A DNA stretch of 64,000 nucleotides from a virus: the IMG/VR virus record IMGVR_UViG_3300005826_000037, positions 32,001 to 96,000 of that record; one strand, written 5' to 3'. Within the stretch, counting starts at the first letter, position 1. Every line of letters starts with the position of its first letter. The position numbers and the translations under genes are program-made. Positions 1-64,000 of the stretch are shown piece by piece. The notes below the pieces were generated by a model. The model had not been told where the DNA came from and did no database searches. It was given only the letters and a program-made list of their open reading frames with translations.

Positions 1-2012
1 TTATTCGTACAGAAAATTTGATCATCAAATGAAACCATTAATTGACCAGAACCAGGGTCTTTACTAGTTATATTTGCTGTAAATGAAGAATATCCATCAT
101 AAGCAAAATTGGTAACATCACCAAATGTTGCGTGAGCTTTCATCTTTTTCGATAGATTATTTCCAATATCTGACGTTAATGATGATGCAATGCCATATCC
201 GTTTCTTTCCCTTAAAGTTGCTGTAATTACTATTGGTTGTGTTGTGAACTGTTTAGTGTGACTTATTTCAAAATCACTACTACAAGCATCAAAACCTAAC
301 TCAACAATATTTCCCAAAGCAGAGTTTGCATCATCACTTAATTTAGACATACATGCCAAAGCTGTTGCTTGAAATTGTGCTATACCCTCAACTGTTAAGT
401 TTCCACGGAAACCCGCAATAGCAGTGGACAAACATTGCTGTGCACCCTCAATGTCTGGGAAACCATTTGCAACTTCCATTGCGCTACCCAACAAAGATAA
501 CTTAAGAGCAACATCTCCAGCAATAGCCTCATTAACAAAAGTACGATCAAGTGATACATCAGGAATACATCCTGCAGTAATAATATCCTTACTCCATAAA
601 ACCTCATGATTTGGTTTGAATATATATTCAACGTTTTCATAGAAAATATATCCATCATCTTGATTTGGATTTGGATTATCAGTATTTATATCTTGCATAT
701 GAAAGAAATTATTCAGGGTTGCCTGTGTAGATAATTTTGCATATCCATCTTCTGCATAACCATACAAAATACTACCATCATCTTCATAACCTAAACCACC
801 ACCTATATAACATACTCCTGTTGGTACAGATTGGTTGCTATTATCATAAAATTTAAAATTAGATGATGGTACTTGCAACATAACACAATCTTTAAATTGA
901 ATCCATCGAGGATCTCCATCAGAAGAATTAGTTCTATTATATGTTGCAGGATTATAAAACATCCTCAAATCAAATGTATATGGAGCTTGTTTTGGTGGAG
1001 TTGCTGAAGTATAAGTTGAATCTGTTGGGAAAAACACTGGTTTTGGCGTATCAGAAATATCATAAGCATCATATATATTACTAAATGCTTGATTCTGTTC
1101 TTGATATACATCAAAAAATTGAAAACTTTCTGCTCTATATTCAAATGAGAAGGATGGTAATAATGAAAATGTTCTATTAATTTTCCTATAATATTGAAGT
1201 GTCCCTGTTATTCTCTCATAATCATTTTTTACAATCTCAGGACAAACTTCTGCATCACAACAATTGTCTGCATTAGTACTACCAACACTACTAGTACTAC
1301 CATCTCCACATGGAGGAATAGCAAATGCTAAACTCAAAATATCTCTAATAACTCCAAAAACAATATTAAATAGAGCGAGAAGAACAAATAAGTTCTGGAA
1401 TATACAAAGCAATGCACCTAACTTCTGAGCAATAGCCAAAATTGCATTATCATTCGCATCTCTAAATGCATTTGATAGTGCTAAAATGTTTCTTAAAATA
1501 AGTTGAATAAATTTGATTATTTGTTCAATTATATATTTAATCAAAGCTAGCAATAATAGTAGCAATGAAATTATCATAATGATAAGAGCCCATAATGGGA
1601 ATAGATTTAGAAAATCAGGAATACATCTTCTAAATAATCTTTTAACTGCTCTTAATACTTTGAATGGATTTTTTAAGGCGCAAAGAACTTCTATGACACA
1701 TAATAGTAACTTTAATAATGGGAGGAAAAACTTATACATCATAAGGTAAGGCATAAATTGATCAAGTAATTTCATAATCGCATCAAAAATATCCTTACCA
1801 AAATTAGGATTTAACTGTGGTAATAACGCTCCTGGAGGAATGAGCATTTGCAATTGATTCAATAAATCTAATAGATTCTCTGGAAATCCTTCTGGAAATG
1901 GATTGATGTTAGGTAGTTTAAGGGAAAAAGGCACCCCAAAACCTGGAATTGCAATTCCACTAGGACCATCAGGTAAATCTATTGATACATCATTTGGGCT
2001 ACATGGTGTCAT
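1..2012 (-). CDS. large baseplate-region protein with hydrophobic N-terminal helices and Ig-like C-terminal part; runs off the window edge (not in ORF track)
   Basis: Manual translation from ATG at 2012 gives MTPCSPNDVSIDLPDGPSGIAIPGFG...LWALIIMIISLLLLLLALIKY...; segments checked near 750, 650, 100 and 1 are in frame and open (...DPGSGQLMVSFDDQIFCTN). Follows the baseplate genes; at least 3 DGY motifs. Confidence 0.75.
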   Translation of the reverse strand, partial: MTPCSPNDVSIDLPDGPSGIAIPGFGVPFSLKLPNINPFPEGFPENLLDLLNQLQMLIPPGALLPQLNPNFGKDIFDAIMKLLDQFMPYLMMYKFFLPLLKLLLCVIEVLCALKNPFKVLRAVKRLFRRCIPDFLNLFPLWALIIMIISLLLLLLALIKYIIEQIIKFIQLILRNILALSNAFRDANDNAILAIAQKLGALLCIFQNLFVLLALFNIVFGVIRDILSLAFAIPPCGDGSTSSVGSTNADNCCDAEVCPEIVKNDYERITGTLQYYRKINRTFSLLPSFSFEYRAESFQFFDVYQEQNQAFSNIYDAYDISDTPKPVFFPTDSTYTSATPPKQAPYTFDLRMFYNPATYNRTNSSDGDPRWIQFKDCVMLQVPSSNFKFYDNSNQSVPTGVCYIGGGLGYEDDGSILYGYAEDGYAKLSTQATLNNFFHMQDINTDNPNPNQDDGYIFYENVEYIFKPNHEVLWSKDIITAGCIPDVSLDRTFVNEAIAGDVALKLSLLGSAMEVANGFPDIEGAQQCLSTAIAGFRGNLTVEGIAQFQATALACMSKLSDDANSALGNIVELGFDACSSDFEISHTKQFTTQPIVITATLRERNGYGIASSLTSDIGNNLSKKMKAHATFGDVTNFAYDGYSSFTANITSKDPGSGQLMVSFDDQIFCTN

Positions 2013-2020
2013 GCTTGTAT

Positions 2021-2028
2021 ATATATCA
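2021..2028 (-). promoter_or_regulatory. TGATATAT motif, 16 nt upstream of ATG (putative leaderless phage promoter)
   Basis: Minus strand reads TGATATATATACAAGC-ATG; same spacing at 6 other genes. Confidence 0.6.
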
Positions 2029-2029
2029 G

Positions 2030-2377
2030 TTAGTTTTGACCAGGAACTTTAGGCTCTAATACGCCAATATCTGATGTTTTCTTATTCAATGATCTTTCTA
2101 TTTCGGCAATACATTTATCAAGAACTGACTCAATTGCTGCGTCTACTTTCACAATATCAACAGAATCAATATCATGATAAATCATAACCTTAGCTGCAGC
2201 TTTCCATAAATCTCTTTTTATATCTTCTTTAAGATCATCAAAAGCATATGTATCAATTTCTGTTGCTGTTACTTTGGCAGCAGCCATTGCATTCTTTGCA
2301 AGTTTCTCCATTCCTTGATCATTTGCTTCTTGTGCCTGGAGTACAATTTTTGTTGTTGTTGATTTAATATTTTTCAT
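2030..2377 (-). CDS. hypothetical protein with helical motif shared with internal head proteins
   Basis: 115 aa ORF; ATGA overlap with the upstream gene; KIVLQAQEANDQGMEKLAKNAM resembles the LxxAxxLDxxGxxxxA motif. Confidence 0.7.
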   Translation of the reverse strand: MKNIKSTTTKIVLQAQEANDQGMEKLAKNAMAAAKVTATEIDTYAFDDLKEDIKRDLWKAAAKVMIYHDIDSVDIVKVDAAIESVLDKCIAEIERSLNKKTSDIGVLEPKVPGQN

Positions 2378-4386
2378 ATTGAGCCACCAAAACCCTTCAT
2401 TACTGGTCTTTCCTGTATTTTAACAATTTCTGCTTGAATATCTATAGTTGCATCAGATGATATCTTCATGCCTTGTGATGCGTGTATTTGCAAAAATGAT
2501 GGAGTCATAATCTTTACGCCATCATTATCAATTCTTATCATATGAGCATAACCACCATCAGTTATTACTCTTAAATCTAATACCGCACCATAATTACCAT
2601 TATTAGATTTAGCAAATCTGCTATCTGTTGCAACACCAACCCCACCAATTTGCATATAAACATCGCCATCCATATTCATAGCTAAACTTTTATTTGTCAA
2701 ATCTCTTCCAATATTACCAACAATTCCACCAGCCATATCAATCCATAGAGATTGGCGATCAATAGTATTAGCCCCAATATTAAATTCTAAAGACCCGTCA
2801 AAATTTATTGAACCACTACGACCGCCAGCATTAGCATTTTCCCCACTAACATATATTGTATCACTAACAACAGATGATAAATGTGCATTAGCCTCAACTA
2901 TATCATCAATGTTTATATTCCTATACGTTGATGTATCTGCCTGATATCTAATATAGTCATCTCCAGTAAAAGCATAACATGTTGACAAAATATCATGATA
3001 TGCTGTGCCATGTTTTATATGCTTTTCAGTAATTCTATCAAGAGGTGTTCCATCTGCATCTCCATTCTTAATTGATATTGAACCTCTATTTTTTGATCCT
3101 GTATCAATTCCATCAACAGTTTTTGATTCTGAAAATCGCTTAAAATCTGGAGCAGGAAATGAATCATGAAGTATATCAAGATTATCTTCTCTATAAAATA
3201 AAGCATCTGGATTATCTGTCAATGTAGAATAGTTTTCATATCTAGTTAATAATGGAATGTTGCCAGTTTCACTAGATGCAGGAACATTTATTTTAAATTG
3301 ACCCTCTTTATCAACATCAATAAAAAATCTACTTCTATCTCTACCATAATCTTCATTAGAGTCTATATCTGGCAGTACAACCTTGCCATCTTGACCTGTT
3401 AGATCTTTTCTAGCATTAATCTCAAAATGGTATGCAATACTCTTTCTTTCAAGAGCTTTAATTGCTAAAAATGATGCAGTTTTATCTTCACTTTTTTCAG
3501 ACTTAATTGTTTCATTCTCTCCGCCTACAGGAATTGGATATCTATTAAGATCTAAAATGTTTCCGAAAATATCTATAACTGTTCCCTTAACAGTTTCCAT
3601 TAGATAATTTGGTTCATAAAGAGTTAAGCTTAAAGTATCTGCTCTACTATTTCTTCTGCTTATATAATTTAAATCAACAGACTCATCTTCGCTATTCCCA
3701 TACAAACGAGACTCTGTAACATTGTCTGCAACATCAGCTTCTAATTGAAACTCATATACCTGTTCTCTCTTTTCAACAAAAGCCGGATTTTTATTAGAAC
3801 CAGAAACTACACTGATAGATACAGAAGGATCCATTCCTATCTTATAATAGTATTTATCATAATCATCACTTGTAAGCTTTATAGATTGTGGAAACTTTTT
3901 ATTAATTTTTAGATCTCTTTTTACAAGTCCGTTTATTGATCTTGACGCTTGTGTAAAACTAAACTCCTCATCAAAATTATAACTAGCTATTCCAGTGCCA
4001 GCATTTAGACGTATATTATTAATATCAGAGCCTATTTTAATATTGTAATTTCCATCAAGCGTGATTTTAGTGCTATCATTACTTTGAAGTAAAAGCTCGT
4101 CTTTTTTTATAGATGGTACATAATCAGTATTTGACGGCTTAAATGATACAAAGAAATACTCTCCACCGCTTCCTTGTCCAACAACAACTGGTGTACCGTT
4201 TTTTGGCAAAGTCCCAACAAATGGTCCGTCATTATTAAATATAGCAGTTGGCAGAATGATTTCTACTGGCTTATTACTACTTGTAGCATTAGCCCCAACA
4301 AGTTTTACTTGCGCTTTGTTAGTTTTTCCATTATAACCAACAATTGTGCCCGTAAATAATAGTCCAACCTCTTCGCTAAATAACAT
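2374..4386 (-). CDS. putative baseplate central spike (gp5/GpV-like N-terminal OB fold)
   Basis: N-terminal GTIVGYNG...AQVKL...LPKNGTPVVVG pattern; short beta-repeat C-terminus; directly after the hub-like gene. Confidence 0.6.
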   Translation of the reverse strand: MLFSEEVGLLFTGTIVGYNGKTNKAQVKLVGANATSSNKPVEIILPTAIFNNDGPFVGTLPKNGTPVVVGQGSGGEYFFVSFKPSNTDYVPSIKKDELLLQSNDSTKITLDGNYNIKIGSDINNIRLNAGTGIASYNFDEEFSFTQASRSINGLVKRDLKINKKFPQSIKLTSDDYDKYYYKIGMDPSVSISVVSGSNKNPAFVEKREQVYEFQLEADVADNVTESRLYGNSEDESVDLNYISRRNSRADTLSLTLYEPNYLMETVKGTVIDIFGNILDLNRYPIPVGGENETIKSEKSEDKTASFLAIKALERKSIAYHFEINARKDLTGQDGKVVLPDIDSNEDYGRDRSRFFIDVDKEGQFKINVPASSETGNIPLLTRYENYSTLTDNPDALFYREDNLDILHDSFPAPDFKRFSESKTVDGIDTGSKNRGSISIKNGDADGTPLDRITEKHIKHGTAYHDILSTCYAFTGDDYIRYQADTSTYRNINIDDIVEANAHLSSVVSDTIYVSGENANAGGRSGSINFDGSLEFNIGANTIDRQSLWIDMAGGIVGNIGRDLTNKSLAMNMDGDVYMQIGGVGVATDSRFAKSNNGNYGAVLDLRVITDGGYAHMIRIDNDGVKIMTPSFLQIHASQGMKISSDATIDIQAEIVKIQERPVMKGFGGSI

Positions 4387-7300
4387 CAGGTTCCCGTCAC
4401 TTCCTGAGCATTCTCATCATCAAAAACAATCCAACAATCAACTATATACCTAATTAAGGTAGATCTTAATTTGTCGCTTTCTTTTACTATATTACCCTGA
4501 CTATTTGTGTTATTATTACTATCTTCTTTGTTTTGTTTATCTGAATCATCTCCACTTGTAGAGGCACGAGAAGCTACTAAATCTCTAACAATATTCCATG
4601 CATTCTGAGAAGGAGATCTTGGATCATCTTCATCATCTAAATTAATAGCTTCTATCACAACCAAATCTTTTGATAATGTTTGTGGGGGATATTTAGATTG
4701 AGTCTCGGCACTAGGCAGATTAGACTGACCAATAAAAGTTTTCATTACTAACTCAGCAAAACCTTCAATAGTCGCATTTGCAGGTTTATCATTACTATAA
4801 TAATATCTTATCTGAACCTTATTGATTGGAGGATTATTATTAACAGAAATCTCATTAGTATTAACATACTGCGAGATAGAATATAGCGCATTCTTAATCT
4901 CTCTTTCATTTTGAAATGAAACCTCATTTTTATCTGCAGTAAAATAATAGCCAGATGTATCTGTATAACTAACAGAATTTGCATCCAATCTTAAAACTGC
5001 TATTGGTTTTTCATTTAAACCACTAGTTTGCCTTTGAACAACTAATGATGATAGATCTCTATTATTATAGATCATCTTACCCATTACATCAAGTGTTGTT
5101 GGAATATACTCACCAGGAGCATGACCATAAGTTAAATTTAGATTTGTTGTAAATCCTGAAGCGTAATTAAATGAATGACTAACTGAATTTATATAATATA
5201 AAAGACCACGATCTTCTATATACACAACTTCTCCCGGTTGCATAAATTCATTACCAGAAATTGTTACATTACCTTTAAGAACCCCTCTTCTTGCTCTACT
5301 CAATAACATACTTGAGTAAGGAGCACATTGAGCATGTGGATTTTGTAAAAACGGAACATTTACTTGGCTAGGTAATTTCAACCCATAATTACGCCACATA
5401 TCATAATCAACAGCTATAGCTGTTGTTAATGGATTTCCTCCACCCGGAAAAGCCCCCTCAAATCCTCCTGGCAAAGCACCTGGAGCAAATTGATTTAAAG
5501 TACCCCTTACTTCCACTCCAGTATATTCTGGAGCGCTTTCCTCAAAACTAAATGATTGAATTTGAGAGTTCTTTATAATATATCTGCTGCCAGATCCGGG
5601 TCCATAATCATCATAAGTTTCATCCTCAATCATATGACTAAAAACCTCAGGAATATTTTCATTAGCATATGAGCTAGGAGATAATAGCATGTTTGAAAAG
5701 GCTTGGTCAGTATCTATAGATTTAAATTCAGTACAATTCTTAAGAGTAGCATAAAATAATCTGATTGCCTTTTGTCTTTCTGCTATTTTCTCTGATAAAT
5801 CTCTTGTAGTCTTGTAAAGATCTGGCACCTGCTCTGTACTACCTTCAACATAATCAAATGTGGTTGTATATGTTTTAAGGTCAACCCTAACACCTGTACG
5901 ATCATAAATTCTATCAGACAATTCATTTATTCTATTCAAAGACCTCTTGTTTTCAATTGCTTGAAAAGGAAAGCCTCCCTGTTTCAAAATTTGAGACCTT
6001 AATGTATCCAAAATGAATTGTGCTCTATCAGGGGCAGAAAATACATCATTTCTAGACTGAGATTGTGATTGAATAGTTTTTATATATGAAGATGGTTCTA
6101 AACTACTGGCATCAGTAACAATATCTTCAATCTTATTAATTGTTCCAGTATACGTATTAGATATAAATTTGAAAGGATCTTTTCCGACAGTATTTTGTTT
6201 AGGTGTATAACCTGTTGATCCGTTGTTGTAAAATTCTATAAATTGAATACACTCATAATCATTATTATACCCAAGTGTAGCACATTGCAATCTTATATAA
6301 TCTTCAACAATCTCTATTTGCTCTTTCAATGATTGTAATTTAGAAGTAAATAGTTCATCAACAAATTCAGGATAAACTTGGGTACCATTACTTCTTTTTT
6401 CCTCAATCATTCTATAAAAAATAGAGCTTGGCATTCTATTATATTGAGGAGCCCTTACTCTAATATGACCTTGTGTATCACAAAAAACTTCAAGATTTAA
6501 AACACCAGCAGTTACCCTTATCTTTTCTAAAACACTAGTAAAATTGTTATTATATAATTTGATGCCATCTAATTCTTGATTATAAGCCAAAATATCATAG
6601 TCCTTATCATAATAATCATCAACTATAAATAAATTCTTATCATCATTAGCTCTCACATTATATGACATTCTTCTTGTCAAGAAATTAACTTGTCTACGTA
6701 ATTGTTTTCTAAACTTAGTTTTTGCTGAAACTTGATTTTGATTAGAATCTGTTATAAATGAATCTATTTCATCACTTGATTCATAAATAACTTCATCACC
6801 ATTTTGAACATAATAATCTTTATCCTGTGTTCTTAATGCAACTATAAGCTGCCTAACACTTTCACCAACTTTACTAAAATCTGCTTCAATCTTTTTTCTA
6901 GCAGGGTTATCATTTACAGAATCATATCCAACTTCTTTAAAAGCATTCCATGTTTGAGTTTCTTCAGCTAATTTCGCATACTTTTGTAAATATTCATCTA
7001 GCCTACTATTAAGTTCTGATATACGAAATTGTCCTTGCAAATGTTTGGCAAATGTAGATTCATCAACAACTAAATTCTTGAATGGAATAAAATTACCCCA
7101 CAAAAGATTATTCTTCGATAAATTTGTTCTTATTGATTCAAAATATGTCTCTGCAGCACTTCTGTTTGTATTAGGATCTCCATCAAAACTACCACCGCCA
7201 ATTGATTTCCAATATGTCGCAAAATTATATGGGACACCAGTAATCAATAAAGACAAAACATTCATAACATCTTGCCCAGCAAATGGGTCTTTATATATTG

Positions 7301-9383
7301 AAGTAATTCCAACTTTATCTGGAGAATTTAATTGAGTAGAGTCTCCAAACTGAACTAAAACGCCAATACCTTCTTTCCATTTATACACCAATCCATCTGG
7401 AGCATAAAATACCCTGGTTGTAAGACCAGATGTAGGATCAATACTCTTATCTTGAATAATGTTTTCAGCAGTTAAAGGTTGCCCAATACTAGGTCCTTCC
7501 TTATGTTTAGCTAAACAATATGCCCCTTCAGACCCTTTATATGAAAGAAGATATTTATTCTCTTCTAATAATTCTGGTGTTTCTGCTTTAGTATTAGAGG
7601 ATATCGTATCAAATTTTGTTTTAAATGGAGTTAGAGGATCAAAAATAGAACCATTAAATACATCAACACCTGGTTTAAAGTTCACCTGCCCCATTTCAAA
7701 ATATTTGGTATTATCTTTACAACTAACATCTACCTTATGTGCCCCATTACTCCATTTAAGTGATGCTTTTTCTACCACGCCACCAAACACATGTATCCCT
7801 TCTTTTTCATCAACAAATTGAGAGCGTAAAGCTGCCCACATTGTATTTGGAAAATCTTTACCAACAAACGCTGCCTTTTCAATCTGAAAAACTGCATCAG
7901 TTTGTGGACTGAATACTGTATTGAAAGCACTCTTAAGATCTGTAAGTTGTTTTGCAATTCCTTGTATCAGACCCATTCCATTGAATGTATTAACCATTCC
8001 TCCCATTATAGTTTTGTCATATTTACTTCTTGATGAAATATAAATATGAACAACATCTTGTGGCTGGATAATTAGCTTTCCAAGGAAGTTAAATCTTAGC
8101 TTCCTTCTTGCATAGTTAGTTTTCTCATTTGCTGTCTGCAAAGAATTATTAGAATTTGCAATTAATGTTAATCTATCAAAAATAGCCTTAACTAGCCTAT
8201 TAAAAATATCAAGTTCTGAATCTGGAGAAGTTCTTGTAAGTTCTGTTTCTCTATCATATAGTTTTATTTTATTTGTTCCTAAACCATCTTCTCCTGCAAT
8301 AGCTCCACCTTGCAAATATTCCGGAGCAACAGTTACTCCACTAGAACTAGATGTAATAGATCCTAAAATGCCACTCAAAGCATTATAATCAAACTTTATC
8401 TCAGTACCTATTCTATCTATAATAGCAATAACTCTTCTTCCTAATAAAGTATCTGGATTAATTTTGAATGAAATTGCACTAGCACCCCTGTCTGCTCTAT
8501 ATTTATTCAATCTGTTTTGTAATTCATTAATTAATAGAGTTATATTTTCTTTTCCTGTTTGAAATGTTTTACTAGTGTAAAAAACATTTGATGCATCAGA
8601 AATTGCCCTCTCAATATCATAAGACGTAACCGTCATAGCATTATAAGGATCTTCCATAGAGAATTCACAATGTCCACTTCCAAGACTAACACCTAATGAT
8701 GTTGATAAATTAGAAAAATTGGTAAATTCAATTACTCCAGTTCCTTCTGCATATTGAGATTTAATTAAGTTTAAACTATCCGTAATCCATGTAGTATGTG
8801 GACTAGTTATGTTATAACCGTAAATTCTCTTTAATTTATCAGATATATTAACGGCACTAGTTGCTGCTGTACCACCACTTTCTGTAAATCCCGTATCAGA
8901 TAATTCGTCCATTAATGTTATTAACAACGGGATCATTGAATTATCTATCTCTCCAACAATTGAAGTTACTTTCTGTAATTTTGATAATTTTTCAAGAGTA
9001 GCAATTTGTCTGCACTTATTTTGGAAAAGAATCTTCATTGATCTGAAATATAGTTTTTCATCAGAGTTCATAAAATCTGGTCTGAAATTATCAGCAATTG
9101 ATGAGAACATCTTTTTCTTAACAAGAATCGTTGCATTTGGTTCTTGCATAAGAATTTCCAATTGTTTTGGAACGGTTTTATATGGAGTCTCTCTTAAATA
9201 ACCTTGTTCTAGATATCTTCTTTCTGCAGATTGATCAAACTTATTAGCAAAATCACCAAGCGCACCGTACTTAACTTCTTTACCATCAATTACAGAATCA
9301 AGAGTATGTGTAGTATTTTCTCCTAAAGAAAACTGATCTGCAAGCTGATTACCTAGTGCGCCCAAAAAATCTGAAAAACCCAT
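4386..9383 (-). CDS. putative baseplate hub protein (gp27/GpD-like) with large insertions
   Basis: 1665 aa; VFGGVVEKAS...VDVSCKD, EVFCDTQGHIRVRAPQYN and GNVTISGNEFMQPGEVVYI...YYINSVSHSF...FTTNLNLTYG are hub-type segments; synteny. Confidence 0.65.
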   Translation of the reverse strand: MGFSDFLGALGNQLADQFSLGENTTHTLDSVIDGKEVKYGALGDFANKFDQSAERRYLEQGYLRETPYKTVPKQLEILMQEPNATILVKKKMFSSIADNFRPDFMNSDEKLYFRSMKILFQNKCRQIATLEKLSKLQKVTSIVGEIDNSMIPLLITLMDELSDTGFTESGGTAATSAVNISDKLKRIYGYNITSPHTTWITDSLNLIKSQYAEGTGVIEFTNFSNLSTSLGVSLGSGHCEFSMEDPYNAMTVTSYDIERAISDASNVFYTSKTFQTGKENITLLINELQNRLNKYRADRGASAISFKINPDTLLGRRVIAIIDRIGTEIKFDYNALSGILGSITSSSSGVTVAPEYLQGGAIAGEDGLGTNKIKLYDRETELTRTSPDSELDIFNRLVKAIFDRLTLIANSNNSLQTANEKTNYARRKLRFNFLGKLIIQPQDVVHIYISSRSKYDKTIMGGMVNTFNGMGLIQGIAKQLTDLKSAFNTVFSPQTDAVFQIEKAAFVGKDFPNTMWAALRSQFVDEKEGIHVFGGVVEKASLKWSNGAHKVDVSCKDNTKYFEMGQVNFKPGVDVFNGSIFDPLTPFKTKFDTISSNTKAETPELLEENKYLLSYKGSEGAYCLAKHKEGPSIGQPLTAENIIQDKSIDPTSGLTTRVFYAPDGLVYKWKEGIGVLVQFGDSTQLNSPDKVGITSIYKDPFAGQDVMNVLSLLITGVPYNFATYWKSIGGGSFDGDPNTNRSAAETYFESIRTNLSKNNLLWGNFIPFKNLVVDESTFAKHLQGQFRISELNSRLDEYLQKYAKLAEETQTWNAFKEVGYDSVNDNPARKKIEADFSKVGESVRQLIVALRTQDKDYYVQNGDEVIYESSDEIDSFITDSNQNQVSAKTKFRKQLRRQVNFLTRRMSYNVRANDDKNLFIVDDYYDKDYDILAYNQELDGIKLYNNNFTSVLEKIRVTAGVLNLEVFCDTQGHIRVRAPQYNRMPSSIFYRMIEEKRSNGTQVYPEFVDELFTSKLQSLKEQIEIVEDYIRLQCATLGYNNDYECIQFIEFYNNGSTGYTPKQNTVGKDPFKFISNTYTGTINKIEDIVTDASSLEPSSYIKTIQSQSQSRNDVFSAPDRAQFILDTLRSQILKQGGFPFQAIENKRSLNRINELSDRIYDRTGVRVDLKTYTTTFDYVEGSTEQVPDLYKTTRDLSEKIAERQKAIRLFYATLKNCTEFKSIDTDQAFSNMLLSPSSYANENIPEVFSHMIEDETYDDYGPGSGSRYIIKNSQIQSFSFEESAPEYTGVEVRGTLNQFAPGALPGGFEGAFPGGGNPLTTAIAVDYDMWRNYGLKLPSQVNVPFLQNPHAQCAPYSSMLLSRARRGVLKGNVTISGNEFMQPGEVVYIEDRGLLYYINSVSHSFNYASGFTTNLNLTYGHAPGEYIPTTLDVMGKMIYNNRDLSSLVVQRQTSGLNEKPIAVLRLDANSVSYTDTSGYYFTADKNEVSFQNEREIKNALYSISQYVNTNEISVNNNPPINKVQIRYYYSNDKPANATIEGFAELVMKTFIGQSNLPSAETQSKYPPQTLSKDLVVIEAINLDDEDDPRSPSQNAWNIVRDLVASRASTSGDDSDKQNKEDSNNNTNSQGNIVKESDKLRSTLIRYIVDCWIVFDDENAQEVTGT

Positions 9384-10279
9384 TAAAATATTCCTTCATT
9401 ATTGAAATATGAATTTGGCGTGCCATAATCACTATATCCATTATTAGCACTCTTCGACCATGGGAAGTAATTAAGCCTATACCCTCTTCTTTGAGTTGCT
9501 ATAAATGACATCCTATAATTTAATAGGAAGTTATCTGCTCTCTCAGTTACATTCATGTTTTCAAAAAATCCTCTATAAACCCATCCACCATAATACATTT
9601 CAACACCAAAAGCCAACTGAGCCATTGTTGTTATATTTTTCGCAGACAATGCATTTGCACTTGGTGAATCAGCACCTAAAAGACCACCAAGAATTCCTCC
9701 AGCATCAGACCCAAATAAAGCATTACCTACAGCATTCAATCCTTGATTAGCAAGATCATTAACAGAATTAGAAGCTGCAAGAGACAAAGCAACGCCATCA
9801 TTAGCATATTGTTCTGCTCTATATATTTCATAAAGCATATTTATACCTTCTATTCCTGCACTTCCAGTAGTACCTTCAATATTGATTGTTGTAAGCTCTT
9901 CTCCCCAATATTGAAGTGTATACCCGCCTTTTGTTCTTACTTTAGTTATTAGCTTTTTATGATCATAAGTAATTCCTTGGGGATTTATATACATTCTTAC
10001 CAACCCAAACTCTGGAATAAACCATGTTATTATGTTTCTTTTAAAACCAGATTCTCTATTGTTTGATACCTTAGTATATGGCAAGCCATTTCCATCAGCA
10101 GAATATGCTGCGGGCACGGTAAATCCATCACCAGTAGTATAAGTTTTATTACCATTTAAGAAATCTTGTGCCTGATTCAATTTGTCTAATGCATATGTAG
10201 TGTTGTCACTAATAAAATCATTTGTCGCAACAGCTGCATTACCAATAGAATTTGCAACGCCATCAGCAAAATTTGCCAT
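9383..10279 (-). CDS. putative tail tube initiator / baseplate protein
   Basis: MYINPQGITYDHKK...RTKGGYTLQYWGEELTTINIEGTTG and YRGFFENMNVTE...YRMSF; position after the tape measure gene. Confidence 0.6.
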   Translation of the reverse strand: MANFADGVANSIGNAAVATNDFISDNTTYALDKLNQAQDFLNGNKTYTTGDGFTVPAAYSADGNGLPYTKVSNNRESGFKRNIITWFIPEFGLVRMYINPQGITYDHKKLITKVRTKGGYTLQYWGEELTTINIEGTTGSAGIEGINMLYEIYRAEQYANDGVALSLAASNSVNDLANQGLNAVGNALFGSDAGGILGGLLGADSPSANALSAKNITTMAQLAFGVEMYYGGWVYRGFFENMNVTERADNFLLNYRMSFIATQRRGYRLNYFPWSKSANNGYSDYGTPNSYFNNEGIF

Positions 10280-10288
10280 TTATTTACC

Positions 10289-12628
10289 TCATTTTCCTTC
10301 AGGAACTGATGTTACAGCCAAAGAATGTTCATTCGCTGAAATTTTATTACCTTCTTGATCTCTTAGCTCAATCACTATAGTTTCTGGCTCAAGTTTAACT
10401 TTAACTTCTGATTTTTCTTCTCCACCACGGCGACCAGGTGCGCCACCAGTTGCAGCTACAGCTGGTGCAGTTTCTGGTATTGCAGCAGCAACCATTGCTG
10501 GAGCTGTTTCTTCTCCAAAATCATATCTACTTCTTGCAGCCTTCTGCATTGCACCGAGAGGGGCACCACTCGCCACAGCGGGCTCAGTATTTTGCTTAAA
10601 AGGACTATACATCTCTTCGGTAGTTCTAATTAATGACTGTCTTTTATTAGCTTCATTTTCCCTAGATTTGATTTCTTCTGCCAAATTCGCTTTATCTTTA
10701 CCAGAAGCTAGCTTCATCTGCTCTCTTTTTCTATCAGTTTCAGCTTTATAATCTTCCAATTTTTTCTCTGCTTCTTCAAAAACTTCAGTATTTAGATGTT
10801 GAACAAAGCCTTCAACTGTAGTTGGAATAACACCAAAAGTATCTTTTAGGTCATTAGCTTTTTCTTGAAAAAATTTCACAGCATTGTCTGGCATTCTTTC
10901 ATTTGAACCAATTAGATTGGCAGATTCACCTCCAGAAGTAGCCCCTGCACTCATTGCATTACTAATTGCTTGTTTTCTTGCTTGAACAGCAGACGGTTCA
11001 TTAGCAAATGTTTTACCAGAAGCTCCAGCCATCATTTGTTGTAAATTAGCCATTCCACTTGCTTGCATTATTCTGAGCATAGCATTAGTATCTGCCCTCA
11101 TCATAGAAATAGGAGTTGCTGTTTGTTTTTGCAGCTCATTACCTTGTTTCATGGTATCTTGTAGAATATCTTTAAGGTCTTTAGTGCTTCCGCCTTTACC
11201 CATTGAAGCAAAAGCTTCTACTAATCTACCTGCTTCTTGTTCATTTCTTGCAAGACCACCTAAAGGTCCTTTCATAAGCATTTGTCTTTGTTTTACAAGT
11301 GCTGATGCTGCTGATTCGGATTTTGAAGCTTCTTCAACAGAAACAACCTTTCCAAATTGTTGAGTCATGGTCTTTCTAACTTTTTCCATAACCTCATCCA
11401 TTTTACCTTCACGCATCAACTGTTCGATCTTAAATGCGCCTCTAAGACCACCAGGTCCACCAGTTTGAGAGGAAATAAATGAACGAGATGCTATATCTAA
11501 ATCTCCAACTTTTTTGGTCATGTTGGTTATAACATCCATTGCTGCAGCGCCACTTATTCCAGTATCTTTAAGTGCTTGAATATAATTATTCATAACTTTA
11601 GAAGCACCTTCCATCATTTTAGATGCTCCATCTCCATCATGACCAAACATTCTCAAACTTTGAGAAGTGCTTGTAATTGCTGCCCTGACTTTGTCCAATT
11701 GAATATTATAATCATTTGATAATTGACCAATTCTTGATGTAAATCTTAAAGCATCTTCACCAACCAAATTATAATCAACAAATGCAGTATCTAGGTCTTT
11801 AACAACATCTTCAAATTTACGACCACTACCCTCAGAATACTGCATTGCTGCAGTTAACATATTTACACTTTTTTGACTTTCATTAAAGCCTGTTACATTT
11901 GATTCTAATGCTCCTGGTATTTTTGCTAATGATACATAATAGCTCTCTACAGCTTCTTTTGGTTTTTGTGTTGCTTTTTCGACATCACTAAGATATTTTC
12001 CCTGAGCAACAATAACACTATTTATATTCTCAAAACTATCTCCAGCCTGATTAATTACTTTACCAAGATTACCTGCAGATGCAGCTGTCATTAATATGGC
12101 ATTCTGAAATCTTAATGCATTATCAGCACTTTCAGCCATATTTTTAGCAGTTTTAATTAAAAAATTTCCTAATTCATCTACACTTTTTATACCCTTAATA
12201 TCAATTCCAAATGAAGAAGCAAGTTTTCTCATATCTTCTAATGGTGTTTTGCCCGCTTTTATACCTACTACTAGATCTTCAAATTGACCAGCAAAAGTAT
12301 TTAATCCAGTTTGAGATTGACCAAATGACTCAAAACTTCTAGATGTTTTTATAAGTCCTGCATTTAACATAGAAAGAGCATTGACCTGTTTATCTGTCAT
12401 TTTTGAAGTATCAATTAAAGAGTCTTTAATACCAGCCATTGTTTTAAATGTATTTAACATTGCTGTTTCAGCACCATTATATATTTCAACAATCTTTTGA
12501 GTCACATTAATATTAACACCCATCTTTTCTGTAAGATTAGAAAAAGATTCTCCTAAAGAATTAATTTGTTCTTTAGTCAAACCAATCTGTTCTCCTGATT
12601 TTTTAAGAACTTCTGAAAAATCTACCAT
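10289..12628 (-). CDS. tape measure protein
   Basis: 779 aa, Ala/Met/Lys-rich and helical; directly downstream of the frameshifted chaperone pair. Confidence 0.75.
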   Translation of the reverse strand: MVDFSEVLKKSGEQIGLTKEQINSLGESFSNLTEKMGVNINVTQKIVEIYNGAETAMLNTFKTMAGIKDSLIDTSKMTDKQVNALSMLNAGLIKTSRSFESFGQSQTGLNTFAGQFEDLVVGIKAGKTPLEDMRKLASSFGIDIKGIKSVDELGNFLIKTAKNMAESADNALRFQNAILMTAASAGNLGKVINQAGDSFENINSVIVAQGKYLSDVEKATQKPKEAVESYYVSLAKIPGALESNVTGFNESQKSVNMLTAAMQYSEGSGRKFEDVVKDLDTAFVDYNLVGEDALRFTSRIGQLSNDYNIQLDKVRAAITSTSQSLRMFGHDGDGASKMMEGASKVMNNYIQALKDTGISGAAAMDVITNMTKKVGDLDIASRSFISSQTGGPGGLRGAFKIEQLMREGKMDEVMEKVRKTMTQQFGKVVSVEEASKSESAASALVKQRQMLMKGPLGGLARNEQEAGRLVEAFASMGKGGSTKDLKDILQDTMKQGNELQKQTATPISMMRADTNAMLRIMQASGMANLQQMMAGASGKTFANEPSAVQARKQAISNAMSAGATSGGESANLIGSNERMPDNAVKFFQEKANDLKDTFGVIPTTVEGFVQHLNTEVFEEAEKKLEDYKAETDRKREQMKLASGKDKANLAEEIKSRENEANKRQSLIRTTEEMYSPFKQNTEPAVASGAPLGAMQKAARSRYDFGEETAPAMVAAAIPETAPAVAATGGAPGRRGGEEKSEVKVKLEPETIVIELRDQEGNKISANEHSLAVTSVPEGK

Positions 12629-12631
12629 CTA

Positions 12632-12981
12632 TTATGCCTTTGGTTTTCTACGACGTCTTTTCTTCTTCTGAGCTTCTTTTTCCTGCAACATTAAGCTTTG
12701 TTCTTTAACTATTCTTGAAGACTCTTCAAATTCTTCATCTGTTGTCTCAATAGAATTTCCTCCAAGTATATTCTGAACAGCTTCTGGATTCCAGAATGAT
12801 GCTAATAAATATGCGTGATTTTTAGCTAGTTCCGCTTTTTGTTTTTGATCTGCTACCCAGTTTTCATACATCCATAATTTTTGAACCGGATCCATATCTG
12901 TTATTCTTGGATCGTCTGGAGTTGTCTGATAAACATTCGAACACAGATACCAGATAAAACGGTGTTCCGGTTCGTTTATTA
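12632..12981 (-). CDS. tail assembly chaperone C-terminal extension (gpT-like), reached by -1 frameshift
   Basis: The -1 frame is open from the slippery site: IINEPEHRFIWYLCSNVYQTTPDDPRITDMDPVQKLW..., continuous with ORF 12632-12895. Confidence 0.8.
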
Positions 12982-13617
12982 TTTTTTTATTTCTTCAACA
13001 ACTACTTTAGCATCTTCTTCTGTTTGTACAGAATACTTATCTCTAGCCTCTTTCGCCATTATCGTATATTCTGAATATAATCTTGATAATAACGCGTCAT
13101 CTAACTCTTCAATAAAACTAAGTCTTGCAGATAACTCACCTGAACCAATAAACTGATCTACTGAAACATTAGCAATTTCTACAAGTGAACGAGCTAACAA
13201 TTGTTTTCTAATTTCAAATGGAAACTCTATAGTGTTATCAAACTTAGAAGACTCAATAATAGCCTCTCTAAGCTCCTTGCCTTTTAATGATTGCAATACA
13301 AATTTATTATTATCAACCTCTACTTCTCTTGTGGTTCTAGTCATGCCCATTAAAATCTCAAGACGTTTCTTTGCTCCATCAGAGATTTTAGACGTTTGCA
13401 TCTTTCTCATAGCTCTAGCCTCCCTAACCTGCCTTTCTATCTCAGCAATATCTTCAGGAGGCGCCATCTGCTGCATTTGTTGTACTTGTTGCATCAATTG
13501 AGGATTCATTTGAGGTGGATATGGTTCTTGATACCCACTTTCATCAGGGATATCAAAACTTCTCATTTGAGAACCACCAAACTTTTTACTTCCTATTTCA
13601 CTATCATATCCAGCCAT
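12979..13617 (-). CDS. tail assembly chaperone (gpG-like)
   Basis: ORF between tube and tape measure ending in the slippery site; start moved to ATG 13617 (GGAG SD upstream). Confidence 0.75.
   Translation of the reverse strand: MAGYDSEIGSKKFGGSQMRSFDIPDESGYQEPYPPQMNPQLMQQVQQMQQMAPPEDIAEIERQVREARAMRKMQTSKISDGAKKRLEILMGMTRTTREVEVDNNKFVLQSLKGKELREAIIESSKFDNTIEFPFEIRKQLLARSLVEIANVSVDQFIGSGELSARLSFIEELDDALLSRLYSEYTIMAKEARDKYSVQTEEDAKVVVEEIKK
12982..12988 (-). promoter_or_regulatory. programmed -1 ribosomal frameshift slippery heptamer A AAA AAA
   Basis: Minus strand GAA ATA AAA AAA TAA at the chaperone end; classic position between tail tube and tape measure genes. Confidence 0.8.
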
Positions 13618-13666
13618 AAAAAACTCCACATTACTATTTGTTATTCGAACAATGGAATTAAAACCA

Positions 13667-13800
13667 TTCTAATATTGAATATAACAGTGAACTACTACTG
13701 ACTAAAGCCAGGAGCTTCTACCTTCTTTGACCTTTCTACTGAAAGCGCCTCCGGTAGTTTTTGATACGGGACTGCGTTCCACAACCCCAAGTTTATCATG
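13667..13800 (-). ncRNA. putative TnpB omega/reRNA overlapping the tnpB 3' end, with flanking guide
   Basis: GC-richer 3' segment ending at TTCAC; established TnpB architecture; bounds inferred. Confidence 0.5.
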
Positions 13801-14879
13801 CCTTTTTCTCTAATATTTAAAGCGGCATTTAAATCTCTATCATGATCTTCACTACAAATTGGACAAGTCCACTCTCTAATATTTAGAGGTAAACTATCAA
13901 CTACAAATTTACACTTATTGCATGTTTTGCTACTTGGAAAAAATCTATCTATCTGATGAAAAGTTCTTCCATACCATTTAGCTTTATATTCCAACTGCCT
14001 TGTTAATTCTCCCCAAGATGCATCTTGAATACTTTTAGAAAGTTTATGGTTCTTAATCATATTCTTCATAGATAAATCCTCAGCAATTATAACTTGGTTT
14101 TCGTTAATTAGTTGATGAGTTATTTTGTGAAGTTGATCTAATCTTCTATTAGATATTCTTTGATGCAATTTAGCAACTCTAAGTCTTCTTTTTTTTCTAT
14201 TAGAAGAACCTTTTTGTGATCTGGAAAGTTTTCTCTGATGAAAAGCTAATTGTTTTTCACTTTGCCTGTAGAACTTATGATTGCTAAAATATTCACCTTC
14301 AGAAGTTATTACCAAATCTTTTAAACCTAAATCTATTCCAAGTGAAAAATCATTCTTTGGTAGTTCTTCAATATTTAGTTTGCATAAAATTGAAGCAAAA
14401 TATTGATTTGAAGGATTTTTAGAAATGAACAAGCATACTTGATTATCTGGCAGTTCTTGATGCAAATTAATTTTAATACTACTATTAAGTTTAGGAATAT
14501 GTAGTTTATTATTAATAACCTTAAAATTCTGTGGTATTTTAAATGATTGCTTATTAGTTTTTTTATGAAAATTAGGAAAACTACTTTGTTTCTTAAAAAA
14601 ACGGAGATAAGCAATATCAAGATTTCTTAAAGAGAACTGAAGAGATTGAGAATTAATATCTTTTAACCAAGTGAGTTCATCTTGTTTTTTAAGTTTAGTT
14701 AATTCTTTACTATCTTGGTGATAGTTAGATAATTTCTTATTATTTAGATATTCATCTTTTCGTTTAGCTAAAAAGTAATTATATACATATCTTATGGCAC
14801 CAAACTGTTGAGCTAGAAATTGTTTCTGTTCATTAGTTGGATAGATACGAAATCTAAAACTTTTCAGCACTTCATTCAT
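13695..14879 (-). CDS. tnpB: RNA-guided endonuclease TnpB
   Basis: KSFRFRIYPT N-terminal HTH, RuvC motifs GIDLG, IIAEDL and DRDLNAALNI, Zn ribbon SSKTCNKC...WTCPIC. Confidence 0.95.
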   Translation of the reverse strand: MNEVLKSFRFRIYPTNEQKQFLAQQFGAIRYVYNYFLAKRKDEYLNNKKLSNYHQDSKELTKLKKQDELTWLKDINSQSLQFSLRNLDIAYLRFFKKQSSFPNFHKKTNKQSFKIPQNFKVINNKLHIPKLNSSIKINLHQELPDNQVCLFISKNPSNQYFASILCKLNIEELPKNDFSLGIDLGLKDLVITSEGEYFSNHKFYRQSEKQLAFHQRKLSRSQKGSSNRKKRRLRVAKLHQRISNRRLDQLHKITHQLINENQVIIAEDLSMKNMIKNHKLSKSIQDASWGELTRQLEYKAKWYGRTFHQIDRFFPSSKTCNKCKFVVDSLPLNIREWTCPICSEDHDRDLNAALNIREKGMINLGLWNAVPYQKLPEALSVERSKKVEAPGFSQ

Positions 14880-14887
14880 ATTAGAAT

Positions 14888-14895
14888 ATATATCA
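14888..14895 (-). promoter_or_regulatory. TGATATAT motif 16 nt upstream of tnpB ATG
   Basis: TGATATATATTCTAAT-ATG, no SD. Confidence 0.6.
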
Positions 14896-14987
14896 CATCA
14901 TTAGTAAAGATTTTTACAAAAAAATGCAAAAAATTTAAATTGCAAATTAACCCTCTGCCTAAAGAGATTTTTTGGTACTTAAATGAT

Positions 14988-15019
14988 AAAAAAGCGAATA
15001 GCTTTTACACCATTCGCTT
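14988..15019 (-). terminator. rho-independent terminator after the tail tube gene
   Basis: Stem AAGCGAAT/ATTCGCTT followed by a T-run on the minus strand. Confidence 0.7.
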
Positions 15020-15045
15020 CTTTAAGTAATTAGGGAGTCAAAGTA

Positions 15046-15696
15046 TTAGAATAGATCGCCGTTAACACCGATATCAATCAAGCCGCCAGCATCCAAAGAT
15101 CCTCTTCTGCCATTTGCGCCTCTATCGACTGCTCTCTCAATTATTCCAGCTGTGGTGTTCCAAACTGCTGGATTAACGATCTGTCTCTCTCCACCTTGTG
15201 CTACGTTATTTCCACCCGCAATATGGCTAGAAATACTCTCAGCCATCCAACTCATATTATCTGTAATAATCCAATCAGACGCACTATATGTATATTCAAT
15301 TGATTGAATCCATACGTTTTTAATTATTGTAGATACCCATTGTGCATTACTTTGCTTTTGTTTATCTAAAATAACAATATCAAAGGGATAAATTTGTGAC
15401 GCAACATGGATAAAACTTCTTGAAAAAGCCTCTGCTACTCTTAACCTATCAAATCTAATTCTTGAGCAACTTCCAGAAATATTGGTTGAGGTATTAGGAA
15501 CCGAATCAATATGACCATCAGTTCCTACTTCATCAATAGGTTTAATCCCGCGCTCTTCTCTAACCTGTAGACTTTGAACAGCTCCAACAGCAATATCATT
15601 AACAGTAATGATAATGTTGGTTGAAACAGCAGTACTTGTTTTATTTACGCCACTTGTCCAATCTAAGGTTGAACTAGTATTAATTGCGTTAGCCAT
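15046..15696 (-). CDS. tail tube protein
   Basis: Follows the sheath; IIITVNDIAVGAVQSLQVRE...EVG...PFDIVI...IKNVWI tube-type pattern. Confidence 0.8.
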   Translation of the reverse strand: MANAINTSSTLDWTSGVNKTSTAVSTNIIITVNDIAVGAVQSLQVREERGIKPIDEVGTDGHIDSVPNTSTNISGSCSRIRFDRLRVAEAFSRSFIHVASQIYPFDIVILDKQKQSNAQWVSTIIKNVWIQSIEYTYSASDWIITDNMSWMAESISSHIAGGNNVAQGGERQIVNPAVWNTTAGIIERAVDRGANGRRGSLDAGGLIDIGVNGDLF

Positions 15697-15712
15697 TTTT
15701 ATATCTCCCTAA

Positions 15713-18484
15713 TTATAGTTGACCTAGAGCTACCTTGATGTAAATGAAGTTTACTGGGTAGGTTGGTTGTACTCTTACTGTTATGTTCCATTGTCTTGGG
15801 TCTGATTCATCTTTAACTACTGAAAGGTCTGCATAAGCTGTAATTAAACTCTGCGAAACTAAGGAGTTCAACAAGATGACAGCGCGTGTATTCAAAGCGG
15901 CAGGAGTCTCTAGTGTTTCTGGTTGACCAATGAAAGAACGGAAACCTGATCTAAGTGTCTTTGCAACTCTATCTCTGATGAATACGATTGAAATCTCTTC
16001 CTCTTCTGGATATCCACTCTGAGTTGTGGTAATTCCCCAAACAACTCTTCCACCACCAGATACTGGTTGTAGTGTAGTAACACCAGCTTGAGCCAATCTC
16101 TCAAGAACAGATTGTGAGAATTGCTTATCTCTAAGGATTGTGAAACCTGTGAAAGTCTTATTAGTAAATGGATTTTCAATCCTAAGATCTTGTGCTGCAT
16201 AACCAGCTGCTGCAGCTGCAATGTAGAAACCATCAATAAGTACATTACTTGTTCCAGCTTGAACAACAATCTGATCTGGATAGAAGTATACACATCTATA
16301 TGTATTACCGAATGCATTTGAAACTGAGTAATCTGCAAGATCTTCGATATTACCAGCAAGAACTTCTGTTACGTTATCACCTTGGATACCTTCAAGAACT
16401 CCGATATCTTCAACTGCTGCTAATGATGTACCTGTCAAATTATCAGGTGTCAATCCATTAATAGCTCCACAGAATAATACTCTTTCCTTCTTATTTCTTA
16501 TATTACTCATTGATTTACAATGTGCAAGAGTATTTTGGAAGATAACAGATATTGTCTGCTTTGGAAGAGGAACAACGATATCACATTCAATAACTTCCAT
16601 TGACTCAAGAGCGTTAATCCATCCTGCATCGTAGAAAGAAGCATCTTTCGTTGTGATAACTGTAATTCTTAATTGGTAAGTATCAGGAACAACATTCTTA
16701 TTTACAACTACATAGTAACTTTCGTCTGTTAAGTCAAGGACTTCAAAACGCATATCACTTTCTTGAATTACACCCTTCCTTATAGTTACCTCAAATGAAG
16801 CTGAAGCTGTAATATCACTCAAACCATCATTTGCTTCATCAGAAGCAGTGATTTGAATTCTATAAAGAGTTCCAATATCTGGAACTGTACTAAAATCAAC
16901 AGTTGCACTTGTTAATGTTGCTGTTGCTGTTCCAGCAGATTTAACCAAAACACCATCTGTTCCAGAATAGCCATCAAGAGCTAATCCTGAGGAGATGCTA
17001 ACAACCTGGAATGCAACACCAGTATCATTTACATAATCTGGGAAGTATGGAGAAGCTTCAGTGCGAGTTACATAAAGATTACCGCCACTTACTGCCGTAA
17101 CAGTGTAGCTACCTTCATTTGCACTATTTGTTGCATTAATAATCTTTAAAGACTTTCCCACATATGATGAGTCATATTCAAGAGAAGAACTGAAAACGCC
17201 ACTATAGTAATTGCTACCACGTGCGATATATCCATCTTCACCATAAGAAAGAGCTTCATAACCAGCCTTCACTGTATAGAAGTATGACCATCCTGCAGGT
17301 GCAGGGGTATCATCAGTAATAAACTGGGTAGTTGTTGGGTATCCTGCTGTATCAAGCAAATAATAGTCCAACTTATTTGGAAGAATTTGAGACTCAACGT
17401 TTGTTGAATTATTCGTTACAAAGAAGTGAATATCAGAGTTTGGATCTGGGACAATACCTGCTGGCAATGGGAAAATGAAGTCATCATTATTTGTAGAAGT
17501 TGCATCCATACTCTCGGTAAGAATGTATGAAGTTCTTCTTGGCATTGCTGGCGCTGTTTGGCAAGCCATAACTGCTGGTGCTTGATTAGCAAATGCAAGC
17601 TGAGCACCTAAACTCAAAGTATTATCTGTGCTTGGGAAGCCATGCTTATTTATAAGAGACTGGAAACTATCGAATAATACAGGATCATTTAAGTTAGTAG
17701 TTGGAATATATGAAGCAGTCAATGTATCATTAGATACAAGAACACCACTATCAACTATGATTGTAAAACCATCACCCTCTCTAAATGGAGTTACTGACGA
17801 ACCGCCGCTCTTTGTTTCATAAATTGCAAAACTCAATACACCATTAGAAACTGCAGTTCCATTTGCGGTCCAAATTATTGGATTTCCATTTGAATCAACC
17901 TTTGCCCCAGAAATCGATCCAAAAGCGATGAATTTTGCAGTATTTTCTATTGGCAATCCTAACGCACTCCTCTGAACAGAAACACATCTAATTGTCCATG
18001 TTTCTGGAGGAGCATTAGTATCAACAAGGGATAAAGAAGCTAAATAACCATCACCAACATTTGTAGAAACTGGAGTATAATAAGCGCCACCTTGATCTCT
18101 CAAATGACCCCTTTGCAACTCTATTCTACCAGTAGTAATATCAACTCTGTAATCATATCTACTACTGAATGCGTTGCTATCTATGGTTGCTTCCAATCCT
18201 GTAAGCAAAACTCCATTTTTATACAATGAGGTTCTAGCAGAAACAACTGGATATGAGGACAATTGGAAATGTCTTCCATCTGCCCCTGTAGTTGAAGTGT
18301 ATGCAGAGTTAAATCCATCAACCCCTCCTCCAACTGCTTGGGCAACAATGGTTTCGTCTGCCGAACCCTCACCCATAATTGCTGCTATACGAGTACCACC
18401 AGGAATTGATACTCCCCTGGATTGTGTTACTATATCTGTAAAAACTCCTGGTAGGACATTTGTTGCGCCTGGGATGTTTGCCAT
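15713..18484 (-). CDS. contractile tail sheath protein
   Basis: N-terminal LPGVFT; C-terminal GRVVWGITT, ISIVFIRD and ITVRVQPTYPVNFIYI sheath signatures; 923 aa with inserted domains. Confidence 0.9.
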   Translation of the reverse strand: MANIPGATNVLPGVFTDIVTQSRGVSIPGGTRIAAIMGEGSADETIVAQAVGGGVDGFNSAYTSTTGADGRHFQLSSYPVVSARTSLYKNGVLLTGLEATIDSNAFSSRYDYRVDITTGRIELQRGHLRDQGGAYYTPVSTNVGDGYLASLSLVDTNAPPETWTIRCVSVQRSALGLPIENTAKFIAFGSISGAKVDSNGNPIIWTANGTAVSNGVLSFAIYETKSGGSSVTPFREGDGFTIIVDSGVLVSNDTLTASYIPTTNLNDPVLFDSFQSLINKHGFPSTDNTLSLGAQLAFANQAPAVMACQTAPAMPRRTSYILTESMDATSTNNDDFIFPLPAGIVPDPNSDIHFFVTNNSTNVESQILPNKLDYYLLDTAGYPTTTQFITDDTPAPAGWSYFYTVKAGYEALSYGEDGYIARGSNYYSGVFSSSLEYDSSYVGKSLKIINATNSANEGSYTVTAVSGGNLYVTRTEASPYFPDYVNDTGVAFQVVSISSGLALDGYSGTDGVLVKSAGTATATLTSATVDFSTVPDIGTLYRIQITASDEANDGLSDITASASFEVTIRKGVIQESDMRFEVLDLTDESYYVVVNKNVVPDTYQLRITVITTKDASFYDAGWINALESMEVIECDIVVPLPKQTISVIFQNTLAHCKSMSNIRNKKERVLFCGAINGLTPDNLTGTSLAAVEDIGVLEGIQGDNVTEVLAGNIEDLADYSVSNAFGNTYRCVYFYPDQIVVQAGTSNVLIDGFYIAAAAAGYAAQDLRIENPFTNKTFTGFTILRDKQFSQSVLERLAQAGVTTLQPVSGGGRVVWGITTTQSGYPEEEEISIVFIRDRVAKTLRSGFRSFIGQPETLETPAALNTRAVILLNSLVSQSLITAYADLSVVKDESDPRQWNITVRVQPTYPVNFIYIKVALGQL

Positions 18485-18633
18485 ATTAGAATCCTTATCA
18501 CTCAGTTACATGTAGCTTCTATCACTAAAATGTATTAATATTCGTATTTGGTACGATATATTAACATATTTTGTTTTTGACTTACTATTATTAAGTTGCC
18601 ATCCATGAAACTAACCTAAAAACCATTATTAAT

Positions 18634-19458
18634 TTATGAGTTTAGTAGTATATCTAAAACACTAAGTTCTGTATTTATAGTTAAGTTTTGAGGGGCTGGA
18701 ACTTCTGGTCTCGATATATCATCAAAAGAAACAGAAAAGAAAATAGCATCTATTAAATTACCTATTGGAACTTCTCTTCTCCATTCTGTCCTTATATCTA
18801 ATGTGATACTTTGCCTAAACAACTTATCATTTCTATCATCAGTTTCTGATGGTGCACCTATATTAGGTGGTTTAATTAACAAACCTACATCATATAATGA
18901 GTCAACTGTTATTTCAGAAAAACACATTCCAACTAATTGTGCTAAATCATCTCTTGCTCTTAAACTTCTAGAAAAAATATCTATTACTATAGAGCCTTCC
19001 CAAGCTCCAGCTGTAACAAAACTAACTGGTCTTGTTATAATTGACTCATTACCATAACCATCTTCATATATTATTGTTTCGTTTCTTACTGTTCCCTTTT
19101 GTCTATTTATAGAAATTGGTACATATCTACTACCTCCACTTTTAACTAAAATAGCGGGATAAAATATTCCATCATATCTATAATTCTCTCCTATATAAAC
19201 TCTTGTACTCAGAAGATCTGATTCTTCTGCAGTAGAACCAAAAGCTCCTACTGGAAGGTCTGCTCCAAGAGGTATATCTGTATGATCAGTCGTATTAGGA
19301 AATCCCCACTGATCTTTTGAAAAATGATAATAACTGTCTTTTGAGAAAATATCTCTTAGAGTTGAAATTATAATCTCTTTTGGATACACAAGCATTGATG
19401 CTTGAATAATGTTATGTATCTCATATAAATCTGATTTAAAGACGTTATTTGTTGACAT
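18634..19458 (-). CDS. putative tail completion/terminator protein
   Basis: YPAILVKS...GSIVIDIFSRSLRARDDLAQLV...FRQSITLDIRTEW; immediately upstream of the sheath. Confidence 0.6.
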   Translation of the reverse strand: MSTNNVFKSDLYEIHNIIQASMLVYPKEIIISTLRDIFSKDSYYHFSKDQWGFPNTTDHTDIPLGADLPVGAFGSTAEESDLLSTRVYIGENYRYDGIFYPAILVKSGGSRYVPISINRQKGTVRNETIIYEDGYGNESIITRPVSFVTAGAWEGSIVIDIFSRSLRARDDLAQLVGMCFSEITVDSLYDVGLLIKPPNIGAPSETDDRNDKLFRQSITLDIRTEWRREVPIGNLIDAIFFSVSFDDISRPEVPAPQNLTINTELSVLDILLNS

Positions 19459-19461
19459 TTA

Positions 19462-20448
19462 TTACCACCTGAAAGTCACATCAACATAATAAAAATCTGC
19501 ATGTGCAGTAATAGTTGAAATTTCAGCCGTAAACTCAAGTGACAATTTTATAGCTGAAGTTGCGGTGTTATGCTGATTATTAACTACCGTAGATGAAGGA
19601 GTTAAAACAGTACTATAATCTGTGTTCGAATTAGGATAATCCACCACAACAATTTTATAAGAACCATTAGCATACAAAGCCATTTGCATGAAATATGCGG
19701 TTTTTGTTCCTGAATAAGTATTACATCCATGCGATGCAGTTGCATTAATTAAACGTGTTCCATATGGCATTATACTTGACAAATTATAAAGTATACCAAA
19801 AGTAGTGTTATTAACTGTTGTAAAATCTATCAAAACATTTGAAAAATATCCATCATTATTATAAGCAATCACATTGGTGGTCGCTCCTGCTTGCGATATA
19901 TGTATATTATCTCTATTATAGATCATACCATCTTCAATAAGTAGACGTATTACTTCTGTCTGATTAATATTTCTATCAACAGTCCATTGAGATGAAACTC
20001 CCATAGTACCATTAATATTCAAATCAACTGTTTCAGTACTACTACCATTAGTATAATAATTATCAAAATAATTGTTTGTTATAATACCGTTGCAACTATT
20101 TTCTAATCCGACTCCGGCAGGATAATTGTCCAAGAATTTAAAACCAACATAATTGCCAATACTAACAACATCTCTATAAAGAAAATTATTGGTAACATTA
20201 AAATCTTCCCCATTACTTAACAATATTAGTACAATATCTTCTACATCAACTGTTGGTGTCGTTGTAGGGGTTGTTGTTTTGAAAATGTTATTTGTAATAA
20301 CTGCAGAATTCCTAACCCATATTCCACCGTGCTGATACGCATAAACCGTACCTTCAGTCGTACCATCATAAAAATTGCTAGATGTTATCATATTACCAGA
20401 TATGATACATGAAGCACTTCCACCAATATTTACAGTTCCAGCAGGCAT
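19462..20448 (-). CDS. beta-helix-containing fibre/spike-associated protein
   Basis: Repeated IISGN/ITNN rungs; own SD (AAGGAG) upstream of ATG. Confidence 0.55.
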   Translation of the reverse strand: MPAGTVNIGGSASCIISGNMITSSNFYDGTTEGTVYAYQHGGIWVRNSAVITNNIFKTTTPTTTPTVDVEDIVLILLSNGEDFNVTNNFLYRDVVSIGNYVGFKFLDNYPAGVGLENSCNGIITNNYFDNYYTNGSSTETVDLNINGTMGVSSQWTVDRNINQTEVIRLLIEDGMIYNRDNIHISQAGATTNVIAYNNDGYFSNVLIDFTTVNNTTFGILYNLSSIMPYGTRLINATASHGCNTYSGTKTAYFMQMALYANGSYKIVVVDYPNSNTDYSTVLTPSSTVVNNQHNTATSAIKLSLEFTAEISTITAHADFYYVDVTFRW

Positions 20449-20458
20449 TTATACTCCT

Positions 20459-23400
20459 TTATGTAGTGAACGTATAATCATCATATACCAATCCATCAAC
20501 ATGAACCGCATAGTAAGTTTTTTCATCAAAACTAGTACCAGTACTATATGGGCTAATATATGCCAAAGATGTTGCAGATAATGTGTTGTTAATAATATGT
20601 ATTGTTCCCTTTTTAGGCTCTTTTCTAACAAACTTAGACCCTATATAATCTGCAACTGATACTATTATCCAGGACGCTCTATTACCATCAATTACTACAT
20701 ATGAAGAAGTATATGCACAAGTATTAATTTGTTTAGCCTGAACAGATGAATACTCAGCAATTGAATATGCTAAACCTTTATAGTCAAGATTTGTAATTAC
20801 ATTACATGTGTTTCTAGAAATTGTTAACCCAAATTCTTTGTTGTTATCTCTTGTAATATTTGGAGATTCATTAATTATTCTTCTTCCTTCACCAATCCAA
20901 TAACCAATTGCACCACAAATATTATCTTTGATTACACAATTTTGTGCAGCAAGATATGTCGGATACATAGCTTTTACATTGTTAGCAGTAGTATATGTTG
21001 TTGATGTCAAAACTATCATCTGATTTCTATCACATACATTTCTTGAAATCTCAAAATTTCTAATAGTAGGTGGTGTTTGCTCAGATATAGATGTGCTATT
21101 ATTTATAACAGCTATTGCTGCTCTAAAATCATCAACAGTTCCTGAAGACTCTATATTATTAAACTTACAATTTGTTATTTTAACATTCTCTACTAAATCA
21201 CCATTATCTAAATTAAAGTTTATAAATGTCAATCTGTTATCTGTACTAATAAATGCATTTCCAAACTTAAACTCAGTATTATTTATTTCTATATTATACG
21301 CCTCTGTATTTGTAAAATACATAAATCCATTACCATTATTTATCAAATCATCAACATCATAGCTTATCTCTAAACCAGGAACATAAGTATTTTCAATATA
21401 ACAATTTTTAACTAACATATCGTGAAAATAACTATTTTCTACTGAAATTGCTCTTCTAAAATTGCCACTAATTGAGCTTTCACTAAATACAAGATAGCTA
21501 CTATTACCATAAAACTCATTAGTTATATAGAAAACATCACCAGGTCTATATGAACCATTATTAAAATTAACAGTAACATCACTGTTAATAAAACTGAAAT
21601 TACTAATATCATCAAGATTAAATACTCTGCCACCTTCACTCGTTGGGCTTCCATAGGTTGCAGTTATACTACAGTTTTTAAAAGTTATATTGTTAGAAGA
21701 TAATAACTGAGCCAATATATTATCAGTTGGCGTTGTTGATGGATAAAAATAAATTGTACAATTTTCAAAAACTACATTGTTACTTAAAAATATTCCAAGT
21801 AGCTTCTCAAATGTAATTGTCATATTTCTTATCACAATATCATTGCCTGAGATAACTAAATTTTCACTAAAAGTTAATGATGATGTATTTCGACCATCAA
21901 TATTTGCGCTATCTAATGTAATTGGTTTAGTTATTGTTTCTGCAACTTCATTTATGATAATATTGTTATTGTGAGAACCACCATACTTTAACCAATTGAA
22001 AATTGATTCCACACTGTAAAAATTACCTTGTTTTGAATTATTGTTCAAAATAATTGTATCATTAGATTCATTATCATTTACAAATTTTCTAACATCATTC
22101 AATACAAGAGAAATACTAGAGCCGCTAACAGTAGATGAAACTATATAAAGAGGCGTCAAATCTTTTCTATTATTAACAAGATCAGAAAAAGTTATTGCTT
22201 CAATATAATATGAGGAAGTCGTTGCTGGATTATAAGCATTGAAGTTTCTATTTCCACTTGGAGTACTCAATATCGAATCATAATCAAGTGATGGAATTGC
22301 TTGAAAATCTCCCGAATTGCTTACACAAAGAATCCAATTTATATTGTATAGTGTTGAGAAATAAATCTCTTTAATGATCGGTATAGATACCGTCTCATTA
22401 TTCATATAGATTATTTTTCCGCCAACTAATGCAGAACCTCCAGAAAGATAGATCTGACCACTATTTGGATTAGATATAGGAGTCACATCTTGTGCATCAA
22501 ATCCTTTAAAAACACCATTCTGATGAAGTAGCTTATCCGGAAGAGAAATATAATCTAAAGCTGATGTACTAAGTTCATCTTCACTAACATTTCCAAATTG
22601 TCTCTTATCAGTTACATAATTAATATAATTAGTTTCAGTATTATACTGACAACTAGCCACCATCATAATTTCTTTATCAGCACTAAGACTTGGAAATAAT
22701 TGTATATCTACAACTTCTTCTGTTATGTTTGAAAAAGAACCATCCACAGGGAATAATACATCTATATAATCTACATTCGTCTCATCATAAAACCTTAGAA
22801 CTTGACCAAGTCTTCCAGTTGTTGTAGGACCAATATGTGTTAAATTAGTCCCATCATAAGACGCAAGATAACCATCAATCAAACCACTAGAAGAAACCAA
22901 ACTATCTATATATAAAGATATCTTTGTTATCGAACTAAATTGATACCCTCTTAATTTGGGAGATATACCAATTAATTCCATTTTGCTTAATTCAACTGTC
23001 GTTAATCTTAATGGTATAGAATTTACTGTAATGTCACCAGTTCCATTTGTAAATCTTCCACGTTCATGAGCAAATGTCTTTGCTTCCTCATCAACGTAAA
23101 TTTCCAGATATCTCTTGAATGGGGATGCAGTAGTATAATCAGACATATTTTCAGAATTTACAGGCACTGAACCTGAATTGAAATAAATCCTAAAATGACC
23201 GCTACTTGCGCTTGTGTATGGTGAGGAACCTGTTCCATGTACAGCATCATATACAGTAACATCTGTGTAACAATCAACTCCACATTCTGTAAATACAACA
23301 CTAGATACTACAAAACGTCCATAGTCTATATAATTAATAGTAGGAGACATCGGTTGAACCACAACAGTTGAACCTGGTCTAATATTAACTGATGATAATA

Positions 23401-25342
23401 TATTATCTAAAATACGATATGTTGTACTTACTTTACCATTTGGTGCGGGAGTTTCAGATCTTGCAACGATATAACCATCCCAATAACCAAATCCATATCC
23501 ATCTTGTGTCTGTCCTGACTCAAGAGTTAATTTATCTCTTTCAGTTCCATTAACATAGAAATTATTTCTATCAAGAGGAACATAGAGTTTTGTTGGATAT
23601 AGTGCTTGAGCTGAAGAAGAATAACTTACAGAGTATGCAGGGCTAGATATTCCACCATTTAATGGTCCAAGACCAAGAGGATCTACTGGCTCTAATGTTC
23701 CACTTCCAAACAAACCAATTACATTATTAGGGTATGCATAATTAGTTTCTGACTCATCATAATCTCCAGCTGCATCAACTGCACCATCAAGCACTGAAAA
23801 TGCAGCATTACTATATGGATCAGCAAGGGCGATACCAAATTCACCTTGATATGAGAATGCTATAAATCTGTAGTTATATCCTGCTTTTCTAAAAGTATCA
23901 TTAATTGTCTGCACAACAGTATCTAATGTATACTTTCCGGGAGTAACACCAAGGTTTCCTGTAACGTCTATTTCAGGCAAAACTACATATCCATCATCAG
24001 CATTTCCAGTAGGATATAATGCTAAATACAAAAGATAATGTGAAGAATCAATTAAATCTGCATTAAATCCGACACCAAGAGCCATTGCACCTGTTGGATT
24101 TGTAACTATTAAGCTTGCAGGTAATGATATCTCATCATTGTTTGCTGATGCTACAGCCAAAACCCCATATTTATTGTTATTATACAATGGTCTTTCAACC
24201 TTAGCATATCCATCAGTTGTGTAATATAGATTATTACTACTAATTCTTACAAAAAATCTACTAGGAGTTCCTGGAATATACTTCTTCTCTTTGATAAGGA
24301 AAGGAATCTCAACTGTACCATAATTGATCCTTATTATATCTCCAACCTTTGCTAAAGCAAATTGTGAGTCAAATAAGAAGCTTGATGTAGCAGATGAATT
24401 TGGAGTGAATTCTATAATGTCATCACCATATTCGATATTATCAACAGGAGAGCTACTAGAACCATTATTTCTAAGATGTGTAGTAACTTGAGTTGATGGA
24501 ACAATAGTTTGCCCACGTGCATCTGCAGTAAGAACTGCGGATCTAGAAGCTCTAGAAACACCATTAGAATACAGATTCTGAATTCTTGTTCCGTATAAAA
24601 AGATGCTAGCATCATCAAGGTGTTGGGCAAATAATTGCAAATCATTTACTGTTTGTGGTATTACAGAAAATCTAGTTGTATCAAGGTAAATACCAGAAGA
24701 TGTGTGAGCATAATCAGCAGGGTAAGTACCGCCATTATTTGTAGTTATTGAGATTGAAGACGTACCAGACCCATCAGACCATTGGTGATTGAGAACTTCA
24801 GAGTTCAATTCATTCAATGCTGTGTATGAGTCTGTATTATCTCTGTATGTTCTGTATCTACTAAGGAAATAATCTGTTGCACTTTCACTGACACTAATTC
24901 CACTAAGTGGATGCTTATAAGTTATACCAAGAATATGTGGTTCTAACTTTATTCCTGTTAAAGATATCCATGAAATAGAAGTATTTATATCACCAGCAAG
25001 ATCTCTAGTATAATTAAATAAATCAGCAGTTTTATAATCAAGAGATAATTTAGATTCAGGAATTCCTGCATTGTTCGCTATTTGTGGGTTTGTAATTGGT
25101 AGAGTAACTAAACCTAAACTTGTTAATGCAGATGGTTTTATATATCCATCTGCTCCAATAGAAATCCCAAGCCTATTGGCAAGAGTACCTGCGCTTCCAG
25201 ATAAACCCAATCCAAACTCAGCTTGCATATTAAATATGGCTTCGCGACATCCATTTATAGCTTCATCACCAATTTCAGTTATATTATTGTTAACTGGAGG
25301 AAGTGTTGTGTCATCATCATAATCGTTAGGGTAGTTACTCAT
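20459..25342 (-). CDS. giant tail fibre/tailspike-like protein with C-terminal right-handed beta-helix
   Basis: 1627 aa, S/T/N/Y-rich; repeated rungs such as NVVFENCTI, NITFKNCSI, NVKITNCKF; 6 DGY. Confidence 0.65.
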   Translation of the reverse strand: MSNYPNDYDDDTTLPPVNNNITEIGDEAINGCREAIFNMQAEFGLGLSGSAGTLANRLGISIGADGYIKPSALTSLGLVTLPITNPQIANNAGIPESKLSLDYKTADLFNYTRDLAGDINTSISWISLTGIKLEPHILGITYKHPLSGISVSESATDYFLSRYRTYRDNTDSYTALNELNSEVLNHQWSDGSGTSSISITTNNGGTYPADYAHTSSGIYLDTTRFSVIPQTVNDLQLFAQHLDDASIFLYGTRIQNLYSNGVSRASRSAVLTADARGQTIVPSTQVTTHLRNNGSSSSPVDNIEYGDDIIEFTPNSSATSSFLFDSQFALAKVGDIIRINYGTVEIPFLIKEKKYIPGTPSRFFVRISSNNLYYTTDGYAKVERPLYNNNKYGVLAVASANNDEISLPASLIVTNPTGAMALGVGFNADLIDSSHYLLYLALYPTGNADDGYVVLPEIDVTGNLGVTPGKYTLDTVVQTINDTFRKAGYNYRFIAFSYQGEFGIALADPYSNAAFSVLDGAVDAAGDYDESETNYAYPNNVIGLFGSGTLEPVDPLGLGPLNGGISSPAYSVSYSSSAQALYPTKLYVPLDRNNFYVNGTERDKLTLESGQTQDGYGFGYWDGYIVARSETPAPNGKVSTTYRILDNILSSVNIRPGSTVVVQPMSPTINYIDYGRFVVSSVVFTECGVDCYTDVTVYDAVHGTGSSPYTSASSGHFRIYFNSGSVPVNSENMSDYTTASPFKRYLEIYVDEEAKTFAHERGRFTNGTGDITVNSIPLRLTTVELSKMELIGISPKLRGYQFSSITKISLYIDSLVSSSGLIDGYLASYDGTNLTHIGPTTTGRLGQVLRFYDETNVDYIDVLFPVDGSFSNITEEVVDIQLFPSLSADKEIMMVASCQYNTETNYINYVTDKRQFGNVSEDELSTSALDYISLPDKLLHQNGVFKGFDAQDVTPISNPNSGQIYLSGGSALVGGKIIYMNNETVSIPIIKEIYFSTLYNINWILCVSNSGDFQAIPSLDYDSILSTPSGNRNFNAYNPATTSSYYIEAITFSDLVNNRKDLTPLYIVSSTVSGSSISLVLNDVRKFVNDNESNDTIILNNNSKQGNFYSVESIFNWLKYGGSHNNNIIINEVAETITKPITLDSANIDGRNTSSLTFSENLVISGNDIVIRNMTITFEKLLGIFLSNNVVFENCTIYFYPSTTPTDNILAQLLSSNNITFKNCSITATYGSPTSEGGRVFNLDDISNFSFINSDVTVNFNNGSYRPGDVFYITNEFYGNSSYLVFSESSISGNFRRAISVENSYFHDMLVKNCYIENTYVPGLEISYDVDDLINNGNGFMYFTNTEAYNIEINNTEFKFGNAFISTDNRLTFINFNLDNGDLVENVKITNCKFNNIESSGTVDDFRAAIAVINNSTSISEQTPPTIRNFEISRNVCDRNQMIVLTSTTYTTANNVKAMYPTYLAAQNCVIKDNICGAIGYWIGEGRRIINESPNITRDNNKEFGLTISRNTCNVITNLDYKGLAYSIAEYSSVQAKQINTCAYTSSYVVIDGNRASWIIVSVADYIGSKFVRKEPKKGTIHIINNTLSATSLAYISPYSTGTSFDEKTYYAVHVDGLVYDDYTFTT

Positions 25343-25379
25343 ATCTCACCATTTCTCTTTTCAATTATATATAACTGAA

Positions 25380-25742
25380 TTATTCTTCGCTTATTTTGCC
25401 TTTTGTGAGTGATGCAATTTTATCTCCAATTGCTGCTTTAACCCATCTCCATACAAATCCAGCCAAAAGACCTGCACATAAACCAAAAGCCAATCTACCA
25501 CTAGCAGATGAAATCTCTAATGGATAAGGATATTGTTTAGCAAAAAACGCTCCTAATAGACCTAATACTACTGGTAAAATAGGTAGAATTAAATTTGCCC
25601 ATAAGTGATTTTCTTTTGGTGACATATTATACTTTTGTAATACATAATCTACAACATTTCTTACTACAAAAGTTACTGCTGACACAGCGATACAAAACAA
25701 AACAAACTGCCAACTAAAAAGGGCTTCCAATGCACTGTCCAT
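25380..25742 (-). CDS. small membrane protein with 3 hydrophobic segments (holin-like)
   Basis: 120 aa; three hydrophobic stretches and a charged C-terminus; SD AAGGAG. Confidence 0.5.
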   Translation of the reverse strand: MDSALEALFSWQFVLFCIAVSAVTFVVRNVVDYVLQKYNMSPKENHLWANLILPILPVVLGLLGAFFAKQYPYPLEISSASGRLAFGLCAGLLAGFVWRWVKAAIGDKIASLTKGKISEE

Positions 25743-25778
25743 GATTTTCTCCTTACGAGTTATGCAAAAGAATTGATA

Positions 25779-27221
25779 TTAAGCTACTTTAACTAAATCC
25801 ATTTTAACATGAATGTTCCAGTATGAGGTAATACCACCAGTGGTATTATATGAGGTCCTAATAACAATATCATTACCTGTAAGATTATATATAGGAGCGG
25901 CACTCCAAGTACCACCAGTAGATGAATGAACTGTAGTTATACCAGTTTGAGTTACAGAGCCTGTTATCCTATTTGTAGCAAGAATTTGTTTTTTCTGATA
26001 ACAATTTCCATTACTACCAACACCAACTGCAGTAATTTCAATCAATGCAGCAGAATATTGAGGCATTGTTATTGTCAAAACATCTACCGTCGCCGTAGTT
26101 GCTGTAGCATTTACCTGATATCCATCTCCAGGATTATCAAGATTGTCTCCTACTTTATAAGAATCGGCAAGTGCCTCTGATACTCCTAATGAATAATCAT
26201 TATTATCAGTTTGTACTACACGAAGTTTTCCAGCAGTTGAATATAATATAGAACCTGTATAATTTGGACCCCTTGTAGGTGTTGGTGATGAATTGCCAAT
26301 ATAAATAATTTTACTACCAGTATTTTCAGGTAATCTACTAGTAAGTGTCGTTGTGTCTGAACAAAATGCAACTACTTTTCTACTACCAATTTCTCCAATT
26401 GACTGAATTTCTTCTACAAATAATAAAATATCACTACTATTATTTGCCTGTGTACCAATCCAAACTCCTCCATGCAATTCAGAAGAAGAATACCCTCCTC
26501 CCAAATATAACCTTCCTCCTTTATCAACCGTAGAACCTTGAGCCCTAAGTTTTAAACCATTTCCAACTCCTGTTGTTCTAGAACTATAAAATCCAATATT
26601 ATAACTATCTAAAATACTACCTTCAAATAATATATTTGAACAATTTACAGTCAACACTGAATCTCCATCACCAGTTACACTGACAATTTCTATATTATTT
26701 GATGTTCCGCTTACATCTCCACCAACTACTAAATTTCCAGGAACCCATTGACTTCCACTCCAATATAAAACATTATTTGTCGATGGAGAAGAACTACTAA
26801 TAGCATTTCCTCTAAGTTTAATTACAGATACAGAATTATAAGATCCACTAATATCACCCCCCAAAGAAACAGGTCCCCAACCAGAACCGTTATATCCTAA
26901 TATCTGACCAGATGTAGGAGATGAAGATAATACCGGTGTTGCCTGTAATCTTGAGACTAATGGAGAAGAATAAGTTCCTCCCAAATCTCCTGTCAATTTT
27001 ATTCCACCAGTTACTGATGCTGTTGCATTAGGGAATACTCCAGGAATATAACCAGAAATAGCTGTAAGTGCCGATTGTATATCTGTATATGGAGTTCCAT
27101 CAATTGTTACAGAACAAGCAATTGCTCCGCCCAAATGTTGATATGCGTATCCATCAACATGATTTTGAAAATCATATCGACTAGTTGCTAATTGCCCAAT
27201 TCCCGGTCTATAATTTCCCAT
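25779..27221 (-). CDS. fibre-like virion protein with internal GD(L/I/V)xG repeats
   Basis: Repeats LTGDLGGTYSSPLVSRLQ / LGGDISGSYNSVSVIKLR / VGGDVSGTSNNIEIVSVT; G/S/T-rich. Confidence 0.6.
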   Translation of the reverse strand: MGNYRPGIGQLATSRYDFQNHVDGYAYQHLGGAIACSVTIDGTPYTDIQSALTAISGYIPGVFPNATASVTGGIKLTGDLGGTYSSPLVSRLQATPVLSSSPTSGQILGYNGSGWGPVSLGGDISGSYNSVSVIKLRGNAISSSSPSTNNVLYWSGSQWVPGNLVVGGDVSGTSNNIEIVSVTGDGDSVLTVNCSNILFEGSILDSYNIGFYSSRTTGVGNGLKLRAQGSTVDKGGRLYLGGGYSSSELHGGVWIGTQANNSSDILLFVEEIQSIGEIGSRKVVAFCSDTTTLTSRLPENTGSKIIYIGNSSPTPTRGPNYTGSILYSTAGKLRVVQTDNNDYSLGVSEALADSYKVGDNLDNPGDGYQVNATATTATVDVLTITMPQYSAALIEITAVGVGSNGNCYQKKQILATNRITGSVTQTGITTVHSSTGGTWSAAPIYNLTGNDIVIRTSYNTTGGITSYWNIHVKMDLVKVA

Positions 27222-27232
27222 TATTTTATTCC

Positions 27233-29242
27233 TTAAGGTAACACAATAGTGTGCGTATGACCCAATACAATCGATACAACACCTGCAATAATTTGATGAT
27301 TATGTCCTTGTGAAACATTTGTAGTTTGATTTATTTGAGAAATTGATGTAATACCTTCGTTTACAACAATCTCATGAGTATGTGGCAGGATATTTGAAGC
27401 AACACCAATACTTGTATTCAACTTTGAAGGAAACATACTAGTATCGCTAAATATTCTTATTTGATAAGCTGGATCAAACTTTCTAATTCTTTGCGCCCTA
27501 AATTTTTGACCGCCTTGCTGCCCAATCATAGTATTATTTCTAGTTACAGATAATACTTCATACCTATACTCTTCATTTCCATTAAGGTCATATAATACTA
27601 TAATATCCCTATCTTTTATAGTAGGAACTGTAAGTGTCCAAAATTCTGTCTGAAACTCAGACTCCAAACCAGCTTCTGTCATTTTTACATCTTCTTCGGT
27701 TGGTCCAGGTCTTACCAAAATTCTACCATCAGATCTTCTTGGATTAAAATATTGTTCATATCCAATGACAAATTTAGTACCATGACATAATGGGCATCTA
27801 TCATCTGGATACTCACTAGACTCAAGATAACAAGAGCAAGTTATTCCTGTTCTAGTTCTCTTAATAAGAACTGCTTGTTTACCAGTATTATCTAAAAGAA
27901 CCTCTTGACGTTGATTATTATGATCTTGAACAGAGAATCCTCTAAGTACATTATAATTTCCATACTTATCAATACATCCCATTTCTCCACCAATATAACT
28001 TCCAACACATGTTCCATTTAATAATTGAACTGGATCTGTTCTATGATATCCGGCATAATCATACCTTGGAAAATCTATATTTTCTTCATCACTCACACTT
28101 AAATCAGATGTTAATAAATCTTTTGTTACTTGATGATATCCGTCCGTCGCTGTGTATGGATAATTGGGATATTCAAATCTTGACTCACACAAAAATATAT
28201 TGTCATATTTTGTATCCTCTCCCGATACAAAATAAATAACAGCAGGATTCCAATATAAATCACCATCATAGCCATCTGTATTATGTAATGTAGCAGTAGT
28301 TCCGCTATACCCTCTACCTCCAGCAATTGTTTCAGATCCATCAACACCAATGATAAATGAATCCCCTTCAACAAATGGATATCCATCATATTCAACTATT
28401 GAAAAACTAAATATTCCATTGGATATGTTATAACCATCAGCTGTCCAAATATATGGGTCTGAATATCCATCCCTTACAGCGCCAACATAAGGGTTTGTAT
28501 AACCATCTTTAACATATCCATCAGTAGGATAAACAACTCCAGAATATGACCCAACAGATATAAACTTTGCAGTTGATTCTATTGGATTTCCATATCCATC
28601 TTTTTGAACAGAAATACATTGTATTTTCCATGTTTCTGTTATTGCGCTAAGATCTTCCAGAGTTAAATTAGCTAGATATCCATCACCAACATTTCCATAT
28701 GAAGGAAGATAATTAGATCCTCCTTGATCTATAAAATGAGCGCTGATAAACGTATCACCAGGAACACCTAATGTATTAGCTATAGAATTTGTAGTTGTAT
28801 AATGAATTAATTCTGCACCAATTCTTACAACTCCTTCATCAGGAAAATCAGTAACATCCATTAGTGGGATTATTAAATCAGTACTTGTTATATTGTTCGC
28901 TAATAAACTACTAGGAACAATTCTTAAATTATCGTAAGCAACCAATAAATTTGTTAAATCGGTCACTGACTCATCATATTCCACAGCTCTAACGGAAAAG
29001 AAATACAATTGTCCTGGAGTTAAATCAATGATGTTTGCTTCTGTAGCACCATCAATAGATACATACTTAACACCCTCAGAAAATACATCTTCCTTAATTG
29101 TAGAATAATAAATATAATAGGCGATACTATTTGTAGATATTGTTGGGTACGCTTGGTGCCACTTCAAATTAATGGTATAGCCATCGCCCAAGCTGGTTAA
29201 AGCATCTAAACCGCCAATTATAGGTGATGGATAAAAAACCAT
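27233..29242 (-). CDS. putative neck/head-closure protein with FN3-like N-terminus, sheath-derived insert and His-rich tail
   Basis: LKWHQA...YYIYY...LTPGQLYFFSVRAV (FN3-like); CSC...CPLCHGT; PTIKDRDIIV...RYEVLSVT; HTH/HNH/HTH C-terminus; 10 DGY. Confidence 0.6.
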   Translation of the reverse strand: MVFYPSPIIGGLDALTSLGDGYTINLKWHQAYPTISTNSIAYYIYYSTIKEDVFSEGVKYVSIDGATEANIIDLTPGQLYFFSVRAVEYDESVTDLTNLLVAYDNLRIVPSSLLANNITSTDLIIPLMDVTDFPDEGVVRIGAELIHYTTTNSIANTLGVPGDTFISAHFIDQGGSNYLPSYGNVGDGYLANLTLEDLSAITETWKIQCISVQKDGYGNPIESTAKFISVGSYSGVVYPTDGYVKDGYTNPYVGAVRDGYSDPYIWTADGYNISNGIFSFSIVEYDGYPFVEGDSFIIGVDGSETIAGGRGYSGTTATLHNTDGYDGDLYWNPAVIYFVSGEDTKYDNIFLCESRFEYPNYPYTATDGYHQVTKDLLTSDLSVSDEENIDFPRYDYAGYHRTDPVQLLNGTCVGSYIGGEMGCIDKYGNYNVLRGFSVQDHNNQRQEVLLDNTGKQAVLIKRTRTGITCSCYLESSEYPDDRCPLCHGTKFVIGYEQYFNPRRSDGRILVRPGPTEEDVKMTEAGLESEFQTEFWTLTVPTIKDRDIIVLYDLNGNEEYRYEVLSVTRNNTMIGQQGGQKFRAQRIRKFDPAYQIRIFSDTSMFPSKLNTSIGVASNILPHTHEIVVNEGITSISQINQTTNVSQGHNHQIIAGVVSIVLGHTHTIVLP

Positions 29243-29754
29243 TAGATCTTCTCCAACAAAATATTCTCAAGCTTGTCTTTCTCATTATCATCGTCAATAT
29301 CATGATGATTTAACAAATGATCAACATATTTTTCTGCTTCATCTTCTCCAAAATGTTCAGATATATAGCTTATTTGATTCTGAAAGCCCTCTTGCTCAAA
29401 AGGGTTATCAAGATATTTTCCATAGTCTGAGCTTTGCGTTGGCTTGTCTCCAGATGTTTGTTGCAAATAATGAGTGATCTCATGTATTAAATATGAAGCA
29501 TCTTTTAAATCCAAACCATCTTCAAGCAACTTATAATTAATATATATAATTCCGTGGTCACATTTTGCACTAACATCCAAATCTTTAAAATACATCGGAA
29601 TAAAATCAATCTCATTGAGATCTATATTATATTCTGAAAATATCTTTTGCATAACAGGATCTTTTTTTACAATCCCTTTTAACTTATTAATCAAAATAAG
29701 AAGTGCTTCTGGCGGCAAAGATTTAACATCTTCTATAGATATTTTTTTAGACAT
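29242..29754 (-). CDS. small zinc metallopeptidase-like protein
   Basis: LIHEITHYLQ (HExxH) plus YLDNPFEQEGF; start either 29754 or 29766. Confidence 0.6.
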   Translation of the reverse strand: MSKKISIEDVKSLPPEALLILINKLKGIVKKDPVMQKIFSEYNIDLNEIDFIPMYFKDLDVSAKCDHGIIYINYKLLEDGLDLKDASYLIHEITHYLQQTSGDKPTQSSDYGKYLDNPFEQEGFQNQISYISEHFGEDEAEKYVDHLLNHHDIDDDNEKDKLENILLEKI

Positions 29755-29813
29755 GATATTATGCATATCTTGTTATTAGATGTATCGGCTAAAACATTGC
29801 ATGGAGTTAATAT

Positions 29814-30653
29814 ATGGGAATAAAATTTGAAAAAAAGATATATGATGAATCATTCGAAAAAGAAGTGGTAAAAAAATATATAGAGGTACAATCAATCAAA
29901 AAAACATCATATGAATTCGAAATATCAACAAGGCAAATAACTAATATTTTAGATAAACATAGTATTGCACACAATATAACCAGAAAAATACAAATGAATG
30001 AAGAATATTTTGATAAAAATGATGATGAGATTATTGGAAATGATGTTATGTACTGGGCAGGATTCATTGCTGCTGATGGAAATGTTATGAATAATTCAAA
30101 TACACGAAGTTATTTTTTAACAATAAAATTATCTAAAAAAGATAAAAACCATCTTGAACAGTTCAGAAAATGTATTCAAACAAATGCTACAATAAAAGAC
30201 AAAACGCATCCTTCTAAATACTATTTAGACAGATATTGGAAAAAAACTTATTCTAGCACTATTGTTCTTAATTCAAAATACCTAGTTAACTCACTAACAA
30301 AATATAACATCATCCCTAATAAAACTAAAATATATGAATTCCCACAAATACTAAAAGAACATAAATTTGTAAATTCTTTCATAAGAGGATATTTAGATGG
30401 TGATGGCAGTATTTCTTTTAAAAACGAATCATTAAGAATCAATTTTTATGGAACACAAAATTGCCTAACAAATATATCTGAAGTTATAACAAATGAATGT
30501 GGTATATCAATACACTCTCCTTTTAAAAATAGAACCATTTATAGTTTAGAATATAATAGTCAAGATGCTGTTTTATTAGCAAAATGGTTGTACAAAAAAC
30601 AAAATATATATTTGGAAAGAAAATTCAAACTTATTGAAAACCTAATAAAATAG
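29814..30653 (+). CDS. free-standing LAGLIDADG homing endonuclease
   Basis: YWAGFIAADG and FIRGYLDGDG motifs; N-terminal HTH-like segment. Confidence 0.9.
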   Translation: MGIKFEKKIYDESFEKEVVKKYIEVQSIKKTSYEFEISTRQITNILDKHSIAHNITRKIQMNEEYFDKNDDEIIGNDVMYWAGFIAADGNVMNNSNTRSYFLTIKLSKKDKNHLEQFRKCIQTNATIKDKTHPSKYYLDRYWKKTYSSTIVLNSKYLVNSLTKYNIIPNKTKIYEFPQILKEHKFVNSFIRGYLDGDGSISFKNESLRINFYGTQNCLTNISEVITNECGISIHSPFKNRTIYSLEYNSQDAVLLAKWLYKKQNIYLERKFKLIENLIK

Positions 30654-30693
30654 TCATATTTGCACATACAATAGCAAGTCAAGGAGAATAACT

Positions 30694-31266
30694 ATGGCTC
30701 TTTTAGGTATAAAAGTTCCTCAATCAATAGCTAGAACATTAAGACAAATAGATGCCCCTGGTAAAAAAGAGGACTCTTCCGATTTTCATATCACATTATT
30801 AATATTCAATGAAGATATTAGTATATCTGAGGTTGCGAAATCAGTAGAAGCTATTGGTAATGCAATAAAAGATGTAAATCCTTTCAAATTGAAACTAAAC
30901 AAAGTTTCATGTTTTCCAAAGCGTGGAGATAATCCTGTTCCTATAATTATGCCTATTGAGTCCGAAGATCTTCAAGAATTACGATCTAAAGTAAAAAAAG
31001 CTCTTAAAAAACATAAAGTTGAGTTTAATGATACATTCAAAGAATACAGACCTCACATTACATTATCATATGATGAAAATGAAGTAAAAGACTTTAAAGT
31101 CGATAAAGAGGAATTTATGGTGGATGAAATTGTGTTGTGGTCAGGAAATGAAGGTTTAAATGAAAAGGAATTATTTGTGACTTTCCCTCTTAGTAGCAAA
31201 AAGAAAAAGAATTCTGCATTACTAAGACGTATTGAATATTTCTATAAAATGGCTGTGCATTTATAA
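30694..31266 (+). CDS. 2H phosphoesterase (LigT/2'-5' RNA ligase family)
   Basis: Two HxT motifs, FHITL and PHITL; SD AAGGAG. Confidence 0.9.
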   Translation: MALLGIKVPQSIARTLRQIDAPGKKEDSSDFHITLLIFNEDISISEVAKSVEAIGNAIKDVNPFKLKLNKVSCFPKRGDNPVPIIMPIESEDLQELRSKVKKALKKHKVEFNDTFKEYRPHITLSYDENEVKDFKVDKEEFMVDEIVLWSGNEGLNEKELFVTFPLSSKKKKNSALLRRIEYFYKMAVHL

Positions 31267-31315
31267 AAGACCCAACTGCGTCAACTATTAAGAACACTCG
31301 TAAGTGCTTGTTTTC

Positions 31316-32215
31316 TCATATCAAACGCCTAGCGCGAAGGTGGCGAAGGCGTTTGAAGGCTGGATTTATTGCTGAATTCATTGAGAAAACGCCTAGTCCT
31401 CTTGGAGTAGGTCTAAGAGAATTCTTGATATACTTTAATTTTTCCCAATAGTGTGTTAACAATGCAGAATATTGAGTCATCATTAACTCAGAAACAGTTG
31501 GAGGATTAAAATTCAATCCATTATCTGTGAACTGAAATTCACGACCACGTTCAATAAGTGCTTTTGATGCTAATGCATAAAGAGTTGCGCCTTCAACAAG
31601 AATTTCACCAAATTGTTCAACAAAGTTATTATCATCAAATTCAAAAAATGTGAAGTAAGGAACCTGATTAAAATCCCATAAAGCTGTTGCAATAAAAGTA
31701 ACAAGTATATCATAAGAGAAAATATCACAATCTACATATACAACATTTCCATAAGCATCTGCTGATTTGGCTTTACCAGAGCTATTAAGTCTCGCTCTCA
31801 ATGATTTTACAAGCTTATTTATATTAGTTGTTGCTTCTTGAGAGTATTGAAATCCTGGATCATCACCAAGAGCCGTATATCCGTCCGTATTGGGATGTGG
31901 GATTTGCGTATAATTTATAATAAATTCAAATTGTGTTTCAACACGGAACCCATTGATATACGCGATCCAAATATCATGCCAAACACCATATGAGGCATTA
32001 ATTGGGGCAGTAAAAATATAACTATATAATCCAACTCCGGATCTAGATACTCCAACACTTGTTGGAGACATAAATACAGAACCACTTGGCTGAACTATAG
32101 ATATTTGTGGATATGAGTCTGCATCTACTAGATTACCAGAATGGTCTTTAAACTGAACAATTAAATTAACTTGATCAGTGGCTTCAATAAGCTCACCGCG
32201 TGCTTTTATAACCAT
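31316..32215 (-). CDS. putative head-tail adaptor/neck protein with N-terminal Ig-like domain
   Basis: Beta-rich N-terminus; helical C-terminus ALWDFNQVP...ALIERGREFQFTDNGLNFNPP; location between head and tail genes. Confidence 0.6.
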   Translation of the reverse strand: MVIKARGELIEATDQVNLIVQFKDHSGNLVDADSYPQISIVQPSGSVFMSPTSVGVSRSGVGLYSYIFTAPINASYGVWHDIWIAYINGFRVETQFEFIINYTQIPHPNTDGYTALGDDPGFQYSQEATTNINKLVKSLRARLNSSGKAKSADAYGNVVYVDCDIFSYDILVTFIATALWDFNQVPYFTFFEFDDNNFVEQFGEILVEGATLYALASKALIERGREFQFTDNGLNFNPPTVSELMMTQYSALLTHYWEKLKYIKNSLRPTPRGLGVFSMNSAINPAFKRLRHLRARRLI

Positions 32216-32255
32216 GGATCATCTCCTAATATACCAATAGTCAGGCATATTAAAT

Positions 32256-33086
32256 ATGAAAAACAGACTTGAAACAAAACTAACTAAAACAATACTAGAA
32301 TATGAATATAATAGATTAGGAAGTATGCAGAAGGTTGCTGACTATCTTCAAGTATCAATAGACAGTATTTATAAATATATGAAATTATATGAAATACCAT
32401 ATAATAAACATTACCAAGGAATATATGTTTGTAATGAAAATTATTTTAAAAATGATACTGAGGGATCTTTTTATTGGGCTGGATTTATAGCTGCAGATGG
32501 TTCGGTACAAAAAAGAAAATACTCTAAAATATTAAAAATAGCGTTATCACAAAATGACCATCAACACATTGAATTGTTTAAAAAATCAATCGAAAGTACA
32601 CATCCTATAAAAACACATGAAGTAAAACCAAGTAAATTAGTAAAAACAAAAAACATGTGTTCTGAAATACAAATTGCAAATAATAATATCTATAATGATC
32701 TAAATCGATTTAATATAATTCCTAATAAGACAAAAGTATATACATTTCCAGAATGGTTAATAGATCATGAATTAGTAAATCATTTTATGAGAGGATATTT
32801 TGATGGTGATGGTACTATAACTAACTGCGGTTTAGGAAAAAATAGATCTGTTATACAAAAATCATTTTCAATATTAGGGACAAAACAATTTATAGAGCAG
32901 TATATGAATACACTTATTTCCAAAACATTACTAAATGAAGTAAAAATATCACCACATTATTCTGTATTTAAATTATCTTATTCTGGAAATAACAACATCA
33001 AAACTATATATAATTTTTTATATAAAAACGCAACAATATATTTATATAGGAAACATAATAAATTTCAAGATGATATTACTGAGTAA
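32256..33086 (+). CDS. free-standing LAGLIDADG homing endonuclease
   Basis: YWAGFIAADG and FMRGYFDGDG. Confidence 0.9.
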   Translation: MKNRLETKLTKTILEYEYNRLGSMQKVADYLQVSIDSIYKYMKLYEIPYNKHYQGIYVCNENYFKNDTEGSFYWAGFIAADGSVQKRKYSKILKIALSQNDHQHIELFKKSIESTHPIKTHEVKPSKLVKTKNMCSEIQIANNNIYNDLNRFNIIPNKTKVYTFPEWLIDHELVNHFMRGYFDGDGTITNCGLGKNRSVIQKSFSILGTKQFIEQYMNTLISKTLLNEVKISPHYSVFKLSYSGNNNIKTIYNFLYKNATIYLYRKHNKFQDDITE

Positions 33087-33427
33087 ATACCATATGGTGC
33101 AGTTACTTGTAATATCACCGATTCTATTTTAAGCCTTCCAAAATCGTCTCTATATCGAATATCAACATAATAAGATCCAACAGCAGACGCTCCAGTAGGA
33201 ATACTTACATCTCCATAGAATATTCCAAGATCAAATTTTGTCATTGGAGATGGATAACCATCCATCAATGTAAGATTTGGCTTAATCACTCTATGAATAA
33301 CCGGGACAGAATACCCGTCTATAGGATATCCATCATAATAACCATCAGTATAATATCCATCCGTATCTAACACAGAAAGATAGATAGTTGCGACTTGACC
33401 TGGAGAATATGTTAGAAGCTGTGACAT
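33065..33427 (-). CDS. small Ig-like virion protein with tandem DGY cluster
   Basis: Start re-assigned to MSQLLTYSPG (TGATATAT motif at -16); resembles the N-terminus of 31316-32215; contains TDGYYTDGYYDGYPIDGY. Confidence 0.65.
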   Translation of the reverse strand: MSQLLTYSPGQVATIYLSVLDTDGYYTDGYYDGYPIDGYSVPVIHRVIKPNLTLMDGYPSPMTKFDLGIFYGDVSIPTGASAVGSYYVDIRYRDDFGRLKIESVILQVTAPYGIYSVISS

Positions 33428-33435
33428 TGCAAAAA

Positions 33436-33443
33436 ATATATCA
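33436..33443 (-). promoter_or_regulatory. TGATATAT motif 16 nt upstream of ATG 33427
   Basis: TGATATATTTTTTGCA-ATG. Confidence 0.55.
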
Positions 33444-33492
33444 TTATATGCATTCATACTAAATATGAAACATGATAAATAGGGAGAGTAAT

Positions 33493-33912
33493 ATGAAACC
33501 TTGCAGAGAAAAACCAAAAGAGCCAGAATTTTGGATAACTAATATATCCACTAACAATATCAGTCTTTCAGATTTAAACATTACACTTAATTCTTATACA
33601 TCAGTTAATTTGTTGGATAAACGGCATCAATATCTAACAATCGAAGAGATAAGAAATTCTCTTAATCGTGGAGCTTTATCAAAATACATAAAGATGAGAA
33701 AGATTGTAATAAGACACAATGCCCCAGTTATCTTTAAAAACGAGATAAAGGTAGATAAAAATGCAATAATTCCTAATCGCCATACTTCAATATTTGAAAT
33801 CGAGTATAGGAATTATGAAGAGTTAGATATAACTGACGAGGAATTTGCTGCAGAAAATGCAGAAACGGCTGAGATAGATACTCTGCCATTGTTTAAGAAG
33901 GAAGAAGACTAA
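33493..33912 (+). CDS. hypothetical protein, paralogous to the N-terminus of 45597-46220
   Basis: SD GGAG before ATG 33493; FWITNIS...IRNSLNRGAL...KIVI. Confidence 0.65.
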   Translation: MKPCREKPKEPEFWITNISTNNISLSDLNITLNSYTSVNLLDKRHQYLTIEEIRNSLNRGALSKYIKMRKIVIRHNAPVIFKNEIKVDKNAIIPNRHTSIFEIEYRNYEELDITDEEFAAENAETAEIDTLPLFKKEED

Positions 33913-33914
33913 TT

Positions 33915-34148
33915 TCAGTTACTTAATACAACAACCTCAACAGCCTTTGGATCGCCATGTTTATTCACACCAAGGGAGAAGGAAACCTTTTGCCCTTTAT
34001 ATAGCGTTTTAAATCCTTCACATGAGATATCAGAAAAATGAACAAATAAATCTTTTTGCTTCACACCATCCTTTATCCAATCAATAAAGCCATAACCCCT
34101 CTTAGGGTCAAACCAAATAACTTCACCATGCAATGTTTTAGTTGTCAT
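33915..34148 (-). CDS. cold-shock domain protein
   Basis: GEVIWFDPKRGYGFI (RNP1), DLFVHFSDI (RNP2), GFKTLYKGQKVSF; start at 34148 chosen from the SD AAGGA. Confidence 0.92.
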   Translation of the reverse strand: MTTKTLHGEVIWFDPKRGYGFIDWIKDGVKQKDLFVHFSDISCEGFKTLYKGQKVSFSLGVNKHGDPKAVEVVVLSN

Positions 34149-34158
34149 ATTTAATTCC

Positions 34159-34434
34159 TTAATCATCTTTCGCTACGAGCTGATTATCAACGTATAATTC
34201 TCCCCCGCCACCTAAAAGTCTATACATTTCATAACAGCCTAATTTGGCGATATCAGCTCGCTCTTTCTCGTTTGTACAATTACGAAGCAATTTATCATAT
34301 TTTTCTAATAAAAGCCTCATCTCCATCTCACACCCTACCAATCTGGCGTGTCTCAGAAGTCTTTTACGCGTCTCATTCTCATCCAATACCTTATTGCTTA
34401 AATTTGCCGGATTGGTTAAATCTATTTTATCCAT
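34159..34434 (-). CDS. hypothetical protein
   Basis: 91 aa ORF with GGAG SD, tightly packed in the operon. Confidence 0.65.
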   Translation of the reverse strand: MDKIDLTNPANLSNKVLDENETRKRLLRHARLVGCEMEMRLLLEKYDKLLRNCTNEKERADIAKLGCYEMYRLLGGGGELYVDNQLVAKDD

Positions 34435-34438
34435 ATTC

Positions 34439-34759
34439 TTACTCCATTGAAATCTTATATGATTTTGGTTTTGTCTGAACTAACGGCTCATCAATGCCTT
34501 CAATATTTCTTACTCCATCCAATTCATATACTAATGTTCTTCCATTCGGCAATTTAGTAGAAGGGAAAATACCAATAATTTTAAGCCTTCCACTATGCAC
34601 TAAAGCATGACAATTTGCACATAGAATTGCTAAATTGTCAGAGTGATTTGACGTGTTTAATTCCGTTCTCTCTATAATATGATGGAAGTGTAGTAGATTG
34701 GGGTCTGTAATCAGACAACTTTCTATCTCACATTTATTTTTGATTAACTTCTTCTTCAT
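34439..34759 (-). CDS. HNH endonuclease
   Basis: CEIESC...LHFHHII...NLAILCANCHALVH; start set by the GGATATAT motif at -16. Confidence 0.8.
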   Translation of the reverse strand: MKKKLIKNKCEIESCLITDPNLLHFHHIIERTELNTSNHSDNLAILCANCHALVHSGRLKIIGIFPSTKLPNGRTLVYELDGVRNIEGIDEPLVQTKPKSYKISME

Positions 34760-34767
34760 ATTCACAT

Positions 34768-34775
34768 ATATATCC
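34768..34775 (-). promoter_or_regulatory. GGATATAT variant motif 16 nt upstream of ATG 34759
   Basis: GGATATATATGTGAAT-ATG. Confidence 0.5.
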
Positions 34776-34828
34776 GCCTGTTTAAACGACGCATACAGTG
34801 CGTAATTATCCATGATCATCAAAAATAA

Positions 34829-35116
34829 TTATTTCTTTAAGACATAAATGTCACAAAAATTTGTTTGTTTTTTAGAATCAAACCTGCCACTTATATCAAA
34901 AACAACCTTAAAAGTAATCATGACATAATTTGTTCCTGTAGAAATAGACCATCTTTCAAAGATATCTCTTATATTACTTATAGAGTCTCTATCAAACCTA
35001 TTGTCTACACATATAGTTTTATATATTTGAGCGTTATACGGACTATTAAGATCAAATAATTGATTGCACCCACTCATAATAAATACAATCAAAAAATATA
35101 CATAAAAACTTCTCAT
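34829..35116 (-). CDS. putative small lipoprotein, possibly truncated
   Basis: MRSFYVYFLIVFIMSGC signal peptide with lipobox-like MSGC. Confidence 0.45.
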   Translation of the reverse strand: MRSFYVYFLIVFIMSGCNQLFDLNSPYNAQIYKTICVDNRFDRDSISNIRDIFERWSISTGTNYVMITFKVVFDISGRFDSKKQTNFCDIYVLKK

Positions 35117-35120
35117 ACGC

Positions 35121-35429
35121 TTAGCGTATTGCCCATGCCTCAATTCTTACAACACCAGACCCTCTAAACCATATTTTTGATATAACCCTATTCTCAAATA
35201 CTAAACTTTGACTAGCTTGACCAGAAGTCATATCTCCATGAAGAGTAATACCGTTAAATGAATATTCTAATGGTCCTCCACTCTCAAGATCAAATGTAAT
35301 AGTATATGTCATAAATGGAATTAATACCTGACATTCAGATGGGAAATAACCATCAGTAACATTTACTGTTAATTTATTGAAGTAATTGAAGTCTCTACCG
35401 TAATCTATTGGTCCGTATGGTGTGCCCAT
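35121..35429 (-). CDS. small beta-rich virion protein (paralog of 36484-36816)
   Basis: Shared EYSFxG..HG, LVFxNRVxSxIWFR and xAW motifs. Confidence 0.7.
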   Translation of the reverse strand: MGTPYGPIDYGRDFNYFNKLTVNVTDGYFPSECQVLIPFMTYTITFDLESGGPLEYSFNGITLHGDMTSGQASQSLVFENRVISKIWFRGSGVVRIEAWAIR

Positions 35430-35492
35430 GATTTTTCTCCTATTTTTATATCATAATATTATCATTGCTATTATATTGCACACCGCATTAAA

Positions 35493-36482
35493 TTAAGGTA
35501 TTTCTTTTTCACTACCTAATTGAATTTTTTGATAATGAAGATCTGTAGTCAGTATAGCTACATTTGCGGCAGGTGTTCCATATGTTTTACTTGTATTAAA
35601 TGTATCCGATGGACTTGTGCCATATCTTCTAAAATATATAATAATTGAAGTTGATTCCCTTGCCCAAGAAGGAGGGGTAATACTACCTAATGAAAGTATT
35701 TTTTGAGTATTTATATCACCGGGATTAACTGCAAAAGAACCACTAAAATATGTCCAACCAGACATTGCAGGAAGTGCATTTACATTATTAGGGCGAGTCC
35801 ACGCATAATACCCTTCAATATAAATATATTCAGTTGAAACAGGATCTGCTCCGATCATTACATGTATATGAGGTCTAACTGCAGTATCATATTTCCATTG
35901 ATGAGATGTTTGATAAACAAAATTAAGCTCATCATTTTGATCATGACGCAACCAATACATCTGAAAAGGAGTGTCTCTCCATACTTCTTTTGTTAATGCC
36001 GACACCCCAGTTCCTTGTTCTACTGGTCCTTGAATATCATCCCAACGACCAGCTTGCTTTGCCACCCAATAACCATCTGTAGCTGCAACAACACATAATC
36101 CATCAATAGTATGAGTATTTGCTTTTTCTAAAATATAAAAATCTTCTAACTCATTAACATAAATAGATGTTCCATCAGGAAGCCCAGTAGTATTAATTCC
36201 GCCTAAATCTGATAATAATGTGACCGGAGCTAATGAACTTAAATAACCATCAATTCCATCCAATTTCGCTTTATCACTACCAGAAATAAATCCGGCACTA
36301 ACATTAGAAATTGCTAATGAATGAAGATCTCCTCCAGATAAATTACCATGCTCATGGATATGGTCTGCCCTGCTAGCAGCATTATCTGTGCCAGCATGAA
36401 CAGTTCCTAAAGGTTCCGGTGGATCATTACTTAGAGGTCCATAACCATCACCACCAGATATTTGATAAATAAATCCACTCAT
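35493..36482 (-). CDS. fibre-like virion protein
   Basis: ASRADHIHEH and AGFISGSDKAKLDGI are typical phage fibre shaft motifs; 3 DGY. Confidence 0.6.
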   Translation of the reverse strand: MSGFIYQISGGDGYGPLSNDPPEPLGTVHAGTDNAASRADHIHEHGNLSGGDLHSLAISNVSAGFISGSDKAKLDGIDGYLSSLAPVTLLSDLGGINTTGLPDGTSIYVNELEDFYILEKANTHTIDGLCVVAATDGYWVAKQAGRWDDIQGPVEQGTGVSALTKEVWRDTPFQMYWLRHDQNDELNFVYQTSHQWKYDTAVRPHIHVMIGADPVSTEYIYIEGYYAWTRPNNVNALPAMSGWTYFSGSFAVNPGDINTQKILSLGSITPPSWARESTSIIIYFRRYGTSPSDTFNTSKTYGTPAANVAILTTDLHYQKIQLGSEKEIP

Positions 36483-36483
36483 T

Positions 36484-36816
36484 TTAACCCCAAGCTTGAA
36501 TTGAAACTCTTATTGGTCCAGTACTTCCAGTTTTAACTCTAAACCAAATCAATGAAACAACTCTATTATCAAAAACAAGACCCTTTGTAACAGTGCTGGA
36601 GTCTAACTCGCCGTGAACTCCATATCCAGTAAAAGAATATTCTACTACACCAGTTCCTTCATTAATAAACATTATACCACGAGTTGTAAAAGGAATTACT
36701 ATATCAGGTCCATATCCATCTGATGCTCCTCCACCAAATGTACTCCAATTAACTTCTACTTTCTCAAAAAAATCATATTCTTTGCCAGTCTTTTTTCTAA
36801 TACCCGGATAACCCAT
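36484..36816 (-). CDS. small beta-rich virion protein (paralog of 35121-35429)
   Basis: EYSFTGYGVHGEL...LVFDNRVVSLIWFR...IQAWG. Confidence 0.7.
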   Translation of the reverse strand: MGYPGIRKKTGKEYDFFEKVEVNWSTFGGGASDGYGPDIVIPFTTRGIMFINEGTGVVEYSFTGYGVHGELDSSTVTKGLVFDNRVVSLIWFRVKTGSTGPIRVSIQAWG

Positions 36817-36837
36817 TTTTTTTACCTCTCACACCAA

Positions 36838-37689
36838 TCAGGCACCATCATTAAAACCAATATCCATCATCCTTCTAATCTCTTTTGGATCAAAATTCAA
36901 AGAATTCTTAATTAGTAATTCTTTTGGTCTAACTATTCTAAATGAAATCTGTTTTTTGCCCGGCATATCCGCACCAGAATCAAGAGCTTTATTTATCATA
37001 AGAGCCATCTTTACATCATTAGCAATAATCTCATCAGACATTAAATCAATAACTCTCATTGCTACATGAAGTGCATTTGGCTTTTCACTATTATCAATAA
37101 CAGATGAATCAGGAGATGTCATAACAATATCAATCTCTGTTGCCCCAGCATCAATAGCTGCAGCTATAGGCGTTACAGTCTTTACTCCACCATCTGTCCA
37201 TAATTCTCCATAAATTTCAATTGGAGTTAAAAATACAGGAAATGCTGACGAAGCAATTACACCTTCTGCAATCTCTGGGTGCTCTTCTGTAAATAAATGA
37301 TATTTACCAGTATTTAATGATACTGCTCCAACTCTAAGCTTTCTTCCACTTGCTACTATTTTCTTGCAATCAAGCGTATTACGAACCATGTCCATCAAAG
37401 GTTTACTATTATACAAACTTGGTTTCCACAAACCAGCCAATTCTCTTACAATACACCAATGCTTATAAATCTTTGAATCATCTATTGTCCCCCATAAATT
37501 AAGAAGATCTGTATATGCCCTAATCTCTTCTCCAATTTTATATTGGGACAAAAAAGAAGTATTCAACGCTCCAACAGAAACTCCACAAAGAATATCATAT
37601 TTAATTTGCTGCGCATATAACCAATTATAAAGCACTCCAACCTGATATGCCCCTTTTACGCCGCCTCCGCTAAGTACAAGCGCTCTCAT
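36838..37689 (-). CDS. patatin-like phospholipase
   Basis: LVLSGGGVKG, GVSVG (GxSxG), ASSAFP and DGG motifs; ATGA-coupled start at 37689 with GGAGG SD. Confidence 0.92.
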   Translation of the reverse strand: MRALVLSGGGVKGAYQVGVLYNWLYAQQIKYDILCGVSVGALNTSFLSQYKIGEEIRAYTDLLNLWGTIDDSKIYKHWCIVRELAGLWKPSLYNSKPLMDMVRNTLDCKKIVASGRKLRVGAVSLNTGKYHLFTEEHPEIAEGVIASSAFPVFLTPIEIYGELWTDGGVKTVTPIAAAIDAGATEIDIVMTSPDSSVIDNSEKPNALHVAMRVIDLMSDEIIANDVKMALMINKALDSGADMPGKKQISFRIVRPKELLIKNSLNFDPKEIRRMMDIGFNDGA

Positions 37690-38453
37690 ACGTCCCTCCA
37701 TGTTCTACCCGATAAAATATTATTAATAATAAGCGCTGTAACATTAAATTTTTCAGCAAGCTCTTTTCTTGATAAATTATCAGGGTTTTCTTTTATATAT
37801 TTGACTTCATCCAATTTTAATTTTGATAATTTTTCCTTATGTTCTAATGATAGTTTTCTGCCTTTTGTATATTGATTTCCTAAATTAGCTTTTTTAATTC
37901 CTTCTCTAGTATTAGTATGCATTTTTGTGCCACGAAAACACTCCGATAATTTCTTTTTAGTTTCTTCTGTATGATTTTTGCCATAAAAAGGATTACCTTC
38001 TCCAGAAAATTGTCTACTCAATTCTTCTTTCATTTTATTAATTGATTCTTCCGTATGAGTTCTACCATAAAAAGGATTATTTTCTCCTTTGGTTGCATTA
38101 GATATTTTTTTTCTAGTTTCTTCGTTCATAACTGGGTGTTCACCACCAGTAGTACAATTATAACCATTTGGAGATATACAATTAGCAGTTTTAATCCAAT
38201 TACATTCTGCTTGATTTAAATCATCAATAGAAAAACATTCTTCAACAACAGTAATTTCAAAATTTTCTATTCCATACTTTCTAATTGCTCTATGGAATGG
38301 CAATTTAGATCCGTTATTTGCCATATAAATATGGTCATTAATTCTATATTTTAATTTTTGTGTTGTTTGACCTATATAAATTTTATTAGAAATTTTACAC
38401 TTAGCACAATAAATAACTCCATTTATCATTAATTCATTTTGAATTTTCATCAT
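37686..38453 (-). CDS. GIY-YIG homing endonuclease with NUMOD3 repeats
   Basis: GVIY...KIYIGQT; NPFYGRTHTEES and NPFYGKNHTEET. Confidence 0.9.
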   Translation of the reverse strand: MMKIQNELMINGVIYCAKCKISNKIYIGQTTQKLKYRINDHIYMANNGSKLPFHRAIRKYGIENFEITVVEECFSIDDLNQAECNWIKTANCISPNGYNCTTGGEHPVMNEETRKKISNATKGENNPFYGRTHTEESINKMKEELSRQFSGEGNPFYGKNHTEETKKKLSECFRGTKMHTNTREGIKKANLGNQYTKGRKLSLEHKEKLSKLKLDEVKYIKENPDNLSRKELAEKFNVTALIINNILSGRTWRDV

Positions 38454-39637
38454 AAACTCTCATCAACACTAGTACAATAAAATGTAATTGTTAACATCTC
38501 ACCATCAACACAAATATGATCGCCAGTTGTGACCCATAATTCCATTCCATAAGTTGAATACAACTCTCTTGCTGTTGCATAATTAAATGGAATAGCCTGA
38601 ACATTACTCTTCATTCCTCTGCATTTTCTTCTAAATTCTTTTAACGGCAAAGATTTATCAGCCTCACTTGCACCAATTGCATTTACAGTTGGCAAAGCTC
38701 CACGAGCCTCTGTAATAATCTGAGAAACTCTGTGGTAATAATCTTCTTGTAACGGAATCTTTGTTAATGAAGGATATGGAGTAACATTCCATGTAGAATT
38801 TCTAAAAGTTAAATACATGCCAATATCAATAACAGTAGCCCAATCTTCTTCACTTGGAACAGTTAATCCCCATGTATATCCATCCCATTGAACAACAGCA
38901 CCATCATATCCCGTCCAATCACCAGTTGCAGAAGCTCCTACAATATATGCATCTCCCACATCAGGAGACACAGGAGGATCTGAATATGATGCAGAAAGAA
39001 CATAACCTAAATCATTTGATCCTCTCATATACTGAGGAGCAAATACATCAACATAACCAACAACTATATATCCGAATCTAGTATTTAAAATACAATCCTG
39101 AGAAAAGTCAGACTCTGCATCTTCTATTCTTAAAGTCTTTCCAGGAGTTGGAACTAAATAAAATGTTGAATCTGTTGCATAATTAAAAGTTGCAGTGATT
39201 GTATTTCCTCTCATATCTGAGAAGAAATTAATCTCACCATTATCATAGTCTATCCAATAATAACCATCAGTTGATTCAAATTTAAATGGAGGACAAACTG
39301 TCTGCTCAACACCATTTACTTTAACAATTACAGAATATCCATGATCAGATTCATCAACCCATTTTTCTTGGTTGTGCATTCTTCCTGTAACCATATCAAT
39401 CCAATCAATATGAGCAGAGTTAGTACTTTTCCATACATAACCATCATAACCATCTTTAGCTTCTAATGCTTGGTCTTCTATTCTGGTAGAGCCTCCAAAC
39501 CAAGTTGTTTTATCACAGAAATTATGACTACCAACAACTACTTCAGATCCAACACGAGGAAAATGTGCCATTTTAGGCACTCCATCTTCTTGGGTTACCT
39601 GTAAATTAATTACTGTTGGGGGAGAAATAAATCCCAT
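38450..39637 (-). CDS. virion structural protein with inserted DUF2793-like domain
   Basis: DPPVSPDVGDAYIVGASATGDWTGYDGAVVQWDG.W matches the DUF2793 pattern; 4 DGY. Confidence 0.6.
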   Translation of the reverse strand: MGFISPPTVINLQVTQEDGVPKMAHFPRVGSEVVVGSHNFCDKTTWFGGSTRIEDQALEAKDGYDGYVWKSTNSAHIDWIDMVTGRMHNQEKWVDESDHGYSVIVKVNGVEQTVCPPFKFESTDGYYWIDYDNGEINFFSDMRGNTITATFNYATDSTFYLVPTPGKTLRIEDAESDFSQDCILNTRFGYIVVGYVDVFAPQYMRGSNDLGYVLSASYSDPPVSPDVGDAYIVGASATGDWTGYDGAVVQWDGYTWGLTVPSEEDWATVIDIGMYLTFRNSTWNVTPYPSLTKIPLQEDYYHRVSQIITEARGALPTVNAIGASEADKSLPLKEFRRKCRGMKSNVQAIPFNYATARELYSTYGMELWVTTGDHICVDGEMLTITFYCTSVDESL

Positions 39638-40269
39638 TATGCTACCTCTTGCCAGCCCCTAACTGCTACTTGAAAAAGATCAATTGATGATAAATCATCA
39701 TTTACTGTCATTATTAATCTATCATCAACTGATTCCGGTAAAACTATTGCTTGTTCGAATGAAAAATCAAAACTTAGAAAATCTTCTTGTGCACCTACAG
39801 CATTATATAAGTTAACATAATCATCAGAATAATTGAAAAAATCTCCAGTTCTAGTAATTGGTTCTGCAAATAAATTAGTAATAACACCACTTTGAATGGC
39901 TTGAAGAGTGATACCATTTGTCAATGCAGCACCACCAACTGTTGCTGTTCCAAACCTACGAAAATCTTGTGTTCCCATTTCAAAATAAGTGCCATTAAGA
40001 AGAACACGTATCATAACTATATATAAGACCTTTCCAGGCTCAGATGATACAGAAAACTCGACTGGAGTAACAGATCCATTTACATTCATATCATGAGACC
40101 CACCACTGTCTTCAAGAAACCCTCTGAACAATTTATATCTGGTCAAGAATTCATCAGGAGTCTGAAATCCATTTCTATTCTGTTCAGTGACTAATAGAGC
40201 ATGGTCTTCAGTTACCTGAGCTGAATAACCAGAACCAGTTCCATCTTTTATGTGTACTTTGCCAGCCAT
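39637..40269 (-). CDS. virion protein, tandem paralog 1 (DGxGxG N-terminal motif)
   Basis: IKDGTGSGYSAQVTEDHAL; beta-sandwich-like C-terminus. Confidence 0.6.
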   Translation of the reverse strand: MAGKVHIKDGTGSGYSAQVTEDHALLVTEQNRNGFQTPDEFLTRYKLFRGFLEDSGGSHDMNVNGSVTPVEFSVSSEPGKVLYIVMIRVLLNGTYFEMGTQDFRRFGTATVGGAALTNGITLQAIQSGVITNLFAEPITRTGDFFNYSDDYVNLYNAVGAQEDFLSFDFSFEQAIVLPESVDDRLIMTVNDDLSSIDLFQVAVRGWQEVA

Positions 40270-40282
40270 ATTATATTACCAA

Positions 40283-40873
40283 TTAATAGTTATCAGGGTT
40301 AATTGAATAAAACTTATCGTGCAAATATACTTTCATTGAAGTATTCCCTGTCGGCGGAGTAATAGCAACAACATAAGAAGATCCATTTGGTACAACCCAA
40401 TCAATATTTGATACTACTAATATTGATCCAGAATTAGCACCAACATCAATCATATCTAACCCTCCAGTTACAGTTGAGCCTTCCGCACCCTTTTTCCATG
40501 TTCCATTTGCAGTTAATGATGAGGCAAAGTTATTATTTACAGGAGTGATCGCTGTGCCCGCTGAAATTAATGTTCCACCTGTTGGGTTTCTTACAATTCT
40601 TATTCTCACTTGACCAGAACCACCAGTGCTTGGACCAAATGAAAAAACTTGCCTTGATAAAATCATATACTCTGCAGGATCAGCCCAATAGGCATATAAT
40701 AATGCTGATTCATTTGCTGATGTAAGTGTAATTGCTGTTGTATTAATACCAAACTGATTATATAGTAATGCACCATCTAATTCTGCTGAAACAGCAATTG
40801 CTCTTGTATGAAGTTTATTATAAGTATCAACTTTAGCCTCATAACCATTTCCTTTACCATCTTGAATTCTCAT
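40283..40873 (-). CDS. virion protein, tandem paralog 2
   Basis: IQDGKGNGYEAKVDTYNKL. Confidence 0.6.
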   Translation of the reverse strand: MRIQDGKGNGYEAKVDTYNKLHTRAIAVSAELDGALLYNQFGINTTAITLTSANESALLYAYWADPAEYMILSRQVFSFGPSTGGSGQVRIRIVRNPTGGTLISAGTAITPVNNNFASSLTANGTWKKGAEGSTVTGGLDMIDVGANSGSILVVSNIDWVVPNGSSYVVAITPPTGNTSMKVYLHDKFYSINPDNY

Positions 40874-40879
40874 GCGCCC

Positions 40880-41476
40880 TCAGCTTTCTGGATGGTCAAA
40901 CCAACCAGACATTAAAAATGAAAAATCCCCAACTTCTACTGATTTTACTGTAATCCCAATACTTTGTCCAAATGGAATAATAATCGTGCCATCTAAAATA
41001 ACATCATTAAGACCCATACAAAAAAATTGAGAAAAGGCAAATAACCCATTTGTGGCTACAGTAATCCCATTACCAACCCCATCCCAAATTTGGCATTCAG
41101 ATGGAGATGTCAAAGATTTACCAAAATTAGTACTACTCGGAGTAATATCAGTATAATTTGCCGTTGGAGGATATGTGCCAACATAAAAAGCACCTCTAAT
41201 AGGCTTATTATAATTTGTAGAACCACCATTAAAAGATAACATTAATCTGTGCACATGAAACTCTCTGCTGCTATCTGTATTTTTAAATCTAAATATCAGA
41301 TATTCATTAGTTCCTGGCAATGTTTTATCATAAACACCGTAAGTAAAGGAATACCCAGTTGTATTAGCAACGTTTGCCAATGTACTAGAGTTAATACCTT
41401 TGGTCCATAACCTTTGATCTTCCACCCTGGCAACAGAACCAGTTCCTGCGCCGTCTTTTACTCTAAAATCACTCAT
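40880..41476 (-). CDS. virion protein, tandem paralog 3
   Basis: VKDGAGTGSVARVEDQRL. Confidence 0.6.
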   Translation of the reverse strand: MSDFRVKDGAGTGSVARVEDQRLWTKGINSSTLANVANTTGYSFTYGVYDKTLPGTNEYLIFRFKNTDSSREFHVHRLMLSFNGGSTNYNKPIRGAFYVGTYPPTANYTDITPSSTNFGKSLTSPSECQIWDGVGNGITVATNGLFAFSQFFCMGLNDVILDGTIIIPFGQSIGITVKSVEVGDFSFLMSGWFDHPES

Positions 41477-42518
41477 CTATATCTCCAGTATCAACATCAA
41501 ATTCATTCATCTCAGCAAGATGCTTCTCAATTCGTTTTAAAACCAAAGTAATCTCATTTAATGTATTAACAGCCTCCGCATCACTAGTAAATAATCTAAT
41601 ATTATCAGTGCCTTCACGCTCTACATTAATACTCGCATCATCTGCTTTAGGTCCTTTGAGAACAATGTTAGTGTTATCCTCAATATTAACATTGATTGGA
41701 AGAGAAGTATAATTACCAGCAATCTGAACAACATTATGATTTAATAATCTTATACTATCCATATACAAATAAGTGTTTGATGTTTGATTATCAAGATTCC
41801 TAATATCTATATATATATTAAGTGTATTATATACTTCTGGCATATGTCTTTCATGAAGAGCAACTTTTTTACCATCAACAACGCAAGCAGCATACCCAAA
41901 ACCCATCTCAATTCTTACTTTCAAATTTGATGATGTTCTCAATTTATTTGGTATTGAAAAATCAGTTGATTGCACAGTTCCAACAGCCCCAGTACAACTG
42001 GTTGAAAATGTTGCCAAATCAGTTGCTGGTGATGTGTACTCTAAATAGGCAAAACCACCGTGCATATTGGTAAAGCCAACTCTTGTTGTTTGACTTGATT
42101 TTCTTCCAAAAATACGAAGCTCAAACTCCATTATTGTTGGTAAAGTATGTCCTGGATGAGTAAGTGTTGCATAACCATCTGAGCCGGTTCCAAGTATTAT
42201 AATCAGATTTGATGCTGAAACTAATACTGAAGAACCATTTGTATCAGTTGTCCAATCAGAACTTAACGCGCTATTAAAATCAAAATAATAAGAACCCTCG
42301 TCAGTAAATACTTGACTCCTTGTTGCAATACCACCATGTTCATCTATAAGAAAGGGAGATTTCTCTCCTGCAGAAACAATTGGATAATCTAGAGAAGGAT
42401 CTGGAAAATGCCCTCCAATACCAATTCCCTTTGGATATACAGATATATGATAACCATCAATTAAAACTGGATTACCATATCCATCATATAATATCACAGC
42501 AGGGCTATCATAACTCAT
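41469..42518 (-). CDS. virion protein with possible lectin-like beta-sandwich and C-terminal coiled coil
   Basis: Beta-rich core (VRIEMGFGYAACVVDGKKVALH); helical tail; 3 DGY. Confidence 0.5.
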   Translation of the reverse strand: MSYDSPAVILYDGYGNPVLIDGYHISVYPKGIGIGGHFPDPSLDYPIVSAGEKSPFLIDEHGGIATRSQVFTDEGSYYFDFNSALSSDWTTDTNGSSVLVSASNLIIILGTGSDGYATLTHPGHTLPTIMEFELRIFGRKSSQTTRVGFTNMHGGFAYLEYTSPATDLATFSTSCTGAVGTVQSTDFSIPNKLRTSSNLKVRIEMGFGYAACVVDGKKVALHERHMPEVYNTLNIYIDIRNLDNQTSNTYLYMDSIRLLNHNVVQIAGNYTSLPINVNIEDNTNIVLKGPKADDASINVEREGTDNIRLFTSDAEAVNTLNEITLVLKRIEKHLAEMNEFDVDTGDIDE

Positions 42519-43261
42519 GCAATCGTCCTCGTTCTATTCACTTCAAAAACTCCATTATATGCAATAGTATCCGTTACAGTAGCCAATAAAACATCAGAGG
42601 CATCATATATCTTCCATGTTACTGTAGCAGGTGTTTTATTACTATTATATGTATAAGTCTTCTCAACAATTTTATTTGTCTTTGCAATGCTTGTATACCA
42701 AATAACTGAAGTGGGAAATGGATCTGCTTCTGGTAAAACTTCTTTATAAGCTCCAGATGCAAACCCACTTGCAGGACCTTCATTGATAAAATGAATAAGT
42801 TGCCTTAAAGCAGTATGCTGATTTTCAGAAATAGAATTTATAGATATTTCTACAATTGCATCTTGTACATTATGAGAAGATATTTTTGATAAACCTGTTG
42901 GATCAAATCCTATTTTACTAGAACCAACAGGATGCATAAAATATATGTAACCATCTGTTGAGTCATTAATATATCCATCAATAGATAATGTAAGATTAGT
43001 TAATATTTCATCTACAATATAATAACCATCAGCACTTCCACCGCTAGTTCCAGTAAGATAAATTCTATCTCCAGACTCTACTGCATTATCTCTACCATAT
43101 AAAATGCCCTCATTATCTGGGGGCATATTTATTTCAACAACTGAAGTAGAACTAGTGGTGGATACCAAAGTAGAAGATAAATATACGTAATACCCGTCAG
43201 AAGCAAGTTCTTCGGAGTCAATAATGTCTAAATCACGTATATCCTCTTTTCTAATTGTCAT
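42515..43261 (-). CDS. putative fibre/structural protein
   Basis: NVQDAIVEI fibre-type motif; 4 DGY. Confidence 0.55.
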   Translation of the reverse strand: MTIRKEDIRDLDIIDSEELASDGYYVYLSSTLVSTTSSTSVVEINMPPDNEGILYGRDNAVESGDRIYLTGTSGGSADGYYIVDEILTNLTLSIDGYINDSTDGYIYFMHPVGSSKIGFDPTGLSKISSHNVQDAIVEISINSISENQHTALRQLIHFINEGPASGFASGAYKEVLPEADPFPTSVIWYTSIAKTNKIVEKTYTYNSNKTPATVTWKIYDASDVLLATVTDTIAYNGVFEVNRTRTIA

Positions 43262-43737
43262 GTCGCTTTTTTGCCTCTTCTATTTCTTCTCGTTTTTGGC
43301 TCTGGCTCTGGTTCTACCTCAGATTCAGACTCTTCCTCTTCTAGCTCTTCTGGTTCTTCAACATCACCATTTTCTTTATCAATTTGTTCTTGCTTCTTTC
43401 TTAAAGCCTCAGCATATTCTTCCTTATTCTTTTGTTCTTCAGCTCTAAGCATTTCTTCTCTTTTTGCTCTTTCCTCTTGTAGAATATATGAATTTAGTAC
43501 ATTATATACTATACTACCCATGGCTGAATATGCTGATGCTTGACCATCAGCAACTGCAGCCTGCTTTCTAAAAGATTCTGCTTGCGCTGCACAAACTTGT
43601 CTTTGTCTCTCAGACTCATTCAAGATTTGTAGCAATGTGGCTTCGTAGAAAGATTTTAAATTAACATCTACTACTCCTGCAGTAACTGCATCTAATACTC
43701 TTTTTCTTAACTTAATAATATCATCAGCGTGACTCAT
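43258..43737 (-). CDS. coiled-coil protein with acidic then basic tail
   Basis: EEPEELEEEESESEVEPEPEP followed by KTRRNRRGKK. Confidence 0.65.
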   Translation of the reverse strand: MSHADDIIKLRKRVLDAVTAGVVDVNLKSFYEATLLQILNESERQRQVCAAQAESFRKQAAVADGQASAYSAMGSIVYNVLNSYILQEERAKREEMLRAEEQKNKEEYAEALRKKQEQIDKENGDVEEPEELEEEESESEVEPEPEPKTRRNRRGKKAT

Positions 43738-43961
43738 AATTGTTCCTTTTTCTTATTCTGTCTTGCAACATACCCAGCTATACATAGGCAAATTTCACAA
43801 TAAATTCCATTTATCCCATTACCGGAAACCAAAAAAAACCTAGTAGGTTCTTCTGGTCCTTCCTCCTGAATTTTAAATGTTTCAGGAGGAATGTGACCAG
43901 ATGCGCAGATCCTACTAGGATTTTCTACTTGCTTAACTGTTAAATCAGGTTTATCTATCAT
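43734..43961 (-). CDS. small Cys/His protein, possible zinc binder
   Basis: CASGH...CEIC; TGATATAT motif at -16. Confidence 0.55.
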   Translation of the reverse strand: MIDKPDLTVKQVENPSRICASGHIPPETFKIQEEGPEEPTRFFLVSGNGINGIYCEICLCIAGYVARQNKKKEQL

Positions 43962-43969
43962 ACATTATC

Positions 43970-43977
43970 ATATATCA
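43970..43977 (-). promoter_or_regulatory. TGATATAT motif 16 nt upstream of ATG 43961
   Basis: TGATATATGATAATGT-ATG. Confidence 0.55.
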
Positions 43978-43978
43978 A

Positions 43979-45466
43979 TCATGCATAAATCATGTAATTG
44001 ATATGATCACCTGCCTTGACTTTATAATAGAAAGTTACCTGAGTTGTTGAGGTTTCTGCATAATCATTTCCATCAACAATTGGTCCTGGGTCTCTCAAAA
44101 CACCTCTTGTAAACAAAACAAGATATTGACCGTTATTAGTTCCGTCAAGTGTGTATGTATTTGCTCCTGGAAGAGTGTGAGCTACGCCTGCATCAATATC
44201 AACAGTTACTCTTTCAATAACTCTTGTCATAGAAGCTGTTCCCAATGCATCAGCCAACTCTTGCAAAGATTGTGTAATGGTGTATCCATCAGTCAAGATA
44301 GAGCCGGTGTAGTTTCTATCACCAATCTGCTCATTCAAGGTATTAAGAGCTTCAACAACACTTGGGGTTGCATCTGGAAGATTATTAAATGGATAATAAA
44401 TACCAGTATTAGTCAAAAGACCTGCAAGACTAGTATCTCCATCGGATGTTCCAATTGTATCCAAGATATCACTAATATCTTGTTTCATTCCAGAATCACC
44501 AATGATACCATTGGTTAATGTAGTTCTGAAGTCAGTTTCATTGATTTGGTCTACTCTTGTACGATAACCGTAATACAAATCAACTGTTGTTGGTTGGTAT
44601 CCATCCCATGTATATGCTACGGAAGAGCTTAATGCATCGCCAAATGGAACTGCTCTAAACTCAATTTCAACAGAGTTTGGTGATACACCTGTTGTTCCTG
44701 CACGAGTAAGACCGAAGATTCTGTAACCATCAGTAGAGCCACCAACAGCAACTAATGCAGCCTCAGTTAATGGGTTGATGATTTCAACATAACATGCATC
44801 ATAATTTCCAGCGTCTGCACCATCAGTGATTGGAACACCAGTTGTGTCTGTCGCATCAGCATGCTTCAAATTACCTGTATCAGTAATTGTTGTATAGCCA
44901 TCGCCTTGACTGACTGCATCATCAGTGAACAATCTATTCATAACCCATGCGTGGGCATCCATTGTCTTACTTGCAATGTTAGAAAGATTTGCAGGGACGT
45001 TTGTTCCAACAGCAGTTGGTCTTTGATAAGTTGGGATTGCTGCAGAATAAGCAACACCCTTGATTGCAGCACGGTCTGTACGCTCAAAATTAAGGTCGTC
45101 TTCCAAACTATATGGATATCTCTCTATCCAAGTTACATATCCATCATTTGCAACAGCAGAAGCATTAGAGATATCAACAGATGTTGCTGAATTGTAAGTG
45201 ATAATTAGGAAGGTTCCGTTATTTCCACCCTGAGAAGCTCCGGAAATGGAAAGGAAATTTCCAATAGAACTGACAGTCATTCCTGTCAATCCAGTAAGTG
45301 TTGCTACACCAGCAACAACAGAACCAATGTAACCATCAGTTCCAGTTTGACCACTAAGCGCAGAACCTAGACTATTAGGCTCGTCCGCTAAAGTCATTGA
45401 AGCATTCTTAGTTAGTGAACCAGCAATATCAAGAGCTTGGTCCAACGCATTTTCTCTAGATGTCAT
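43979..45466 (-). CDS. putative head fibre/decoration structural protein
   Basis: T/G/A/D-rich; SVVEALNTL and TITQSLQEL fibre motifs; C-terminal LFTRGVL...NDYAET domain; 6 DGY; strong SD. Confidence 0.6.
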   Translation of the reverse strand: MTSRENALDQALDIAGSLTKNASMTLADEPNSLGSALSGQTGTDGYIGSVVAGVATLTGLTGMTVSSIGNFLSISGASQGGNNGTFLIITYNSATSVDISNASAVANDGYVTWIERYPYSLEDDLNFERTDRAAIKGVAYSAAIPTYQRPTAVGTNVPANLSNIASKTMDAHAWVMNRLFTDDAVSQGDGYTTITDTGNLKHADATDTTGVPITDGADAGNYDACYVEIINPLTEAALVAVGGSTDGYRIFGLTRAGTTGVSPNSVEIEFRAVPFGDALSSSVAYTWDGYQPTTVDLYYGYRTRVDQINETDFRTTLTNGIIGDSGMKQDISDILDTIGTSDGDTSLAGLLTNTGIYYPFNNLPDATPSVVEALNTLNEQIGDRNYTGSILTDGYTITQSLQELADALGTASMTRVIERVTVDIDAGVAHTLPGANTYTLDGTNNGQYLVLFTRGVLRDPGPIVDGNDYAETSTTQVTFYYKVKAGDHINYMIYA

Positions 45467-45596
45467 TTTTACTCCTATGTAAATAAGCCAGTAATAAATT
45501 ACCAGATTTCTCTTGCGCCCTTATAGTTACTGGTTATAGTTTGTTTAAACTTAATTGGCTCTGTTCTGTATATCTAAATATTACATATTTAAGTTC

Positions 45597-46220
45597 TTAT
45601 ATTGACGGATTTTCTACAACATAATTAGAATACATTTTGCTTTTATGTCTTGGAGCAAATGAAACAAGAATAATTGTATCATAACCAGTACCTACACCAC
45701 CAGACTCAGATACTATATAATCATCAGTTTCTATTAATTCTCTTCCATTATGGAATACTTGTATCTTAAAAGTATTACCATGAAATACTCCATTTATAAA
45801 CTTATCAGGTGATGGTATTTTAAATATCCTATTAGAACCATTTATAGCCCCAATAAGCTTAACATTCTGTTTCAAAAGAAATGGTATCTCTGATACCACC
45901 CCAGTCACTTCAAGACCCTTTATAATTCCAGCATCTTGAAGGAATTTCTTTTGATCATCATTAAATTGTAAAAGATCAATATCACTACATTCTACAACAA
46001 TATCTCCTGCTAAAATCTTATGCCTTAATTCTCCCTTTAGGAGAGAAGCCCTGATATCCTGTTCTGCAACTCCAGGTATCTGCAAAATATCTCTTGTCCG
46101 ATTAAACGGTATTGGATAATTAAATATCTTTATCGTTTTTCTACGATCATTAGTTATATTACGTACAATAAAACACCCATATTTCTTCAGATAAGGGGCA
46201 AATTCGTCCATTGTAGACAT
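45597..46220 (-). CDS. putative structural/adaptor protein
   Basis: C-terminal GAINGSNRIF...VFHNGREL...DDY domain similar to the C-terminus of 43979-45466. Confidence 0.55.
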   Translation of the reverse strand: MSTMDEFAPYLKKYGCFIVRNITNDRRKTIKIFNYPIPFNRTRDILQIPGVAEQDIRASLLKGELRHKILAGDIVVECSDIDLLQFNDDQKKFLQDAGIIKGLEVTGVVSEIPFLLKQNVKLIGAINGSNRIFKIPSPDKFINGVFHGNTFKIQVFHNGRELIETDDYIVSESGGVGTGYDTIILVSFAPRHKSKMYSNYVVENPSI

Positions 46221-46223
46221 GGC

Positions 46224-46934
46224 TTACTCCTTTCTGTCTTTAATACTATCTCTAATGGTTATTGTTATCGTCCTTTCAACTTCTGGATTGTCTTGAGTTG
46301 CTTTAACACCACCAAATAATTTTTCCATCAATGTATCATATGATTGATTTGCAATATCACTCTTAGAGATCTCAATGGCTTTATTTACATCTTTTCTAGT
46401 AAGATCTTCGTCCTTACCCAAAATAATATTGGTAAGATTAGATTCTGCCATTTTTGAAAGTTCACCTAGACTCAATCTATATCTCATATGCAATAGTTCT
46501 TCAATATAATCAAGGCTTCCAACTCCTGGTTGGGCATTGGTATAATCTCCATCATTAATTCCAGTTCTTAATCCACTGTTTAATGTATTCAACAAAACTC
46601 TAGCATAACTATCTTGCCATTCTGGCTCTTTACCATATTTGGCTTTAAGGTTATCTAAAACATCTTTTAGTTTGGCTAGGTTTTTTAGTTTTTCAGATAT
46701 AGCCTCGGAAATAAAAGCCTCACTACGGCTATAATTTTGCAAACCTCTTCTTGGATTATACTCAGTTTCTTGATCAATCCTACGAGTATCAAATGCAATT
46801 TTTGTTAAGCCATTATCAGATAATAATGAATCGAGACCCTGCTTTCTTAATGACAACGCCTTCCTTCTAGCACTTCTATCTTTGGTGCCTTCGGTTATTA
46901 ATTTAAACAGTTCTGTAGCAGTTTCTATTTTCAT
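46224..46934 (-). CDS. hypothetical protein
   Basis: 236 aa helical ORF. Confidence 0.65.
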   Translation of the reverse strand: MKIETATELFKLITEGTKDRSARRKALSLRKQGLDSLLSDNGLTKIAFDTRRIDQETEYNPRRGLQNYSRSEAFISEAISEKLKNLAKLKDVLDNLKAKYGKEPEWQDSYARVLLNTLNSGLRTGINDGDYTNAQPGVGSLDYIEELLHMRYRLSLGELSKMAESNLTNIILGKDEDLTRKDVNKAIEISKSDIANQSYDTLMEKLFGGVKATQDNPEVERTITITIRDSIKDRKE

Positions 46935-47004
46935 ATGGACGCTTTCAGGAGATTAACACATTATTATGCCTCATTATTATCTTATCTAAATATTGATACG
47001 ACAC

Positions 47005-47032
47005 TTGACACCCTTTTTTAAAGATTTACGCT
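47005..47032 (+). promoter_or_regulatory. sigma70-like promoter for the CCA-adding enzyme gene
   Basis: TTGACA-16 nt-TACGCT, then SD GAGG and ATG 47056. Confidence 0.5.
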
Positions 47033-47055
47033 ATGCGCAAAGGCGAGGTATTTCT

Positions 47056-48252
47056 ATGAACAAAAATGCAGCTGAAGTGTGCAACATAATTCAACAACGG
47101 GGATATAAATCATACCTCGTTGGTGGTTGTGTTAGAGATTTACAATTAAAACAAGTCCCTAAAGACTGGGATATTGCCACAAATGCATCCCCTGATGTAA
47201 TTCAAGAAACATTCGATAAAACATATCCAACAGGTCTAAAACATGGAACTGTCACTGTTTCCCTTAATGGAGAACACTTTGAGGTAACTACTTTTAGAAC
47301 CGAAGGCAAATATTCAGACGGAAGAAGACCGGACTCGGTTGAATTTGTGAACAATATAGAAGAAGACTTGGCAAGAAGAGACTTCACTATCAATGCCATG
47401 GCTTTTGACCCAATCAAAAATGAATTAGTTGATCCATTCGGTGGAGAAAAAGATCTTAAGAATGAATATCTAAAATGCGTTGGTAACCCAAATGAACGCT
47501 TTCAAGAAGACGGTCTTAGAATCATGAGGGCAGCAAGATTTGCTGCCAGATTTGGTTTTGTAATAGAATCACAAACATTCAAAGCGATGTCTAATCCTGA
47601 TAATCTAAAAGTTCTCAGTAAAGTCTCAAAAGAAAGAATGAATGATGAATTATCAAAGATTCTTATGGGATCAAACATGAGTTATGGTATCAAGATTCTA
47701 TTTGACACTGGCGCTATGAGTATGGTATCTTCCCTATTAGTGCCGCACGAAGTGCGATTGTGTAAGGGAGATCTTGAGACTAGACTTGCACATCTATACC
47801 GCGATTACGATCCGAAATATGTTCTTGAAGAACTTAAAATGTTAAAATTCTCAAACAAAGAGATTAAAAGAGTTGAATTCATCCTTAATTCAAAATTTAG
47901 ATATTTCAATTTATTAAAAAATAAAACAAATCTCGATTATAAAGAATTTATTGCCCATTTAAAAAACAAATCACCAGATGAATATAATTATACACTTGAA
48001 CAATTTAATCATTGGGTTTGTGCAGATTATAATCTATTAAAACATCATTATGAAGTTTTTGATAAATTTAAAGATATTGTTGTTTTTTCTAGAAAAGATT
48101 TAGCAATAAACGGAAATGATCTGATAGCTATAGGAATTACTGATGGTAAACAAATTGGTTCAACATTGGATTATTGTTATCAATTAGTTATTAAAAATTC
48201 AAAACTAAATAATAAAAATGTTCTTCTAAACATAATAAATAATTCTGATTAA
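47056..48252 (+). CDS. cca: class II tRNA nucleotidyltransferase (CCA-adding enzyme)
   Basis: VGGCVRD, DWDIAT, TFRTE, EDLARRDFTINAMA, RFQEDGLRIMRAARF and SKER motifs; no HD domain visible. Confidence 0.88.
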   Translation: MNKNAAEVCNIIQQRGYKSYLVGGCVRDLQLKQVPKDWDIATNASPDVIQETFDKTYPTGLKHGTVTVSLNGEHFEVTTFRTEGKYSDGRRPDSVEFVNNIEEDLARRDFTINAMAFDPIKNELVDPFGGEKDLKNEYLKCVGNPNERFQEDGLRIMRAARFAARFGFVIESQTFKAMSNPDNLKVLSKVSKERMNDELSKILMGSNMSYGIKILFDTGAMSMVSSLLVPHEVRLCKGDLETRLAHLYRDYDPKYVLEELKMLKFSNKEIKRVEFILNSKFRYFNLLKNKTNLDYKEFIAHLKNKSPDEYNYTLEQFNHWVCADYNLLKHHYEVFDKFKDIVVFSRKDLAINGNDLIAIGITDGKQIGSTLDYCYQLVIKNSKLNNKNVLLNIINNSD

Positions 48253-48809
48253 GACATAAAAAATGTATAAACTTTAATTATCCATTCTTTAAATTCTTCA
48301 ATAGATCTTTCTCTTTTAGCATAATTACAATACTTGCAACAAGCTACGCAATTTTCTTTAGAATGTGGTTTAGAATTATCCAATCGATCCAATCCATTAT
48401 ATATAAAATATCCATTTTTCTTCATATCATCTGAAGATTTTTTATCAGCACCATTTTGAATATTTGACGGAGGATTTCCACAATAATAACAATATTTCTG
48501 TGATATAAAATAAAAATCCTCAAATTGCATTTCATTATAATTAGCACGCCAAACTCGTCTAGCAGAAGCTTCTATAGGCGTATATTTTATACATTTAGAA
48601 TACATATTTTTTGCCCTCAAAGAACGCTGTTTTTTATTCCAACAACCACATGATTTAGTACCTCCACTTCGTAATTCTTCTGTTTTAATATCTTTAATAA
48701 TACCACAATCACATTGACACTTCCAGGCAGAACGACCATTAATTGGTTGAGCTTGCTCTATAACTGTTAACATACTATATTTTTGACCAATAAGATTTAA
48801 TTTTTTCAT
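48249..48809 (-). CDS. HNH-family homing endonuclease
   Basis: WKCQCDCG...TKSCGC N-terminus; CYYCG...NGLDRLDN...NCVACCKYCN. Confidence 0.85.
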   Translation of the reverse strand: MKKLNLIGQKYSMLTVIEQAQPINGRSAWKCQCDCGIIKDIKTEELRSGGTKSCGCWNKKQRSLRAKNMYSKCIKYTPIEASARRVWRANYNEMQFEDFYFISQKYCYYCGNPPSNIQNGADKKSSDDMKKNGYFIYNGLDRLDNSKPHSKENCVACCKYCNYAKRERSIEEFKEWIIKVYTFFMS

Positions 48810-48817
48810 ATTAATCT

Positions 48818-48825
48818 ATATATCA
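48818..48825 (-). promoter_or_regulatory. TGATATAT motif 16 nt upstream of ATG 48809
   Basis: TGATATATAGATTAAT-ATG. Confidence 0.6.
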
Positions 48826-48859
48826 AGTGAAACATAGTTTGTGCCAGGTATGTATTATA

Positions 48860-48891
48860 AAAATAAAGCCGAGATTACTCGGCTTTATTTT
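48860..48891. terminator. bidirectional rho-independent terminator downstream of the major capsid gene
   Basis: Perfect 14-bp inverted repeat AAAATAAAGCCGAG-ATTA-CTCGGCTTTATTTT. Confidence 0.85.
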
Positions 48892-48932
48892 AAATTAAGT
48901 TGGTGTCTAAGTATTTGATTTTATTCAAAACC

Positions 48933-49943
48933 TTATTCGACAACTACGCTTTTACGCCCGGCTGCGACGCCTCTTGGGTTTACAATGGCGAGACCAATAA
49001 TCTCACTTACGACCCAACCCAGCTTAAGTTGCTTTGGTTCATCTGCTGGAAGTACTTCAATATCCTGACGAATTGGCATGACTCCAACGAATTCGGGGTC
49101 TGCCGCACCGTAGATCGTTCCGGGAGGGACAATCTTGCTCACCATAATGTCTGAGCCCCAAATGTGAGCATAAAGACCAGTTTGAAGAACTTCACGCATG
49201 GTGACAGGATCGAAATCGCCGCCAGATACGCCTTGTCCACCACCAGATCCCCACTTAAGGATATCGGTGAACTCATTGATGTTCATGAAATACTTGGTTG
49301 TGACAAGGTCCCAGCGATCGATCTGTTGTTTAATTTCAACTAGGTCTCTCTTAAGCAATCCAGCATCAGCGATATCGGTAAGGGTGTTTTCAACGGAAGC
49401 AGCTGCATCCAATGCTGCGAAGACGTTTGCATCTTCTTGTGCCATCATTTCTTGACGTGCCTTTTGGACAGCTCTGTCGATGACGTTGAATCTACGCCTT
49501 TTGACTTCTGCAATACGTACAGTTGGATTTGCGTAAAGTTCGAACTCAGGAACTACAACACGGTCACCAAAAACTCTGGACTCTGGTCCAGTACCGTTGC
49601 TAGAAATAACAACAGCTGCAACATCGATGTCACGGTCATAAGTTGGCATTGCACCTTGTGGAAGAGGATCAACAACCAATGCTCTACGAGCAATTCCATG
49701 GTAGTCAAGGTTTCTACGGATTGGGTTTGCCATTGCTTGTGCAAGAGCAATCTTTCCATCTTGAGTCATGATAGCACGGGAGATAAGCTCATCACGCTTC
49801 TCATCGCTCAATTGTGGTTGTCCAGCGAGACCCATATTGGAAGGTTGGTTCTCTTCGAGAATTGCGGCATACTTTACAAGAGTTTGTAAAGCATCCTTTA
49901 AAGATCCGGCGTTCATTTCGCCATGGTTATTAAACATATTCAT
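48933..49943 (-). CDS. major capsid protein (HK97 fold)
   Basis: ALAQAMANPIRRNLDYHGIARRALVVDPLPQG, AQEDANVF, GWVVSEIIGLAIVNPRGVA; higher GC, strong SD and terminator; downstream of protease/scaffold and decoration genes. Confidence 0.85.
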   Translation of the reverse strand: MNMFNNHGEMNAGSLKDALQTLVKYAAILEENQPSNMGLAGQPQLSDEKRDELISRAIMTQDGKIALAQAMANPIRRNLDYHGIARRALVVDPLPQGAMPTYDRDIDVAAVVISSNGTGPESRVFGDRVVVPEFELYANPTVRIAEVKRRRFNVIDRAVQKARQEMMAQEDANVFAALDAAASVENTLTDIADAGLLKRDLVEIKQQIDRWDLVTTKYFMNINEFTDILKWGSGGGQGVSGGDFDPVTMREVLQTGLYAHIWGSDIMVSKIVPPGTIYGAADPEFVGVMPIRQDIEVLPADEPKQLKLGWVVSEIIGLAIVNPRGVAAGRKSVVVE

Positions 49944-50071
49944 TATTTATTCTCCTAGAATTTTTTGCCAGTCTTACCAGCTTTATTTATTTAAACTTAA
50001 AGGATAGGGGATCCCCGAATTAACAGGGTTTAATTTAGCCCACTCCCCTGGGCAGACTTAAGTCTTATTTA

Positions 50072-50737
50072 TCAGAATTGTGGGTTAAAGTGGAACACTG
50101 CGAAAGCATATGTTCTAGCACTTGACAATGCTGATGCTAGGTAGTTTGGAGTGGTTACCAAAGAACCGTTTGTTACGAATTCAACAAAGTGTCCAACAAC
50201 AACTGTATTGGAATTTGCTAACGTTGATCCAACAGGAGTTAATTGTCCGCCCTTAAGAGTTGCTGGAGCAAATGTTAAGGAAGCACCAACTGCCAAAGTT
50301 GTATTGGTTGGTGTCAAACCATCAGCTGCTGCTGTGTCACATGCGTCCAAAGAGACTGCATAGAGACCTGGTTTATCCCAGCAAGTTACCTTGCCAGAGC
50401 CGGTTGCAGTGTGAGGTCCGAGGACAGCGCCACCTGTGGAAACTAATCCAACAGTTCCGCCAACAACAGATCCAAACAAAGTTCCATATCCAGATGTTCC
50501 TTCATCAGCCAACATCAAAGGACGAGAAGAAGTTGCGACTGTAGCAGTGACAACAGTTCTCTTATTTGGGGTTACATACCCATCAAAAACATCCCAAGAT
50601 GCTTTATCTGTGGAAACACCTGTTACAACAGATGAAAAGGTTACGATTTCTCCACCCTTGAGATATGTTGCTTCTGTATCAAGACCATCGAACTGACCCA
50701 ATGGTTGAATTCCTGGTTGCAAAAGTTTTAAAGCCAT
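50072..50737 (-). CDS. head decoration/cement protein
   Basis: Immediately upstream of the MCP; G/T/A-rich; GSGKVTCW; paralog of 57511-58203. Confidence 0.65.
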   Translation of the reverse strand: MALKLLQPGIQPLGQFDGLDTEATYLKGGEIVTFSSVVTGVSTDKASWDVFDGYVTPNKRTVVTATVATSSRPLMLADEGTSGYGTLFGSVVGGTVGLVSTGGAVLGPHTATGSGKVTCWDKPGLYAVSLDACDTAAADGLTPTNTTLAVGASLTFAPATLKGGQLTPVGSTLANSNTVVVGHFVEFVTNGSLVTTPNYLASALSSARTYAFAVFHFNPQF

Positions 50738-50845
50738 TTTAGTTACCTATTTAATCTTTTAATGCCGTAATTTTTGATTAATCGGCACACTTACTTACAC
50801 CTTGTACTTACTAAATCTAAAGGAGATATTTAGATATTGATATAT

Positions 50846-52123
50846 TTATTGCAAAATTGAGAACCTATCTAGTTCTTTTTCTAGATCTCTAATTTCATCA
50901 TCGATAGATCTAGGTGTTTTTTCGCCACTTTCTGATTTTGGTTCTCTTGTATATTCTTTGCCTTTAGACTCTTCAGCATTCTCTTTTTCTTCTGGTTTAC
51001 TCTTGCTCATAGCATTTTCAACCTTTTCTCTTGCCTTATTTTTAAATGAGCCAGCCTCTCCTAGAACATCTAGAAATCCTTTAACACTATCTTCATAAGG
51101 ACCTAATGCTCTGACAACATCATCGAAATCATCAGCAAATAATCCATAACCACCAGAAAGACCTTTGGTCCAATCAACCATTCTAGTTAAGACTCCTTTA
51201 TCTTGTGTCTGTCTTAATTTGTAAGACTCATCTTTAAAATTATCTTTTATCTGATCTAAATAAGCAGAGAATTCACGAACTTTTTTATCAAGAGTTTCAT
51301 ATGCTTTAAGCGCACTACTTGAATCAAAACCCTTGCTCATCTCTATTAATTCTTGAGCTGATCTTGGTTTATCCATAGTTTCAATAATTGGCATAATCCT
51401 ATCAATTTCTAATTTAAAATCCAAAACTTTGTTTTTGAAATTGCGCATTTCTTGCTTGAAGTTTTGAGTATATTCAGTACCAAAACCCCAATCAGAATTA
51501 CTACTTATTAGATCATCAATTTCAGCAATTAAAGCTTCACTATTCTTTTGGAAGCCTTTATTAGCAAATGGTAAATGTTGTTGTGCATATAATACACCAA
51601 GAGCTGTAACAACACCAATAGCAACCGGAACCCAAGCAGTCTTTACAATTTCATCTTTTTTTTTTAGATCAGCCATTTGCTCCAAGCATTTATCAGCCAA
51701 TACACGAAGCTCTTCAAAATTCTTATTATCTAAATCATTACCTACTCTAACCAAATTGAGAATAAATTCTTGTTCAGCATATTTCTTTTGCCTCAACATA
51801 CCATCTGGTGTTTTATCTAAGATGTTAAGAAGAATTGTTTGCCTCTCATTAATATTTTCTACCAGCCCATTAATCTTATCATAAGATGGAGATACAACAA
51901 CAGAATTTGGATGGGCAAGCTCAGCAATATTATGCTCATATTCCATGCCCTTAGTAGTCTCTGGTTTCACACCATATAATGCTTCAATAGCAGATATGTC
52001 TAATGAATCCATTCTAGGATTTTCTTCGAGCTTTCTTTTAGCTTCTTCAGAAGTAACTCCAGATAGCATTCCCTTCTCTTCAGCTATTTTTACAAACTCA
52101 TCAAAAATATCACTTTTTCTCAT
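50846..52123 (-). CDS. putative internal head/ejection protein
   Basis: AHP...GLVEN module and LVRVGNDLD motif; hydrophobic segment after VKTA; start likely MRKSDIF at 52123. Confidence 0.55.
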   Translation of the reverse strand: MRKSDIFDEFVKIAEEKGMLSGVTSEEAKRKLEENPRMDSLDISAIEALYGVKPETTKGMEYEHNIAELAHPNSVVVSPSYDKINGLVENINERQTILLNILDKTPDGMLRQKKYAEQEFILNLVRVGNDLDNKNFEELRVLADKCLEQMADLKKKDEIVKTAWVPVAIGVVTALGVLYAQQHLPFANKGFQKNSEALIAEIDDLISSNSDWGFGTEYTQNFKQEMRNFKNKVLDFKLEIDRIMPIIETMDKPRSAQELIEMSKGFDSSSALKAYETLDKKVREFSAYLDQIKDNFKDESYKLRQTQDKGVLTRMVDWTKGLSGGYGLFADDFDDVVRALGPYEDSVKGFLDVLGEAGSFKNKAREKVENAMSKSKPEEKENAEESKGKEYTREPKSESGEKTPRSIDDEIRDLEKELDRFSILQ

Positions 52124-52172
52124 TATGGCATCTCTCTGTGGTAAATTATATTTAATATGCTGGCATATGCGT

Positions 52173-53252
52173 TTATTTAGGTGCTTTTTGGGCAACATCA
52201 TCTATAAAGAGATCAACTATTTGTTTCATTGACTTAAAAGCCCTTGGTATAAATACGTACTTAGCACCTGGTGAAGAATAATTATACCAATAGATTTTAT
52301 CCATAGCTACCATAAATCCAGGTTGAGCAGCTATAATATTTTCAAGTCCATCAAGCCCGTCATAAACTTGCTTGGCGAAATCAATTAACATTTGCTTAAT
52401 TCCTGATTTTGTATTAGGATATGGAACCGACCAAGTAATACTATCATCATCATTATACTGAACATTAGTATATGATTTATTAGTAGGAAATCTTGTTTGA
52501 CTTGAGCTTCTTATACTTACTGTTGGTTCCTTGCTTGATTTATTTGTTTCAGTAGTTTTAGAACTGTCTCCTATTCCTAAGAATTTACTAACTACATCTC
52601 CAGCAACCATAAATCCAGCAGATGCAAGTATAGTTTTGAATACCCAAGAAAATACTTTCTTTAAAACACCAGCTATCTTGAATTTAAGAGCCCCAAAACC
52701 AATACCCCAATAAGCTTCCTTTTTCATACCCTCTGAATAGCTTTCCATTGCCATTTTTACAATTCTGGCATTAATAAGCTCAACATCAATTGAAGATTGA
52801 CTTTCTAATTTCTTTTTTGCTTCAGCCTCTTCCTCTGGTGTTGCTGGAGTATAATTACTATTTACAGCGCTATTAACAATTTCATCAACTTCAGATGATG
52901 ATATGGGTTTCCCACTGCTTATAAGAGATCTGATGCCAGACTCAATTGTTTTAAGGATATCTTCTACCTTAATACCAAAAACTGATACCGCCAAACCAAT
53001 AAGGGCACCAACCCAACCAAAACCAAGAGCGCCAAACATCCTAAAAATCAAAGTAGGAGCTAAGAGATTTAATACACTACCAACTTTATCATTTGGATCT
53101 ATTTTTGAGACAACATAATCTTTAACTGCTTTCATTAAAGAAACTATTGCTCCAGTTGTATCTCCTTCTGCATTTTTAATAATGGAAGGGTTTTCAGCAA
53201 TAGCTTCCACAATCATGCAATCAACATAGAAGCTTATCTCATAATTATTCAT
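52173..53252 (-). CDS. putative internal head/ejection protein with hydrophobic helices
   Basis: Two Gly-rich hydrophobic stretches; IKNA, VKMA and KKEA sites. Confidence 0.5.
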   Translation of the reverse strand: MNNYEISFYVDCMIVEAIAENPSIIKNAEGDTTGAIVSLMKAVKDYVVSKIDPNDKVGSVLNLLAPTLIFRMFGALGFGWVGALIGLAVSVFGIKVEDILKTIESGIRSLISSGKPISSSEVDEIVNSAVNSNYTPATPEEEAEAKKKLESQSSIDVELINARIVKMAMESYSEGMKKEAYWGIGFGALKFKIAGVLKKVFSWVFKTILASAGFMVAGDVVSKFLGIGDSSKTTETNKSSKEPTVSIRSSSQTRFPTNKSYTNVQYNDDDSITWSVPYPNTKSGIKQMLIDFAKQVYDGLDGLENIIAAQPGFMVAMDKIYWYNYSSPGAKYVFIPRAFKSMKQIVDLFIDDVAQKAPK

Positions 53253-54778
53253 TACCTTCTCCTTGTTGGAGTAGCATAATTTTTTATAAAATTCTGCAAC
53301 ATATCCATATTATCTCTTACAATAACATAATGTTGCGATCTTAAACGAGTTAAATTATTTTTTGGAATATTTCTTCCAAAATTATGCTCCATATGCATTG
53401 TAACTTCGGATGTATATTGAACCAAATTCTTTAAAGCATTCAAGAATGAAGCTAAAGTTTTTATTCCACCATTCAAATTAGTAGAGAATGCAACTGGTGG
53501 AGATTTAAGATTAAAAATAAGATTATTGGCGCCGCCCCCAGACATCATATTATTCAGAGATCCAATAACTTGTTGTATTTGTGTTAATTTAGAACTAACT
53601 TGAGACTGAACTGAAGTTCCATATTTTGATAAAAACTTATTATAATCAGTAATGAAATGCATTATCCTTGGAACATTAACAGAGTCCATAGATAGAGGTA
53701 ATCTCTCTACAGATGACAAGTCACCCAGCCAACTTTGCAATTCTTGTTGAGAGCCACCCCCTCCTTCTCCCTCTTCCTTTTTACCTTCGCCTTCTTGACC
53801 TGGAGCAGTAACCTGACAATTAGATTGAGACATCAAACTCTTAACTTGGCTATTGTAATACTTAGCGAAATGCTTCTTATCTTCTGTTGCTGCGGCTAGA
53901 TAATAATTAGACCTATCAAGTAAAACATTAAGTATCATACACTTAAGTTTTTCCATCTCAGCAGGTCTCTTGATTATAGATTTACCAACTCCCTCATCAA
54001 AAACTGTGAAAGAATTTAACATTGTATTAAAATCTTTCAAATCTCTAACTGTAATTGGATATGTTATACCTGATACTTGTTGTGGCAAACCAAGAGCTAA
54101 AAGATTTACATCTTTACGAGGATTATCTGGATAAACATAGTAATTAGGTATATTATCCAAAATAGTGTTATCACTTATTTCTGTACCAGTTGTAGCATCA
54201 TATTTCTTTGCCCTATCGATAGCTAAATCTCTGAAGTATCTATTGAAATTAAGTATTAATGTATTAACATATGGAAGAACAACTTCTGGGGCATCTGTAC
54301 CTTCAGCCATTTGTTTAAGTGACTCTAAGTATGATCTTAGTGCTTTTGCATCAACATAAAAGCTATGCGAATCATATTTTCTATTTTCTTTATCTCTTTC
54401 ACCATAAGGAGATGTAGTTACTATTCCCAAACCCTTTTCTGTAGCTTGTTCTTTTGTTAATCCACCATTTTCTGCGCCCATAGGATAAACTAGTCTTACA
54501 CCATCAACCATTACTTCATGGTCAGACAGGTTCTGCATAAATGTTCCGAAATTCTTAATTGTCTTTACATTTAATTCTAGAGTCCCTTTTCCAGTTGAAA
54601 TTGTTGGTTGTGGTTTTTCAAACTTTAATTCTGAATATAATTGATCGGCAAAAGCTTTTGCAACGACAAAATCAGCATTATTTGCAACATTGGGATCAGC
54701 TGCATTCTTGATAATCGTTTCATTTTTTAATGAACTAATCAAGCTTTTGAATACATTAGGATTATATAAGAATGACAT
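53252..54778 (-). CDS. putative internal head protein
   Basis: 508 aa; IIKNAA near the N-terminus; in the head gene cluster. Confidence 0.5.
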   Translation of the reverse strand: MSFLYNPNVFKSLISSLKNETIIKNAADPNVANNADFVVAKAFADQLYSELKFEKPQPTISTGKGTLELNVKTIKNFGTFMQNLSDHEVMVDGVRLVYPMGAENGGLTKEQATEKGLGIVTTSPYGERDKENRKYDSHSFYVDAKALRSYLESLKQMAEGTDAPEVVLPYVNTLILNFNRYFRDLAIDRAKKYDATTGTEISDNTILDNIPNYYVYPDNPRKDVNLLALGLPQQVSGITYPITVRDLKDFNTMLNSFTVFDEGVGKSIIKRPAEMEKLKCMILNVLLDRSNYYLAAATEDKKHFAKYYNSQVKSLMSQSNCQVTAPGQEGEGKKEEGEGGGGSQQELQSWLGDLSSVERLPLSMDSVNVPRIMHFITDYNKFLSKYGTSVQSQVSSKLTQIQQVIGSLNNMMSGGGANNLIFNLKSPPVAFSTNLNGGIKTLASFLNALKNLVQYTSEVTMHMEHNFGRNIPKNNLTRLRSQHYVIVRDNMDMLQNFIKNYATPTRRR

Positions 54779-54789
54779 TATTTACCCTC

Positions 54790-56082
54790 TTATTTTACTG
54801 GCGCTGGATTTGCAGGAGCAGCTGGTTGTTCTGTAGTAGGAGCAGTTTCTGGAGCAGGTTGTTTTTGTTCTACTTGTTGTGATTGAAATTGATTATAACG
54901 TTTTTCTATCTCTGGCTTTATAAAACCTGTAAAAACATTAACTGCTTGTTCTTTTGGAAATCCCATTCTCTCTGCCCAAGATAAATAATTTGCAACACTT
55001 GTTAAAGCAGAAAGAGGGACTGCTGCTGGGCTTCCCTTTCCAATAGAAACATATATTACCTTTTCCCCCATTGGAGAGTTTGGCTTATATTGATCAGAGT
55101 TTCTATTTTTAATTATTTCTTTCTTTTGCTTATCAAATGCAGACTCTTCGGTTACTTTTCCAAATGCTCTATCTTCTTCAAGATATGGTCTAAACTTTGG
55201 ATTACCAACAACTCTTTCTCTTATATCCTTATATAATGACAATATTCCATAGATATCTTTTGTGAAAAGATTTGCATAATCTGTCTCTTGTTTAGGAGTC
55301 AATTTAACATCTTTTCCGTCTACCTCAATTTTATCAAGATTTGTTTTGAAAGATAGTAATCTTCTTGGACTAAAAGAATTTGATGGAACTTTCATTTCAC
55401 CTGCTAATTGTAGTAATGCAAAACCAAAACCCATAATATTCTTTAGTGCATTATGAGTTCTCCATTCCCACCTACCATCAGGTCTAAATTCTTTTGAACT
55501 AGTTCCTATTCTACTTATTGTATCCATAACAACTTTCATTTGATAGACACTTGTTTCGCCTTGCTTTTTTTCTTCATAAGATTTGGCATTAGGATCATCT
55601 GACCACTCAACACCTCTTCGGTCCTCTGGAAGTTCTCCAACAAAATTTTGAGCGAAGAAATCCATAAAACTTCCTCTATTGCGCTGATCTGTACTTTGCT
55701 TTCTCTTAATATCAGGAGCGTTTACTATAGGCAAATCAGAATACTTAACATCATCCATAATATAATTTGCAAACTGCTGCATCGCTTGTTGCATTTTTAT
55801 TACTGCTTTATTTCCTGGACGATATGTACCTTTTCCTGTACCACCAGCTGGTCTTGCTGGTCCTTTACCACCCGGACCAATAACATCATTATCAGCTCCC
55901 CCTCCAGCAGGACTAACAACATCAGCGCCAGTTGAAGGAGTATCTGCAGAAATAGAAACTTCATCTAGATTAATTGGAGATACTGCTGTAGGAGGATTAC
56001 CACTCAGAGCATTTGATGTAGCATTCCTAAGATCATCCTCAACTCCTGCAATCTTTTTTATTAATTTAACTATATCCTTCAT
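54790..56082 (-). CDS. putative internal head protein
   Basis: MKDIVKLIKKIAG N-terminus; VIKMQQAM...PDGRWEWRTHNAL weakly resembles a PG-binding motif. Confidence 0.5.
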   Translation of the reverse strand: MKDIVKLIKKIAGVEDDLRNATSNALSGNPPTAVSPINLDEVSISADTPSTGADVVSPAGGGADNDVIGPGGKGPARPAGGTGKGTYRPGNKAVIKMQQAMQQFANYIMDDVKYSDLPIVNAPDIKRKQSTDQRNRGSFMDFFAQNFVGELPEDRRGVEWSDDPNAKSYEEKKQGETSVYQMKVVMDTISRIGTSSKEFRPDGRWEWRTHNALKNIMGFGFALLQLAGEMKVPSNSFSPRRLLSFKTNLDKIEVDGKDVKLTPKQETDYANLFTKDIYGILSLYKDIRERVVGNPKFRPYLEEDRAFGKVTEESAFDKQKKEIIKNRNSDQYKPNSPMGEKVIYVSIGKGSPAAVPLSALTSVANYLSWAERMGFPKEQAVNVFTGFIKPEIEKRYNQFQSQQVEQKQPAPETAPTTEQPAAPANPAPVK

Positions 56083-57365
56083 TATTTCATCCAGGCATTA
56101 TACAAAGCATTTGTTTTTCTAACATATGGTGATGCAATACCAATAAATTTATTGGCGACTTGTTCTGTCATTAAATCAGGACTTATAGCATTGCTTTGAT
56201 TTTTAATTTCTGTAAGCTTACTTATAATAGAACTTATTTGTGATATAGCTTTTTGAGAATTAACATCACCACTAGAATTTATAACAGGAGTCAATACTCT
56301 TAATTTACTAAGAGCGTTACCAATATAAGAATTTACTTTACCTAATTGAATCTCTCCCTCACTAGATGTAATAGATACTTCTTCCAAAGTTATAGGAGAA
56401 CCTGGTTTTCTTTCTTCCTTTTCTGGTGATCCATAATATTTCTTTATATTATCATCAAATTGCCCCATATATAAACCTAATGCAGTATTCGCTATACTTA
56501 AACAACTATTTATCTTTGATAATATTTCATCTCTCTTATCAGATAAATAATCACCAGTAAATAAATCAGTAATATCACCTACATGTCTTGCTGCTGAAAA
56601 TGGTGCGGTCACTGGATTTAATAAACCTAAATCCTTCCAATCAAAAAATTCTGTGGAATTAACCATGTCTTCCAAATCCCCAATTACTTCTTTGATACCA
56701 GATCTAATATCTCCATCTTCAGTAATTTTACCTAATCCCACTCTTACTTGACTAATATTAGTTGATATTCTTGATTTATATGTTGTACTATTTCCAAAAT
56801 ATCTATTTATAATTGTTTCAATAGAATTAAGTAATGGATTTATTTTTTGCACCTGATTTATTGCAGCTTTTCTTCTAAGATTTTCCATATCATCTGAAAC
56901 CTGACCAATAGATAATTTAACTGCATTAATAATATCAAAAGCATTAGTTAATTTTCCAGTAGGTTTCTTATCAAGAATTTTTAATGTCTTTAATTGTTGA
57001 TCTACAATTGTCTCAACAATTCCATATTCGCCATCGCTAACCTGAACACTTCCCTTTGGATGAGCCTGATCAACTAAATCTTCGCCAGTTTCTTTGCTGG
57101 TCGAATATTCGGTTTGTGCTTGTTTATATCTAAGATAATTATTCTCTAATTCATCTGCATATTTGCTTAAACCAACATCTCTTAATCCAGAGCATAACTT
57201 GGTTAAATTAGAAAAGAAATCTTCGGTTGGAGTAAAGTCTGGCTTATTATTTTCACTAGCCGTTTTCTCAATTATAGATTGCTTTTCTTGTTCTTTTGAA
57301 ATAGCCATTCTTTCAAGAGATCTCATTACTGGGGAATCGTCAAAATTTATGTGCTTAAAAGTCAT
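56082..57365 (-). CDS. putative internal head protein
   Basis: LTKLCSGLRDVGLSKYADEL and AHP...GIVET modules; start at 57365 chosen from the GGAG SD. Confidence 0.55.
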   Translation of the reverse strand: MTFKHINFDDSPVMRSLERMAISKEQEKQSIIEKTASENNKPDFTPTEDFFSNLTKLCSGLRDVGLSKYADELENNYLRYKQAQTEYSTSKETGEDLVDQAHPKGSVQVSDGEYGIVETIVDQQLKTLKILDKKPTGKLTNAFDIINAVKLSIGQVSDDMENLRRKAAINQVQKINPLLNSIETIINRYFGNSTTYKSRISTNISQVRVGLGKITEDGDIRSGIKEVIGDLEDMVNSTEFFDWKDLGLLNPVTAPFSAARHVGDITDLFTGDYLSDKRDEILSKINSCLSIANTALGLYMGQFDDNIKKYYGSPEKEERKPGSPITLEEVSITSSEGEIQLGKVNSYIGNALSKLRVLTPVINSSGDVNSQKAISQISSIISKLTEIKNQSNAISPDLMTEQVANKFIGIASPYVRKTNALYNAWMK

Positions 57366-57510
57366 GATAGCTCCAAACAAATCGGTATCTTTATTTAAGT
57401 ATGCAGTTTTATAACATACTTATACTAAATAAATAGATATGCACAAAACCTATTTAACCAATTATTCTCTTGCATCTTAATCTTTTTCTAATTACAATGT
57501 GGACGGATTT

Positions 57511-58203
57511 TCAGTACCATAGAAATTCGATCATACTATTCATAGGTGTTGGTGGAGCAGTAACCATAGCAACAGCTGGATGATAATCACTTGGTTTTCT
57601 TGTAGTAAGATATCCTGACTCACTCACATATAGATTAGCTCTTACCGGATATTGTTGATTACTTTCAAATTGATCAGTTTGCGCAAACATCCTTTGGAAC
57701 CAAACAGTCATTCTGCCTGTTCCAGCGGTACTATCATCACCAGGAATATTCGCAATTTGATAAGTATAATTTACAATTGTCCTGATAGCATCTGGAGTCC
57801 CAGATCCTGTCATATCAAAATTAAGTTGAGTTCCCGCAACAAAAGTAATAACTCCATTAACGGGATTAAGCGCGACATCAATTGTGGAGTTAAAACTATC
57901 AGGAATAATATTTGGTTTCCTAAGCTCAGCTTTAATATCAATTGGGGTAACTAATATTCCTCCAGGACCAGGAATACCTGTTGCTGGAACAATTATAACT
58001 TCATTCCAAGAAACACTAGTAAATGCTTTTGTTCTAATCTCATCAATAATACCAATTGGCGCTGTACCAGTGCTAACTGTCGCCATAACTTGATTTCCTA
58101 TGACTGTAAGTTCTCCACACATGCCGGGCTGAAATTCCACACTAGGGTCACAAATAAAAGAAGCTGGTAAACTGTTGCCAACTTGTATCAATCTCAAAGT
58201 CAT
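57511..58203 (-). CDS. head decoration protein paralog
   Basis: MTLRLIQVG vs MALKLLQPG and TAGTGRMTVW vs TATGSGKVTCW shared with 50072-50737. Confidence 0.6.
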   Translation of the reverse strand: MTLRLIQVGNSLPASFICDPSVEFQPGMCGELTVIGNQVMATVSTGTAPIGIIDEIRTKAFTSVSWNEVIIVPATGIPGPGGILVTPIDIKAELRKPNIIPDSFNSTIDVALNPVNGVITFVAGTQLNFDMTGSGTPDAIRTIVNYTYQIANIPGDDSTAGTGRMTVWFQRMFAQTDQFESNQQYPVRANLYVSESGYLTTRKPSDYHPAVAMVTAPPTPMNSMIEFLWY

Positions 58204-58243
58204 ATTATTATCCTATTTTATGCATTAAACTTTAACCAGGTCA

Positions 58244-58251
58244 TGATATAT
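58244..58251 (+). promoter_or_regulatory. TGATATAT motif 16 nt upstream of ATG 58260
   Basis: TGATATATAACTTTAT-ATG. Confidence 0.6.
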
Positions 58252-58259
58252 AACTTTAT

Positions 58260-59219
58260 ATGAAAAGGACAAAATTAACACCAGAATTAACTCAAAAAAT
58301 AATTTATGAATATTTATCTGGACTAGATACATATCAAACTGCAAAAAAATGCACCTGTTCTCAAACATTAGTTATGAATGTACTAAAGAGAAATAATATA
58401 CCTCGTCGTACAACTCAAGACTATACAAGAAAATATATAACCAATAACAAATTTTTTGAAAATATAAATAACGAAAATAATGCGTATTTTCTAGGTCTAC
58501 TATATGCTGATGGTAATAACTATGTAAGAATACCACATTCATATGAAATTTCAATTAAACTACAAGAATGCGATAAATCTATTTTAGAAAAATTACGAGA
58601 TCTACTGTGTCCAAATATGGAATTAAAACTTAAAATAGATAAAAATACTTCAAATAAACATTATTTATTTAAAATAAATAGTAAAAAAATAAGCGAACAA
58701 TTATCTTCATTAGGATGTGTTCCAAATAAAAGTTTAATTTTAACTTTTCCTAAATTTTTAGATGATAATTTACTAAATCACTTTATAAGAGGTTATTTTG
58801 ATGGAGACGGATCATTATATTGTAAACCTCAAAAAAAATCTGGACAAATTGATTATAATTTACAACTAACTTCTTCTGATAAATTTTGTTTATCTGCTAA
58901 AAATAAAATTGAAAATATATTAAATATTCATTTTTCAACTAAATTAGCTCATACGAAAACAAATCAAATAACAACAACATTATCTGTTGGTGGTAATAAT
59001 CAAGTAGAAAAAATTCTTGATTGGATATATAAAGATGCAACTATATATTTACCAAGAAAATATGATAAATATATAGAATTCAAAAATTATAGAAATCAAA
59101 CTTCATCTTCAAATGAAGGAAGAAAATCTTCTTCTGACACTTCTAAATCAATATCAGCACTTAATAAATCATCAGAGTCATTAATCTCTAAAACTCCATC
59201 ATCAGACATATTAAATTGA
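58260..59219 (+). CDS. free-standing LAGLIDADG homing endonuclease
   Basis: YFLGLLYADG and FIRGYFDGDG; 3' end overlaps the convergent gene by 124 nt. Confidence 0.9.
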   Translation: MKRTKLTPELTQKIIYEYLSGLDTYQTAKKCTCSQTLVMNVLKRNNIPRRTTQDYTRKYITNNKFFENINNENNAYFLGLLYADGNNYVRIPHSYEISIKLQECDKSILEKLRDLLCPNMELKLKIDKNTSNKHYLFKINSKKISEQLSSLGCVPNKSLILTFPKFLDDNLLNHFIRGYFDGDGSLYCKPQKKSGQIDYNLQLTSSDKFCLSAKNKIENILNIHFSTKLAHTKTNQITTTLSVGGNNQVEKILDWIYKDATIYLPRKYDKYIEFKNYRNQTSSSNEGRKSSSDTSKSISALNKSSESLISKTPSSDILN

Positions 59220-59500
59220 GTACCGTGATGTAATAGATTTTTAACTTGTTTCTCTGGTGATAGATTTTTCAAATGACGATCTGGTGTTTTTGCGGGATCA
59301 CTTTCAGCAATCTTCTTAAGAACTGCTATAACTTTATCAGCAGCTATTATAAGACCCTCTTCTTCAAAAATCTCTGCTGCAGAATGTAATAGATTTACTG
59401 CTTCAAAAAGATTATCGGTATTTTGACCAGATTGTACCTCTGCAAGTTTAACTTGCATACCTGAAATTAATTCATCTTCGAATACTGATTTTTTGATCAT
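59096..59500 (-). CDS. small acidic head-associated protein
   Basis: Paralogous N-terminus with the two neighbours (KSVFEDELISGM...AVNLLHSAAEIFEEEGL). Confidence 0.65.
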   Translation of the reverse strand: MIKKSVFEDELISGMQVKLAEVQSGQNTDNLFEAVNLLHSAAEIFEEEGLIIAADKVIAVLKKIAESDPAKTPDRHLKNLSPEKQVKNLLHHGTQFNMSDDGVLEINDSDDLLSADIDLEVSEEDFLPSFEDEV

Positions 59501-59943
59501 TTTTCCAACTTTTTCTCAAGTTTTGCAAGTTCTTTATAATAATCAGACTCAATTGGACTACCTTCATTTTTTGTAGTTTCAACCATGTGATCCATAGCAA
59601 TTTCTTTTGCTATTTCAGGATCATTAGTATGTTCCATTTCTACTTTTCTTCCGCGTTCCAATGTGTCTTCATCAAAATCATCTGGTTCATAATCATCAGC
59701 TTTTCCGCCATGAATATGATCTTCCCAAGATTTACTGTTTTTAACAACAGAACTTAAAACTTCCATGATACCATCAGAGATATCATTCATACCAGCTTTA
59801 TCAAAGAGGCACGCGGCAGCACTGAGATTGTCAATTGCTCTCGCTATTTTATTAAATCCATATTGCGATTCAAGTCTATTACTAACTAGCTCTTTTTCCA
59901 TAGAGCGCATCAACTCATCTTCAATGCTGCCGCGTTTAAACAT
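59497..59943 (-). CDS. small head-associated protein with DUF5661-like C-terminus
   Basis: LERGRKVEMEHTNDPEIAKEIAMDH...DYYKEL. Confidence 0.65.
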   Translation of the reverse strand: MFKRGSIEDELMRSMEKELVSNRLESQYGFNKIARAIDNLSAAACLFDKAGMNDISDGIMEVLSSVVKNSKSWEDHIHGGKADDYEPDDFDEDTLERGRKVEMEHTNDPEIAKEIAMDHMVETTKNEGSPIESDYYKELAKLEKKLEK

Positions 59944-59960
59944 TTGTTTACCTCTAAAAA

Positions 59961-60467
59961 TTACTTGGAAGTTTTCTTGCCCTTCTTGTCGTCTGTTGAC
60001 TTCTTAGACTCTTTAGACTCCTTGGACTCTTTCTTATCATCCTTCTTTGCAAAGAAAGGTGGTTTTTTACTTGCCTTTTCTTCCTTCTTGTCTTCGGTGT
60101 CCTTTTTCTTTGCGGCAAGAACCAACTCAGCAAGCTTTAGACTTAGAATTGCATTCTTTTCCATATTAAGTGCGTCAAGTGCTGCAGATGCTGTAAGAAG
60201 ACTGTCGATTGCAACGGCATATACTGGAGAAACTTCCATATCATCAGCTTCTGCTGAATCCTTTTTCTCTTCTTTGCTCTCTTTACTTTCCTTCTCTTCG
60301 CTCTTCTTTTCTTTCTCTTCGCTATCCTTATCGCTCTTCTTTTCTTTTGCATCATTTTCATCAGATGCAGTTTTTACCTGTGTACCAAATAGAGACTTAT
60401 ATTCGTCGCTGTTTAGGGCAGCATTCATACTATTTGCTACAAAATCTGAAATGCTTTTGTTATTCAT
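59961..60467 (-). CDS. K/E-rich low-complexity head-associated protein
   Basis: KESKESK repeats; VKTAS; AIDSLLTASAALDALNM motif. Confidence 0.65.
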   Translation of the reverse strand: MNNKSISDFVANSMNAALNSDEYKSLFGTQVKTASDENDAKEKKSDKDSEEKEKKSEEKESKESKEEKKDSAEADDMEVSPVYAVAIDSLLTASAALDALNMEKNAILSLKLAELVLAAKKKDTEDKKEEKASKKPPFFAKKDDKKESKESKESKKSTDDKKGKKTSK

Positions 60468-60508
60468 TTTAGTACCCCTATTAAAAGTTTATTGTCTTTT
60501 GTTTTCTC

Positions 60509-63500
60509 TCAGAAAACACCTTTTTTGGTTTGTGAAAGAGCAGAAGACAATTGGGAAACTAAATTGTCATCCTGTGCTGGCTGAGAAACCTCTCCTGAAC
60601 CAAACATTCCAACTTGTGGCATAACACCAGCTTCTTTACGCATCTTTGGCTCATGCTTTGAAACAACTCTCTTCAAAGACTCAAAGTTTCCGTCACTAAA
60701 TGTCATCAATTCATCAACTTGAGATGCAATGGCATCTGTAGAATTTTGGCAAAGTCCACGACTAACCATTTCATAAGTAAGCTCATATGCTCTTGCCATC
60801 TTAACTTTGAAGTTAGCAAGCTCACTCTCAATTTGAGCCTTTACATGTTCTTTAACAAGTTCTGATGCAAATTCAGATCCACCATCAGTTTGTCCGAAAT
60901 ATTTCTTGTAATAAGATACAGCGGCACTATCAAGACCTTCAGCAATCATTGCTGCAAAGTTTTCATCTGTTGGTTCCAATCTACCGGTGCTAACGAGCAT
61001 ATGAATTGCTTCAGCTTCTTTACGAACCTTTGGTGGAGCCTTTGCAAGATCCATCATAGCCTTTTGTGTCTCTTCAAGAGTTTCAACCTTTGCAAGATCG
61101 CCAGTTGGCTTTACATCAAGTTGAGTTGTTACTCCGCCACCTGGATGTGCCTCGGAAGGCATCTTGCAGGTTACCAATGTATCAGCAGCAAGTTTTGCAC
61201 GAAGGGCTGCACGACCTTCTTTTGTATTCATGGATGCCATTACCTCAACCTCCGCATCTGGTGGTAATTGACCTGCAATTTGACCAACCTTATCTGCAGG
61301 GACTTCTACCTTAACTTCATTCTCATCAAGTTCTTCAGCTTCTGGCATAACAACTGGCATTTCTGCATCATCTTCTGCACTCAAAGCTTCTTCAACCATA
61401 CACAAATCTTCATCTGTAGCAGTCATCAAGTCTTGTAATTCATCATCAACAGCTACACCATCACTAACTGCATCCATATCGTACACATCTCCCTCTTCTT
61501 GATCCAAACTGTAAAGTTCCTTTTCAATTTCGGCACGCTTTACGATTGCTTCAGTTCCACGAGCATACTTGATAAAGGCTGTTAGTAGTTTCATTCCATC
61601 AGCAGTGCAAGCCTTTGCTTCTGTAAGAGCATCTTCAACAATACTTCCAACAAGTTCTTTGTTTGCTTTCTTGACGCCCTTGGCATACATTCCAGCAATC
61701 ATTTCCAATTCTTGTTCATGTTGATCTAGTTCAGCAATAGCTTCCTTCATTGCATGAGTCAATGCACCATTCAATTCTTTTCTTAAAGTATTAAGTGTTC
61801 TGGTTTCAGATGCTGCTGTGCCCATTTCTGGTACAGGAGCCTCTTCAAGATCACCCATTTCAGATTGCTCACCAGTAAGTGCCTTAACTGCTTCTGCAAG
61901 ATCAGAACTCAAATCTCTAACCTTATCTGCCAATTCAACAGCTGTATCAGCTGGGTTACCGGATTTACCAGTATCTTCACCTTCTGGCATTGGCTCTTCT
62001 GGTGCAGGTAGAGCTGCTTCTGGTGCAGGGGCTTCTGGTGCAGGAGCTTCTGGTGCAGGTGCGCCTTGAGCACTCTTAACGAGGTCTCTAACCTTATCAG
62101 CACCCAAAACCTTTACCTTCTCAAGAAGTTTTCCACCAAATTCTCTTGTTGCAATTGTATCATAAAGCATTCCAGCACGTCCACCAGAAAGTTCATTTAC
62201 ACTTGCAGTAAGGAGTAATTTATCTCCCAAGTAAACATTCCAAGAACTAGCTCCCAAATTTTGGGTTCCATCTTGATTTGATACCTTCTTGAAACGAGCA
62301 GCAAGAGATGCTCTAGAAAGCTTATCTTTTACTTCTTTGTCACCTGGATACATTCCATCGACAGGTCCGACTTCTGGGAATGGCTTTACTCCTACCATAT
62401 GCTTATCTTCTTTGTCACGAAGATTTGTGTTAGTAGGATCTACTGGGTATTTTGGTTTGCCTGGAGTTGGTTCCTCTGGGTTCTTTTCACCCTGTTGGAA
62501 ATATGCATTCTTCTTGTTTTCTAATGCTCTCTTAGCTGCTTCAACAACTGCATTCCTTTTGAGGGCACGTTCTTCAGCTTCTGCACGAGCGAGCATCTTT
62601 TTGCGCTCTAAATCTCCGGGATATAATCCCTCAACTGGACCAGTGTCATCTGTATCCATATGTTTATCACCATCAGTTCTCAACTTATCATTTGTTGGGT
62701 CAACAGGGTACTTTGGCTTACCTGGAGTAGGTTCGTCGCCTTCTGCCCCCTGAAAATAACCTTCCTTATTAATTCTTTGTCCAGACATATTTTCCTCTTG
62801 TATTTTTGTGGAAGTTTTTTCTATCTTATCCAAGCTATCTTTCATTTGGCTCAATTTTGCCTCTACCGATGACATAACCGCCCTAAGCTCAGATGTTAGG
62901 TTAGCTTCCACATCATTCGTAGAAGCAAATCTGACATGAGGGGGTGCCAATCCAGAATCGGTATTTGGTGTATCCGTTTCACCCATTGCAACAGATCCAC
63001 TTGATTGATTAAATGCTGCGTTATTAGTATCTTTTTTTAATTCTTCAAGACTTGCTACAGCCTTTTCAAAACTATCTTTCAATTCCTCAATAGTTTTTCC
63101 TTCAATTTTGACAGAATGAGATTCTTTCATTTCTCCAGCTTCAGTAAAACCATCAGTAATAACAAAAATGTCTCCAGTAAAATGTTCGGCAACTTTATTA
63201 AGTTCCTTATTTTTCTTTTCTACATAATCATTGAGGTTATTTGCCGCAGCAATAATATGTTTAATGTGCGCTTTAGGATCGGCGCCATTTACAACAATCG
63301 ATAATTCGATTGGATTTAAGTCAATATTAATTTCGCCATAACCAGTCTTATTGCGCATGTGATCACAAAAATCAGACTCAATTCTTGCAACTCTTCCGCA
63401 ATCAGTACAAATTGCTCTACCAACTGCAGTACCCATAGACACAGAAGTCGAATACCCGGTAGCAACTTTTCTTGCTAAATCCGGGTAGTTTTCTTTATCT

Positions 63501-63985
63501 AAAGCACATAACGCTATAACCCTTTTTAAGCTGCGATCATAATAAGTATCAACTATAAAGCCTCTAACGTGGTCGACTGAATTTGATTTATGGTCTATAC
63601 ATAGAGGCTTGTGTACCCATTTTTTATATGCCTTAACTAGCTCTTCTTCCGGAAATATATCTCCATTAGAATTTCTATAAGGTCTAATATTAGGGTCATT
63701 TGACTCCCAACGCCAAGTGCCACCATCTTTACGCCACCCTACCTCTACAGGTTTTCCAGATGACAATAATTTAGGCGCACCATCTGACTCAAGAGCCGAT
63801 GCCTCAGCAGCATGCATCATTACTGCTGAGAAGTATAGAAAATTCTCTGCTTTTGGAGCAATCTTCTTTAAGTTTATTGCAAACTTTCTGAAGTTTTCTA
63901 AAACCTCTTCGCTCACAGCAGGCACGCAGGATTGAGTGTTCTCAATCCTTAAGATCTCCATAGACTCTCCAAGTTTAATAAGCAT
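60509..63985 (-). CDS. prohead protease-scaffold fusion
   Basis: NSNGDIF, PLCIDH, SVSMG, CTDCG...CDH, IELSIVVNGADPKA (HK97/herpes-type protease with Zn insert), followed by a long acidic coiled-coil region. Confidence 0.85.
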   Translation of the reverse strand: MLIKLGESMEILRIENTQSCVPAVSEEVLENFRKFAINLKKIAPKAENFLYFSAVMMHAAEASALESDGAPKLLSSGKPVEVGWRKDGGTWRWESNDPNIRPYRNSNGDIFPEEELVKAYKKWVHKPLCIDHKSNSVDHVRGFIVDTYYDRSLKRVIALCALDKENYPDLARKVATGYSTSVSMGTAVGRAICTDCGRVARIESDFCDHMRNKTGYGEINIDLNPIELSIVVNGADPKAHIKHIIAAANNLNDYVEKKNKELNKVAEHFTGDIFVITDGFTEAGEMKESHSVKIEGKTIEELKDSFEKAVASLEELKKDTNNAAFNQSSGSVAMGETDTPNTDSGLAPPHVRFASTNDVEANLTSELRAVMSSVEAKLSQMKDSLDKIEKTSTKIQEENMSGQRINKEGYFQGAEGDEPTPGKPKYPVDPTNDKLRTDGDKHMDTDDTGPVEGLYPGDLERKKMLARAEAEERALKRNAVVEAAKRALENKKNAYFQQGEKNPEEPTPGKPKYPVDPTNTNLRDKEDKHMVGVKPFPEVGPVDGMYPGDKEVKDKLSRASLAARFKKVSNQDGTQNLGASSWNVYLGDKLLLTASVNELSGGRAGMLYDTIATREFGGKLLEKVKVLGADKVRDLVKSAQGAPAPEAPAPEAPAPEAALPAPEEPMPEGEDTGKSGNPADTAVELADKVRDLSSDLAEAVKALTGEQSEMGDLEEAPVPEMGTAASETRTLNTLRKELNGALTHAMKEAIAELDQHEQELEMIAGMYAKGVKKANKELVGSIVEDALTEAKACTADGMKLLTAFIKYARGTEAIVKRAEIEKELYSLDQEEGDVYDMDAVSDGVAVDDELQDLMTATDEDLCMVEEALSAEDDAEMPVVMPEAEELDENEVKVEVPADKVGQIAGQLPPDAEVEVMASMNTKEGRAALRAKLAADTLVTCKMPSEAHPGGGVTTQLDVKPTGDLAKVETLEETQKAMMDLAKAPPKVRKEAEAIHMLVSTGRLEPTDENFAAMIAEGLDSAAVSYYKKYFGQTDGGSEFASELVKEHVKAQIESELANFKVKMARAYELTYEMVSRGLCQNSTDAIASQVDELMTFSDGNFESLKRVVSKHEPKMRKEAGVMPQVGMFGSGEVSQPAQDDNLVSQLSSALSQTKKGVF
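62015..62062 (-). repeat. 15-nt tandem repeat encoding APAPE linker
   Basis: GAPAPEAPAPEAPAPEAALPAPEEP. Confidence 0.7.
62309..62767 (-). repeat. two ~60-aa internal repeats in the scaffold
   Basis: YFQ...EPTPGKPKYPVDPTN..LR...DKHM...GPVxGxYPGD...RA at about 62582-62767 and 62309-62512. Confidence 0.85.
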
Positions 63986-64000
63986 TATTCTTCCTCTCCT

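Follow-up and report, generated by a model that had tools for sequence, protein, structure and literature searches.

The tripeptide Asp-Gly-Tyr (DGY) occurs 55 times in 17 open reading frames (ORFs) of the 64,000-nucleotide stretch of viral DNA analysed here (the window), against 4.3 expected from the composition of each protein (z = 24.4), and it has the behaviour of a tag with a reader, for which the sugar-adding enzymes of this uncultured giant phage are the most plausible candidates. It is quite possible, if short of probable, that the tripeptide serves as a sequon directing virion glycosylation to Tyr; the attachment of anything at all, the agency of the sugar enzymes and the role of Tyr as acceptor are all three inferred from the patterns described below. 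A preliminary description of the window had given the same count and an expectation of about four; an independent ORF set reproduced the former exactly, in the same 17 ORFs, and the excess survives correction for composition. DGY is by far the most over-represented tripeptide in the window ORFs on this per-protein basis, with the runner-up at z = 7. The first-order Markov expectation for the window is 12.2, and the whole 113.6-kb contig contains 75 DGY against 7.4 expected. The DGY-bearing ORFs, together with the major capsid protein (MCP) as an internal contrast, are as follows.

3..2012, minus strand: virion protein of 734 aa, of which the window holds the C-terminal 670 aa, without a Pfam or PHROG match; 3 DGY (orthologues in genomes G010 and G017, 2 each)
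15713..18484, minus strand: tail sheath, 923 aa, matching PHROG sheath families; 3 DGY, at residues 145, 417 and 504
18634..19458, minus strand: 274-aa virion protein; 1 DGY
19462..20448, minus strand: 328-aa virion protein; 1 DGY
20459..25342, minus strand: 1627-aa virion protein; 6 DGY (orthologues, 6 in G010 and 3 in G017)
25779..27221, minus strand: 480-aa fibre-like protein, weakly matching the DUF5907 repeat; 2 DGY
27233..29242, minus strand: neck protein, 669 aa, with N-terminal FN3-like domains and a C-terminal neck fold; 10 DGY
31316..32215, minus strand: 299-aa virion protein; 1 DGY in each of G000, G010 and G017
33068..33427, minus strand: small beta-rich protein, 120 aa; 5 DGY
35121..35429, minus strand: 102-aa protein; 1 DGY
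35493..36482, minus strand: 329-aa protein; 3 DGY
36484..36816, minus strand: 110-aa protein; 1 DGY
38450..39637, minus strand: 395-aa fibre-like protein carrying DUF2793; 4 DGY
41469..42518, minus strand: 349-aa protein; 3 DGY
42515..43261, minus strand: 248-aa protein; 4 DGY, accounting for 4/4 DG
43979..45466, minus strand: 495-aa protein; 6 DGY
48933..49943, minus strand: MCP (phrog_2522, E = 1e-77); 0 DGY
50072..50737, minus strand: 221-aa candidate decoration protein adjoining the MCP; 1 DGY (orthologues in G010 and G017, 1 each)

Of these assignments, those of the sheath, the MCP and the neck alone are backed by a family or fold match, and elsewhere 'inner' or 'outer' follows gene order; most virion ORFs gave no match in Pfam and PHROG searches. 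The fractions of Asp-Gly pairs that continue to Tyr were likewise reproduced (10/14 in the neck protein at 27233, 5/5 in the 120-aa protein, formerly listed at 33065, and 4/4 in the ORF at 42515). The true start of the 120-aa protein is the ATG at 33427 rather than the TTG at 33517, and four of its five DGY lie inside 17 residues of one variable loop, which carries one to four copies in orthologues. The MCP and a 216-aa tube candidate contain no DGY, as the preliminary description had stated, and neither do the ORFs of 779, 1665, 670 and 298 aa; the zero in these DGY-free proteins is not significant alone, about two to three being expected on a rough estimate.

Selection acts on the peptide rather than on the DNA, as had been proposed from synonymous codon variation. 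On the contig, the coding strand has 76 GAYGGNTAY sites, of which 74 are in frame, and the opposite strand has one; no site is intergenic, and the codons at DGY sites match background usage (GAT 69/74, TAT 64/74, GGA 41, GGT 25). The strand asymmetry of 76 to 1 would suit a DNA- or RNA-level 9-nt site such as GATGGWTAT, but the reading frame, the absence of intergenic copies and the background codon use at the wobble positions argue against it, as do the restriction of DGY to certain genes with DGY-free genes interleaved and the retention of the peptide with varied codons across genomes of 33 to 43% GC. A repeated-domain artefact is opposed by the finding of just one paralogous pair of DGY contexts; domain duplication was rejected as a source on the same count, one pair among 75 sites. 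This highly improbable alternative is for practical purposes refuted by the frame and codon analysis.

The excess is specific to the exact tripeptide. NGY, EGY, DGF, DAY and YGD occur at expectation and DGW is not enriched. In virion proteins only, the ratio of Tyr to Phe after Asp-Gly is 72:5, compared with 73:62 for xGY:xGF (odds ratio 12, p = 3e-10), so that Asp and Tyr are coupled within the motif. An extended consensus around DGY was sought and rejected, only weak preferences and a depletion of Lys and Arg nearby being present.

The excess is confined to virion modules. In three genomes the virion blocks contain 72, 56 and 25 DGY against 5.3, 4.0 and 3.3 expected (13.6-fold, 14-fold and 7.6-fold), while the remaining proteome of the same genomes is at background (3/2.1, 24/16.9 and 19/14.7). 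The capsid protein is common to more than 269 metagenomic relatives with genomes of up to 480 kb, and its identity is 91–97% across this clade and 53% to Bacillus phage G, the nearest isolate. DGY is in excess throughout the clade and is not enriched in phage G (7 versus 6.0 expected), bearing out the suspected lineage-specificity. The clade comes from sediment, soil and freshwater.

Comparison of orthologues and of the neck family showed both gain and loss of DGY among homologues. The 110 neck homologues average 4.8 DGY per protein, against 0.19 expected, spread over about 30 alignment positions, with one site invariant in 110/111 homologues. At orthologous sites DGY is kept in 39–43% of cases versus about 20% for other tripeptides, and lost sites mostly become xGx, N-x-x or DGx turn triplets. 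A count of independent gains on the neck-family tree was not discriminating (0.72 changes per carrier for other tripeptides, 0.43 for DGY); the larger number of apparent changes for other tripeptides indicates that the tree is poorly resolved or that the genes recombine.

Foldseek matched an AlphaFold2 model of the neck protein (pLDDT 78.6) to the necks of Pam3 (8hdr_A) and phage 812 (8qkh_A) and to FN3 arrays. At most modelled sites Asp lies in a loop and Gly-Tyr begins a strand or bridge, and three DGY fall inside a disordered insert. The earlier proposal that the motif sits in turns is supported by this model, with predicted placement at loop-to-strand junctions and in disordered inserts. 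Such a placement is compatible with an intrinsic role, in which the tripeptide could form an Asp-Gly beta-turn followed by an aromatic residue opening the next strand, or could act through spontaneous succinimide or isoaspartate chemistry, by binding metal, or by Tyr cross-links that would harden the particle. Asp-Gly is a classic aspartimide-prone pair, and the turn-like triplets at lost sites and the nearly invariant neck site also fit. The sequence Asp-Gly-Tyr itself appears in a review on how aspartimide forms during peptide synthesis (PMC12447389). However, turn propensity leaves the coupling of Asp to Tyr and the lack of enrichment of NGY, DGF and DGW unexplained, several DGY lie in disordered inserts rather than hairpins, and there is no excess in phage G or in the non-virion proteins of the same genomes. 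Sheath residues 127–245 are paralogous to neck residues 169–301, and this shared domain carries one DGY in the sheath copy and seven in the neck copy; the same fold therefore works with one or seven copies and does not require the motif. A fold-required turn at fixed positions in distant homologues is not what is seen, given some 30 variable positions and one invariant position in the neck family and the lack of excess in phage G. An intrinsic role is considered unlikely.

The tandem, irregularly spaced copies in flexible loops would also suit multivalent binding, and the strict preference for Asp and Tyr fits a defined reader. DGY could accordingly be an unmodified docking or adhesion epitope, many weak copies of which bind a partner, either a phage protein that decorates the virion or a host or environmental polymer. 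Keap1 and other Kelch propellers recognise short turns that combine an acidic residue with Gly, and each complete clade genome encodes two Kelch-repeat proteins, of which phage G has none, making these beta-propellers possible partners. That they are virion-bound DGY binders is nevertheless conjecture, and they themselves carry DGY at the canonical DG-K blade position, so that they seem to bear the tag rather than to read it. Three residues by themselves would also provide little binding energy, and docking is, like an intrinsic role, a doubtful explanation.

The glycosylation reading is suggested by a cluster of sugar-enzyme genes that adjoins the fibre genes and encodes an RmlB dehydratase (TIGR01181, 1.7e-100), two GT2 glycosyltransferases and one GT4 glycosyltransferase. 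The preliminary description had seen no modifying enzyme in the window; this candidate set is found 18–26 kb before its start, so that the genome contains both a glycosyltransferase and a sugar-nucleotide enzyme alongside a short site over-represented in independent contexts on unrelated virion proteins. Wherever a related locus extends more than about 1 kb beyond the fibre gene, GT4 follows that gene, and RmlB is present in all related loci whose flank reaches its position. The pattern extends to a lineage with only 32% fibre identity, whose fibre ORFs still contain 7 DGY versus 0.36 expected. As to co-occurrence with a glycosyltransferase, which had been put forward as a check, GT4 and DGY are found together in all clade loci examined, neither being lost inside the clade, and the contrast comes from phage G alone, which has neither the excess nor a GT4 homologue. 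With GT4 and RmlB universal among its members, the clade itself offers no contrast between carriers and non-carriers, and phage G is the single outgroup.

The GT2 genes are dispensable for DGY enrichment; a relation between GT2 presence and DGY density was rejected (means 12.1 and 8.75, with only four GT2-less loci that are not independent). One lineage keeps the sugar genes and has only two DGY in its large fibres, DGY being enriched elsewhere on the contig. The sugar cluster also includes a 326-aa gene whose product begins with a membrane helix and lacks any enzyme signature, and a second GT-B gene is present elsewhere in each clade genome. The GT4 model (pLDDT 93.5) is a GT-B enzyme whose best structural match, at 15% identity, is the chlorovirus glycosyltransferase 3oy2, B736L of chlorovirus NY-2A. 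The structural matches as a whole are generic GT4 enzymes whose substrates are sugars, lipids or small molecules, the closest non-phage relatives by sequence are domains of giant multi-glycosyltransferase proteins that resemble polysaccharide builders, and nothing in either indicates a protein acceptor. Distant GT4 representatives were too divergent in the alignment for a locus search. The sugar genes could instead serve DNA or host-surface modification.

In the mechanism proposed here, DGY would be a short recognition tag on outward-facing virion proteins, read within the host cell during infection by a modification system that the phage encodes, and the Tyr hydroxyl would be glycosylated by the products of the conserved sugar genes immediately after the fibre genes. 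GT4 would be the constant member of this system, with RmlB providing a 6-deoxyhexose precursor and both GT2 enzymes acting as optional extenders. A clade-wide Tyr-linked sugar coat on tail, neck and fibres, made through DGY and a GT4-based pathway, is put forward slightly more tentatively than the sequon itself. DGY could instead direct another modification to Tyr or Asp (phosphorylation, sulfation, nucleotidylation or hydroxylation, for example), carried out by an unrecognised phage protein or a host enzyme. In favour of this, the choice of Tyr rather than Phe implicates the hydroxyl, and most genes of the 450–480-kb clade genomes have no family match. Searches of five genomes with few families, however, gave no GT8 match and one sub-threshold sulfotransferase-like hit, and linked no such enzyme to the virion module; this explanation is decidedly improbable.

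An approximately 13–15-fold excess on dozens of unrelated virion proteins in hundreds of giant phages implies an undescribed reader. Were the reader a glycosyltransferase, DGY would be a defined tyrosine sequon, possibly useful for glyco-engineering, and giant phages would shield or functionalise their tails with sugars; a Tyr-linked coat would provide a first glycosylation sequon directed at Tyr and, for phages, a first sequon system spanning the virion. Were it a binding partner or cross-linking chemistry instead, a new principle of virion surface organisation would emerge.

A literature search for 'DGY motif' returned nothing, and that on 'Asp-Gly-Tyr' contained no phage work. Mycobacteriophage virions are reported to be glycosylated by phage-encoded glycosyltransferases (Freeman et al., 2023, Cell Host Microbe; PMC10527164, cited in PMC12619734). 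As there, glycosyltransferase genes here lie beside structural genes, and a sugar coat on the virion is the proposed product. The mycobacteriophage glycans are reported at the C-termini of capsid and tail-tube subunits, whereas here the capsid protein and tube candidate lack DGY, the motif is not C-terminal, and a Tyr tripeptide with a proposed glycan is scattered over neck, sheath and fibres.

The capsid of chlorovirus PBCV-1 is glycosylated by virus-encoded enzymes at atypical sequons, N-linked to Asn. The proposed phage system would resemble it in its virus-encoded cytoplasmic machinery and its non-canonical short site, and 3oy2 is the best match of the phage GT4. In the chlorovirus, however, the acceptor is Asn on the capsid protein of a eukaryotic virus, and the match reflects a generic GT-B fold.

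Tyrosine O-glycosylation occurs in the S-layer glycoproteins of Paenibacillus and Thermoanaerobacter (PMC2943079) and is catalysed by the toxins Afp18 and YeGT (PMC4518317, PMC11152714). Both cases show that bacterial enzymes can glycosylate tyrosine, but the S-layer route is lipid-linked and extracellular, and the toxins belong to the GT-A enzymes and modify host GTPases. Rhamnose is abundant in some S-layer glycans, in keeping with the presence of the RmlB gene; neither case is known to involve a DGY site. Short sequons are also found in bacteria, where Bacteroidota O-glycosylation uses D-(S/T)-(A/I/L/V/M/T) and HMW1C/NGT constitutes a cytoplasmic N-X-S/T system. Their acceptors are Ser/Thr or Asn rather than Tyr, their enzymes are unrelated and the Bacteroidota system is extracytoplasmic, but, like them, DGY is a three-residue site with an acidic or polar residue that recurs on many unrelated surface proteins.

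Exactly 55 Asp-Gly-Tyr (DGY) tripeptides are present in the window when ORFs are taken as non-overlapping and tripeptides are counted per ORF, and these lie in the identical 17 ORFs in which the preliminary description had counted about 55. The proportions of Asp-Gly pairs followed by tyrosine (10/14, 5/5 and 4/4) were all reproduced. The enrichment withstands correction for per-protein composition (4.3 predicted; z = 24.4), with the second most deviant tripeptide in the window reaching z = 7; a first-order Markov model predicts 12.2. The window covers bases 32001-96000 of a 113,644-nt contig, and the entire contig contains 75 DGY (7.4 expected), with the additional ones in three giant fibre-like ORFs directly before the window's start:

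Fibre-like ORF, 1304 aa, 5 DGY
Fibre-like ORF, 2392 aa, 10 DGY
Fibre-like ORF, 1365 aa, 2 DGY

The original observation is thus both real and strong; the literature searched contained no description of a DGY tag.

Selection on the peptide, as originally proposed from synonymous codon variation, is borne out by the placement of the coding sequence GAYGGNTAY: the coding strand of the contig has 76 copies (74 in frame 0) and the opposite strand a single one. Codon choice at all three DGY positions tracks genome background usage. The related tripeptides NGY, EGY, DGF, DGW, DAY, DSY and YGD are each at expectation. In virion proteins the ratio of Tyr to Phe is 72:5 after Asp-Gly and 73:62 after non-Asp-Gly (odds ratio 12, p = 3e-10), a coupling that is absent from the remaining proteome. 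No wider consensus flanks DGY, and domain duplication was rejected as its source, with just one paralogous pair among 75 contexts. Because the sites are in frame, specific, coupled between Asp and Tyr, without wider consensus and almost free of paralogy, the signal is one of selection for a particular tripeptide as a whole.

Across three genomes DGY is enriched only in the virion modules, namely those of this contig (72 observed, 5.3 expected) and of the related clade genomes G010 (56 and 4.0) and G017 (25 and 3.3), while the rest of each proteome is at background (3 and 2.1, 24 and 16.9, and 19 and 14.7, respectively). Identities with support are those of the sheath, the major capsid protein (MCP) and the neck protein, shown here with a small DGY-rich protein:

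15713-18484 (-), sheath
27233-29242 (-), neck protein, 669 aa
33068-33427, small protein, 120 aa (start corrected), four DGY inside 17 residues of one loop
48933-49943 (-), MCP

The AlphaFold2 model of the neck protein combines FN3-like domains at the N-terminus with a neck fold at the C-terminus that matches the necks of phages 812 and Pam3; all ten DGY are upstream of residue 370, outside the conserved fold. In this model the Asp is within a loop and Gly-Tyr opens a strand or bridge, and three DGY are within a disordered insert (residues 239-260). A domain common to the sheath (residues 127-245) and neck (169-301) proteins, at 46% identity, carries one DGY in the former and seven in the latter, the additional sites arising from substitution and from an insert. 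The loop of the 120-residue protein varies in length among orthologues and holds 1-4 DGY.

Outside the virion module, DGY also occurs in Kelch-repeat propeller proteins, of which each complete clade genome encodes two and Bacillus phage G, the nearest isolate, none:

G010 98306-99553 and 74784-75689, G017 159431-160645, Kelch-repeat proteins, 2-6 DGY

In the larger protein (G010 and G017 inspected), several blades have DGY ahead of the GG doublet, where DG-K would be canonical. A 279-residue G010 protein of non-structural appearance, 351354-352193 (-), contains two DGY pairs (DGYAPVDGY and DGYSDGY).

The MCP and its phage G counterpart share 53% identity. Of 269 related IMG/VR stretches, which lie on contigs as long as 480 kb, the best 80 match the MCP of this contig at 91-97%. 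Clade-wide, this capsid conservation contrasts with identities of only 45-70% for neck, sheath and fibre proteins. Every clade member examined is enriched in DGY: fibre proteins at 32 non-redundant loci contain 375 DGY against 25.2 expected, and 110 neck homologues carry a mean of 4.8 each (0.19 expected). In phage G, DGY is not in excess, either over 141 kb spanning its head and tail genes (7 observed, 6.0 expected) or in its tail module (3 and 2.2). Orthologues that are 45-70% identical retain DGY at 39-43% of sites, compared with about 20% for other tripeptides, and lost sites become mostly xGx turn triplets. The neck family has one invariant, four common and about 25 sporadic sites. Counting gains by parsimony on a tree has no discriminating power, since apparent homoplasy is still higher for other tripeptides. 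Several neck homologues (P0004, P0005 and P0010) are roughly 1060 aa in length and contain inteins and LAGLIDADG domains.

The preliminary description saw no candidate modifying enzyme in the window. This stands for the plus-strand ORFs of the virion module (LAGLIDADG endonucleases, a 2H phosphoesterase and a CCA-adding enzyme), none of which is a modifying enzyme, but sugar genes do occur before the window. Other genes noted in the window are:

13695-14879 (-), transposase (phrog_506, E = 1.6e-125), between the tail tube candidate and presumed chaperone genes, with no counterpart in G010 or G017
29814-30653, 32256-33086 and 58260-59219 (+, opposite strand), three LAGLIDADG homing endonucleases, inserted among the structural genes
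30694-31266 (+), LigT-like 2H phosphoesterase inside the virion module, weak Acb1 anti-CBASS match
37686-38453 (-), GIY-YIG-like endonuclease, likewise inserted among the structural genes

The sugar cluster is bordered by the last fibre gene on one side and a tubulin gene on the other (contig coordinates):

4842-6218, TubZ/PhuZ-like tubulin, a constant neighbour of the cluster, with 72-78% identity within the clade
6277-8265, intein-interrupted dTDP-glucose 4,6-dehydratase (RmlB), 662 aa (G010 and G017 counterparts, 317-324 aa), some 24 kb ahead of the window
Two GT2 enzymes
12525-13661, GT4, from a weak GT4/GT1 match
326-aa protein that has a membrane helix but lacks any enzyme signature

Among 54 related loci, GT4 follows the fibre gene in each one whose sequence extends over about 1 kb past that gene, and RmlB is present wherever the flank is long enough. 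GT2 genes are absent from several lineages that are still DGY-enriched. A lineage with 32% fibre identity keeps the gene order and has 7 DGY in its fibre ORFs (0.36 expected); phage G has no GT4 homologue. Each complete clade genome has a second GT-B gene.

The data fit a tag function for DGY, with a specific partner as reader. Tyrosine glycosylation through the GT4 pathway linked to the fibre genes is the foremost candidate, although a tentative one. Less probably, DGY may be a docking epitope, have an intrinsic turn or chemical role, or be the site of another modification. Nothing in the sequence relatives or structural matches of GT4 indicates a protein acceptor. Its distant relatives include domains found in giant multi-glycosyltransferase proteins, and these proteins are not rich in DGY; in P0150-P0270, GT4-like domains recur two to five times per protein (1000-5000 aa; Ala-, Leu- and Arg-rich). 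The GT4 model is confidently a GT-B enzyme, most similar in structure to a chlorovirus glycosyltransferase and then to generic GT4 enzymes.
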